Source: Balanoglossus misakiensis (taxonomy: Eukaryota > Animalia > Hemichordata). From it: a DNA stretch of 64,000 nucleotides. Made by a program: the position numbers and the translations under genes. Numbering within the stretch: the stretch's first letter is position 1; every line of letters begins with the position of its first letter. This document shows positions 1-64,000 of the stretch, piece after piece. A model generated the notes under the pieces. That model saw only the letters and a list, made by a program, of their open reading frames with translations, ran no database searches and was not told the DNA's origin. The DNA lies in NCBI GenBank assembly GCA_040954595.2, contig CM082577.2, forward strand, positions 17,749,500-17,813,499, in the 5' to 3' direction.

Positions 1-274
1 TAAACCCCATACATGTAAAGGATCTACACATTGGCTGTGTAATATGAACTTCACTATATAAACCGCACACCCGATAAAACTGCAAACACATTGTATACAC
101 TAACGTAGACATGTATGAGTGTGTAAAGGATATTAAATACCAGGATTTGATGAATTTATTAATGTGTATTAATCTGTGTTGCAGATCTCTCCAAAGCGGT
201 ACTGTAAGTAATCTTTAAGGTGACGTCTGTGATGAGACCAGTCTATTGGAGGGAACGGTTTCAACTTTGCCAGG

Positions 275-925
275 ATGCTGTCTTCTGAAAGGTCCAAAGG
301 AATTTTCTTGGTTGGGCTTGGATCGGCCATTATATCCATAGGGTACCTGATATTGATATCATTTGACATGAGAGTGGGTCATATCGTCAGTTTGCCTGTT
401 TTCATTGTAGGTTTGTGTTTTCTGGCATCCGGATCACTCAAACTAAGTCGAACATTTCTGAATTTCTTGCGACACCGATTTGCCAAACGCCAACAAAGTA
501 ATGTTTCTGCTGAGACGGAAAAGAGATACATGGTAGACGTGAGCGCATATAAAACGGAAAACGAAAGACTGTTATTGTTGGAATACGAGGCCAAGATGAA
601 GGAAAAAGAAAAACTGTCGAACGACCATGTTACGAGGAAAGATGCTATCGAGAAATCAATGAAGGGTGTGGCACAGGAGGACTATGTGAATGAGATAAGT
701 GACACAGAAAGCATCGCCGTCGTGAACACGGTTAAATCAGGAAACGTCGACACAAATGGTCTAATATCTCTTTATCATCAAAACAACAGGTTATTACAGA
801 ATGAACAGAACTTCACTAGTGTATATAGTACAATACTCAATACCGGAAATTCAAAGCGAAGTAGAGCTCATTCACAAATATGCACCAAGAAGAAGCCACT
901 CTTTGGAAAAGAAACATCCGTCTGA
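275..925 (+). CDS. Putative membrane protein ORF (216 aa, two N-terminal hydrophobic segments, charged low-complexity tail); could be the last exon of an upstream gene
   Basis: 651-nt open frame in AT-rich DNA. GIFLVGLGSAIISIGYLILISF and IVSLPVFIVGLCFLASG look like two TM helices. A possible acceptor (ctttgccag) precedes the ATG. No family recognised. Confidence 0.45.
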   Translation: MLSSERSKGIFLVGLGSAIISIGYLILISFDMRVGHIVSLPVFIVGLCFLASGSLKLSRTFLNFLRHRFAKRQQSNVSAETEKRYMVDVSAYKTENERLLLLEYEAKMKEKEKLSNDHVTRKDAIEKSMKGVAQEDYVNEISDTESIAVVNTVKSGNVDTNGLISLYHQNNRLLQNEQNFTSVYSTILNTGNSKRSRAHSQICTKKKPLFGKETSV

Positions 926-2929
926 TAAATTCGGTGTGAACAGGTACATTTTGTGTGTGAAAATTCCTGCCTTATATTCCCTTCAGTGACTTTAGCAGGA
1001 AAGACATGACGACCACAGAAGTAAATCGTTGTTAGTATCTAGCACCATTCCAAGCTGAATAATGTACGGATAAATCAAAGTTCAATTACAGTTTATTTAA
1101 AAAATACCTTAAGGGATCCAAAACTAGATTTAGCTAAATGTGCTAATTTAACGAGATAAATCGATAACGTCCAAAAATTCGGCTGTTTTGTTTTCGCAGA
1201 CACTGGAGACACTTAATTAGATGAAGATTTATGAGACATTTGTGTTGAATTGACGGGACCAATCTCTTTCCTAGACACGAATTTACACGAATCATAGGAG
1301 TTCAATCATGATTTTCATCTCCGCCCATATTGGCCCTATACCCTGTCATTTCAATTCAAGTACCAAGTAGTTTTGATTTCCGCGTTTTACATATAATGTA
1401 TGACTCAATGGAAGTATGCTAACATATAAGACTAGAATGAAACTAGACCTGAATTCATTTAAAGGATCCTCAAGATATCAGTCACCGGAAAAAACCGAGT
1501 GCACAAAGCCAGACTAATTGGTAATTATCCAAGGCAGAACTAATCCTAAAGTAAACACTATAGAAACTATTATTTTTAAGTGCCACACCCGTTTATTCAA
1601 CTGTTCATTGCAAGAGTACACAACACATATCGTGGTATGCACACAAGTGGGTATTAAAATGTCCATAAAGTCAAAATGGAGTCATTTGTCCAATAAGGAT
1701 AGGGATAAGATGGAAGTATTTTTATTGATTTAAATATGGTAAAAGTGGCAGCTGCTGGAGTTTTAAAGTGCATGAGCTTATAGTACAAAAATGTCTCATT
1801 AAGTGTCTCGTAGCAAATAGTTCTCTTAAGGCACCCAACACATTGAAGTGAAACGTCAGTCTGGACAGATTCATTTACAGAGGGCAAAAACAATCTCCGC
1901 TGTAAACATACCAGGCGTTACCCAAAGTGCAAACTGTCTCCTATGGTCCGCATGAGCAATTAATTTTCAAAAGTGGACTTATTCTATTTATAATGGGTAG
2001 GGGAGAAACAATGATAAGTGAAGTGATAAAAATCCCTGGCTCGGACTACGATGCCTCCATTGTTTTACGCGTGTAATTTCTGAGCCTCGAGGAGGGGGGG
2101 GTGCAACGGAATAAAGAAAACTTGATAATAAGTAAGCAGTGAGAATAAGGCAGCGTTCACAAACACCTCTGGAGAGTTTTAGGCGGGAGAATTTGGAGAA
2201 ATGTTCCCTTTTTTCGTCAGATACCACTCCTTCAGGCACTGTAAAAGTTGAAGTATCTCCCAATTCCTACGCATAATATTTTGTAAAGCCTGCCCCCAGC
2301 TGCACTCCACCAGTGCACAGACATTATTAAAATTGACCCAAATGCTATTGCTGTCATGGTCCTGGTGGGACTGTGGCTCTATGAATGGCCAAAGCTGGAT
2401 TAAATATCAGCCTAATACATATTCTCTATACCATAATAATGCTGTTATTTGGTTTTAAGGTTAATTAAAATTATTTTCAATATTAATATTCTGATTCACT
2501 GACAGCGTTTTGGCCGAGTGGTTGTGTGTGCTAATTGTATTACTAGATGATTTTGTTCAATTTCCTCGGCAGAGTAAACAATGCAATACTTTTTCTGTTA
2601 TTTTCTGCTGCAATTAACAAATATTCTTGTTCTACCCCCTATTCCAGTAGTACACATTTTATGGACATTAAAAAGTGACGGTCTTTTAAATAAATATTAC
2701 AACACATGACTGTTAAATCTAAGACTCAAGTGTGTGAGAACATGGCTGTATACAGTGCTGTCTGTCCAGCACTTGTTAAAACATCATTTCAGCCCGTGAC
2801 AGGCTTCAGTATTCGTTTTGAATACAGATAAAACCAGAATGGTTCAACAAGGATAAGCACTCTTTTGTATACCGGGTAAAGAGGTGCACACACAATTCCC
2901 AGTGGTATAAGATGGTGTAATTTTGTTAT

Positions 2930-3910
2930 ACGTCACAGTGGAGTAGGGTAAGGTGCAAGTGACTGTATCCTTTGGCACGAATTTTATCAAATTGCCACTG
3001 AGGGCGCTATTTTGACCTCTCCTAAAAATCAATGTACATGTCATGTACATGTACTTTTCTGCACGAAAAATTATCATGTGCACAAACAGACCCTGTTCTG
3101 ACTGCAGTTAATGGGATTCGGCTAGTTGAACGTAATAAAATAGAAATATTTAGCTCATCGCTACCATTGTCATCTATGGGAAATGAATTACAGGTTTTGT
3201 GCCAATATGGATTTCTCTGGTACATTGTGTATTTATAGGGTGCAGGATAGCAAATTGTCATTTTTCAAAGTAAATATTTTCTGATTGACGACCAAATTAG
3301 TTTGGCTGAGCAGTAGTATCAAGTGATTTCCTATGTTCAATTCGTGCAAACCCATTCAGTGGTATTACTGAGGGAGATGTTAAGTTTTAAAAATTTGAGC
3401 AAAAATACTGGTAATATTACATTTTCATTGAAAAGTTGGCAAAGGACATTTATAAGTCCGTCTTTTCACTGGTAGTATAATTGTGCGGATTTTTAATTTT
3501 TAATTTTGTTTTCAATATATTGGCACCAGACCTGTAATTCACTTCCTAAAAAGTATAGTGCATTGCCTAATAATATTTTGAGACCTGAATTGATGCTCAA
3601 TAGGATTGACCATGGATATGCAAGTTTTTGGACAAAGCTTTTTGCACTCAAAATTTCCAATGGTGTGAGAGAATATTGTGTATTAATGTTGTTGAACACA
3701 GTAGAGTAGTGTAAGGTGCGGCTACTGTGCACTTTGGCATGAATTTTATCAAAATTACCACTGAGGGCGCTATTTTGACTTGCCTGCACGAAAAATTTAG
3801 TCTGAGCACAAACAGACCTTGTTCTGACCACAATTAATCGGAATATGGCTCGCTGAACATATTAAAAAAGAAATATTCAGTTTAGCGCTACCATTGTCTA
3901 TAGGAAATGC
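2930..3910. repeat. Diverged local duplication / two copies of an interspersed repeat
   Basis: 2935-3190 and 3700-3910 share blocks such as gaattttatcaaa..ccactgagggcgctattttgac and cacaaacagacc.tgttctgac. Confidence 0.55.
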
Positions 3911-4206
3911 AGTTGAGGTCTTCTTCCAAGTCATGCTCAGTTGGAAAACCAACAAAGGAGCATTTATAAAAACCCTGTAGTGTGCTCTGATTGGCAATCA
4001 AGTGTCATATGATTTGTAGATATACCCCTGGTAATTCTGATTGGCTAATGTAAGAATCTGATACTATCTTCACAGCTCAGGTCAGATAGTATAACAACTT
4101 AGGTTTTAAACAACTACCGGTAAGGGTGTTGCAGAATGAAAGAAAAACATCAAAACGGAGAAAAGGTCAGAAAGATGACATATACATGTAAACTAAAGAA
4201 AGTATT

Positions 4207-4502
4207 TAAAGCCCCAGTAGCTGCCACTTTTTGCATTATTTTCACAACTTTACTATCAAACTCAGAATGGTCCATTTAAATAAGCTTACTGTTGACAGTA
4301 TGCACAAACACATTATCAAGCCCTGATATGATTTTGGCTGTAAATAAATGGGTACCATCCCCGTTTATTCAGATGGCCATTGCAGGAGTACATGTACATA
4401 ACTATCGTGATGTGCACACATCATCTATCAACTTCAGATAAGAAGATTGATATATGTTATTGATTAAAAATATGCTAAAGCAAGCAGGTATTAGGCCTTT
4501 AA
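4207..4502. mobile_element. TTAA-flanked MITE (Kolobok-like) of the AGCCCCA(G/T)..AGCTG family
   Basis: ttaa-agccccagtagctgc ... gcaggtattaggcct-ttaa. Related ends occur at ~1750, 12094, 21745, 33880, 43501-44006 and 59944. Confidence 0.5.
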
Positions 4503-5496
4503 ACTAGAAAAGATTACAATCAAAAGGTAAAATAATAAAATTAGATGAGAAATAAATTCCAGACAATTGCCATCTTTGCGAACTCCTTCATTTTTTAACT
4601 CTTCGTGAAAAGAAAGTCTTATCCCATGACACTGTATGTTAAAAAAGGGATAAAATGTTCTACCCTTGCCAAATATGCTTCTTTAGCCAAGATTGGGGTT
4701 ACGAATTAATCAACAATGTAGAAAAGTCCATGCTGGCTACTCATGCCAACATATTCAATATGAACAGATAACATCAGTGTCATTATACATGCAGTCACAT
4801 TCTTAAATTCACTATTAAACATTTGGCATAGAAAATTAATATAAATAATTTTTGGTTAAAAGACTTCAAAGTATTCATCAAACTTTACAGACTATATAAT
4901 TTAAAGGTACATACATATTGTATGAATAACATGTGACAGTGCTTAAACTCAACTTACTCAGGCACAAGCGGTTGAACAATGCAGTGGTTCAGGTTAATAA
5001 GCTCATAAATGTAAACTTGTAACCCAATATACCATATTATTTTCACTTTTTTGCAAAATAATAAATACAACACTGGCTATTATATTTTGTCTCAGGAAAG
5101 ATTCATAAACGCACCACATACTAGTATTTGACATTTAATTATATTTTCAAGCCCCCCCCCCCCCCAAAAAAAAATGTTTGTGTCCCCCAAAGTATCAGAT
5201 TTTGCTACTCCCTCTTCCGTGCAACTCTCTTGATTACTGTTTATCAATACAGCTTTCACCCTCTCCTGCAAGGAGTGTTACAATATGCCACACTGCCAAG
5301 TACATGTATTTTATGCAGTATTGGCCATCTTTCTACTTAAACCTATTTTGAATGCCTTGGCATGGCTTATATACATAATTTAACATCCTTTACACAGCTT
5401 GGCAGTTTGCACCAAATCTTACTGGTTTCCACCAGTTTGGGTAATTATTAGGGTCTTGTATAGGCCCCACTGAGTAACACACACTTGGCAGGTTAA

Positions 5497-5680
5497 AGGT
5501 ATACGGTCACCTATGCAAATTTAGCCACAGTTACCATGGTAAATAAGGATCTAGCCAATCGCTGATTTTCAGTGGGTGGCACACGCGAAAAAAGAGCGCC
5601 ACCATATGTTCTTTAGAACGCTCAAATACGCCATTTCAGCCATATATGGGCGTGTGTAAATTGGAGGTGACCGTATACCT
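5497..5680. mobile_element. 184-bp MITE with TTAA TSD (Kolobok-like)
   Basis: Perfect TIR AGGTATACGGTCACCT / AGGTGACCGTATACCT, with TTAA on both sides (5493-96, 5681-84). Confidence 0.8.
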
Positions 5681-5748
5681 TTAACAGGCCTGGATGCCAG
5701 AAGTTTAGGCCCCCTGGAACTCAAACCAGTTTTAACTGTTTGGCAGGG

Positions 5749-7107
5749 TTAGGTTTCAAGCTCCATCCATGGGAATGTTTGATTTATAAATTTGGCTAAC
5801 TCTCTATTGTATGGTCGGTAGAAATCATAAAGTTTGGTTTTGAGTTCATGACTTAATATTGGTTTAGGTATCCTATGTGGTGAGCTGAAACGACATGAAG
5901 GCTGTGGTAATGCGAGGCAATATATTTTGTATTTTGGATTAAACTCAAAATGGTTTTCAGTGAAATATGGTTCAAGATCTAAAAACTTTTCCACAAGTTT
6001 CATCTGCCCAACAGGTGACTTTGATAGTTGATCTCCATCAAGAATCAATAGTTGATTCAAGGGGAAATGCGCAATCCAGTTTTTTAAATGCTCAACATAT
6101 TTCCCGATATAAATAATTTCTGTTTCACTGTTTACTTCACCATCTTTCCCAATAACTGTCTTTTCAAAAGATGTGGTTACTATTGGTCCATGGCCCATTT
6201 TTAGGGGGGTGTGGTTCTGCTTGCTTTTGATTTGTCTCATAGTCATTAGTTCAACTTCGTGGTGATAATCTGATATGGCTCTCTCCACAGGATCTCGAAC
6301 CAGCATGATAATCTTCACATCTGGCGAGATGTCCGACTTTATACGTTGTGGTGCATCCTGGGTTATCAGGTAACGTGGGGTTTTCTCAAAAACGTGTTGC
6401 TTCTCTGTTGAGTACTGCATCCGAGACCGATAATATTCAATCCCTTTGTCATAGTTCCAGTCAAAGTAGTGCACCTCGTTTCCAAGAGACATTGCAACAT
6501 CAGGGTGAGATCGTAGAAACAGGCCCAAGGCTGTAGTACCAGCTTTTTTGGCACCTACATTTATCACTGTTGGAAGTCGTTTTTCATAGCCAAGGTTTGC
6601 TAATGTTGAGAAATACATTTTCTCTTGTGTGGAGGCGGGGAGATCCATAAAGTTAAAAGTGGTACTTTTTAAAAGACTGCTATCATTCCTTCCGACAGCA
6701 AGAATACTACGCATCACTTTCCGATGGGCATCATCTGGAACCTCTTTGAAAATCTTTCGCGAAAGCTTACCTGGGCGTGATCTAAGCTTTGTCTGATAGA
6801 ATTTCAGTTTTTCCTTGGGTATGATAAACATTTCGCCATCACTCACCAATTCTTTCTCGGTATTTGAGGATGGAATATTTGGACCATTTTTCAGGAGGTA
6901 ATGGGTGAGGCGGTCTGCAGTCATCGCTGACTCTCTATAAACAGTTTGCTGCTTTGGGACAACAAGCTGTCCCAATCTCTGAGAGATGATTTCGGAAAAC
7001 ACGTATGAAATTATAAGTAACAACGCCGCAACCATCACCAAACAAAGAAAACACGTCTTTTTGGAATGCATTAGACCCATGTTATTTTTACTGATAGTCC
7101 CGGGCAT
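5749..7107 (-). CDS. HS3ST: Heparan sulfate glucosamine 3-O-sulfotransferase-like (HS3ST1/5-like) type II membrane protein, single coding exon, 452 aa
   Basis: N-terminal TM anchor. Sulfotransferase motifs RLPTVINVGAKKAGTTAL (5'-PSB), EVHYFDW, EKTPRY, VRDPVERAISDY (3'-PB), LDGDQL, VEKFL and LYDFYRPYN...FPW align with the HS3ST family. Confidence 0.88.
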   Translation of the reverse strand: MPGTISKNNMGLMHSKKTCFLCLVMVAALLLIISYVFSEIISQRLGQLVVPKQQTVYRESAMTADRLTHYLLKNGPNIPSSNTEKELVSDGEMFIIPKEKLKFYQTKLRSRPGKLSRKIFKEVPDDAHRKVMRSILAVGRNDSSLLKSTTFNFMDLPASTQEKMYFSTLANLGYEKRLPTVINVGAKKAGTTALGLFLRSHPDVAMSLGNEVHYFDWNYDKGIEYYRSRMQYSTEKQHVFEKTPRYLITQDAPQRIKSDISPDVKIIMLVRDPVERAISDYHHEVELMTMRQIKSKQNHTPLKMGHGPIVTTSFEKTVIGKDGEVNSETEIIYIGKYVEHLKNWIAHFPLNQLLILDGDQLSKSPVGQMKLVEKFLDLEPYFTENHFEFNPKYKIYCLALPQPSCRFSSPHRIPKPILSHELKTKLYDFYRPYNRELAKFINQTFPWMELET

Positions 7108-7724
7108 TTTAAAGAGATCCTACCGGTGAAACTGAAAGGCAGAGTCGTGGCCACGTCGAATTCTCATATTGCCATCCAACTTGAAAGCAAACTTATGGGT
7201 TTACATTTACGAGTTCAGAAGCGCTACGTGTACAGTCGGTCACGGTCACTCCACACTGAGTCGATCAATAATCCCGTGCGGTCGCCCGCGCCCATCCACC
7301 TCCAGTTTAGTGAATCATGACATTTTACCCTTTCGTTTCGGCATATTCAGAAGCAAGATATTTCACTTCCTATTGTTTCTTGATTGATGGTGACATCGAA
7401 GGGAATTTCATCAACCAAGCCTGGGGTAGTAGAATCCTGCCTCGGTACGAATCATGAATTAATTAAAGCAGGGACCTGCTGATAGCGCCAGATCAGACAG
7501 TTCGATCGACGTTGACCCGGAAGTATGAAATTAGAGGAAGATAAGGGGTACTCAACCAAGCGAGCGTAAAGCGTGTACAATACGCGTGGAGATCTCCCGG
7601 GCGATCTGTCGTTTCCTCATCGTGACCAATGGGCAGCGCAGGAATTGTTTCATAAAGAAGCTGATCACACCTGGGAAAAGTTGCATCTTCCACAAGGAGT
7701 AGGAGTTTACTATTTTATGAAACA
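7108..7724. promoter_or_regulatory. Candidate bidirectional promoter between divergent HS3ST-like and DUS1L genes
   Basis: Only ~617 bp between the two start codons. CpG-rich relative to the flanks. ETS/GABP-type CCGGAAGT at 7517-7524. Confidence 0.5.
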
Positions 7725-7788
7725 ATGGAAGTGGGTCAAAACAAGCCATACACAGAACCATCTTCCCCGGGTGGTAGCGGCCATTCAG
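7725..7788 (+). CDS. DUS1L: DUS1L exon 1 ([21 protein letters not shown])
   Basis: First in-frame ATG after an in-frame stop. The phase-1 donor CAG|GTAGAA matches the phase of exon 2. No homology support. Confidence 0.6.
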
Positions 7789-10700
7789 GTAGAACTTTCC
7801 GCTTTCTCACGTTGTACTGTTTTCTGTCTCACAGAGTTGATTATCTGTTTTCTTCTGCTGTATTATTCTGTTACACATGAGTATTCCGTCCTGCGGGGGA
7901 TTGCCGGAGAGAATGTTTTTTTTTGTTTTTTTGTTTTTTTGGGGGGGGAACACTCTGGCAAGGGGATCTCCAATATGTGAGTGACTTGTCGCCCAGTACA
8001 TGTATAACATACTGCTCTAGGCATACATGGACATGTGAGTTGCTGTGGAAACACAGCTGTATACCGTTGTGGAGGAGATAGGCAAATTGTTCGTGGGGTA
8101 ATTAGCATATCCCTCCCCATTCCCCACGGTACTGCTGCGTTTCCACATGTGAGGGGTCAGAGTGTCAACATGTCAACAGTGAATCCATGGTACATGTACA
8201 CCCCACAACCCCCCCCCCCCCCACCATGGTGAAACCCTGCTTTGTAATACATCTTGATGTACCATACTCTCTTTTAGTACTGTACATGTCGAGTACAACA
8301 GTTCTCTAGCTGGAGGTACTACTACATTATAGCCCTACCAAGCAGAGCAATATATCTCCATAGACCTGGTGAAGTTATTGGATACATCTTTACCCCATAA
8401 TGGTATCACCCATGGGGTAAAGACATGTCCACCTGACCATGGACCACTTTGAAGATAGAATAACGCAGGGGGTTGTGGGACAGTTTGCGTTCTGAGCGCG
8501 TGCGTTAGCCATTTACTAGACGCTATATTGAACGCAAATTATACCATTATGCATTGAAGATATCCTATCCACGAAGTGGTCTATGGTCACAGGTCACATG
8601 TATTTTAGGGTGTAAGTGTGAAGCAATTAGAACACAAGAATTCATTTGTGAACAATAACAACTCATTACACATGTGCACTGGCTATGTTGACAACCAGAA
8701 TACTGGGCATTTTATCGCGTTATAAAGGGTAACTACAAAATGTATGTACTGGTTTTTACAATGTAACATACTGGCTTGCCAGGCTTGCATTAGTATTTTT
8801 AAACCATTCAGTTTTTTAAGAAATTCTTTGTGTCCACAAGTAGCTAAAAAGATATCAAACCCTTTGTTGTTTCACTTTTTTTATAGAAAAGGAAAAGCTT
8901 GACAAATTTGTATTCTGGGAAAAAGTTCTCAAGTCGGCAAGATATGTGGTGGCACCTATGGTTGATCAGAGTGAGCTTGCTTGGAGAATGTTGAGTAGAA
9001 GATATGGTGCTCAGCTATGTTATTCACCAATGCTACATGCGTCAGTGTTCATACGTGATGAAGGTTACAGGAAAGAAGCTTTACAGTCCTGTCCGGAAGA
9101 TAGACCTTTAATAATACAGGTACATGTAACTGATACCTGGCTGTACATATAATGTGCATATATACTGTAAAACGGGTTATTTTCGTGACAGGAAATTTTC
9201 GAAATATCAAAAGAGAAAACTGTTACGCGAGAATTAATTTTCGCGTTCTCGTATTTCACTCACTTCATTGTTATCTCCAAAAAACATTTTACGTGACTTT
9301 TTATTTTAACGTTTTTTCTGGCTCTCGCGTATTTTGCAAAAATTTATTGCTTGCGAAAATAACCCGTTTTACAGTACATGTACAAGTATGTACACACACA
9401 GAGGGGAGGGTATGCATTGTACATCAGGGCTCACATTCACATCAATTTCTTGCCTTTTCACACAAAACTGTCACTGTTGCATGACATGCACGCAGAAAAA
9501 AATCCATTGAAAGATAATAGAACCTACTACGCGCCACCAGTAATATCAACGTTGGCCGGCCCAGCACCATGTGTGCAGAAACTGGGCACATGTCATCTCT
9601 ATAATTTTTGCTAATATTATCCAGAGCCATTACTCAGACATTCCTGGAATTATTTGTTTCATCCTATTGACCCAGCTATAAATGTGTTGTCCATTACTCT
9701 GGCTTCTATTTTGTAGTTTTGTGCCAATGATCCCAAAATATTTGTGGAAGCCGCCAAGCTAGCAGAAGATCATGCTGATGCTATTGATCTCAATCTTGGA
9801 TGTCCTCAGTGTATTGCTAAACGAGGTATGTGTATATTTATGTATTACCTAAAATGATGTCAATATTTACCTTTCATATTATAGGGCGGTCAAATTTGCA
9901 TTAATACTGAAAACTTCTGGGTACTCTTCGCCATATTGATATCACTATTAGGCACCTTTCAGGAAACTTGTATGTGAGGTTCATGACATTTGAAATGCTT
10001 ATCACATGAAAGAAATGGCCTGGTGAAATCAATAAGAGAAAAGTGGGATTTGGAAAGAAGACATTTGACACAACGATCATGGATGCATGCTTACAGCTGG
10101 GTGAGTCCGGTCCTGTCTGAGCCAGCATACTGTATTCCGGGAATGGTTTGAAGCAAGCTCAGCATGAAACTGAAACTATATTCCACGTGTCATTGAAATG
10201 TATAAGTACGTGGAAACATGTCGCGGTAGATTTGTAGAGAATCGATAACATTTGTCTGAGGTCCAAGGCTGAGATTCTGATTCTTGCCTAGGGCTAGAAG
10301 TTGCATGGCTCCACCATAACCACTTGTATTATATTACCATGACCTGTGCGCCGCATTTTAATTGGTCGAAATGAATGATGTCACTGACCATAAATACTCA
10401 GTAATGGTTTGTTTACATGCCCGTAAATCTGAATAGTAATATTAGCATACAGTTCAGTGAATACAACATTTTGCGTAACACAAGTTCCGTGGCCCCTAGT
10501 CTTTTGCGTGGGATATTTTCGTAAATTTTGACGGTTTTCTTGAGTTCGTTGGTAATATAATGGAAATAACCGACTCCGCCCTGACCTTTAACGTTTGTTT
10601 ATGGGCTCAGGCTCGAAAGGAAATGTGATGAAGGTTTTTGTTTTATACAGTCAACCTTTGTGTGGATTTTTTGCAAAGATGTACTGCATCTGAATTTATA

Positions 10701-13700
10701 TTTTAATTGTCAATTTTTGTCCCTAGTTCTCAATGAGACAATAACAAAAAAGCTGCATCACATATAGCAGAAGTACATGGATGTTCTCTGACATTGTGTC
10801 AATGTTGACAGGCCTGCCTAGGCAGTCTGTGAAGAAAGCTTTAGGGATTTTTGTGTGTGATATTAAATCTCATTGAACAAAAATAGTTGAGATACCATGG
10901 ATACAGAATGCACTCTGTAGGACTGGCAGATGCTCAGCCATCGCCGTTGTGAAGGTAGTGTCTGGCTATGGTTGGGGTGTCTTGCAGTCTTGCTCAAATC
11001 ATGCATTTTCAACTTATTACCAGCAGTCTGGTTAGATGTTTAGAGCAGTTTTGTCGAAAACAGAGTGTACTGTCCTATAGAGGCCAAAAGCAACTGGCAA
11101 AAAAAATTCAGGTTCCATCTTAAACATCTTGCCTAAATTAAAGGTCTAGAGTTTTTAATAAACGTGGCTTAAAGTGAAGGGGGTCGTTTCGCCGCGTTTG
11201 TTTGTTTATATACATTAGAAATCATCTACAAATCCCTGAAATTAGATAATTCTTAGAATGAACAAAGCAGCTAATCGTTGTGTAGACTGGGCATGACAGC
11301 AACTAAAGATCCTAGTAGGTCGTGGTGACTGCAATGAGGTTTGGGGAGGACATATTATCAAAGGGGACACCCACCCGGCGCGACGACCCCTTCCCTTTAA
11401 ACAACCTTCAAATGAATAGGCTTAACTTTAACTGGTTGATGTATGCATATTTGATTTTCTTTTTTAAAGGACATTATGGTGCATTTTTACAAGATGAATG
11501 GGACCTCATCTACAAAATCCGTAAGTCTAGATTGCTTAGTTCTTGGTACATTGTTGATTGTGATGTAACTATAGGGCGTGGGTGCAAACATCGCTGAAAC
11601 AGCTACATGAATGCTAACCAATAGCACTAGAAGACTATTTTTTGTTGGACGTCACGTGGACCACTATGGGACCAAAATGTTTTGACAAAAGGGTGGGTGA
11701 CCTTGGGATGACCCTTGACCTACTTGCCCATATCGCAATGTGGCTTGGGTGTATGAACAGACACTGCAACACAAATATTTCATAACTATGTGCCATGCAT
11801 GGGAATGCTGTCATCATCAGTTTTAAGAATATGCAAGTTTTTCTCCACAGTAAGCCATGCTTCCAAAAGTTTGAAAGTTCCGGTAACTTGTAAAATACGA
11901 GTTTTCAAAGACTTGGAGAAAACTGTGAAATATGCAAAGCTGCTTGAGAAGACGGGTATTTCACTACTCACAGTTCATGGGAGAACAAGAGACATGAAAG
12001 GTTCTTCCACTGGATTGGCTGACTGGAATTACATCAAAGCTGTCAAGTGAGTTTGGTCCATCTGCATAATTTCAGTTAGCTGTAATAGGTGACTTAAAGT
12101 TCCATTAGCTGTAACTTTTGACAATTTTTTCAGTATTTTTGTGTTTTTTCTTTAAAATAACTTCGTTTTATTGCACTCTGAACATTTTTCAACAACGACA
12201 AAAAGAGAAGAAAAAATACAAGCACAGACAAAACTTCAGTAAAGGATATCACGTCTTTTAAGCTCTTGTTTGAAAATTATTTCAGTATTTGAATCTTGAA
12301 TGCATAAAAAACGACATTTATGGATTGACCATTTCGCAATCAGTACAATCAAGTTAACCATATTATTGACATTTACATTGACAAAAATACCTATGCCTTC
12401 AACAATTGTTTCCCAGGTGAAAATAACATTTCGTTGATATAATACTTGAACAATACTCTTTGTCATATTCCAAACTTTTCTGGCAATGATACATTCAAAG
12501 TAACGGTGTTTAGTGGTGTCTTTTACATTACAATATTCGCATAATGGGCTGTCTCTCTTTTTCCATTGAAAAAGTTTAACATTGTTCACACAAGTTCGGT
12601 GTAAAAATTTCCAATGAAAAATCCTTAATCTATTTTCTCTCGTAATTTTATGGGCTAAGTCCCAAGAATCACGCCAATTTACTGTATGCTGTATTTCATT
12701 TTGCCAAGTTAACATGCTTGCTGGTTGCATAAAATTGCTCAACAATACTTTATAAATATCCTTTGTTTTCAAGTCTTTAAGAGACTTTTTCTTTCCATCA
12801 ACGCCAACATACTCTAGGTTACGCTTACAGGTAACAAGGAAACCATATTTGCCATTCCAAACGACATCACATTTGAAATTATCACTCTCATTATGAGGTT
12901 TGATACTGTTCCATGCTTTTAACACATCTTGATAAAAAATGGGTAATTTTGCTTCCAAGAAATCTGTCATAATCTTAATACTAGAAATTAAATCTCGTAA
13001 AAGAGAACGTTGTAAAGACGGTTCATAAAGGTACAAAGCATAATTTGTCCAGCATGCTTCATTACTGATCATTAAACGAGTTACCCACATAAACTTGAGA
13101 GCCTTTACTTTGAGGCTAAAAATTGGCATGTTGCAACCACCAGAATTAACAGGAGAGGCAAAAGTTCTCTTCTTCAATCTCCCAATGCCTTTTGAAGTAT
13201 AAGCCATAGATTAAATTGTCCACTTTTTGTATAATATGACTTGGAACAACAATCATAGAAGCTAAATAAGTAAGATTCAATAAAACCAGTGAATTTACGA
13301 TAAGAATTCTACCGTACAAAGTTAAATCTCTCTTTTTCCATGGCCTTCTGTTGCGTGCTTGACAGAGACCCATTACGATATGCATCATTAAAAGAGTTAA
13401 CAATTAAATTACCCAGCACTGGCCAGCACGTTCTATAAAATTCGACGGTGAAGTTGTCATAGCCAGGTGTCTTGTTAGCTTTCATCTTACGTAACACATT
13501 TATACACTTCACTTGTGATTTGACCTTCTCACACTCCTGGCCGCTGGGAGTGTGGGATAGAGAGTGTGGGATCAAATTGATCCCACACTCTGTGTTAATG
13601 CGCACACAGACAACTGTTATCTGACACGAGCTCTGATTGGATAATGATATCCATACCCCTCAGAATGAGCAAATATTATCCATTTGTGCGATGTGTTGTA

Positions 13701-16700
13701 CACAAACCTGAACTACAATGTGATCAGGTCATGTGCAGACGACAGTGGTGTACGTGGTTGGCGACAGACTAAAAAACACGGTTGTATTTTCTAGATATCG
13801 CTTGAATTTATACCACTGGAAACAATCTCCATATTTAAATGTGTTGAGCACATTTTTATAGCATGTGTGTACTGTAAACTCGTGATGAAATGGGGACTAT
13901 GTTTTGAGGGGCGGATCAATATATGACTGGTCATGCAGTTATCAGTTGGTATTTTATAGATTTAGTCCTTTTATTGTAAATAAACGTTAATATTGCAAAT
14001 TTCTGGTAGTGTGAGAAAAAGAATCTCACACACCAAGGACCTGGGATCGTATTTCTCACACTCGTCGGGGATATTCTGTCCCACACTCGCCTGCAGCTCG
14101 TGTGGGACAAAAAATCCCCAACTCGTGTGAGAAATATGATCACAGGTCCTTGGGAGTGTGAGATTCTATTATTCACAACTCTCTCTACAAGGCAATGATA
14201 TGATATCCTTTTCTGCGACAATCATTGAAAATAACATTACGTTTGGCTTTATCGCGAAGGCCTTGTACATTGTAAGTTTACACAACATAAACAAGTTGAT
14301 CGTTATACTGAATGCGCAGCTCTGACCACTTTCCCACCTTTACTGTTAATGCCTTCTGATGAACAACTTGAAAGCTCTGAAGTCTTGCTACACGTGGATG
14401 GCGTCGCTGTAAATTCTTTTCTTTTCTTTTGAAGGTTCTCAATTGTTGGTGTTGGTGGCGATCTGTCTTTTTTCTTTCTGGAACCCAGTCTCGTAAAAAA
14501 CCTGACGATTCCGTGATTTTTTCTACCGCTTGTACTTGTTGGAGTTGCGTTTGGTGTTTCATGAGATTTCTTGTCGTCCGGGGAGTTATTTTTCTCGGCT
14601 GGTCTACGATGTATCAGCACTGTCGTAGTTTTGGTGGACGATGTCTTCCTTATATCTTCCAACGCCATGTCAATAACTCGTTCCGCCTCCTTAACGCGCT
14701 CCGAATAAGATTCAATGAAGTCGTGTGCATCTTCTGTGTCTTGTGCTGCGCGTTGACATTTCGCAGCTATGTGCCCTGTTTGGTTACATTTTGTGACACA
14801 ACTTTTCTTTTGGGCAGTCCCGACTTCTGTGCCCCATTTGCTTGTAGTTGTAGCACATTAATGGCGGGCGTTTCATGCAGTCGGTGGCAGTATGACCATT
14901 TTCCTTAAAATAATGGCACTGTAATATCTGCCCAACGTGAAACACCCTAATGGGATAGCAGGTTTTGACACCTTTCTCAGCTGTCGTTGTAAGTTCTAGA
15001 AAGCTTGGTATTGGAGACTTCAACAACGACACATAATATGACAGAACTTCATGACCTCTGCGCGCGATCTGTGCAATATGGATTTTATTTTCATGAGTGA
15101 GAAGGTGTATTCTTCCGAGTATTTTTACGAGCGAAGCGAGTTAAAATGCAGAAGAATACACCTTCTCACGAGTGAAAATAACATCCATATTGCACAGATC
15201 GCGCGCAGAGGTCATGAAGTTCTGTTATTATTGCATATGTTTCCCCAGATTTGACGAAAATCAAAGTTTCGATCGTGGCGTATTGATTTTCATTACAGTG
15301 ATGCGCCAAAGGCGATGCAACCCAGAGAAGGCCGCTCATTGGCCAAAATGACGCAACCTTTGTTATGCAAAGAAGGGTCATGTGGGGTCATTCCAACAGT
15401 GGGTTTACCTGAGGTCGTGAGAACGCAGCGATAAATTTTGAAACACTGGCGATAGCGAGAGATTTTCGTAATTTTCGAGGTTCCAAAACACACTGACAAC
15501 TAAATGTTCTGTTATTCTGACGATAGTTGGGAAGGATAATAAAACAACGTGCCAGAATGTTGAAAAATCCGCATGTTTCGGCGATCATGTTGGCTCATTT
15601 CATCGGTGGTTTAGCTCAGGTCGCAAGATAGCATCGGCAATATTTGAGAAACTGGCGATAGCGAGGGATATTCCGAGGTTCCCAAACATACTGCCAGTTA
15701 ATGTTTTGTTATTCTGACAAAATTTGGGAAGGATAAGACAATGGCGTCTCCGAATGTTGAAAATTCCCCACGTTTCGGCGATCATACTCCAGCTCTGCCG
15801 ACCGCGTTCAATGTTTACAAACAAAACGTAGTCCGGCTTGTTTTTACACATTTGCATATGGGTTGTGAAAAATACCACTTTGTCACGCGCACAACTAAAA
15901 CAACAATCGGCTTTTTTGCGACTGAAATAAAACTTTTGTTATATCCTCCGGAGGTTTATATGAACTCCAAGTGATTGTCTAACAGAACGAGGGTTAAACT
16001 TTGAAAGATACGATCGATTGAAGGGGAAATGGGGGATCTTATTTCTTCTGGATGCTCATTTGCATATGAGCTCGCAAAAATACCAGAATTATTATTGCAC
16101 GGACCGCTTGGAATACTGTAGTACATATGCAATAACAAATTCTATTTCCATTGTAGTACATTGTACTTGGAGTTATCAAGTGGATCAGTCACAGTGCATC
16201 AGACAATTGGCTCCATTTGTACGCAGTAACGCTCAAGAAGGGGTGATATTTCTGAATTCAACACATGCATGGGAACGTCGTGAATAGAAATTCTGATTTT
16301 GTCGTCTTGCGGTGAGGGAAATCTGTTCAAAATTACATGTACATGTATGGCTCCAATGTCGATGCCTTCCACCAGAAGTTTGTCTCTGCTTTGTTCGTTA
16401 CTGGTGTAAATGACCCATTGTTTAGACTTCGGAATATATTGCACACCGATGAGACCACTCCTTCCGACCACCTGTTTGCAGGCATGAATTATATCTAATT
16501 CCTTCAGCCCTTGCAGTTTTGATTTGAAAATCTTGAATTTTACCTTCAGATCTTGATTTTTCATAGCATCTTCTGGACTTTTCATAGCTTTGTCGGTCAC
16601 TGTAGCTTCTATGCTGTTATCGTTTTCTTGAGTTGACGCCTTCAGGGGTGCCACAGCCGAAGGTACCCTGGATTTCGGCGACCTCTGACGTGTGCGTCTT

Positions 16701-19700
16701 GTACCGGATTTGCGACCCATGTGGAACAAAATGGGTTGATATTGGATAATTCAAGAACAAGACAATCACCACATTTCGTGTGTGTACTTACGCAAACTTT
16801 GCACACCTCATGCGAGGCTGAACACACGAAAAGGAGTTAGCAAAAAGGTGAAAAATAGCGAAACTTGCCATGAGCGGCGTCAGGTGTATGTTACTACCTC
16901 ATGCATGCGCAGGCCATCCCATTTTTTCAGTATTTTTATTCTGTGTATCAACCATAGTTTCTTGTTCGGCTCTCAGTGACAAGGTTAAATGCATAGTGTT
17001 AATCTTTTCAACATAGCCTACGAGTGCACAATCGGCACTGTTATTGTGTGAAAATTATATTAAAGTCCGGACTTCACTTGAATGTATTTGTAAACAATAA
17101 CAATGGTTGGTACACATACACATGGCTTGTTGACAACCAGAAACTGGGCGTGATGGGTTACTATAGGGAGGGGAAGAAGAATACACACAACAAACATTCT
17201 GAAAAACTAACAGCCCTTTACTACAAATGTCAAAATGTGTTAACTTTCCAGGCACATAAAAAGCTGTATCTATTGCATTTTTAATAGACTTTTGACATTC
17301 TTTGTCAAGATTATTTTGATTATAGTTATACCACGCATCAAGAGTAATGTTATGTATAATGTAGTTCACATAAATACATAACAGCAGAATGGTGTCGCCA
17401 TACACTATGCTAGTATGCTTAAATTCTGTTCTTTACTAGTCCCTTTATCATACAATGATATTAATAGTGGTATTTTGTGAATGGTATTATATCCTAGGTA
17501 GATGCTAAATATTATATATTTGTGTGTAATGTCACATAGTATTGGCCTGACTTCCATTTTTCTCTCTGATACCTTGACTTTAGGCAAAATGTTAACATTC
17601 CAGTTTTCTCGAATGGTAATATTCAGTATCTTGATGATGTAGAAAGATGTTTAAAAGAAACTGGGACTGAAGGTGTCATGTCTGCAGGTAAGAATTTCAC
17701 TCATTCACTCACTCACTCACATGTGGATGTCTCAACGCCATAGCAATAAGTTCAGACAAATCAAATCTTTAATACTGACAGGAAATGCAAATTTGCTGTT
17801 GTTTTGTTTCAGAGGGCAATCTTCACAATCCAGCTTTATTTCATGGAATTCAACCCTTTGTGGCAGACATTTCCGAAGAGTATCTCCAACTTGTACACAA
17901 GTATCCATGTGGTCTCTCATCTGTAAGAGGACATATGTTTAAACTGTGGCACCATGTGTAAGTGTTCATTTTTAGTGTTTTTCTCAGGTTTGATGAATCC
18001 AACTGGACCCAAATTGTAAACTCTGCTTTAGTACCTTCATTTGTCAGTTTCAAATGTGGAAAAAATAGTTCTCAATAATGTAAAGCTCCATTACACATTG
18101 AAGAAACAACAGAGAGCTGGGCTCAGCCTCAAACCTTGAATTAATGTATTGAAATACAAAATGCACTGCATACAATTTTACAAAGCTGTATGTCATCAGG
18201 GATGATTTTGATAAAGAAAATCTTCTCAAACTCCACTTACATTGTACAAGATTGCTCCGAAATTTGGTAAGCAGTTACTGGGTAATATTATGAGTCAAAT
18301 ATACTCAAACATTCACAAACTTTGCAATAATGTAGTTTAGGGCACCCCTCCCCCCCCCCCCCCAAAAAAAAACAACAACCAACAACACAAAAACGAAAAC
18401 AAACTACAAACGAACAACTCAGAATCTGCTTGTCTAGTTGCCTTGAAATTTGTTATGCATGTCCCTGGGGTGATCAAAATTACATGTTCAAATCAGGATG
18501 GAATCTGCACTAATGTATTTTTACGAAAATATTTGCAATTTTTATTTTTTTAAAGTCGTCACGAAGTCCCTAAGTCAAATTTGTTGAAGTTTTGGCAAAT
18601 TTTGCATTGCAGTACTGTTAGGGCATCGCAATCTTGCCGTTTAGTTCTACTGTCAAGTTTGCCTGGGTCTCAAGAGAAGAAGGCCATTTATTCTAAATCA
18701 GTCAGTTATCTTGTTTTATCACGGTTACTAGAAGAAGACGGTTAGGAAACTCTATTGTTCGGAAGGTGTGAACGAGGTGTTAGCTAGGAGAGTACATGTC
18801 CGAACCACTATGTGGGGTTGTATTGGGGAACGTGTTAATTTTTGAACCCCTTCATCTGCCCTTTTTCGTCAGAGTACAGCGCCACTTTTTTTTGTACGAG
18901 TTCCATATAGGCTTATGGAGTGCACGGTCATAGTCTGTTGGGCTTGCGACACTCTACCATTGTTTCTTGGGTGGTTAACTAAAAGTCCGGACTCAAATAG
19001 CGTCGAATTTTGAACCCCTAGAATTCAACCCTGATGGTCGCATTTCTGTTTTTTTTTAATATATTTAGATATTTTACACCTTTTTGTATTGCATGGGCTA
19101 TTTCGTTTATTCCAATTGGAATATTTCGTTGAGATTGCATACCCATTTCGATACAGTCGTTAACATTATCGATATAGCCTTTGGCGGCCATCTTGTTTGT
19201 TTTGGTTCGCATCGAATCTCTAGGGCACAGTCAAGACAAAGAATGTATGGCTTCATCATGTCCTTGAAAGTTCAAAATTGTCATAAATGTGCTGTGACTT
19301 TATAAATTATCCACTCTCTGTTCTGTTTTCCTCAAATCTGGTGGTATACGTACTGTGCGTGCAAGCAATTCCGTAAACATGAGTATGGTTTGCTTTGGAT
19401 TGTAGGGGTAATGACGTCATTTTGACCGAGCGGTCAGTTATTCTGTCTGTTTATTCGTATGGCCAGGCTCGTTAGCACCTGATATCTTTCGTTTACACTA
19501 AGTGTTTACCGAGGCGAGCATCTAACAATGGAGAAAAAATAGTTTCCTAACCGTCTTCTTCTAGTAACCGTGGTTTTATAAAGCAAATTTCACATCAGAG
19601 CGTGTCTGTCAATAGGTCGCTCATTATAAACCATGTATGTAAATATTATATTTTCTTTGTCATTCAAATCAGGCTTCAAGTTCATATTGATCTGAGGCTT

Positions 19701-22455
19701 GAACTTGCCAAAGCAAAAAATTTGGAAGCAATAGAGGACCTTTGTAGTGAGATGAGAAAACGGTGTGAGGAAGATATGAAACATTGTGATGGAACATTGG
19801 ATGGCAAGTTACCACATCCTTACTGGGTGTGTCAACCTTATGTCAGACCCAGGTAAGAGTACATCCATTTCATTTACTTTCTTTCAGATATTTCATGGAA
19901 ATAAGAATATATATTCATTTTTACTTTTAATATACAATCCTATATAGCCACCAAACAGCCATTTTGTTAAAAAACCAAACTCATGTGACATGCCTGAATT
20001 TATTACATTCAAACTTGGTACGGGGACAATGTACTACTGGAATAGGCATCAATTGATGTTGCCATAAGATCCAATATGGCTGCTGGTGGCCATCTTGTTA
20101 TGATGTGCATGTGGCAGAGTTCTTTAGACTGACAACATTTGATCTGGCAGAGGAAAAGGTCAAATATTGCAGCACTGTTTTATGACAAATGTTATTGGAC
20201 ATCATTAACACTATACTGATGTATATGAATTGTTCTTTGTGTTAGTATTTTTGTTTCCATCTGTGTAAGCATCAAGTTTTGTCTCAGTGACATTGCTGAT
20301 ACAGCAACAATGCTGGAACTTGTCAAAGCAAAAAAATCTTTACTTTCTTTTCCGTATCACCGTCATCAACAAAATAATGTGTATATAGTGACTAGCCGAT
20401 TCAAATGGGGACCCAAATATCTCGTCAATCAATAAAAGTCTTATCAAATTAGTAAGCATGATGGCAAAATCATTCACAAAAAGGATGCATCATCTTCACT
20501 AATTAATGATGCTTCACCCTGATTTGACACATACATGAGAGACCACCGAGGCTGTAGATTATGGTGGCTAGTCATTTGTTGTGCATACTGTTTCTGTAGT
20601 AGAAAGTGTGTGAATGTTGATGAATTATTTTTTGTGTTTTTGTTGTCATTATTTTTCTCCAGTGGAGTTTGGAATGACTGTGGTGTGGATTGAATGTAAC
20701 ACTGATTTTGAACATGGTGGTTTTGAGGCCTTTTTTCCTTAAGGATGTACGTTCAGTAAAATTGAAAGTATTGTCATTTTTTTAATTGTGGATTTTTGGA
20801 TTCCCCTTTGTATGTATAATGAAAATCTGTAATAAAATATAGGGGTCACTGCGCTTGTTTTTGAAATACAGAGCTATGAATTTAGTCGATAATAGAATAA
20901 ATCTGCTGACTCAGCACTTTTCACCAATGGTTTGTCTATGGGCAAAGTTTTTAACGCAATTTATTTCAAAATAGAGCACGGTTACCCCTATATTTTATTT
21001 TACCAATGACTTTATATTTACTGGACTGAGCTTTGTGTGAAATTTCGTGAATATGACAATAGTAGAAGTTTGTTTTCTAGCGATTATCAATGTAATCCTA
21101 TGGGAAAAAGACCGGGCGCGCAGTGTTTCCGGTTTATTCTGCGCGTACATCCTTAATGATAAATATGTTAATTATACTTGCTTTTTATTGTCTATGCAAT
21201 TTTGATATATTTTACACAAAACATTTTCTGAATGTGAATTGTATACACAAAAGAAAAACAATCAACTTGAACCATTGGAAATGGTAATGATGAATGAATT
21301 GAACATGAAAATATTGGTTGTATGAACTCTTTCAGCCCAGAAGAAGTCATCAAAGCTAAAGAGAAGCAGAAGTCAGTGAAGAGACCGCTTGTATCTATTG
21401 TAGAACAAGGCAAGAATATAGAAGGTCTTTCCAAGAATCAAATTAAGAAGAGAATGAGAAACCCTGCAGCGAAATTCAAATCAGAAGATGAGAGGAAAGG
21501 TATTATTTTTTCGATATGTTAATTCGATAAGATAATTTTTGGTTTCTTGGCGACAGTGCACCTTACCCGAGAGCAGTGGATACCTCATCTTGTAATAGGG
21601 TTCTATTCTCCTGTTGGATGATGAATAAAATCAAACAAAATCACAGCATTAAAACAGCCAAACTGCTTCTAATTTTCAGTACTAAAATTGGGAGAAGATT
21701 TAAGTATTTTATCGTTGTAAAGAAAATATGCAAAGATTTGGCAGCTCATGGGGCTTGAAGTACATGTACATTCATTCAAATAATCATGTTTCTGAACACT
21801 TTGAATTGTTATTTGTAATACTACTGCTTCTTTTATCTTGACAGCTATTAAACAACGCTATGTCAAATGTGCCAATTGTGGTAACCCAAAAGGGATGAAG
21901 TGTGTCTTTGCACTTTGTCGTGGTTGCTGTAAAAGCAAAGCACACAAACTAATGGCCGACTGCCCAAGTAAGTAAATGAACATGTATCTAGTATTCCAAG
22001 CCTTACCTCTTTCAAATAAAAATTTCTTGTGCTGCAAGAACCAATTATCATTTATGTACGTGGAGTAAGCGTTGCAATTGTTGATCAAATGTTCAGACCT
22101 GGTCAAACCGACCTTTGTTTCAGAGTCTGTATTTGGAATAAAATGGAATAAAATACAATTTAGTTCCCCTGTGTTTGCCTTTTGAAAATCTTGTTTGCCT
22201 GTAACATACATGTTTCTGAACATATATATTGGCGAGCAAACAATCACGTTGTGCATTGCCAGGCTTCTTGTTCATGGTCTGACTATTTACCACATGTTCA
22301 CTGGAGACACCACAAGATCATTTATGACAGTATTTTATATTATTTCAGGTCATAATCTGTGCTTCAAGACCAAACATGAGAAGCGGATAAAATGGGAAGC
22401 AGAACAGAGAGAAAAAGAGAAACTGACATCTTTGCAATCAGAAGAGGATGCATGA
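7725..22455 (+). CDS. DUS1L: tRNA-dihydrouridine(16/17) synthase DUS1-like, 11 coding exons, 491 aa
   Basis: GT-AG exons 7725-7788, 8887-9119, 9717-9825, 11470-11520, 11851-12046, 17584-17687, 17813-17957, 19673-19852, 21336-21499, 21845-21967, 22349-22455 join in frame (1476 nt). Motifs [70 protein letters not shown] and the C-terminal CANCGNPKG...CRGCC Cys cluster match DUS1L. Exon 1 is the least certain. Confidence 0.95.
8357..8588. mobile_element. Small TIR element (CCATAGACC...GGTCTATGG)
   Basis: Imperfect TIRs ccatagacctggtgaagttattggatacatctt / aagatatcctatccacgaagtggtctatgg. Confidence 0.4.
8887..9119 (+). CDS. DUS1L: DUS1L exon 2
   Basis: [25 protein letters not shown]...EDRPLIIQ; ag/gt boundaries. 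Confidence 0.95.
9165..9374. mobile_element. Tc1/mariner-pogo-type MITE (TA TSD); further copies ~48925-49118 and ~59082-59290
   Basis: TA-CTGTAAAACGGGTTATTTTCG ... CGAAAATAACCCGTTTTACAG-TA. Confidence 0.8.
9717..9825 (+). CDS. DUS1L: DUS1L exon 3
   Basis: [36 protein letters not shown] (includes the catalytic Cys motif). Confidence 0.95.
11470..11520 (+). CDS. DUS1L: DUS1L exon 4
   Basis: [17 protein letters not shown]; aag/gtaagt. Confidence 0.93.
11851..12046 (+). CDS. DUS1L: DUS1L exon 5
   Basis: [10 protein letters not shown]...LLTVHGRTR...ADWNYIKAV; cag/gtgagt. Confidence 0.95.
13526..14172. mobile_element. Non-autonomous hairpin-ended element nested in the LINE; same family at ~32270-32585 and ~56945-57195
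   Basis: ~150-bp palindrome at 14020-14167 centred on cactcgcctgcagctcgtg; near-identical hairpin at 32452-32580. Confidence 0.7.
15034..15940. mobile_element. Hairpin-ended element nested in LINE ORF1, with ~240-bp internal tandem duplication
   Basis: Palindrome 15041-15225 (43-bp perfect outer arms) centred on acgagcgaagcgagt; duplicated blocks 15410-15590 and 15620-15785. Confidence 0.7.
17584..17687 (+). CDS. DUS1L: DUS1L exon 6
   Basis: [30 protein letters not shown]. Confidence 0.93.
17813..17957 (+). CDS. DUS1L: DUS1L exon 7
   Basis: [10 protein letters not shown]...GHMFKLWHH. Confidence 0.93.
18720..19572. mobile_element. Non-autonomous DNA transposon, 32-bp TIR, 7-bp TSD (P-superfamily-like)
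   Basis: TIR CACGGTTACTAGAAGAAGACGGTTAGGAAACT and its perfect reverse complement; GTTTTAT flanks both ends. Confidence 0.8.
19673..19852 (+). CDS. DUS1L: DUS1L exon 8
   Basis: [15 protein letters not shown]...[10 protein letters not shown]. Confidence 0.92.
20743..21152. mobile_element. TTAA-flanked MITE (Kolobok-like); second copy ~51228-51625
   Basis: ttaa-GGATGTACG ... CGTACATCC-ttaa; interior clearly homologous to 51228-51625. Confidence 0.75.
21336..21499 (+). CDS. DUS1L: DUS1L exon 9
   Basis: ...[14 protein letters not shown]... Confidence 0.88.
21845..21967 (+). CDS. DUS1L: DUS1L exon 10
   Basis: [25 protein letters not shown]...ADCP. Confidence 0.92.
22349..22455 (+). CDS. DUS1L: DUS1L exon 11 (stop)
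   Basis: HNLCFKTK...W...EEDA*. Confidence 0.9.
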
Positions 22456-23991
22456 TAGTTTGAAGTTACAAAACATCCGAAGGATTCAGACATCTGCTGT
22501 AAAAATTAACCAAAGTGGGAAATCTGCCCTGTAAGAATATATCTGTATATACTGTTAAGTTGGACAAGTACAAAAGAAATTAAAGTGAAAGAATCTCTAA
22601 ATGGTTAAATTGTTTGTGGTATAACACCATATACAATACTGGAAATCTAATTTCGTGTGTGCTGCCCTTTATGTGATAAACTACCAGAAAGACGGTTGGT
22701 TGGTTGGTTGGTTACGTAAAGATTGATGATCATAAAAGAGCTCCAGAAATGTCAAAGGCTTTTTTGGGCATATACATGTACATGAATGTCTCCTAGGGGC
22801 TGGTGAGCCAATAGAAGCCCCTTACACCAACCATAAGTCATGTTATTTCATTACAATGAAAACAAAATATTGGGTTTCAAAAACATGAATTGTGGGGAAA
22901 ATGACAGTAACCAAATCATGTGACATGTTTCACTTTTTTGTTATTTTATTCTTTTTGGTCAAAAAACTGTACAATCATATGCCAAATTTAATAACGTATC
23001 TTGGTGGCAATGTTTGCCATTTTTGGGAAACCACTTCTCCTATTGCTTTGAAATTTTGTTTACCTTTTGCTAGGTCAGTTCCAATGATGATTTGCAAAAC
23101 CTATTTTGAAAGGATCAATGTGTGTTTTGGAGCATATTGTACCCATGTTATTTTTGTATATTAAATTTCTTTGAAATTGTATGTCTGATTGCCTTGCAGT
23201 CTGGTTTGAAGGGTCCATTGGAAAGCCTTATTATAGTATATCGAAATCATGGCAAAAATGTATGAATTTTAGGGCTTTTTGATTAGAACATTTTATTTCT
23301 CAGGCAGTGTATGGCTGATTACATTAAATTTGAGTTGCACGTTATAGTCACCAATTTTCTTTGCAGTTTGGTTTGCAAGGCCCAAGGGAGGTCAGTATAA
23401 TTATCCAAAAATATGGTTCAAATACCAACATCTTAATCATGGGAGAACTTTTTGCCATTTTGGTCAAAAACCCATTTTGTCAACAAGTGCTGTCTGATAC
23501 ATCAGTTGAGTTCAACTGTAACCGATATGTATTTTATGTATATCACTTTATATTCAGTTATGGATACCAGCAAACCTTTTGGTTTTATTGTGCTGCTGAC
23601 TGGGCTTTCTTAATTTGCGGTAACTCGACAATTTCAGTATTTTACGCGTTGCAACTGTATGTACTTCATATTTTTCTCCTGTTCTTTGTTAGAATGCTTA
23701 TGTTCATTTTAATAGTATTATACATTTTGTCTAATTAACAATTAACATGGTTCTCATTCTAATTGTGTCTGCCTATCTTCCTTGCCTGCTTGCCAATGTA
23801 TTCACATTCAAGTAGTAGTAGTAAAAGTTATAGTATAAAATTTCAATTTCAATTCGATACCTTTTGCATGCTGCAGAATAACAATATTTACAATACATCA
23901 ACTAAAACATCCTTTTACAATTATTTAGTAAACAGTAAAACATTTGTGAGAAATACTTTTTGACCAAAATGGGAAAAAAATTCCACCTTAA

Positions 23992-24431
23992 ACCCCGGTG
24001 CGGGGTATAAAAGACCCCCCAAATCAGTGGCGAATCTTAATGCCGTTTGACTGACAACAGACAACACCAACGATCTTGGCTCTATGAAAATCGGCCCAAA
24101 CAGGTCCAAGCATAAAGAATTACACCACACAATGACAGTAGTTGGCTTTATAAACACACACAACATAAAGTTATCGCCGAAAAAGTACACGAGCTTATGA
24201 AACAACGATGATTTTGGGAGAAATCTGGTTTCAGTGCTTTTCAGAAGCGTCCCTGGGAAACAATAACCACGCCATTCAAACAGTTGTCAATCGCGTGGAA
24301 GTGTGAAGTGTTCAATTATTTTCTGTGTACATGAGAGCAATTACACAGTCATTACGCACCACGACCACTCCCAAATAAACAACTATACAAACACACGTTA
24401 ATCCGAACCCCAGGACTTTCCGCACCAGGGT
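23992..24431. mobile_element. TTAA-flanked MITE
   Basis: ttaa-ACCCCGGTGCGG ... CCGCACCAGGGT-ttaa. Confidence 0.65.
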
Positions 24432-25134
24432 TTAAACAATAATTTTTCAACATAAATATAGCACATCAAAATGACAACACATCGGGGACCCTCCAAAACA
24501 AATTATTTCTCACCCCTGCCACTTTTACTATATTTTTAATCGATGAAATACTTCAATCTTCCCCTGATACTGATAGCCTTAGTTCACATATGAAACTATT
24601 TTGACTCTGGGGGGATTTCAATCCCTAGGTGTGCATGCCACGATAGTTGTGTACTCTTGCAATGGGCAGTTGAATAAATGTGTGCGACACTTTTTTATTA
24701 ATACAGCAACAAGCAGAGGTTGATAATACGTTTGAGTTTACCCATCAGTTAACTCACTGAAATGGACCATTCGCATTCAACATTCCTTGTTTTTCACTCT
24801 GAGAGGGCTGACTGCTTCTTCAAGAGCTCCTGCAGTGTATTAAATGCCAACCACAACTCTTACCGCAGCAACCATACCACCATCCCTAACTTATCAACAA
24901 ACAAACAAACATGACAATATTTGTAAACAAACAATTTTTTCAAACATTTTTTTCTGTTTATGATATCAATCAATAGCATCAAACAAACTACAAACATGGA
25001 GGAAGAGCCCCAATGGTTAAATCGCGGAATAATGGAGTCAAATTGTAAGTGCGCCACCTACGACCGACATACATTAGTACCTTTGTTTATAGACTAACTA
25101 CTGTACTAGCCGCCTGGTACCACAGGGGACTTAG

Positions 25135-25146
25135 TAATTGTTGTTA

Positions 25147-25179
<33 letters not shown>

Positions 25180-25182
25180 TTA
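25135..25182. repeat. (TTG)n microsatellite
   Basis: Directly visible. Confidence 0.85.
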
Positions 25183-25519
25183 AGATTGGTAATACATTTT
25201 TTTTTTAAATCAATCAATGTGTCATTTCTTGCTAAGTTTGTCGATGTTGTAGATAACTGTAAAAAAAAACCCACCATAATCAACGTTATCAGTTGTAACA
25301 GGCCCCTCCAGATGCTATAAGGTATTTGATAGTTTAAAATGCATAATGTCAAGAAAAGCGCGCCTCGAACATTTCAGTTCTTTACGCATGGTTCCGCACA
25401 GACTATTGAAACTGAAATTTTATTTCTGGTGTTTCCAGAACAAAGTTGTAGTGTAGTGCTATCAGGTCATATTTGTACATATGATGAACTTATTACAATA
25501 ATAATATTTTATTATCGAG

Positions 25520-26123
25520 AGCAAGCTCATAAAAATCGCGTCAAGGACACAGTGTTCCCATTGAGGGATTACACAAGAAAAAGTCTACACCGGAGTACAT
25601 GGCCATATACAGACACACACACACACACACACATAGCGAGAGATCAATGGGCAAACACTGACTGACCCATAAGCTGCCAATGGCATATTTACTGTACATA
25701 TACTAAATAAAACAGCTGGCCTCTTTAAAACTTAGCCAGTTATGTAATCATTCAGGAATTTGCTGTGTATATAAATATCACAGGATGGGGTTCCTGCCTA
25801 ATTAAAACAACTCAATAAAGTAAATACACACCACTTTGTAAAGCAATCTGACCAGTAGTTCTTGAGTTACCGAGTTTTGACCAAATTCACATTTTCCCAG
25901 CTAATTTGCATATTTTTGGCAATGACAACTTCATTTGAACAAACTCCCATCTACAGCCCAGTCTGCATCTGCACACCAAATATTGAGGTGATACACGCAG
26001 CAGTTTTCAAGTTTTTGATGTGGACGGACATACAGACATACATCCATACATACATCCATACATACATACAAACGCAACTGATCCCATAAGGCCCCATGGT
26101 ATAAACCAATGGGACCTAAAAAA
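25520..26123 (+). mobile_element. Helentron/HINE(DINE-1)-like modular non-autonomous element; relatives at 45902-46445 and 46750-48515
   Basis: Shared start aatcgcgtcaaggacac, (CA)n and (ACAT/CCAT)n microsatellites, and a 3' hairpin aggccccatggt...accaatgggacct followed by an A run. 25533-26010 is closely similar to 45931-46410. Confidence 0.6.
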
Positions 26124-26169
26124 GGACAAGTATATACAAAATTACTACCACAACACAGACATTAAAAAA

Positions 26170-28885
26170 CATTGAGAGACATTAAAAATACAGTAAGAAA
26201 AGTTAAAAAGTTTAAAATATTTTAAATGCAGTCAAGAAAGAATCTCCTCCAAAACATACTGTGATGCATAATAATAGGGTTGATACCCGCACCAATAAGA
26301 GAACTCTTCCACAACCTAAGGTAAAATTTTGAGCGTAGAGTATGCTGCTTACAATCAAATGTTAAAATATTGCTATGTACAAAGGTATTAGAAATACTAA
26401 TCCTTCTGTCGATACCTAACAATATCATATGACCGTTGTTATATGCAACGCGGACATCGTTTATGCAATAATGATTAAAAATACTCCAAAGGTGGGAGCA
26501 ATACAAAGATGAACAAAAAACTTGAAATAAACGAATTTTGACTTTATAAGTACAATTCCAAAAATTACGTATTAGCGAGTTGGCTCTAGCATAAAAAAAG
26601 CCTCATTTGACGTTTTATATCGTCGCTATCGTCACCATTGGTATTAAAAATAACCCCCAGGTAAGAGTGTTTGTTCACAAACAACAGCTTCTCCCTATAC
26701 AACAAATATACATGTGGGATCTTCAAATTATTAAACTTTTTAGGAAGAATACAAAGACATTTAGATTTAATTGCATGAAATACAATATCGTGATCATTTG
26801 CATAATGGCTGCACATTATTATTACACCTCATGTATTATGTCGTATTCGTGATTGGCTGAGACGCGCTCATGTGACAAAGAGAAAAAGTGATATAACATG
26901 GCAAGAGTTGATAAAGCCGTGTTGATATTGCCCGCTGGGTTGTTTTGGTGTTCTGTGCACGACTTCTGCGCACAACAAACTCTCGTTCAATGGCTTCCTC
27001 CACGATCAGTCAACTCCTGCATCTACAGCTTGAAAGCGACACACAGGATTAACACTAGACTCTCACAACCCCTCTCGCCGTCCATGCAGGCTTATGGAAC
27101 GGTGCTGCTCCCCTGCCAAACAGTTGAGGGCGTGTCAGTGAAGAGCCTTGTTGTAGCAAACCGTGGCTGTGAGAGACCTGTTCAACTGGATGATATTTTA
27201 CAGCAAACGGGCAGTAAATACACCAAAATCACAACCATCAGTGCAGTATCCTCAAAATTATATGAGTTCTAAGTAGGTATAGTTCTTGGGAGATCGAGAC
27301 ATTTTACATTCTCAGCAACGTACGACATGGATGCAACCCTACGTTCTTCTATGCTGCAGTGTATGTACGTTCAAATGTTCGGCGTAATATGCTCTCTGAC
27401 CACAATATTGATGATACCCTCGCCTGCGGCTGGTGCATCATCAATATTGTGGTCAGAGAGCACCATCCCTCGCGCAGGCGTCAAATCGTGATATTGCCCT
27501 CGCTATCATGTGTTATTTAAGCAATAAAACACCCCCAGCCATGGTATACCACGAGATTTTGACCAGTTCACGACATATACGCACGAGCGATAGCGAGTGC
27601 GTATATAGAGTTGAACTGGTCAAAATCGAGTGGTATACCATGGCTGGGGTGTTTTATTGCTATTATATTATGCCAGTATATTGAAACTTTGCATAAAACA
27701 TTTTAAAAAGGCATTTTCTTTGACTATGATATATGACTGTGGTATATGGCTAATATATCACGGTCACGTGTCGTGTCTCGACCAATCAAATAGCGCGATT
27801 TACACCATCAATATACTGGTATAATATAATATTTAATTAATTCCTTTCGCACTGGGGCAAATCAATACTATATCATCCGCATATAGCAGATGATTCATAC
27901 ATTTACCGCCAAGATGACACTAAGCTTGTCAACATAAACTGAAAAAAGACGCGGGGAAAGTATTAAGCTCCCCTGTCTTACACCATTACGAGTATTACAA
28001 CTCTCAGATAGAACTGTACTCTCGATGTACATACCAATACACTAAAATACGAATTATAAATTTATGAATTCCTCTGTCAATCAGCTTGCGAAATAAGGTC
28101 CAGTGATTTGCCTTTGTCGCATCTAGAAAACAAAGAAATACAGGGCTGTTATGACGCTTGTAAAAATCGATAATTTCTTTCAGTAGGAACACACACATAT
28201 CAGAAGAGTGATCTTCCTTAAATCCAAATTGATGATCACTGGTTTAAAGCATGTTGTCACATTTATCTACGATAATGATTTCGTACATTTTAGAAATTGT
28301 GGTGGCAATCGCTATTGGGCGATAATTCCCAGAGTCTGTGAAGTCACTGATTTATTTTTGATGAGTGGCACAAGAATGGTGTCCATCATACTAGAGGGGA
28401 GGTAACAATGAATATGTACAGCTGTAAACATCATGCGCAAAAGAATATGTAAACGAGAATGAGCAAACTTCAAGTGTTCAGCTGATATGCCATCTGGCCC
28501 GATTGCTTTGCCATTGGCCAATTTATCTAAGAAATTGCTTATGGCACCTGGGGAGAAAGAAACTGCCAAAATATGCTTACGCACAAAGCATTCATTGCTG
28601 TTATTGGTAACAGAGGCTGATCGCGCCAAAACCTGGCAATATCATGCTGACCATTATTACCATGAATAGATGATGAAAAGAAGACTTCTTTTTACTGTTT
28701 ACATTTTTCCAAAACTGCTTGACATTATTATCAGCAAGGTTATCAGCTAAGGCATCAGCTCTAATTTGAGACTCACTACTCTTACAATTCTTAAAAGCAT
28801 ATTTAAACTTAGCACAGGTTTTTCTCATAAGATCAAATATCGGGCCTTGACGTGACTGCCCAAGTCCCGCCACAACAAAAAAGCA
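26170..28885 (-). mobile_element. Degenerate non-LTR retrotransposon RT (RTE-X-like), interrupted at ~26815-27832
   Basis: Frameshifted RT motifs GKAIGPDGISAEHLKFA, LVPLIKNK, FLCFLDATKA, GVRQG..LSP.LF, HLLYADDIVLI, KSKCL, YLGV...DDIKRQMR, YCSHLW...VAYNN. Clade assignment is inference. Confidence 0.8.
26815..27832. mobile_element. Two hairpin-ended elements lying back to back within the RT relic
   Basis: Hairpins at 27390-27462 (centre ctcgcctgcggct) and 27519-27662 (centre cacgagcgatagcgagtg). Asymmetric IR attatattatgccagtatattga / tcaatatactggtataatataat. Confidence 0.7.
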
Positions 28886-31339
28886 TCCCATTAAATTTTG
28901 GGATCATAAATTTTGCGCATTTGCTATAATTGTAGTTGCTATAACAACTATACTCTTTTGCACCACATCCTGGACGCCAGAAACCAATGTTTTTCTTTCT
29001 TTGTCTCACAATTAGGCATTCTGAAGTTGATGCACACACACAAACAAACACACTTGTTGACGATATGAACCCCTGCACAAAAATAAAGAGTAGAAGTTAC
29101 AGATTTATTAACAAAAGGAAAAGCACACAGCAGTATTTACAAATCAGAAATAAAATTGTAAACAACCTTCTATTAGCACCGGTAGATATGTTTCCTACGT
29201 CTTCTTTGACAATTATTTGGACAATTTTTATTTGTGTGTTATAAGAATGTTTACATTATTGATTGGTATAATGGTGACAATAATGCACATTAAAAGGTCT
29301 ATAACATATGTAGTAAATGCTTCGGTGGCACTATTTGGTCAATACAAGATTTTATTCCATAAATGTTAGCCCTACACAAAACTGTGTGGGTTGATTTGTG
29401 AAATCTGTCAGTTAGCAGAAAGAGTAAACAGAAGAACACAAAAAGGTTTATGGAATTCTACCATACCACCTGCCATGTAAAAGACCTCTTAGGTCTGCAG
29501 GGCCGGGGAGTTTTACAAAATGGTACGGTTTACTGGTCATAACATACACCTACCAGTATGAGTCCATTTACTATGTTATGTCATGAATGTGGCATGTTTT
29601 GGCTCCATCAAAATTGAGTCTGGGCGTATGACGTCACTTTAATGAGTTTTGCATACTTGAATAGCATCTGTGAAATGTGATGAGCAGAAATTCCCTCGTC
29701 GAGTATCAGAGAGAGAGAGAGAAGAGACTTGTAGTGGAGTTCCTGGGTTTGATTCCTAGCCTAGCGTTTTGCCATTTGTTATCTAGTGAAAACAAAATGT
29801 GTGCACAGAAATCAAAGTTCACCCAAAGTTATATTATGGCTTAGTCGTGATGGAGGAACCGACTGTTTATAATAAAGAAAGTGTCAGTTTCTAACAATGA
29901 AAGAAATGACAAGACAATCAGTTATGGAAAAAATAATATAAAAAGTTACAAAAATATGCCCGTCTACATTTATGCAAAATATACATATATACAAGATTAA
30001 TATTTGGAAATCATTACAGAGATTGAAAATCTTAGCCAGTATCTCATACAAAGCTACGTCAAATGTTAGAAAGTCGTGCAAAGAACATTGGCAAGTAAGT
30101 CGTTATTAAAAGTCCAATTCAAAGATTTATATTTACGATGAGTATGATGAATCATCACTTAGAGAAGTACCTTTATGGGCAATGAAATCTGAATAGGAAG
30201 TCAGCAATACTCTATACCTTGGTTGAGCTATTATCATAAAATGGTAGACTAGAAACTCTTATAACAAGTATTAAAATATATACCAACTGTTGACAGTTGA
30301 AGTTGTGATTTTAACATGGTAAAAATCAGCACACTGGCTGTCACCTCATCTTGAAAGGCACAAATAGTTTTGGATACGAAGTGTCTATCAGTTACACTGT
30401 GTTCTGTTGTTGTAGTACTGTTATGTTTCAGGTCCGTGTGTGATAATAATAATTCTGGAGAGCATAATAAAAAGCTCCAGTAAATTCTTTTGATTTAAAA
30501 GAGGAATGCAATTTTTAAAATCTCCTGCATGTGACCATGCTCTCTACATTAAACAAACCAGTGTGATTCTGAATATGGTGCTACACATTTTTGGTTTATG
30601 CGAAAACTGATCGTAAATTCCTATAACAAATCTTTAATGTTTATGTGTATGTAAAAGCAGGAATAAAAGCTGGCAGACTCTCCTTGCAATGTCATGTTGT
30701 TAAGCTAAAATAAGAAAATGTTAATCTATAACCAATTGATTGCCTTTATCAGTGTAATTAAAACATTACACCTGGATAACAAATATCAATGCAACCACAT
30801 ATAATGATAGGTTTCTTCATTTAGCAATGATTGTAAGTGTTCTTAATATTGCAAATAATAACAGTACTGCTTATTTATTAAGATTGCTAACACCTATAAC
30901 AACATAAAAATTGATCACTCTCTTTATGTTGCAGTCTGAGATTTATCTTCTTGAAACATATTCTTGCTTGTTTTTAGTCTTTTGCTCTATGAGTATTCAT
31001 TCTCTTCCATTAAAACTGATTTACGATTCTTCATTTTTACTTCAGCTTAGTGACCACTTCTACCATTGTCTATCTAAATTTCAGTAATTAATGATCAGCC
31101 ACTAATACTGTTTTATTGTTGCAATAAACACCTTCTGGATGAGTAGACATCTTGTACAAACACAAAATGAATCCTTAAAAATGATTGTAATTAAGAAGTC
31201 TTCAAGTATGCACTTGATACCAGTTACAGCAAACTGGCCAACACTAAAAGTCTGTGTATATTTCACACATAAAATTATTGTTATCTGATAATTGGTCACT
31301 TTCAACGATACCCGTTAATTGGTTTTGACAGATGTTCTA

Positions 31340-31466
31340 TTAATTAGTATTCAGATTGATTGGTCCTTTGCGTTGTGGTTGAAGATCACCTGGTGAAAGG
31401 AAAGGGGGCACTTTTTCTGGGCATCTTCCTGTTCCTGGAAATATCATACAATGGAACGAGCGCAGT
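31340..31466 (-). CDS. fng: Fringe exon 10 (stop)
   Basis: [16 protein letters not shown]...NTN*. Confidence 0.9.
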
Positions 31467-34400
31467 CTGAAAAGAAAGAACACAGAACAAAATCAATTGG
31501 ATGACTATATTTGTATGATTATGATACCCTACTCAAACATAAGACCCCTAATCAATGACAACTTCATTTGAACAAAAATCCCATCTACATTTTGTATCAA
31601 ACAGCTGTCTGCTGTCCACAATTTAGAGGTTTCCACTTTGATCAGGATGCAGACACATTGTTTACAATGAAAACAAATTGGGAGTAAACAAAAATAACAA
31701 ACATAGCGCCAATGACACATTGGTCCCATAGGAATAAAAATCACATGAAATTGGCAAGCAGACATGACCTAACCATATATAAAAATGGAAATGTAAATTG
31801 ATACAAGTGACCTAACAGTCAATACAGCTGCTATGTGATACTTTGCATTATAAACAAGATAAACTACTTCCTAGTGAAATGGTGCACTTCTCTTGAGACT
31901 GAGACAAACATGACAGCAATGCCCAAAAGACAAATTTGCAAAGAGACTGAAAACATTTTGAATATGAATAGATGATGTAGTGCATAGTCATTTTTCACAT
32001 CATTAAAGTAATTGCTGGACTTGACTGAATAAAATATCGGCGTCTAGTGGGAACTCACCTCGTTGGATCTTCTGCAGTTGGGAATAACGTCTTGTCCAGT
32101 GAAATGACATTCTTTGCTTTCATATTTCTATTTCCATAACTAAGCGTTACCTTAAGAGGATAAAACAAATAAAGAGTAGAATGAATAAACAAACAGTCAA
32201 AGAAGATACCTTAGTAATGTATAAACAGTTTAGTCAAAATACATGTCTCTCAAATAGTTGATTTTTAATTACTGAATAGTGGTTAGTGCTGATTGGTTGA
32301 CAAAGCATTCTTTTATGAACGCGCACTAAATGTTATCCAATGGCGCTGTGTATTACAGGGACAGAGACTACAACGTGCCCAGACGACAGTTCCAGAGTCA
32401 TTTATTCAATGTTTTTAACGAATTTGGCTAATTTGTGACCGTGTGAGAAATAGAATCTCACACACCAAGGACCTGGGATCATATTTCTCACACTCGTCGG
32501 GGATATTTTGTCCCACACTCGCCTGCGGCTCGTGTGGGACAAAAAAACCCAACTCGTGTGAGAAATATGGGAGTGTGAGATTATTCCCGGCGTTACACGG
32601 ACGTTAGAAGAAGTTAATCGCATCATATTTGGGATCGGTTAGGAGGTAGAAGTAGACAGGGAAAGGAGTTTGCTTCGATAAAATCGAATTTCAACCAAAA
32701 AAGCTGTGGTCCGGGTCCGGACCGCAGAAGCACCAGTTTTGTCTATGGGGCCTTGTAGGGCTGTGGTAGAGGCCGTGTAATGCTGAACACACAGACCTGT
32801 ACGCAGAGCTATGACTTGACCTTCTTTAGCCGAAGTTAGCGTTATTTATAAAATCCTGTCACATTAATGGTTTTGGGATACATGGCAGTGAAATTTGGTT
32901 TATTTTTTATAAACATTTACATGAAGTACGTCATTTTCCCGACTGGCAGCATGACTACGAGGGCGAACATGACGACTTGTTAGGAGAGTTTATGAATGAT
33001 CAACGACAGTTCATCATTTGTATATGGCTACAGCTCGACGTTTCACTGCTCTGCGAAAACCACTCGCATACGATGACGCCAAACAAAGAAAGATACCATG
33101 GGATTACATGTAATTGTTCACAAGAGAAAGCCAATCTTTCGTATTCTGTGCGATACTCGAAGTCAACAACAAAATTTCTCCCATCTCCCAGTGCAATTCT
33201 TTGGTCGATGTAACATGCAATCTAATTGGCCGGGTCGTTATGCGCGATTTCAATGGGAGCTTCAGTGAGTGAGTTGGTCAGATGTAGTGTGAGGCGACAG
33301 CATAAAAAAACCATGTCGCTGTTCCCTACCATATGCCCTGAAAATCACTGCAGCGGCAACACAAGTCGACTGAGATGTTGTTTTAATAAACAGGGCACCT
33401 GATTTTATCAATCTGGCAATAATAGGCATGTTACAAAATTGGCAACATTGTTTATGCTAAAGCAGACACGAAGTCTTGATTACATTACAGGGTGAATTTA
33501 TACGATGACTTTTGATAGTGATTTCTGGAAACACAAATGTAAAGATAAAATGTGTATTTACTGCCATTCAAGTCTTGTGAAAGAAATATGTCAGTGAATG
33601 ATACACAACTATATCTTTCAAGTTCCAGTAGGGAAATTATCATAGGCTAAAGGTTAAATGTCTCACCTGGTTTGGAAGTTCGATTTTCTTAATCTGCCAA
33701 AGAGCCTCCAGATGTGAATTGAACTCTTTCACTTTTGTAAGTTTTTTCTTCAAAAGAACCTCTGTAATAAACAGAAAATTGAAAATCTGACATAAGTGAA
33801 TATGAAAATGTTGAGATATCGTGCTTAGTAAATACAGACAGACACACAACACACACAGAAAGGGTTGATAAGTTGCAGCTCATGGGGCTTTAAAGCACGA
33901 GTGACTTTTGGACATGCACTAAAGCATACAGCATACTACAGCACATCTATAGTGATTGCACAAGTCCCTTTCACCTTTGGTTCAAAGGAATAATAACATT
34001 CACCAAAGACACTTCTCCCATATCATGAAAAAATGCAAAGCATTAAAAGTTGCATATCAAAACCAAATAAAACTTACCAACAATAAAACCTATGGTTACA
34101 TCATCTGGAAGACGAATTCTTTGACACATGGAGGTAAATGTACCGCCACTGAAACAAAGCAAATTATAAATATCAGTTTCCGTATGATTCTCAATGGCTA
34201 AAGTTTACCATTAAAAGTTTCCTCAAAACCCCCTCAATATAATGTATGTTATTTTCACAGCAGCAGGTTTCAGATTACAAGTGATCAATGTTGTATGTTA
34301 TGAAATTTGTAATCTACACCTTTAGATATTATTCATTACTCAAAAATAAATGACAAAAATCTGTGTCTAAATTGCTTGGTATCTAACTTTTAGAAAATAG

Positions 34401-35858
34401 CAGTAGTGACTATTTTAAGCTGTTTATACTACAGAAAGACCATGTGATTTACAACTTATATATAGTATACCTTGCATAGGGACTCATGCGCAGAGCTAAT
34501 GCCCGACTAAGACAAAAGCCAGCGCCACCAGTACCAAACCAGAATGAAACACGCCGCTGTAGGACAATTACAACAAAACAGATTAAGTGAAATCACAATT
34601 ATATTATATCATGCTACCGTCCGCAATTCTGATTGGACGAGAGCTCAATCCAGCGATGCTAAAATACTCAATATAGCACTGCTAAAACTGGCCCCTGAAC
34701 CAGCATGGGGCAGCAAAATGTGTGGTTAAACCACAGTCGCGTGTATTTAAACAAAATAAATAAAATAAAAATACTGTTGAATTAACGGACGTTTTATTTT
34801 GGAACTGCTCTGTGGAAATATTTGTCACTTTTTATCGTCTGCTTCATGTTTAATGCTCGATCCCGGCCGCTCGTGTTTACATTCATCGTCGCCATGTTGG
34901 TTCACGATCGTAATTTCTCTTTCTGACGCCGTTTCGGTAAGAAAATGACACTGATATGCCACAAAATCAATTGTTGATATAATATAATAGCAATAACCCC
35001 CACCTCAGTCGGGTATACACTCGATTTGGGTACAATTCGCTCCATATAGCACTCGCCTGACGGCTCGTGCTATATGTCTCGAATTGTACCCAAATCTTGC
35101 GTATACCCACCTGCGGCGCGGGTTATTGCTTAAATATTTTACAGACAGTCATTAATGTTACCACAGGAAAGCAGTTCAACTAAAAATAAAATACAAGTCA
35201 TTATCAATGACGTAGTCCCCACTTTCAATAGAATAAGAGAACACTGAAGAAAGTCATAGTGTAGTGTTCTCCCAAGAGCAGCGGCCTCCACTCTGCAATT
35301 TTTGGAAAACAATATAAATTCATTCTGCCAGAAATTCCTGGGGAGAACCGTCCCCTGGTGGAATATCAGTCAAGGTATGTCTGCATGATGGCTCTTACAA
35401 TTTTCTAATTGAGTATTGCCAATGTACCCAGACTAGTCACTTGGGGAAATATAAGTGGGTGTTGCCAAGTGGCCCTTACTTTCATTGAAACACAATTGAC
35501 AAATGAATCTTTCCTGGTGCTTTTTTTTAAAGTAACAAAGTCATTTGTGTGTGTGTGTGTCACTTAATGATCATGGGTGCATCTTATGATCAAGTATTTA
35601 TGGTACATAACAAGTTTCAAAGCAATATGACTAATATTTCTGAAGTTTTTGAAGTGTGACTATTTCTTTACATTTTTCACTTCCTTTGCATATTTTTGCC
35701 GACTTTCCTACTATTCGTGTATACGTGTCTAGACATGAATAGTAGGTTCATGCATACGTACATACCGTAGTTGCCCGGGTAAGAACCCCTGCTCGGACAA
35801 ACGCCCCCCCCCTGGTTTTAGGGCCCATTTGTAGATCGAGGCCATATCCGGTCTAAAG

Positions 35859-35897
<39 letters not shown>

Positions 35898-38800
35898 CCG
35901 AATATCCATTAAATTCTTGGAAATTTAATAAAGTGCAATGCAAAAAAGGCGGATTTTCATCCCCAAAGTCACTAAAAGTGAAAAAAAAAATGTATGATGA
36001 TTTACTTTCGCGCTGATTATCGTACCCACCGCGGCCGACTGGCCACGCTGAGTTATATATAGCCGCTCTAGAAAACATGACCTCAGACAGGTCCCTCGGG
36101 ACCGTGCCTCGAATTCAACGATCACGTAGATGGACGCGCTGCCGCGTATGAAGTCACCGGAGAGCTTTCCAAAGCGGCCGCGTGGAGCTGCTTCAGTCCG
36201 TCCTCGACGCGAAACACCCAACATTGGAAGATCCCGACTTGGACTCGGAGAATGAACCACTCAAAAATTTGCATAAAAGTCGAGGTGGCCATCCCTCATT
36301 TGCATAAATCTCGAGGCCATATCCGGGCTAAAGCCCCCCCCTGTTTTTTCGCTAATCTGTTGGCCCAGCACCCGGGGCTCTTACCCGGGCAACTACGGTA
36401 TGTGCATATGCAATTGTGTATGTATGTATGTATGTATGTATGTATGTATGTATGTATGTATGTATGTATGTATGTATGTATGTATGGATGTATGGATGGA
36501 TGGATGGATGGATGGATGGATGGATGGATGTATGGATGGATGGATGGATGGATGGATGGATGGATGGATGGATGTATGTATGTATGGATGGATGGATGGA
36601 TGGATGGATGGATGGATGGATGGATGGATGGATGGATGGATGTATGTATGTATGTATGTATGTATGTATGTATGTATGTATGTATGTATGTATGTATGTA
36701 TGTATGGATGTATGTATGCATGCATGCATGTATGCATGCATGTATGTATGTACAGACCCGCCAATAAGTATTTACGCACCTTGAAAATGTACGTTTGACA
36801 TGAAAAATTATTCACAAAATCGATTGACTGTAACTTATTTCCGAAAATAAATAACCTACGGAAGGTTTAACCCATTTTAGTCAACACAGATGTGTTGCCG
36901 CGCCGAATTTGACTGCATACGCGGCGAGTTTTTCGGCCAGTGAAATTTCCTATGGTTATTGCAATGGCGGTATACTCATTAACATCTCATTTGCATCTCA
37001 TTAACTTTTTGCACCATTGTTTCCGTGGATAATTTCCCTCTATTCATATTTAAATCTCCACCAATCAGAGCTTTTAAATATAATTACGATTAAATTTGGG
37101 GGCGGGAAAATCTGCCAGACTTGCTTATGAATATTCTGATCGAGGTCGTCGGAGGTTGCTGCATAATTTTTGCTTGTATACATTGGATCAATGAAATCAT
37201 GCCCAAAGTTCGCGAACTTCCTGAGGTCAAATTGAGGCACTGCATAGGCAAGGTTTGAGAAACCGAGAAATCGCAAGGCAGCTTGGAATCACCGAAGGCA
37301 GCGTCAGGTACAACATTCGGAAACTTGTTCAAAATGGTAGCACGGACAATTTACACCGATCTGGACGGCCAAGGCGAACAACAGAACGGGAAGACCGAAT
37401 GTTAATACGATCAAGTCTGACGGACAGATTTAAGACGGCCCGTGACCTCCGCGCTAAGTTTCACGAGGATACCGGGAAACTTTTGAGTCTGAGCACAATC
37501 AAATCCCGATTGTATAGAGGAGCCAGACTCCGTGGATGTGTGGCCAAGAAAAAGCCGAAATTACAACCACGGCACATCGCAGCGCGACTACGTTTCGTCC
37601 GGCGTTACGTGAACTGGACACCTGTTCAGTGGTCCCGGGTTGTTTGGTCGGACGAGTCGAAGTTCACCGTGTATAGGAGCCGGGGGAGAGTTTTCGTTAG
37701 ACGGCGACCCGGCGAGGAGTACGAAATTGACTGTATCAGTCCCACAGTGAAGTTTGGTGGTGGTAGTGTTATGGTTTGGGGGTGTTTCTCGGCTGCAGGG
37801 GTTGGTTCACTCGTTCGAGTCGAGAACACTATGAATCGCTGGAAGTACCTAGACATTCTACAAAACGAAATGCTACCACCGGCTTTGAGACTCGTCAGGC
37901 TCGACTTTGTGTTCCAGCAGGATAATGCCCCTGTACATACTGCCTTGGCTGTGAAATCATTTCTGCAAAATCCCCAGGATTACGGCTACCCGTTCGACAA
38001 TTTCACTACATTGGAGTGGCCAGCCCAGTCTCCAGATTTGAGCCCCATCAAGAACCTGTGGGAGTTAATCGACTTGGACGTTCATTCCCGTCCAATTCAC
38101 AGCAGCGACGACCTGTTTGACCGCATTGTAACATCGTGGGAACAATTCCAGCAAAATATGTGTCGGAAACTCGTCGACACTATGCCCAAGCGCCTGCGAG
38201 AGGTCATCAGGAGAAGGGGTGGACATACTCATTATTGACAGTTGTTACGTTCGATTTCACCTCATGAATATTTATGACGTTCTTTGCATTGTTGTTCCCA
38301 TAGAGAATGGAACGTTTCGCCGACTCCGCCGCATATCTATATTTACGTCAATATTTCTCGCTCAAATTTAATCGCACATGAAAGATTTTCGCTGTACAAC
38401 TGTTGTTTCTCGTGAATTTATTAAATATTTTTGAATTTTCGCTAAAAACTGTCTGCAAGGTGTGTTATTTCATGTTTCATAAACGTTTTCACTGCAGAAC
38501 ATGGGTGCGTAAATACTTATTGGCGGGTCTGTCTGTCTGTCTGTCTGTATGTATGTATGTATGTATGTATGTATGTATGTATGGATGGATGGATGTATGG
38601 ATGGATGGATGTATGGATGGATGGATGGATGGATGTATGGATGGATGATGGATGGATGTATGTATGGATGGATGGATGGATGGATGGATGGATGGATGGA
38701 TGGATGTATGGATGGATGGATGGATGGATGGATGTATGGATGGATGGATGGATGGATGTATGTATGGATGGATGGATGGATGGATGGATGGATGGATGGA

Positions 38801-41800
38801 TGGATGTATGGATGGATGGATGGATGGATGGATGGATGGATGTATGTATGGATGGATGGATGGATGTATGTATGGATGGATGGATGGATGGATGGATGGA
38901 TGGATGTATGGATGGATGGATGGATGGATGGATGTATGGATGGATGGATGGATGGATGGATGGATGTATGGATGGATGGATGGATGGATGGATGGATGGA
39001 TGGATGGATGGATGTATGTATGTATGGATGGATGGATGGATGGATGGATGGATGTATGGATGGATGGATGTATGGATGGATGGATGGATGTATGGATGGA
39101 TGGATGGATGGATGGATGGATGGATGGATGGATGGATGTATGTATGTATGGATGGATGGATGGATGGATGGATGTATGGATGGATGGATGGATGGATGGA
39201 TGGATGGATGGATGGATGGATGGATGTATGGATGGATGGATGTATGGATGGATGGATGGATGGATGGATGGATGGATGGATGGATGGATGGATGGATGGA
39301 TGGATGGATGTATGGATGGATGGATGGATGGATGGATGGATGGATGTATGGATGGATGGATGGATGGATGGATGGATGGATGGATGGATGGATGGATGGA
39401 TGGATGGATGGATGGATGGATGGATGGATGTATGGATGGATGGATGGATGGATGGATGGATGTATGGATGGATGGATGGATGGATGGATGGATGGATGTA
39501 TGGATGGATGGATGGATGGATGGATGGATGGATGGATGGATGTATGTATGTATGGATGGATGGATGGATGGATGGATGGATGGATGTATGTATGTATGGA
39601 TGGATGGATGGATGGATGGATGGATGTATGGATGGATGGATGTATGGATGGATGGATGGATGTATGGATGGATGGATGGATGGATGGATGGATGGATGTA
39701 TGTATGTATGGATGGATGGATGGATGGATGGATGTATGGATGGATGGATGGATGGATGGATGGATGGATGGATGGATGGATGGATGTATGGATGGATGGA
39801 TGTATGGATGGTATGGATGGATGGATGGATGGATGGATGGATGGATGGATGTATGGATGGATGGATGGATGGATGGATGTATGGATGGATGGATGGATGG
39901 ATGGATGGATGTATGTATGGATGGATGGATGGATGTATGTATGGATGGATGGATGGATGGATGGATGGATGGATGGATGTATGGATGGATGGATGGATGG
40001 ATGGATGGATGTATGGATGGATGGATGGATGGATGGATGGATGGATGTATGGATGGATGGATGGATGGATGGATGGATGTATGTATGGATGGATGGATGG
40101 ATGGATGTATGTATGGATGGATGGATGGATGGATGGATGGATGGATGGATGTATGGATGGATGGATGGATGGATGGATGTATGGATGGATGGATGGATGG
40201 ATGTATGTATGGATGGATGGATGGATGGATGGATGGATGGATGGATGTATGGATGGATGGATGGATGGATGGATGGATGTATGTATGGATGGATGGATGG
40301 ATGTATGTATGGATGGATGGATGGATGGATGGATGGATGGATGTATGGATGGATGGATGGATGGACGGACGGACGGACGGACGGACGGACGTACGTACGT
40401 ATGGATGGATGGATGTATGGATGGATGGATGTATGGATGGATGGATGGATGGATGTATGTATGTATGGATGGATGGATGGATGGATGTATGTATGGATGG
40501 ATGGATGGATGGATGGATGGATGGATGTATGGATGGATGGATGGATGGATGGACGGACGGACGGACGGACGGACGTACGTACGTATGGATGGATGGATGG
40601 ATGGATGGATGGACATGCATGAGGCATCATAAGGGAAACTCCCAGTGGTAAATACCAAATAAGGCAAAAAGTCAGACTTACCATATTGTTTGTTCGATCA
40701 ATAGCTTCTATTGGATGATTCAAACTTGGTTTGCCAAGATATACATCTTCTGTATGCTGGTATTGGCGCAAAAGTTTTAATAACTGCACTATATTTACAT
40801 AATTATCATCGTCTACATGACAAAACCACCTATCAGAAAGAAACAAAATGTTCCAGAGTTACAAACAACTAAAATGAAAGATGGGTTTGCGAAATCTCGT
40901 CTAAACTTCACTGAGTATTTGGTACAGCGAATAGAAGAGAAATATCCTGCTGAATGCACTGACAGCCAGTTGGTGGGTTACTCGCTGCGGAACGAGTGTC
41001 GACAGATGAAATTCACTTTACGTGCACACAGCCACCCTAATTTCACTGAGTAATCATGTCATTTACTTATTCAATAGTACGCAGAAATGTTTCCTGCATT
41101 TGGAAAATTGGCATGTATTGATCCCTGTGTCAGTCTTCTGCACCATGTGAAGGTGGTTTCAGCTGTTTATTAGAACTGGCTCAAAGCGGCAAGGCGTAGA
41201 AGATTGTCTGATGACAATGTTGATAATTTGGTGTTGCTGTCAATGCTAATTTGCATATTTTTGGCAATGCCACACCCCTTTTTTTCAGCTATCTATTCAA
41301 AGAGTACAAAAGTAAACTACCGTGGTACCCGCACATGGCTATTGGAAACTCCTCATAGACCAGAAATGGTGCTGTTTTTAAACTAAGATTGAGGTGAAGT
41401 TTGACGAACGTTTCAATTGAAAATATGCTAAATGTAGCGGCTATTGGGGCTCTAATAAATGTATTTTTATTACAGTTGTTTCATAACATAAAATCACTAA
41501 AAAAGTTGTTAGACCTGTTTAGAATACCATTTGGTTATAATGTATGTTTTGAATGAATGTTTTACATTGTATTACAACAGTCAGTACCTAATGGATGTAA
41601 AGCATAGTATTCAAACTAACATAAAAACATGTTCTAATAATCCTATTCATTTAAGGTAATGAAATAAGCAGATGCAAGAACATTTAATACTCATAGTAGT
41701 AAGAAAACCTGAAAGACAAACTTATGACAAAAGGTAACTTTATACTGGTATACTTCAATTGACATGTCTATAAAACGCTTTCAACTAATACACATACTTA

Positions 41801-44800
41801 TTTGTTGGTTGAAATGTGAAAATTGTTTTATATTTACCTTTTGTTAGATTGTAAAAATATATCATACATCATTGACATCTTACAACAAAGGGCCTGCCTG
41901 TAATGAATCAAAAGAAGAAAATATGTTAGTCCATGAGCTGGTGGGGGTTTACGTCCACCCCCGGGGGTGGCTATTATGGAGACAACATTGTTCTCAGTAG
42001 TAATTGTATATTGAGTAAAATGCCATCTTGGCTTTGGGTTGTTTTGAATTAAGCTTAATCAGAAAATAGTTTTTTTATTTGTATTGTATGTACCATACAA
42101 TACAAATAAAAAAAATATTTACCATACAATACAAATAAAAAAATATTTTCTGATTAAGCTAGGTTCCACAAGGTTTACAATGAAAACACTCTAGGTATAC
42201 ATGTAGATACATACTGTTTTTACAGGTAGGTGGATGATTTGGCTTTGACATGCCAATGCCTGTTTCATTGTTATTACAGCCAAACAGTCTGCATTGGAGG
42301 ATTGTTAGCAGAATTAAGGTACAGCTGTACTGAATTTTAGAGAGAAAGGTTACAATGCCCAACTTTAGGGATATCCATTCGCGGTTCTGTTGAAGAGCGA
42401 TACGTCAAACCCCCAAAATCATCACCTAAATATGAGGAACCATTTTGACCAGACTCTTATCATGCATAAAGATTAAACTTTGAGACATCATGCATTAAAG
42501 CAAGTTGATCATTGCTTCGAAAAAATACATCCTTATGTAAGAAGAGGCCACCTTATGATGTGCAATGCAGTATAGCCTTTGATAGTCAGACCTTCTCACT
42601 GTTTGAATGACATTTCCTTTTTCACGCTTACTCTCAGCTTATTCTGATTTATCCAATCCCTGTGTGCAAATTTTCACTTACTGTCACACTTGTTCCATTC
42701 AAACTGACTGTGAAATGTGTTGATCAACTAAACTGTGAGAGTAGTGGATATTTTCAAAGTGTAGCAGTGACAATGAAAGTGTAGCGTAGCAGGGCCTAAT
42801 AGTGCCTGGAAAGAACACTGGTCTTTACAGTGCATACAACTATATGAGTTGTCCTCTTGTATGTCTTGTCAAAGCACTGTAATACACTTACCTTGTATGT
42901 TGTGAGGAGCAATTGGTATTAATCAAATGTCCATCTGCAAATACAAATAATCAGGTGTAAATGAGTATTTGTCCAAACTCAAGAAGGAGCCGATGTTGAA
43001 ACTGGTTTGAAATCTATGGTTTGAAGTTCAACATTCCAAAGTAACTTGTGTGCTTTTATTTTGTCAATGATATCTGAGGGGATTATTGTCTTTTGGTGAC
43101 AGCTACTACCAGCTAGAAAGCAGTGCTTTATAAGGTATATGTACTATCACTACCACTCAAGGCAAAATACATACTCTTTCAAAGCAATAGAATTACTAGA
43201 TCGGCCCATCTGTTACCAGCCCAGATTATACTTACAAAATTTATCTGAATACACAGGATCATCGCCATCTGTGAATACATAAGTCTGCAAATGAAAAAGA
43301 AAAATCCAAGTTAAACATATCTGGCCCAAGTGTACATTAAAATATAAGCAAATTATAAATATGTATCATGAAGAGAAAAATCATTTTCAACGACATAAAG
43401 CTCAATTAGATTTAAAAAGCATTTGAGGAAATCATTGGAATGAAATCAATCAAGGCATTTCAGCAAAATACTAGTGCTGGAAACATTTCTAAAAAAAGTA
43501 TTAAAGCCCCATGAGCCGCAATTTTTGAGAAATTATCCTGAAAATCTATTTTCAATTGTGTAGTGTGCTAATATTAGTCCATAAAGAGGTATGCACTGAA
43601 GTAAATACAAGCATTATAAACCCTATGTAAGTACGAGTACACATGCTGGATAAATAATAAAAGCTGAGAAAATGCAAAATACAATGGAAACTTTGCATTT
43701 CCCACTTTGAAACTTCATAAACATTTAGCAAGATCTCATCCACTAGAACACATAAAAGTAAATGTACTCCACTGAGACATACGTTTTACATTTTCATTTT
43801 TCATTGCAATATTTCCCGTTTTTTAATAAATTGTGGGAATTTTCAACTGTACTGATATTTCTTTAATTTTCTGGCCATTTTGTCATATATAAGTGTTTTC
43901 TTGAAATACTATCAGGCAATAAAATTTAATTGAGGGAATTGAAACCATATCCGATATTATTTAAAGCTTAACATTTTTTATCAAGTTGCAGCTCATGGGG
44001 TTTTAACATAGTCTATATGAATTATCACAAAACTCCTTTGACATGAACATGCCATATACTCTAAATACTTATGGGTTATTACACGAATTTTGGTTGATAA
44101 CACGTCGTATTCGAGTGATGTCACGAGAATGCGTCGCATTATCGACCAAAATCCGTGTAATAACCCCTTTATCATACATGCCTACCTATAAAACAGTACG
44201 ATTTGCGAAAATGCGCCGAGAAAAACAATTTCACGGCCAGAAATTTGAACCGGGCACACTGGGATCACGGCAGTAGCCCATAGCCAAGTGAGACAGGACG
44301 ATGCGAACAGGTGATCAACATGTAGGCCGTAGTATTATTCTAAGGGCGTTGGCAGGATATGCTAATTTGCATAAATTTGCATAACATATGGCATTCAAGC
44401 GGGGTTCGAGCGACACTTTCAAAAACAGACATTGTCAATGTAAGTATGGCCGCGGTCACTGAGGTTAGAGGTCAACTAATCGTGCCCTGGCTCCTGATTC
44501 CAAAAGAATCAGTTTGAGTAACTACTAAATAACAACAAAGAAATACAAGAGTTACATTTACAAGTGATTGTAGGCGTCATCGTCAACAACGGTCCACATT
44601 CAAATGAAAGTAAACCGTATTTATGGTTTACCCGCTGAAATTCAATATTTACGTCACTGAGGCTCTCGACCAATCAGGAGCCAGGGCACGATTGAAACCT
44701 CCACATTTCGAGCAGTTTGCCTTTAAATTGAGCTTTTTTTTGCTATGGATCACAAAACATATACTTGTTAGCTTCTACCCGCCGCATTTCGGTAAGTTTT

Positions 44801-47800
44801 AATGAAATTTTCGCAGCGAAATCGCCGCTTGAACATTGTGATCTCGTCAGTATCCTGGCCTGTCCTGGCCTGGCGTTGCGTACCTTCTCTCTCTATATAC
44901 GGTTACTGCAGCCCCATCGCGACCATTGCAAAGCGATTGTTTTAAGTACCTGTGTCTAGATCAGACTCGACTGCACGCTCGGGAGACGTAAACAAATATG
45001 GCGGCCACCATGTACCAGCCGACCCAACGACGGCACGATCTATTTCACGCGCAGTTTACTAGCGAAAACTTTACACCACGGGCCGCAATGCAGCATGTCC
45101 ATCTTAAACTTTGTGTAAATTTTTACTTTCAATTTTACTGGGGACCGAATCTTAAGAAACGAACGAAAATTACGCCCAAATGGTTTTCTGAGCGAAAACC
45201 GCTTGACCCTGCCCCGTTCAGTGAGTTGTCGGTACCTTCCAGTTTGCTATGGGAGGGGAAAGTACATCAGCTGAACTTGATCTCCGTTTCACACCTCCAG
45301 TCAGTCTCTAAAGAGCTGTGAACGTGTGAATGTCGACCTAAACCATACAAAACGATTGCAATGTTTGTTTCATTGTTTTATTTTACAACAAAAGACATTC
45401 ATTTGTGAAAAAGCAACACAGGCGTGAATAGGGCAATTCTTTTTACAATAGAATATCAGATAGCATATCGGCCTGATTGATAGCATATCGGGCAAAATTA
45501 TAGGATATCGGCCCCGATATGCCAAAACCCTCTGGGGAGAACACTGGGCATATCCGCATTCTAAAAATTAGCGTCCAGGACACTTGGTGCTCTCTCAGTG
45601 TGTAGTGGATGATGAGCAACATATTTGGAGAACAGTGGTTTGGTATATGGGTGAAAGGAACAATTTGCAAACACCAAGGTGAAATGCTGAACTGTTTTGC
45701 TCATGTAATATTGAATGCAGCCTGATAAGGTGGGTGCTTGGCAGGGGGAAAAACCACATGTCAAGGGCTCTAATAACTGTTTTAAATGGCCCGCACACAC
45801 AAATGGCCTCACACAAATATATTGTCATTTCCCTCTCAGATTTTGTATCTTATGTTATACTGATGGAATTCATTGTGTATTGTACATCAAATTGCACCAG
45901 TGCAAGCTATGAGAAATGGGTTTTGAAAAAAATCGCGTCAAGGACACGGTGGTCCCATTGAGGGATTACACAAGAAAAAGTCTACACCGGAGTACATGGC
46001 CATATACAGACAGACAGACACACACACACACACACGTAGAGAGAGATCAATGGGCAAACACTGACTGACCCATAAGCTGCCAATGGCATATTTACTGTAC
46101 ATACACTAAATAGAACACCTGGCCTCTTTAAAACTTAGCCAGTTATGTAATCATCCAGGAATTTGCTGTGTATATAAATATCACAGGAGGGGTTTCTGCC
46201 TAATTAAAACAACTCAATAAAGTAAATACACACTACTTTGCAAGGCAATCTGACGAGTAGTTCTTGAGTTACTGAGTTTTGCCCAAATTCACATTTTTCC
46301 AGCTAATTTGCATATTTTTGGCAATGACAACTTCATTTGAACAAACACCCATCTACAGCCCAGCCTGCATCTGCACACCAAATATCAAGGTGATACACGC
46401 AGCGGTTTTCCATCCATCCATCCATCCATCCATCCATCCATCTGCAACCGATCCCAGCGAAAACACTGCTGGCTAATCCGTTCCGATTTCTGTCACTGTT
46501 CCAATTCTTCCTCAACACCTCAAAGCTACACACCACCACCAAAAACATAAAGCTACACACCCCTACCAGAAAATGGTATGCATTCTTGACAGGTTGACGG
46601 ATGGAAGTTGACACCGGAACTTTGGAAGTAGCTGATTCCCAATTCCGAAGTCTCCCTGTGTAAACACTTCGGAGCCAATAAAATTGTCTACGGTCTCTTT
46701 CAAAATATCATGTTAACAATTATTTCGAGTGAGAATTCCGAAGAAGTAAAAATAGCGTCAAGGACACTGTGGTCCCATTTGAGGACATAGCACATAGCAA
46801 CAAGGCAATAAGCATATCTGCCCTGGATGCAAAGATATGGAAAAGTAGGTCAAAGGTCACCTGAGGGCATGCAAAATTTGGGCAAGAAATTTTGACCCTA
46901 TACTGGTCCATGTTCAACAAAAACCAAACCTATAGCCCTATTGGTTAGCCTGGAATTAGGTATGCACATAATTAATGAGATATGCAGGTGTCACAGGTGA
47001 ACCCCAATTTTGGCTTTTCAATTTTAGTCCCAACCCTCCAAATGCGAAGTCTGTACCTGCTCTGGATGCCAAGATATGATAAAGTAGGTCAAAGGTCACC
47101 TGAGGGCATGCAAAATTTGGGCAAGAAATTTTGACCCTATACTGGTCCATGTTCAACAAAAACCAAACCTATAGCCCAATTGGTTAGCCTGGAATTAGGT
47201 ATGCACATAATTAATGAGATATGCAGGTGTCACAGGTGAACCCCAATTTTGGCTTTTCAATTTTAGTCCCAACCCTCCAAATGCGAAGTCTGTACCTGCT
47301 CTGGATGCCAAGATATGATAAAGTAGGTCAAAGGTCACCTGAGGTCATGCAAAATTTGGGCAAGAAATTTTGACCTTATACTGGTCCATGTTCAACAAAA
47401 ACCAAACCTAAAGCCTTATTGGTTAGCCTGGAATTAGGTATGCACATAATTAATGAGATATGCAGGTGTCACAGGTGACTCCCAATTTTGGCTTTTCAAT
47501 TTTAGTCCCAACCCTCCAAACGCCAAGTCTGTACCTGCTCTGGATGCCAAGATATGGAAAAGTATGTCAAAGGTCACCTGAGGTCATGCAAAATTTGGGC
47601 AAGAAATTTTGACCCTATACTGGTCCATGTTCAACAAAAACCAAACCTATAGCCCTATTGGTTAGCCCGGAATTAGGTATGCACATAATTAATGAGATAT
47701 GCAGGTGTCACAGGTGACCCATATTTTGGCTTTTCAATTTTAGTCCCAACCCTCCAAACGCCAAGTCTGTACCTGCTCTAGATGCCGAGATATAGGAAAG

Positions 47801-50800
47801 TAGGTCAAAGGTCACCTGAGGTCACCCAAAATTTTGGCAAGAAATTTTGACCCTATACTGGTCCATGTCCCACAAGAACGAAACCTCTAGCCCTATTAGT
47901 TAGCCTGGAATTAGGTATGCACATAATTAATGTGTTAAGCAGGTGTTACAGGTGAGCCCAAAAATTTGCCTTTTATTTTGGCCCCATTGTGCTCACTGAC
48001 CAATAGACAGTCACTGTACAGGACTATTGCACAGACCAGAATTCCACAATAAGACGTGGACATAGCTTAACCATAGAGGTATAAGTAAAGGTATAAATTT
48101 AATAAAAAGACTAAAAAATTCATAAAAAATAAAACATCCATGATATCAACTTAACACTTACAGGTCGGTGTGAGGTTGACATAAGGTACATGCATACCAA
48201 CTTTCAAAGCAATCTGACCAGTAATTGTTGACTTACAGAGTTTTGATAAATTTCACATTTTACAAGCTAATTTGCATATTTTTAGGCCTGGCAACTTCGT
48301 TTGGACAAACTCCCATCTACAGCCCTGCCTGCACCTACACACCAAATATTGAGGTGATACGCGCAGCGGTTTTCAAGTTTTTGATGTGGACGGACATACA
48401 GACATACATCCATACATCCATCCATCCATCCATCCATCCATCCATACATACATACAGACGCAACCCATCCCATAAGGTCCCATGGTATATAGGCCTATAC
48501 CAATGGGACCTAAAAATGATACATTCAACATGACAAAATTGCCAGCTTTGAAAACTTTTTTACAGCATTTAATTACCGAACTTCAGGAACGCAATAGCTT
48601 TTTATGTTTCAAAAGAGAAAACAAAGGCAGCAACATTTGGTATTAAACATCAGGACATAAAAACGTGAGTGGAACAATTTTACTGCACTTTACTTGCACT
48701 GATTATAGGACACCTGTGCGCCTACTTGAAAGTAATTAGTAAGGGGAGAATATAAACAAATTTGGAGTGTAAGAAGAGAAAGAGAAAATGTTTAAGATCT
48801 TCTGACAAAGTTGCGCTTCTTTTCAGTATATGTATATGACTAGTACTATGATTTTGATTGATCTGACAAACCAAAGATGTTATAAGGAGTTCTCTGCTGG
48901 CAACCTTTTGATTGTGGGAAGGTAATGTAAAACCCTTTATTTTCGCGAGCAATTAATTTTCGCAAAAATTAGCGTGAAAATAAAAAGTCACGTAAATTGT
49001 TTTTGAAGATAACGATGCAGTGAATGAGATAAGAGAACGCGAAAATTAATACTCGCGAAACAGTGGCCTCTATCGATATCGCGAAAATTTTGACTTGCGA
49101 AAATAAAGTGCTTTACAGTATTAAATTTAATCCTGGTTCCATACAAGTACAAAATCTATATTTTAATGCTCTCTTAAAGTGTCTGTGACATGCCCTATAC
49201 AACCACGCGTAAAATCACTCTGGGTCTTGAAGTTAACGTATGTTACTATCTGGCATTGTGTATCGCCCTCTGTGCTTAGATAACAGGCAAGTAAATGTGG
49301 CGAGTGGGCGTGTACTCCTAACCCAACTCAGTCGATTTTTTTCAGCTTTTCAAAGTTCAGCCGTTAACTTACTAGTATCTTGATGTGGACAAATAGTCTC
49401 TCACACCTTCTAAATCCTCTTATCAAGGGTTTCCTTTGCTTTGAACACTGTTTATGTAGCTGGGTTTGTCTGTGGACTTAATTATGCATGGACCGCTAAT
49501 TACACTTTACTATCAGCAGAGTGGTACACTAGAACCTAGTGTACTTGTTTGTCCAGATAAAAATACCTTCGCCTGGCTGGAGTGCGAAGTGGCTCCCTGA
49601 TCACAGGCATGAAAAAAGGTGGCAAATTCCGGCACACAATAGGCAATGCATAGACAGGTACCCTAGGTGAGCTTTTGACGGGGGAAAATGAAAACTTTAA
49701 AACATGACACTATTGATGCTGTGTGTTTGAGAATGGGAAAAATTGATGAATTAACACTCCATCTGTAGTTTGCAGAATGTATGTTGAATATTTGCACCTG
49801 TTTTGACAAGTGGCATCTCAAAAGTGCCACTGGGCAAATTGTAACAGCTGACAGGAAATAGTGTAAGTTGATCCCTGTCATTTGATGCATTTCTACTCCA
49901 GTAACCATTATTCAATAAAACTTCCAACTTTCATCATTTACCGCTTGTGTCACTGCATGGATTATCGCAAGAGTGTGGCTAAAAAAATGTGACTACATCA
50001 TACTTAAACTACACAAGCAGAAAAATTCCTAGCGCTAACACTGCTACATGTAGTAATAAATTTCCCTGTCAGATAACTCAGATTTTTAACATTCAGTGAT
50101 TCAGTGAAGTAAATGTCCAGAGATTATTAGTGCAAATAAATATACTTGTGCATGCCACCAGAACTCCACTGCTGGTTTCAACTGTTTTGTGTACCATGCA
50201 TGGTGCTCAGCAGGTTTGCATCATGGAATGTTTGTGCAAAGCCACTTTGTATTCAACACAACTCTACATGCATGACACACATAGGGACTGTTTCTCAGCT
50301 GGGTTTCCTCATGCACTGTTTATGGTTTTGACCATTTTAGAACAAATTAGCAGCCCTGCTCGGCTCTGCTCATTAATTAGAGTAATGGAGTCAAGGCTTG
50401 AAAAGATATTAAATCAACAAAATGAGGTCAGGACAATTCTCTTGAGAAGGTAGGAATCATTGATTCTGATACACACCACACTTCACATGCTCCAATATGC
50501 TGTATCTATACAGTTTTGGGGACAAACTGAATGTATTTTGAATAAACAACTGCACAATAACAGTGTTTACTGAAACGTAAGTCCACGAAAGTTGTGGTTT
50601 AAATCTGATTCATTTCATGTACTGAAACACACACACACACACACAAATAGTATACACGCAAAAAAAATACATGCGCACACAATATAAGTTTTAATACTCA
50701 GAAATATATGTGAATGATTATATCGCATAGGTGATGATTTGAGTACTACTGCAATATGTAGGTCGCACTGCTCAAAGAAGTATTCAGACACATCGTCAGT

Positions 50801-53800
50801 GTATGCAGTAGGTACAGTACTGTATGAATAGGACATATCAAATCAGAAATATGGGATGGGGCAGACACAGTTCACAGAATTCACTGGATACACAAGCACC
50901 ACTTGTTCTGCTGTAATATGGCCTCTGACCTCTGCTGGAAAAGATATTCAAAAGAACAAGCCTTGCCTATAACAGAGACATCCATTCATATCATTAAGCC
51001 TTGAGAGGCAAGGACAGTGGAATGGATTTTTGAGGCATAGTCACATCACACCTATTCCTTGCGTAGAAACCATATTTGTTTTTGTATGTAGGAGTATGCC
51101 AACAATTCAATTGTTGTCAATGTTGTAATAGCAATAACCCCCGCCTCAGTCAATAGCACTAACACTCGCCTAACGGCTCATGCTACCCAAATCTCGTGTA
51201 TTACTCGCCCGCGGAAGGGGTTATTGCTGTACGTTCAGTAAAATTGAAAGTGGTGTCATTTCTTTTAATTGTGGGGTTTTGAATTCTCCTTTGTATGTAT
51301 AACAAAATGAAAATCCGCAACACAATAAAAGGGTCACCGCGCTTGTTTTTGAAATACAGAGCCATGAATTTAGTCGATAATAGAAGAAAGCTGCTGACTC
51401 AGCAATGGTTTGTCTACAGGCAAAAATTTTAACAAAATTTATCTCAAAATAGTGTGCAGTGACCATACAATTTTATTTGACCAATGAATTTATTTTTACT
51501 TGATTGAGCTATGTGTAAAATTTCGTGAAAATAGTAGAAGTATGTTTTCTGGCTATTATCACTTTAATCCTATGGGAATGAGACACACGTGTGCTGTTAT
51601 CAGTGTACATTCTGCTTGTACATCCTTGGTCTATACGGTATGCATGTATTTAACATAGTGATACTGGTACATGTACTTAAGGAAATCTTCCACATTGAAA
51701 TGCAATGAATGTTGCCTACAAGACATCATGACACTGCAGGTCTCTCAACACAACGCAGACACCAATATCCAATCAAATTCTTTCTCATATCTCACAGCCA
51801 ACGTCATGGTTTATTCATTGCTTTTCATTCAAACGTTCACAGATTTCAATGGCCAACCTCCAGTCCTTGGTATTCAATACACTAGCTACAGAAAACAGTT
51901 CCGATGGGTATGCACTGTTATCATTTAATGTCACGTACAAGAATCATGCCTTAACGTACTAGTGCAAGTCCTAGTTCACAGCCTTCACATACACTTGTAG
52001 AGTAGTAACCGTGATTTTGTTAGACAGCAATTATTGTGGACATTGCCTGTGATTAATATATGGAGGAGAAACAAAACTAAAGTAAAATCAAAATATACTT
52101 ATGTTGAATTCTTATGTTGAATGCTGTTTCAGTCCTGAAGTACCCTTGTGTTAGGCTAAGAACGCATGATATCGACCGTGTTTGATGTTCAATCACATAT
52201 TAGATAACTTGCCATTTATTCACTTATGGTGGAATTTGATTGGACAAATGATGCACTAGATGTCAGTCTATTTTTGCCGTTCAAAGTTAAATTATTGATG
52301 TTTATTGCATAATTAGCAAAAGTTACGTTGACACTCAGACTGACATCACAGAATTTTGCATTTGTTGCTGCTTTTTCACAACTTCAGTTAACTACATACA
52401 TCAACTGATCAAGCGGTAAGTTACCACTAGTTTGGTGCCTATTTTTCCGGCCATCTGTCTGCTATCACAGAGCATGGAGGTACAGGTTCTCCTTCTGTAC
52501 CTCCATGCATTATGGAGGTACAGAAGGTATTCAGGCATTCCAGTGTGTTTAATTTGTCAGTTGCTCACAGTAAAGTAAACTGATTCACTATAGACCAACC
52601 ATGCCATACAACACTCACAGGTAAGGATCATGTAAATACTGAGAGGGTTGCACTCTATCATAATTTTCTATCAATATCCCATTTCTTTCTTCTGAAAAAT
52701 TCCTGCTGCCATTGATATAACCCAGCAACTAGATCACTGTGATAACAATGGAATGCCAGGAATCTGACTGGAGGCAATTGCTAAAATAGTTTGATGGACA
52801 TATGACAAGTACATGTAATGTCACATTTTTGTCATCTTGCTCTCAAGCACGTTGCACTTTCTGAGCATAATCTCAACGACTTACACAGAGGAACACTGAA
52901 TATCATCAGAGATCTGTGCATACATGTACATGTATGCGTGCAAGGAATCACGAAAATAAAAATATGGGGCCAGGGGCATCAAAATCCCTTGGAAAAGAAG
53001 ATTTTAAAAGCAAAGAAGAAGAAGAAGAAGACTTCTGCAGGTTTATTAACCCTAATGCTACTGGGTGTCAAACCTGTTTAGAGTGTCAAGTCCCTTAAGT
53101 TAAAATACGTATTTGCCACTTTTTCTTCTAAAACGTATTTTGAAATTCTTGACATGGCTCTCCTACGTACTTAGGGACCGTTCAGTTTTTACGGCTGGGG
53201 GGCGGCAAAATCCAGGGGGGGGGGGGGGGTCATTTAATTTTGAAGTCCAAAGGGGGGGGGGGGGTCATCTTTTTTTAAACGTTTGCCACCAAATTTTTGC
53301 TTTTGAGTCCACAAAATTGCAGTTTTGTGCCCTTTATTTTACAAAATGTTCTTATGTGGGACCCCCTCCCACACCCACCCCCTCCATTCTTCGCCACATA
53401 TCATTTATTCGCTGGTTTGTCTAGTGTACCAGGGCAGACTTCTGGCCACCCCACCCCAACGATGCTTACTTTGAGTGGAGTGGCAAAAGTAAAATTGGTC
53501 CTCCCCAAGATTGAGTTCATTTGCTTTTTAGTTCATTAAAATGCAACTTTGAGCACCGTATTTTACAATATTTTCTTATGTGGGAGGGGACACCCCTCCC
53601 ACACCCACCCCCGCCACTTTTCTTGTTTTACCAATTCTACCAACTATTGTATTGACTTGTCATTTTCATTTGTTCATAGATTTATTCATTGCAACGATAT
53701 ACTATTATACCGGTATACTTCAATTACTTTAAGAAATTTATAATTGAGGTGTGAGGAGCCTCATTCCCTTTATTGCATACATGATACAGTGTACATAAGA

Positions 53801-56800
53801 TCAGGACGGCGAATGTTTTCGGCGTGGGGGCGGGGGGTGTCATCATATTTTTGGGCCTGTCAAATGGGGAGGGGGTCATCATTTTTTGGTCCTGGGTGAA
53901 AGGGGGGTCAGCCTGATTTTGAAAACCGATGACACAAACTTGCCGCCCCCCCCCCCCCTCCCAGCCGTAAAAACTGAACGGTCTCTTAGACACACTTGGC
54001 AGTCTGAGCCCCCTGTAAAATGTACCTAATCGCACTGGTTTGCACTGTATTGGTGTGAGGGTCTTGTATAGGCCCTTCTGATTAACACAAACTTGGCAGT
54101 CTAACAGGCCTGGGAGCCAGGATTCTAGGCACCCTGGAAACCAAACCAGTTTCAACTTACATGGCAGCGTTAGGGTTAAAGTGGCTAAAGCTTTTATTCT
54201 ACTATTGGCATGAAATACAAGCAAAACTTGAATGGTCTCCATTTACAAACCTGAAAAACTACACAGAGGTGCTCACCAAAATATGTAAAGTTTGTAAACA
54301 TTTTTGTAGGTGCTGAATCATTCAAGAGCTGTAGTACAATTATCTGTTCAATATACACATATAATTTGGTAACCAGGCATGTTTTCTGCACAGCTGACCT
54401 TTTGTTTTTAATAGTTCTGTGCACAAAATACGTTCATGGCCCATACCATTACCACCTGCAGTACAAATACACAGACCTTCACATTTGTACCAACAATGAC
54501 AAAAATTGCAAATATGTTCTACCTTAGAAAACAAATCGTTTATGTTGATGCCCTTTATACATGGTTGAAATCGCAATGTAAAATCTGACACACAGGGAGT
54601 CAACTACTATCATGATAATGAATACACCTACATAAAACCACATACATATGAGCTACATGTTCAGCCATGGCCATAATAGGCCAATTTCATGACCTCCTTG
54701 TGCCTTAACATCCTGGAATTTTAACTTTCCTTATCAATCTTTTGAGTTTTAATTCTGAAAGTGAAACACTCGACCATGCTATTGAATCTGTGCACTCTAA
54801 CTCATACTACTCACTACAACAATTTAGAATATTATTTTACAAAAGGGTGAATGTTGTATGTAATGTTGATTGAATTATGTCATTGCAATAAAACAATTGC
54901 ACATGCCCTGGCCAAAGAAGGGTGAGGAGTGCAACCAATAACAAACACACCATCTAATTATTATTAATTACATGTTCATCTTCAGCCAAAATACAGGTCT
55001 GCAAGTCTGGCCATGGCAATAATTTGTGTTTTCCCAGCACAAAATAACACAAGCAAATGCGGCATTAATGCCCCTATTACATCAATGCATCCATCCACTA
55101 ACAACCATAAAAAGTCATGTGATTCTTCCTCCCTATCTATGTTAACCCTGCATGGTATAAGTACGAAGCCAGCTTCATCAGCTTATGCTTCCAAACAACC
55201 AAAAATTCACCAACCATGATACTTTTTGGGTGTGCTCTTCAGGCCTAATTACATAAAATGCAAGAGAAAATGGATTTGGCCTAGAAATCAGTGAACTCTG
55301 AAAAATGAAAAAAAAATAAAAATAAAAATAAAGTCAAACTCAAAGGATCAAGCAGACTTGGATAGCTGTGGATTTTCCATCATGGGCACATACCAGACAT
55401 AGCGACTGCTGAGTAGCACTGTTCAAGTAGCACCAAGGTCATAGCAAAGACGCATGAATTGCAAGTAACACCGGTTGAAGTCATTACAGATGGCCTCAGC
55501 GACATATGCAACTTCTTTAGTTTTTTCTTCTTTTTTCTTCTTTCCTATTACATATGTTGCATTTGCAACTAAGGTTAACATTTTCTTTTCCCACCTACTA
55601 AATAGGTAAATGGCAACCAATATTTGACATTTACATGTACCATCTAAGTTAATGTACTGTACGATCGATTATAAAATTTGTCTATAACTTACATTGCGAT
55701 ACATTCTAATCATAAAATGAGCATAACAGTTTTGTTCTCATTGGAAAAAAGGTACAACCTGAATTTTGAACTTTCAAAAGAATAACTTTCAAAGTTTGTG
55801 CAATCTATGATTTGAGACAAGAATATATTATAAGTCAACTTCCACTGAAAGCTTCTACACTTGTTGTATCCAACATTAGTTCTCTTTCCAGGTTTCAATC
55901 TTTATATCTAAAACATCATCAAAATAAATGTTATGTGGGTACTTTAAAATATTTTGAATTATTTTGGCTGACACTACATGTACATGTCAGAAAAATTAAT
56001 GCTACATGTATATAAACCCCAGTACATGTATGCACAATTTTCATCCCAAATTGGTGCATCAAAGTTTATCACTTGAAGTTTCCACTCTGAATCAGCTGGT
56101 CTTTAGATACAAGGATACCAATATTGTGCAATGAATTATGATCATGCTATGCAACTAATAAAAGTTGAACACAGCTGACAAGAAATTTCACAATATCAAT
56201 TTACATATGATGTGACAGCTGGCACAGCTGCGTGGGTGACTTCATTTCCGAAATTTAATGAAAAATGTTGTTGATGGCAGTATGCCATGATACCCTGCAC
56301 ATGTGGCAGCGTGTCTAAACTTGGCAGCCACAAAGGAAGAAATGTGCGGAGCATTTGATCATTTGTTTCTGAATGTGATAGATAAACAGCTATGACTCTC
56401 CTTCGACCCAAAACTACACATGGTCTTTCTACGGTACATGAATACCAATTTTCTAAGCAATCAGATCAGAAGTCTTGAAAATTTTATGCTCTGACCAGCA
56501 CACTCGCATTTTGACCTTGTTCACATACTTTTGGTAGTGACAACTGTCAAAAGGTTTCATAAATATTCTGAAGTCCATATGGTGGCCCATCAACGCATAC
56601 TTGTTCCTTCTCACTCTTTGACTCCCCCCCCCCACCCTCTCTGTTTCTCCCTGCAATTGAACCAATCACAAATGATGTTTATGAATTCAATACTTATAAA
56701 CATTTGTAATGATCCAAATTTGTGAAATATTCAGTGAATGACTAATCCTAATGATGTGTTTGCTCATGAATTTTTAATTGTCCATTCATTAATCTGCTGT

Positions 56801-59800
56801 TTCCCATTCGAATATGCCAGATAGAGCTGCTTTTATGCATAGCACTATGAAGCCCATGTACATGTAGAGCTCTGGCTTGCAAGTACATGCATATCACAGC
56901 ACACTAAACTATAAGTGCTACTGTCAAAGTGTCGTACTGGAATAATAGATTCTCACACGGCCACAAATTAGCCAAATTCGTTAAAAACATTGAATAAATG
57001 ACTCTGGAACTGTCGTCTGGGCACGGTGTAGTTTCTGTCCCTATAATACACATCATGCCATTGGATAACATTTAGCACACGTTTGCAAAAGAATGCTTTG
57101 TCAACCAATCAGCGCTCGCGTCATATACAACTTTTGGTTCAGTGAGAATGTGGGATCGATTTGTTCTCACACTCTGTTCTCACACTCCCAGCATGCAATA
57201 ATAACATAACTCAATGAACTCTACGCACAATCGGTGCAGTACAGAAAAGTATTTCATTCATGTTCTGATGTATTTTCACTCACTGGGTTGGCTCGTGAAA
57301 GTACGGGGGGTATATTATAAATCTATTTATAATATACCTCATGCTAATACTGTGTTGTGATTCGCCAGAATCCGTCACGTGATAGGAAAATAGAATCGAC
57401 TATGAATCCCTCTAGGGAAATAGCAGAAAAAATATAAACCGGTCACGTGACCAGCGTGAGTGCGCAGACTCGGTCACGTCAATCACGGTCGCGTCGTCTG
57501 ACACAATGGCCACCGCTGAAGATGTCGTCTGCCAACCTCAAGAGAAAATTGCAAGATTTTCCCAACTGTTAGCATGAGGTTTATTATAAAACACCTATAG
57601 CCTGGCCTATATTCGGGCCATAGCAGCCGTTTTTACCCCCTCGTGACTGTGAGTTACCAGAATAATATGCTATTTCCCTCGGCTTATGGCCTTGGGAAAT
57701 AGCATATGATTCTGGTAACTCACAGCCCCTCGGGGGTAATAAACGGCCGCTATGGCCCTCATGGCCAGGCAATAGGTGTTCACTATAAGGACTACATGTA
57801 ATAACTCTGCCTGTCTGCCTACCAACCTCAGTACCTGCCTGTGGCATGTATTTAAATCTTCTGTCTGGGTTCATTTGTCTACCTCTCACACATGTATATT
57901 AGCATTTCAATTAACAATAGCTGAAATTATCATACATGCAACGCCTGTATTTAACACTTTCTATCGTTCTCGCCCCGAAGATATTTTACGGTATTTCACA
58001 ATGTGAAAATATCGCGTCCGCGTCTCAGCGCGACAGTTCGCTGCGCGCGCGAGCGACATACGAGGCATAAGACTCTAGTGGAGAGGGGTGTTGTAAAATT
58101 CGGTTATTAGAAGCTGTAATAAAGTTTTCAAAGCTGGAGGTTTTGTCATGTTGAATGCATCATTTTTAGTTCTTCGAAATTCTCAACGCAAAATAATTGT
58201 TAACATGATATTTTGAAGATAACGTAGACAATTTTATTTAGAATGCGGATGTGCCCATCGTAATGAAAGCTGCCAACCCCCTTAAAATGATACTACGGCC
58301 CACACGTCATACGTCACAACATGGCTACTGCCGTGATCCCAGCGCCCGGTTCAAATTTGAAATTGTTTTTCTCGGCGCATTTTCGCAAATCGTACTGTTT
58401 TATAGGTAGGCATGTATGGTAAAGGGGTTATTACACGAATTGTGGTCGATAATGCGACGCATTCTCGTGATGTCCGTATTTTGACTCGTTGCGAAGCGCA
58501 ACTCGTCAAAATACGGACACACTCGAATACGACGCGTTATCGACCAAAATTCGTATAATAACCCCTAAATATCACATTCTTGTACATAATGGTTTGATAA
58601 AAATGATTTTTCAAAAACACCTGGTATAAAAGCACAAGTCAAGCTGTAAAAAAAGTGTCAATGTTAATCATCACATCATGTTTACATGTTAATACCAAAT
58701 TAATTACCTGATTGCATAGTGTTAGTGTATTTATATTCACAGGGGATTGCATTTAGGGATTAATTATTGAATGTTTTTGTGCATTCATACAGTTCATGTA
58801 AATAATAAATTTTAATGATGCTGGCAAGCCGCTGATATGGCACAATGGAAGCAAAAATATATACAAAAATAGGGTTAAAATGTGACTTATATGGCTGCTT
58901 CGGACATATTTCACATTTGAGATAGTTATAATGTTTGTAGTCCTAGTTTGTTCAGTAATTAAAGAAACACTATTTGATTAGTCACAAGGTCTGAAGTTGT
59001 CTATTTGTAATTAAAGAAGGTCGACCAGGGAAATACATTTTTTACTGGCAAATTATATATTTATTACATGTATTATTATTACTGTAAAAACAGGTTATTT
59101 TCGCGAGCAATAAATTTTCGTGAAATACACAAGAGCCAAAAAAACAAGTGAAAATAAAAAGTCGCGTAAATGATTTTCGGAGATAACGATGTAGTTAGTG
59201 AAATACATGAGCCAAAATTAATCCTCGCGTAACGGTTGCCTCTTTTGATATTGCAAAAATTTCCTGTTGCGAAAATAACCCGTTTTACAATATTACATGT
59301 ATGTAATGATATGTACGGCGTTGACTTGTTTGATTAGAAAATTAAATCACCACTCTATAAGCCCAAACAGCCAACCAGTGAAAAACAGTGAGATTTGGTG
59401 TATTTTACCTGTGCCAAAGTACATTGAATTCTGTACATAATGAGCCATGCCAAAGCGTTCCAAATAAGTTGAGGTGGAAAAAAATAGCCAGTACTTCTTA
59501 GCAGTGTGGCATGTAACACCTCTGGCAGAAAGGGGTTTAATCAAACTAATTTCATCATTTAATTTTTGTACTGAACATTAATGGTAGGTGTGGTTTGCGT
59601 TGCACTAAAAAGCGCATAAATGAAACATACACATTTTCCTTGAACCATGTTTGAACAAAATCAGTACAACCTGAACCAAACAGTACTGTCTAGATGAGAC
59701 TCATTCTAGATTCCAACGCCCAAGCTTTGCAGAGACAAAATACAGGCTGTGAGTTCAGCTACAACTGTATGTCAACCAGTCACTCAGTATGTTATTGGTT

Positions 59801-62111
59801 ACACAGTGATATAAATAATCCATCAAAAGACAATAAAATAACAGAAACAGGGTCAAAACTTCAAGCAACTTTGGACTTTAAGCAACTCTGGTGGTTTTGC
59901 AAATATTTGAAGGCAATGAACAGCTGTACTTTTTATGTACTATTTAAAAGTCCACTATCTGTAACTTCTGGCTACTTTTTCAGTATTTTTTGTGTGTATC
60001 ATCAATTTTCTTGTTCTCCTCCCTACAGAATCCCGACACGCCCAGTTTTCTGCTTGTCAAAAAGCCATGTGTATATTTATGTAAAGATCATTGCTAATGC
60101 TATTGTCCGGCTTTGAATACAATTTCTAAAAGATAACAATGACAATTGTGCACACATGGGCTATGTTGAAGAGATTAACAATATGCATTTCACCCTTCAG
60201 GAAGCTAAACAAGAAAGCTGGTTGACATACAGAATTCAAATAATTTTTAAAAAATAGCCGAAAGTTATAGAAAGTTGACATTCAAACAAAAACGGATGCA
60301 GTCAAAACATGTTTAACTGTGTAGAATTAACTTTCATCAAATACAATCATCAAATAGTATCTGGCTACATGTTTTGTGAGAAAATCAATTAAATATCAGG
60401 ACCTTTAAATTAAGTAGAATTTACATAAAATCAGGCATATCAGTTCTATCATTTAAGCATTACATGATTGGCATATGAATTATTGAATTCAGTAAATTAA
60501 TGAATTTAAAATTTACTTAGTGCACTGTTCTTCTTAGCCTTATTGAAGGGGCAAAGTCGTTTAATTTTGACATTATTTCGGTTGGTTTTTTTTTTTGTAT
60601 GTATGTATGGCAAATATCAGAATACAATTACGATAAAATATGGGTGTACAACACACATACATGTACATCATGGGTCTGGTCTTGAACCTACAACCCTCCG
60701 ATTGCGATTCAGAACTCTTAACCACTAGGTCATGATATGATACCTTCCGGACTACAGCAGAGTACAATTTAAATACTGAGTCAGAAAAACGAAATGCTAG
60801 TTACATAACAATCTCTTCATCAACATGTTTTACACACCACTTACCCCAGTGATGGATATTTCCACATTACAAGTGTAATTTATTAGTTGTTGGTCTCAAC
60901 ATTTATGAAAACAATGTACCTGCCAGTGACACTTGGGCTCTTTTTCTTTGGCAAATTTACTTAGGTATATCATGCCAATATTGCATTCTTCTGTTTCCAG
61001 CGAGTGACGCTGGACGCAGCAATGCCGACATAACCCACCCTATTTACAGCTCCAGTGAATGCCATCAAACAATTTAAACAGCTAATAGGCAAATAAGTGA
61101 GTGTTTGTGATGGACATATATTCAGAAATAAGCAGAACATGATTAACTCCATTATATCAGCAACTTCATGTATTCGAATAAGGATAAAAACAGCGAAAGT
61201 TCCTATGGGATCTCTGACTGATGATGGAACACCAGAATGCAATCCTTACCACTTACGTATTCTAGTCAAATACATGTAGTGAGTCGCAATTAATTTGTGA
61301 AGAGTCGAGTCTGCAAAATGGGCCGAAATTCCTGTATTATGTTCCTATCCTGACCTGAGCATGATGTCGTGTAAATGTACAACTTGCAAGGAGTGCCAAA
61401 ATGCTCATCATTGAAGTTCAACGATGTATGGGAAAAGGGGTTATTTAATATACTGTCAGAATAGGTTATTCTGTATTTTTATTTTATTTTAGAGGAAGGT
61501 GGTGAGTGCGGATAGAAGTTCAATTTATTTACCTGGTCTAAGGCCATAGTGACCCACGTATCAAGTAGTAAATCCAGCCGTCCTGAATGATATCTCTTAG
61601 TAGTCTTGACGCCGATGAAAACGTCTGAGATTTCAGTCTTTCGGGCATGACTGGCGAGAACTGTCTCTGTTGTATTGAAACCTGGAAGTTGGTGATTCCG
61701 ATCGACGCGATCATGAACGGCAGCTAATTCAATACTGGTTTTCACGCCCAGGCGTTGCTCTGGTTCGTTGAAATTGGGTTTGTTATTAAGTTCAGGGGCT
61801 TGAAAGTCCAAGTCGTGTACACCACTTTGGTTTGACTCTGAATACTTGATTTCAATTATCTTAGCTGGGGAATCATACTGTCCGTCTGAAAGACCCTGGA
61901 TATGCCTACCATCGTGGTAACGATGCGGAAAGTTTGGTCGACTGCGTTTGGCCAAGTAGTTGATCAATGGCCGATCTTCCGTATTATGATGTTCCTTTAC
62001 TTCCGCACCGATTCTTAAGTCGTTCTCCTCTGTATCCCAGATGATCACAACCAAACACAGTACGGCCACCAATACCAGACCCTGTACGGTTCGTTTAGCC
62101 CGTACACGCAT
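31340..62111 (-). CDS. fng: Fringe O-fucosylpeptide beta-1,3-N-acetylglucosaminyltransferase (lunatic/radical/manic fringe co-ortholog), 10 coding exons, 449 aa
   Basis: Minus-strand GT-AG exons 62111-61533, 43284-43236, 42934-42892, 41897-41838, 40829-40682, 34556-34471, 34148-34078, 33761-33667, 32150-32059, 31466-31340 join in frame (1350 nt). Motifs [49 protein letters not shown] (DDD), [53 protein letters not shown]. Confidence 0.96.
32059..32150 (-). CDS. fng: Fringe exon 9
   Basis: [18 protein letters not shown]...EDPT. Confidence 0.92.
33667..33761 (-). CDS. fng: Fringe exon 8
   Basis: [20 protein letters not shown]...NQ. Confidence 0.92.
34078..34148 (-). CDS. fng: Fringe exon 7
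   Basis: [23 protein letters not shown]. Confidence 0.93.
34471..34556 (-). CDS. fng: Fringe exon 6
   Basis: [28 protein letters not shown]. Confidence 0.95.
34598..35135. mobile_element. Hairpin-ended element; degraded hairpin copy at ~51128-51228
   Basis: IR attatattatatca / tgatataatataat, then palindrome 34989-35130 centred on cactcgcctgacggctcgtg. Confidence 0.7.
35765..36398. mobile_element. pogo/Tigger-like MITE (TA TSD)
   Basis: TA-CCGTAGTTGCCCGGGTAAGA ... TCTTACCCGGGCAACTACGG-TA; internal repeat cgaggccatatccgg.ctaaagcccccc. Confidence 0.75.
36416..36752. repeat. (GTAT)n/(GGAT)n compound microsatellite, left part
   Basis: Directly visible. Confidence 0.97.
36753..38531 (+). mobile_element. 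Tc1-family DNA transposon, both TIRs present, defective transposase
   Basis: Perfect 28-bp TIR CAGACCCGCCAATAAGTATTTACGCACC (36753-36780 / 38504-38531); TA at the left flank. Confidence 0.93.
37199..38238 (+). pseudogene. Tc1-like transposase pseudogene (frameshift near N-terminus; third catalytic residue E->K)
   Basis: ATG at 37199 (MPKVRELPE) is out of frame with [21 protein letters not shown]...GRPR...WSDESKF...VMVWGCF...FQQDNAPVH...[15 protein letters not shown]. The codon at 38050-52 is AAG where GAG is expected. Confidence 0.85.
38532..40614. repeat. ~2.1-kb (GGAT)n/(GTAT)n compound microsatellite with GTCT and GGAC patches
   Basis: Directly visible; source of the spurious ~700-aa ORFs. 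Confidence 0.98.
40682..40829 (-). CDS. fng: Fringe exon 5 (DDD motif)
   Basis: [12 protein letters not shown]...[13 protein letters not shown]. Confidence 0.95.
41838..41897 (-). CDS. fng: Fringe exon 4
   Basis: [19 protein letters not shown]. Confidence 0.9.
42052..42160. repeat. AT-rich palindrome with a duplicated arm segment
   Basis: agcttaatcagaaaata.tttttttatttgtattgtatg-tac-catacaatacaaataaaaaaa (x2)-tattttctgattaagct. Confidence 0.75.
42892..42934 (-). CDS. fng: Fringe exon 3
   Basis: [13 protein letters not shown]; ttgcag/gtaagt. Confidence 0.9.
43236..43284 (-). CDS. fng: Fringe exon 2
   Basis: [16 protein letters not shown]; ttgcag/gtaagt. Confidence 0.9.
43505..44002. mobile_element. 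TTAA-flanked MITE (Kolobok-like)
   Basis: ttaa-AGCCCCATGAGCCGCAA ... TTGCAGCTCATGGGGTT-ttaa. Confidence 0.7.
44072..44280. mobile_element. Hairpin-ended element fragment, inverted relative of 57925-58566
   Basis: gggttattacacgaattttggt...accaaaatccgtgtaataacccc palindrome. The adjacent catacatgcctacctataaaacagtacgatttgcgaaaatgcgccgag is the reverse complement of ~58370-58418. Confidence 0.7.
46818..47960 (+). repeat. Tandem array, ~239-bp unit x ~4.7, inside a HINE-like element (46750-48515)
   Basis: aaagtaggtcaaaggtcacctgag recurs at 46842, 47081, 47320, 47559 and 47797. Confidence 0.92.
53174..53985. mobile_element. PIF/Harbinger-like MITE (TTA TSD)
   Basis: tta-GGGACCGTTCAGTTTTTACGGCTGGG ... 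CCCAGCCGTAAAAACTGAACGGTCTC-tta. Confidence 0.8.
57326..57785. mobile_element. Hairpin-ended element
   Basis: IR ttataatatacctcatgctaa / ttagcatgaggtttattataa followed by a ~190-bp palindrome at 57589-57780. Confidence 0.7.
57925..58566. mobile_element. Hairpin-ended element
   Basis: IR tatcatacatgc / gcatgtatggta, then palindrome 58424-58565 centred on gactcgttgcgaagcgcaactcgtc. Confidence 0.7.
60672..60733 (-). mobile_element. tRNA-derived SINE head / tRNA pseudogene
   Basis: Reverse complement tgacctagtggttaagagttctgaatcgcaatcggagggttgtaggttcaagaccagacc carries A-box- and B-box-like motifs but has imperfect stems. Confidence 0.45.
61533..62111 (-). CDS. fng: Fringe exon 1 (TM anchor, stem, start of catalytic domain)
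   Basis: [25 protein letters not shown]...[31 protein letters not shown]|gtaaat. Confidence 0.93.
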
Positions 62112-62580
62112 CGTGCCGATGCTTTTTAGGGGAAGACACCATCAGTCTGCATCGGAATGTTCAAACGCGTTTGGCCAGACTCGTCAAACTTCGAAGTGTG
62201 CTTTCGAAGTTTTAGGAATGAATGCGCACGCACTAATTTGCATAATAGATTGTGGTGGCGCGACCAACCGGCGCGGCGGTGTGCATCATCACCTCTCGGA
62301 TAAAACTGAGTCCTCTCACACTCCCTTTAAGCTATTAAAATGAACAAGGTCTGTACCAAATCCGAGACATACTAATAGTGAAATATAATGAATATACTTG
62401 ATTCAAGAAAATGCGTGAGGGACGGCCATGCCACAGCGCGGAAGTAACTTTTTTTTCATTCACTGCCATAATACTACGGCCATTCGCGGCTGATGCTAAC
62501 GCCGCGGGTTTGTCATGATCATGTTTTTTTAAAATCAATATTCGTCTTTCAAATGACAAATCGACGTCATTACAATAACA
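62112..62580 (-). promoter_or_regulatory. Fringe 5' UTR / proximal promoter region
   Basis: CpG-rich patch immediately upstream of the ATG. Contains an octamer ATTTGCAT (~62235), GCGGAAGT (~62438) and GACGTCA (~62563). Confidence 0.35.
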
Positions 62581-64000
62581 AAGGCTTACATAATGAAAAA
62601 GTATTGTGATATTGGCAGATGTGATGCTAGAAGCCCAGTATTAGGGATCAAGCATATAAAGGGCCGGGCCTAATATCACTGGGCGAGTGGGACCAGGGAG
62701 GGCTCGTCGTCATGAAAATCATTTTTTCGAGCTGCATGTAAAGGAAAAAACTTTTTGGTCAGAAAATGGCTGTACATTGTACTTCTGAATCAATGACTGA
62801 AACGGCATTACTGATAAGGCAAACTGGACGATTTTCTCACAAACATAATGAATCCTAATTTAAGATTTATAGGAAATCCATCAAAGGCCCATTTCTTGAC
62901 ATGGACATTTCTATAAAATAAACACAATATTTTTGTGCACGAATTCTATAAACAAACTTGGATACAGCCGTGTATAACATACGTATCTTGAGACTTCACA
63001 TGCAGTTACTTAGATGATATCAAGATAGGTCAATATTTTAACCAAATTAATTCATTCTTTACTATAAAACTTGTGCGGATTCAGTTTGAAAACCACTTTT
63101 TCCCCAGAAAAAAATATTCTAGATGGTTTATTGATAAGTGTATAGGAAGCAATTGCGTTAGGTTCTAAGGCATTCAAGTAATTACCCCCTTTGGAACTGA
63201 ACATTCTCGGGTAGGCCTAATTATTGAGCTCAAAAACCCCTTTGCATGCTTTCTACCATAGTACACGATTTAAACTGTCGATGACCAGTTACCTGCTTCT
63301 AATTTTGAGATATTTACTGAAATGTCTCGCGCAAGCCGCCCACCCTGCAGCCCACAATTATTGCGTCTAGGTGATCTTTGACTTCCAGATACAAACTTTG
63401 TCTTCGCTTATAGATAAAAAAAAAAAGAACCCCGAATCTCCACTCCGAGGAAATTGCAGTGCATCGTATCAGAATAAGGTATTAATGGTGGCCGAGGCAT
63501 CTGTTAATTAAAGTTTTGGCAACAGATAGCTGAAACAGAAACCCAACTAATACTCTATGCCTTGCTGTGAACAAATTTCCATGCATGTATGTCAATATCT
63601 AAAAGCTGGTGCTGTTTTATGCCTAGCTGACTGGCAACAATTCAAGCACTGCTCTGTTAGTCCATTCACTAGTGAATTTATTAGTCATTATTTATATTAT
63701 TTTACTGATTTATTAACATATCATATTCCAGTGCAACATACCCAACTTTCTGTAGCTGTAACTTTTAATTTAATTAATTAATTAATTAATTAATATGTTT
63801 TATTTTTTATTCGTCATCAAACAGGCGAATCTTGCCCCAAAACACTGAGAAGGAGGTACACACAACCCTTCGATTTTGAGTCTGGTACCCTCCATAACTT
63901 TTGCAATGAGGATTTTTCACTATTTTTGTTTTGAATGGCAACTACAGTTCCTTGCTCTACTCCGTAGAGCATGTTGAAATGACGGTATGCCTACTATTCA

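Follow-up and report, generated by a model that had tools for sequence, protein, structure and literature searches.

The window analysed here, a 64,000-nt stretch of the Balanoglossus misakiensis contig CM082577.2, contains ten large imperfect palindromes. A preliminary description of the same DNA had assigned them to about six families with unrelated arms and a common structural code, namely tandem G·A mismatches flanked as CGAG on the same strand of both arms and a GNA or GNNA apex. This raises the question of what kind of element the palindromes belong to, and how a structure might be conserved where sequence is not. Based on the evidence below, we think it probable that the window elements are gene-less hairpin-and-tail DNA, likely non-autonomous CryptonA, that likely moves as one folded strand.

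Results

Unrelated hairpins share a G·A mismatch code

All ten palindromes were recovered at their described coordinates, together with the quoted apices. At 58484 the GAA lies on the opposite strand, the 57678 apex is degenerate, and the 44072 hairpin has lost its apex. The families proved indeed unrelated in sequence: all-against-all blastn returned three links only among the named hairpins (14020-32452, 27519-34989 and 44072-58424), with 51128 further linked to 34989. When the arms of nine of the ten hairpins were aligned on the CGAG strand (51128 was dropped), 12 of 18 symmetric 2x2 loops were GA/GA and none was TC/TC, where composition predicts about 1.3% for either. Four of the remaining loops were one base off GA/GA, fitting CpG decay (e.g. 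CAAG/CGAG), and two were of other types. Since these hairpins had been selected by the earlier reader, we added blind scans, which scored 6 of 20 loops as GA/GA-type in the window (omitting 14020, 32452 and 51128, and counting apex-proximal loops as apex) and 21 of 111 in 800 kb of another genome record, G001.

In family C (27517-27830), which is present at very high copy number, the mismatches do not represent copy-specific decay, GA/GA being the majority state genome-wide. Among sequencing-run contigs of the window's own source placed on 27480-27870 (789 and 671 records), the variants reaching at least 12% were three substitutions and one insertion, leaving the GA/GA loops and the apex untouched; one of these variants, 27607 A>G, where no other base was read, completes a third tandem GA (CGAC/GGAG). 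Compensatory arm changes with the GA retained were likewise found, with four paired changes between the C subfamilies and three between L111 and L112.

The code might alternatively be read by a protein on double-stranded DNA or be a by-product of palindrome mutation or gene conversion, with no strand ever folding. Homogenisation of arms would yield compensating changes without folding, and apical flips do occur, but six families of unrelated sequence have all fixed an identical two-transversion mismatch at one to three positions, confined to one strand that goes with the polarity of the element, and GA/GA persists even where its closing pair has switched to CGAC/GGAG, rendering this explanation improbable.

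The further claim that a stable hairpin forms from one of the strands alone was overstated. Computed energies of the two strands are similar for hairpins (-64.7/-63.2 and -89.0/-89.2 kcal/mol) and for a whole element (-91/-84), and nearest-neighbour energies do not separate the GA strand from its complement; both strands fold because the stems are long. As to the motifs themselves, the GATA, GTCA and GTTA apices match the DNA GNNA mini-hairpin, whose RNA counterpart is reported to be much less stable (PMC13037366), and the CGAG block corresponds to a sheared motif shown by NMR (PMC10085684). The apex 17-mer returned 59 loci in many unrelated viral contigs of a viral collection, most of which lack long stems, and the apex is therefore not diagnostic by itself.

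The hairpin is the first part of a longer element

While a conserved, strand-specific structure in unrelated families thus stood, the hairpin turned out not to be the whole unit: it forms the first part of hairpin-and-tail elements of 0.3-1.1 kb (Table 1). The far end of the element, consistently 3' on the GA strand, is complementary to the bases immediately after the hairpin, giving the order host, hairpin arm A ... A', mirror B ... tail ... B', host. One strand can therefore form a dumbbell that unites both ends on an internal mirror, a fold that was also obtained by computation. In a tail-complement test, four of the ten hairpins reached p=0.003 and two more 0.017 and 0.063, in no case on the 5' side; one control palindrome also scored p=0.017. 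For family C, the ends were further delineated by depth, which is mostly 1.3e5-7e5 inside the element vs 15-70 past the tail end. Exceptions to the polarity (58484, L113, L122/L123 and L017) point to copy-specific flips, given that L113 and L122 have relatives of normal polarity.

Table 1 Hairpin-and-tail elements and fragments in the window
Feature	Position	Strand	Hairpin	Mirror site	Tail end	Tail match	Remarks
Family A element	13526..14167	-	14167-14020	near 14010-14030; two inverted 8-bp arms, 7-bp spacer	13526	p=0.063	
Family B element	15038..16136	+	15038-15228		16124-16136, complementary to bases following hairpin	p=0.003	apex CGAG-C-GAA-G-CGAG
Family F element	26818..27516	-	apical remnant 27390-27462			automated test negative	one arm deleted; limits set by eye
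Family C element, 314 bp	27517..27830	+	27520-27661; GA/GA twice, three times in majority state	about 27654-27684	27808-27830		cGATAg apex
Family A partial copy	32285..32580	-	with deletion				part of tail present
Family C, second subfamily (73% identical)	34598..35133	-	35130-34989		34598-34611	p=0.003	
Family D partial copy	44070..44355	+			looked for, not found		apex deleted
Family C decayed copy	51095..51228	-					interrupted at 51228 by another repeat
Stacked fragments	56950..57274	.					family A-type tail without hairpin, 56950-57192; family B-like arm, 57193-57274
Family E element	57326..57782	-	57780-57590		57326-57347	p=0.003	
Family D element	57927..58568	-	58565-58424; two GA/GA		57927-57939	p=0.017, marginal	apex inverted

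Joining the ends computationally rebuilds, in several families, the mirror plus about 2 bases that stay unpaired at the centre. The two ends are asymmetric, with differing flanking sequences. The sheared G·A blocks and the GNA/GNNA caps lie 15-70 bp away from the cut, and would hence serve to mark the active strand or make it more stable, not as the cut site itself. Nor are these ordinary TIR MITEs, as the hairpin constitutes one end only and family C extends ~170 bp past it. No empty sites were seen for the window copies.

Recombinase genes occupy the same frame in another genome record

In G001, genes for DUF3504 tyrosine recombinases (YR) of the CryptonA type occupy the tail of the same hairpin-mirror frame. 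Among 23 DUF3504 loci, 11 had a GA/GA or TC/TC hairpin in the 1.5 kb upstream (9 of 19 once duplicates were merged), compared with 10 among 280 background tiles (p=1e-7); at 8 of the 23, no non-tandem upstream hairpin was found. Complements of the tail end occur downstream of the ORF at L112, L114, L118, L120 and L122, and at several loci the tail matches score weakly. These YR elements measure 1.6-2.3 kb, and their tested ORFs match YR-type Pfam families only.

The L112 element contains a 527-aa open frame with the full catalytic set (R, K, HxxR, H and Y), for which a Cre-like fold is predicted. Kinship with the integron recombinase IntI4 was considered and dropped: the sequence match covers just the catalytic C-terminal box, and the fold search gave no backing, with the predicted YR reaching a TM of 0.37 to IntI4 vs about 0.6 to Cre/Tre. 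Five deletion derivatives of the L112 family (L181-184 and L188; 560-640 bp) all have both ends in common. At four empty paralogous sites in G001, the flanks are joined directly, so that one insertion there involved neither duplication nor deletion of target DNA, and in a head-to-tail dimer the joined ends equal the mirror plus 2 bases.

The preliminary description had left open whether a Crypton-like or an HUH enzyme mobilises these repeats. Absence of target duplication (in G001), a fixed short 5' host motif, strand polarity and hairpins are all traits of HUH transposition (PMC10288648), and the apex motif occurs by itself at the above viral loci. Peel-and-paste by a Helitron, Replitron or IS200/IS605-like enzyme nevertheless appears very improbable for the window families: no HUH link emerged, and all coding elements in this frame, found by a YR-directed search, encode a DUF3504 YR. 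The Crypton-like alternative, with a YR as the likely mover, is supported by these long copies of the same design, but the window families bear no significant sequence similarity to them.

Searches for an enzyme closer to the window families were negative. From 327 window ORFs of at least 55 aa, 14 of the longest were given to Pfam, which yielded no YR or HUH and matched sulfotransferase, fringe, Tc1 and zf-RVT; a loose six-frame motif scan of the window plus 13 loci gave nothing convincing and was uninformative on HUH. Scanning a metagenome with the termini alone gave 35 loci, 29 of which were not hairpins, the other six representing four distinct elements in which inspection by eye showed no YR-like ORF. 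In the viral collection, the element termini gave one chance match, and neither the YR motif nor the L107 protein gave any. The link of the window families to CryptonA thus rests on architecture.

Discussion

The architecture suggests a route of movement by what we infer to be single-strand recombination. Once exposed, for instance at a replication fork, the strand would fold, and a CryptonA recombinase acting in trans would close its ends into a single-strand circle. The rebuilt site, paired beside the cut with ~2 unpaired central bases, would then exchange one strand with a host site resembling the tail end (in families C and D, TAT| in the host vs TAA| in the element), leaving replication to resolve the junction as with CTX phage attP(+).

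The window families share with CryptonA an animal host, many short gene-less derivatives, a DUF3504 YR in long elements of the same design (in G001) and the lack of a TIR/TSD of the DDE kind. Family C termini, we presume, resemble those of the salmon and Eulor elements. CryptonA and non-autonomous derivatives thereof have been described (Kojima and Jurka 2011, PMC3212892), including Eulor5/6 and, from salmon, Crypton-N1_SSa along with CryptonA-N2_SSa (PMC5753468), and the G·A code, the mirror and single-strand use do not figure among the CryptonA features in the available text of these sources. A 4-6-bp direct repeat at both termini, as in Cryptons of the fungal/oomycete type, does not characterise the elements here, a single copy excepted; the accessible portion of PMC3212892 likewise reports animal CryptonA without a terminal direct repeat, and records no terminal repeats for animal Cryptons, listing them as n.d.

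Outside the Cryptons, the closest parallel to the proposed route is CTX attP(+) with XerC, where two inverted sites in ssDNA pair up to give a double-stranded site with an unpaired overlap, one strand is exchanged, replication resolves the product and tandem copies occur; CTX differs in that its recombinase comes from the host and its dif target is fixed, with no GA/GNA code in the available account (PMC3442271). Integron attC sites are similarly read by IntI for structure over sequence, with unpaired features choosing the strand (PMC2727003, PMC5027507). However, attC as described there folds singly, whereas here both element ends meet on the internal mirror, and the predicted YR lacks special likeness to IntI4. 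DIRS elements also combine a YR with an internal region mirroring their two ends, form ssDNA intermediates and insert into their own kind, but additionally have RT/RNase H and inverted LTRs (PMC7192593). No RT/RNase H ORF was seen in the G001 YR elements, which are too short to accommodate one, setting them apart from DIRS.

DIRS nonetheless provides the template for another account, in which the mirror of a CryptonA element is a mere splint: the strand circularises, is copied into a double-stranded circle and then inserts through the usual two-strand recombination by a YR, the GA/GNA hairpin perhaps being a priming or SSB-exclusion signal. The internal complementary region of DIRS is essential and complementary to both ends (PMC7192593), phage and plasmid single-strand priming sites carry GNA mini-hairpins (PMC13037366), and the predicted YR fold is Cre-like. 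We nevertheless deem this account rather unlikely, as joined ends ~2 bases off the mirror in several families make a poor splint and a typical block to a second exchange, and the homology between junction and target amounts to just 1-4 bases.

On balance, we lean towards animal CryptonA being a eukaryotic counterpart of CTX and integron recombination, with the G·A/GNA/GNNA code, kept across unrelated families from several animal groups, selecting the folded strand. Crypton transposition has so far only been modelled, and the only active set observed gained copies where excision was expected; the clean excisions and inversions of Chlamydomonas CryptonF, however, fit ordinary double-strand recombination and count against this reading (10.1101/2022.05.23.493040, in its accessible part). 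If correct, one enzyme class could read structure over sequence and place ssDNA cargo into cores of 3-4 bases with no duplication, and tyrosine recombination on single strands would reach beyond bacteria into animals. A natural role would fall to the extra-stable mini-hairpins of DNA and to CGAG blocks, and unclassified hairpin repeats would gain a structural signature by which to be classified. The anatomy names the folded GA strand as substrate, along with a cut region, a target core and a catalytically complete enzyme (L112), making the mechanism directly testable. CryptonA elements and their derivatives were already known; what is likely added here is the shared hairpin-mirror design with its G·A code, of which our literature search found no published description.

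Individual copies show further particulars. A 6-bp TATTTA direct repeat was considered as a general feature and dropped, being true of the 27517-27830 copy only; such flanks are absent at 34598-35133, in families A, B, D and E and in the L112 family. A contig boundary falls at 13526 in 31 records, and the family B element is surrounded by broken Tx1/L1-like ORF pieces.

Window hairpins carry G·A mismatches on one strand

GA-hairpin elements are a real feature. All ten palindromes listed in the preliminary description were present in the window, and the arms could be aligned to one another in nine; palindrome 51128, being too decayed, was left out of loop counts. The stereotyped mismatch proposed for the CGAG strand (the GA strand) was recovered: among the 18 symmetric 2x2 loops of the nine aligned hairpins, 12 were GA/GA on this strand, four were one base off GA/GA and none was TC/TC, with base composition predicting 1.3%. 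Blind scans returned such loops in the window (6/20) and in 800 kb from another genome record, G001 (21/111), and in all six hairpins with at least two of them, these lay on one strand. The families are unrelated in sequence and do not align to one another. That only one strand folds stably was contradicted by computed folding energies, which were similar for both strands. Palindromes without GA/GA loops, at 42052-42160 and 52491-52527 of the window, served as controls. In single copies (window 58484, L113, L122/L123, L017), the apical module runs opposite to the remainder of its element, resembling a between-arm flip.

Each hairpin opens a longer element

Each hairpin is only the first part of its element, a feature absent from the preliminary description. 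On the GA strand, a short internal site comes after the hairpin; a tail of 170-900 bp then leads to an end that is complementary to that site. In an automated test, this 3'-side complement reached p=0.003 for B, C27520, C34989 and E, p=0.017 for D58424 (a value also reached by one of two control palindromes) and p=0.063 for A14020, whose end is backed by a contig boundary at 13526; the test returned no complement in four truncated copies and never one on the 5' side. In C27520, C34989 and D58424, the start reads TTA... after host TAT, and the end ...ATAA before T. Elements also adjoin one another in stacks (27516/27517; 57193-57782). Computationally, the whole family C element folds to a dumbbell, both ends joining on the internal site. 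Several unrelated families (window A and C tails; G001 loci L181-184) have a CCAATCA box ~25-115 bases ahead of their tail end.

The mismatches are inherited

Genome-wide evidence for the window's species came from assembled contigs of one sample, aligned to the window in two runs. These set the bounds of the family C element at 27517-27830, with a summed depth of at least 10^5 versus 15-70 just past the tail end (a rough measure, counting contigs rather than reads). Variants at 12% or more comprised only three substitutions and one insertion, all of them outside the GA/GA loops and the apex; variant 27607 A>G yields a third tandem GA with the closing pair switched. The mismatches are thus inherited family features rather than copy-specific decay.

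A metagenome scan by terminus alone gave 35 loci, six with hairpins, representing four distinct elements. L003/L006 retained the outer and apical GA pairs and a GAA apex, L017/L026 had the apex on the opposite strand, and the hairpins of L033 and L034 were divergent or decayed. Identical to each other, L003 and L006 are two copies of a young element 1.2 kb long that has termini of family C type, and their flanks diverge directly past the tail-end complement. Within viral contigs of one AT-rich record set, L040, L046, L085, L092 and L094 are a multi-copy element of the same design: a GA hairpin with a GAA apex comes first, the internal site matches the left end, and the tail contains another GA hairpin. 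The tail end of this element was not located.

Recombinase genes with the same architecture

No recombinase was found in the window by Pfam on 14 of 327 ORFs and a motif scan. Scanning the genome contig collection with a recombinase motif gave 14 loci, seven of them in G001, a 16-Mb record filed as a bacterial MAG, yet with megabase animal-like contigs. Its large contigs look animal-like and are likely host contamination.

G001 holds 34 DUF3504 matches. Long upstream hairpins occurred at 15 of 23 examined loci versus 58/280 background tiles, and intact GA/GA or TC/TC loops at 11/23 (9/19 with duplicates merged) versus 10/280 (p=1e-7). Eight of these 11 were GA-only on the coding strand, one was TC-only and two were mixed; relatives of the exceptions had normal polarity (one for L113; six loci, four independent, for L122). 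A tail-end complement, mostly a short match, lay downstream of the ORF in L112, L114, L118, L120 and L122; in one run, the automated tail test gave no significance for three of four G001 loci. As the window families had no significant sequence match in G001, the link is architectural.

The predicted structure of the L112 protein (pLDDT 83) matches Cre/Tre, XerH and QRICH1. Both L112 ends are common to five copies of 560-640 bp, one of which is inserted in the internal site of another hairpin element, and its flanks are joined directly in four empty paralogues (duplication 0, loss 0). In a head-to-tail dimer of another family, the joined ends comprise the internal mirror plus two bases.

The observed anatomy fits recombination of a folded strand, which is the probable mechanism: a single strand would rebuild a recombination site whose centre is unpaired. 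It is in this rebuilding that CTX phage is alike; there, the folded site permits one strand exchange, and replication is thought to resolve the product (PMC3442271). The main rival, in which a DIRS-like splint would lead to a double-stranded circle (PMC7192593), appears unlikely. Of two weaker readings, that no folding is involved strikes us as improbable, and that an HUH enzyme moves the elements seems very improbable. The G·A blocks and caps, whose chemistry is already established (PMC10085684, PMC13037366), stand well away from the cut and may serve in choosing the strand, in keeping single-strand binding proteins off or in priming.

Relation to known Cryptons

Kojima and Jurka 2011 (PMC3212892) detected no repeats at the termini of animal Cryptons, and Kojima 2018 (PMC5753468) classed Eulor5/6 as Crypton. 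The terms 'hairpin', 'palindrom' and 'single-strand' are absent from the covered parts of a 2026 CryptonA paper (PMC13465315). Our literature search found no paper describing the design, though subscription journals, Repbase Reports and Dfam notes may cover the hairpin-tail shape; the end structure was not found in print. The window families are most likely new non-autonomous CryptonA families, and their end structure makes Crypton transposition testable.

Other content of the window

The window is animal DNA, with a sulfotransferase gene (which we take to be heparan 3-O-sulfotransferase-like), a fringe-like exon, a Tc1 transposase and a LINE remnant.

Features of the window and of the recombinase-encoding element L112
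Feature	Position	Strand or note
Sulfotransferase ORF, intronless	5749-7119	-
Broken Tx1/L1-like LINE	12236-16750	interrupted by families A and B
High-copy element with TTAAGG...CCTTAA ends	20739-21156 and 51228-51528	presumably Kolobok-like
Tc1/mariner transposase frame, 337 aa	37225-38238	between long 4-base-unit microsatellite tracts
Fringe-like exon	61479-62141	-
L112, 1989-bp element		527-aa frame with R, K, HxxR, H and Y

A copy of the TTAAGG...CCTTAA element cuts a family C remnant at 51228.
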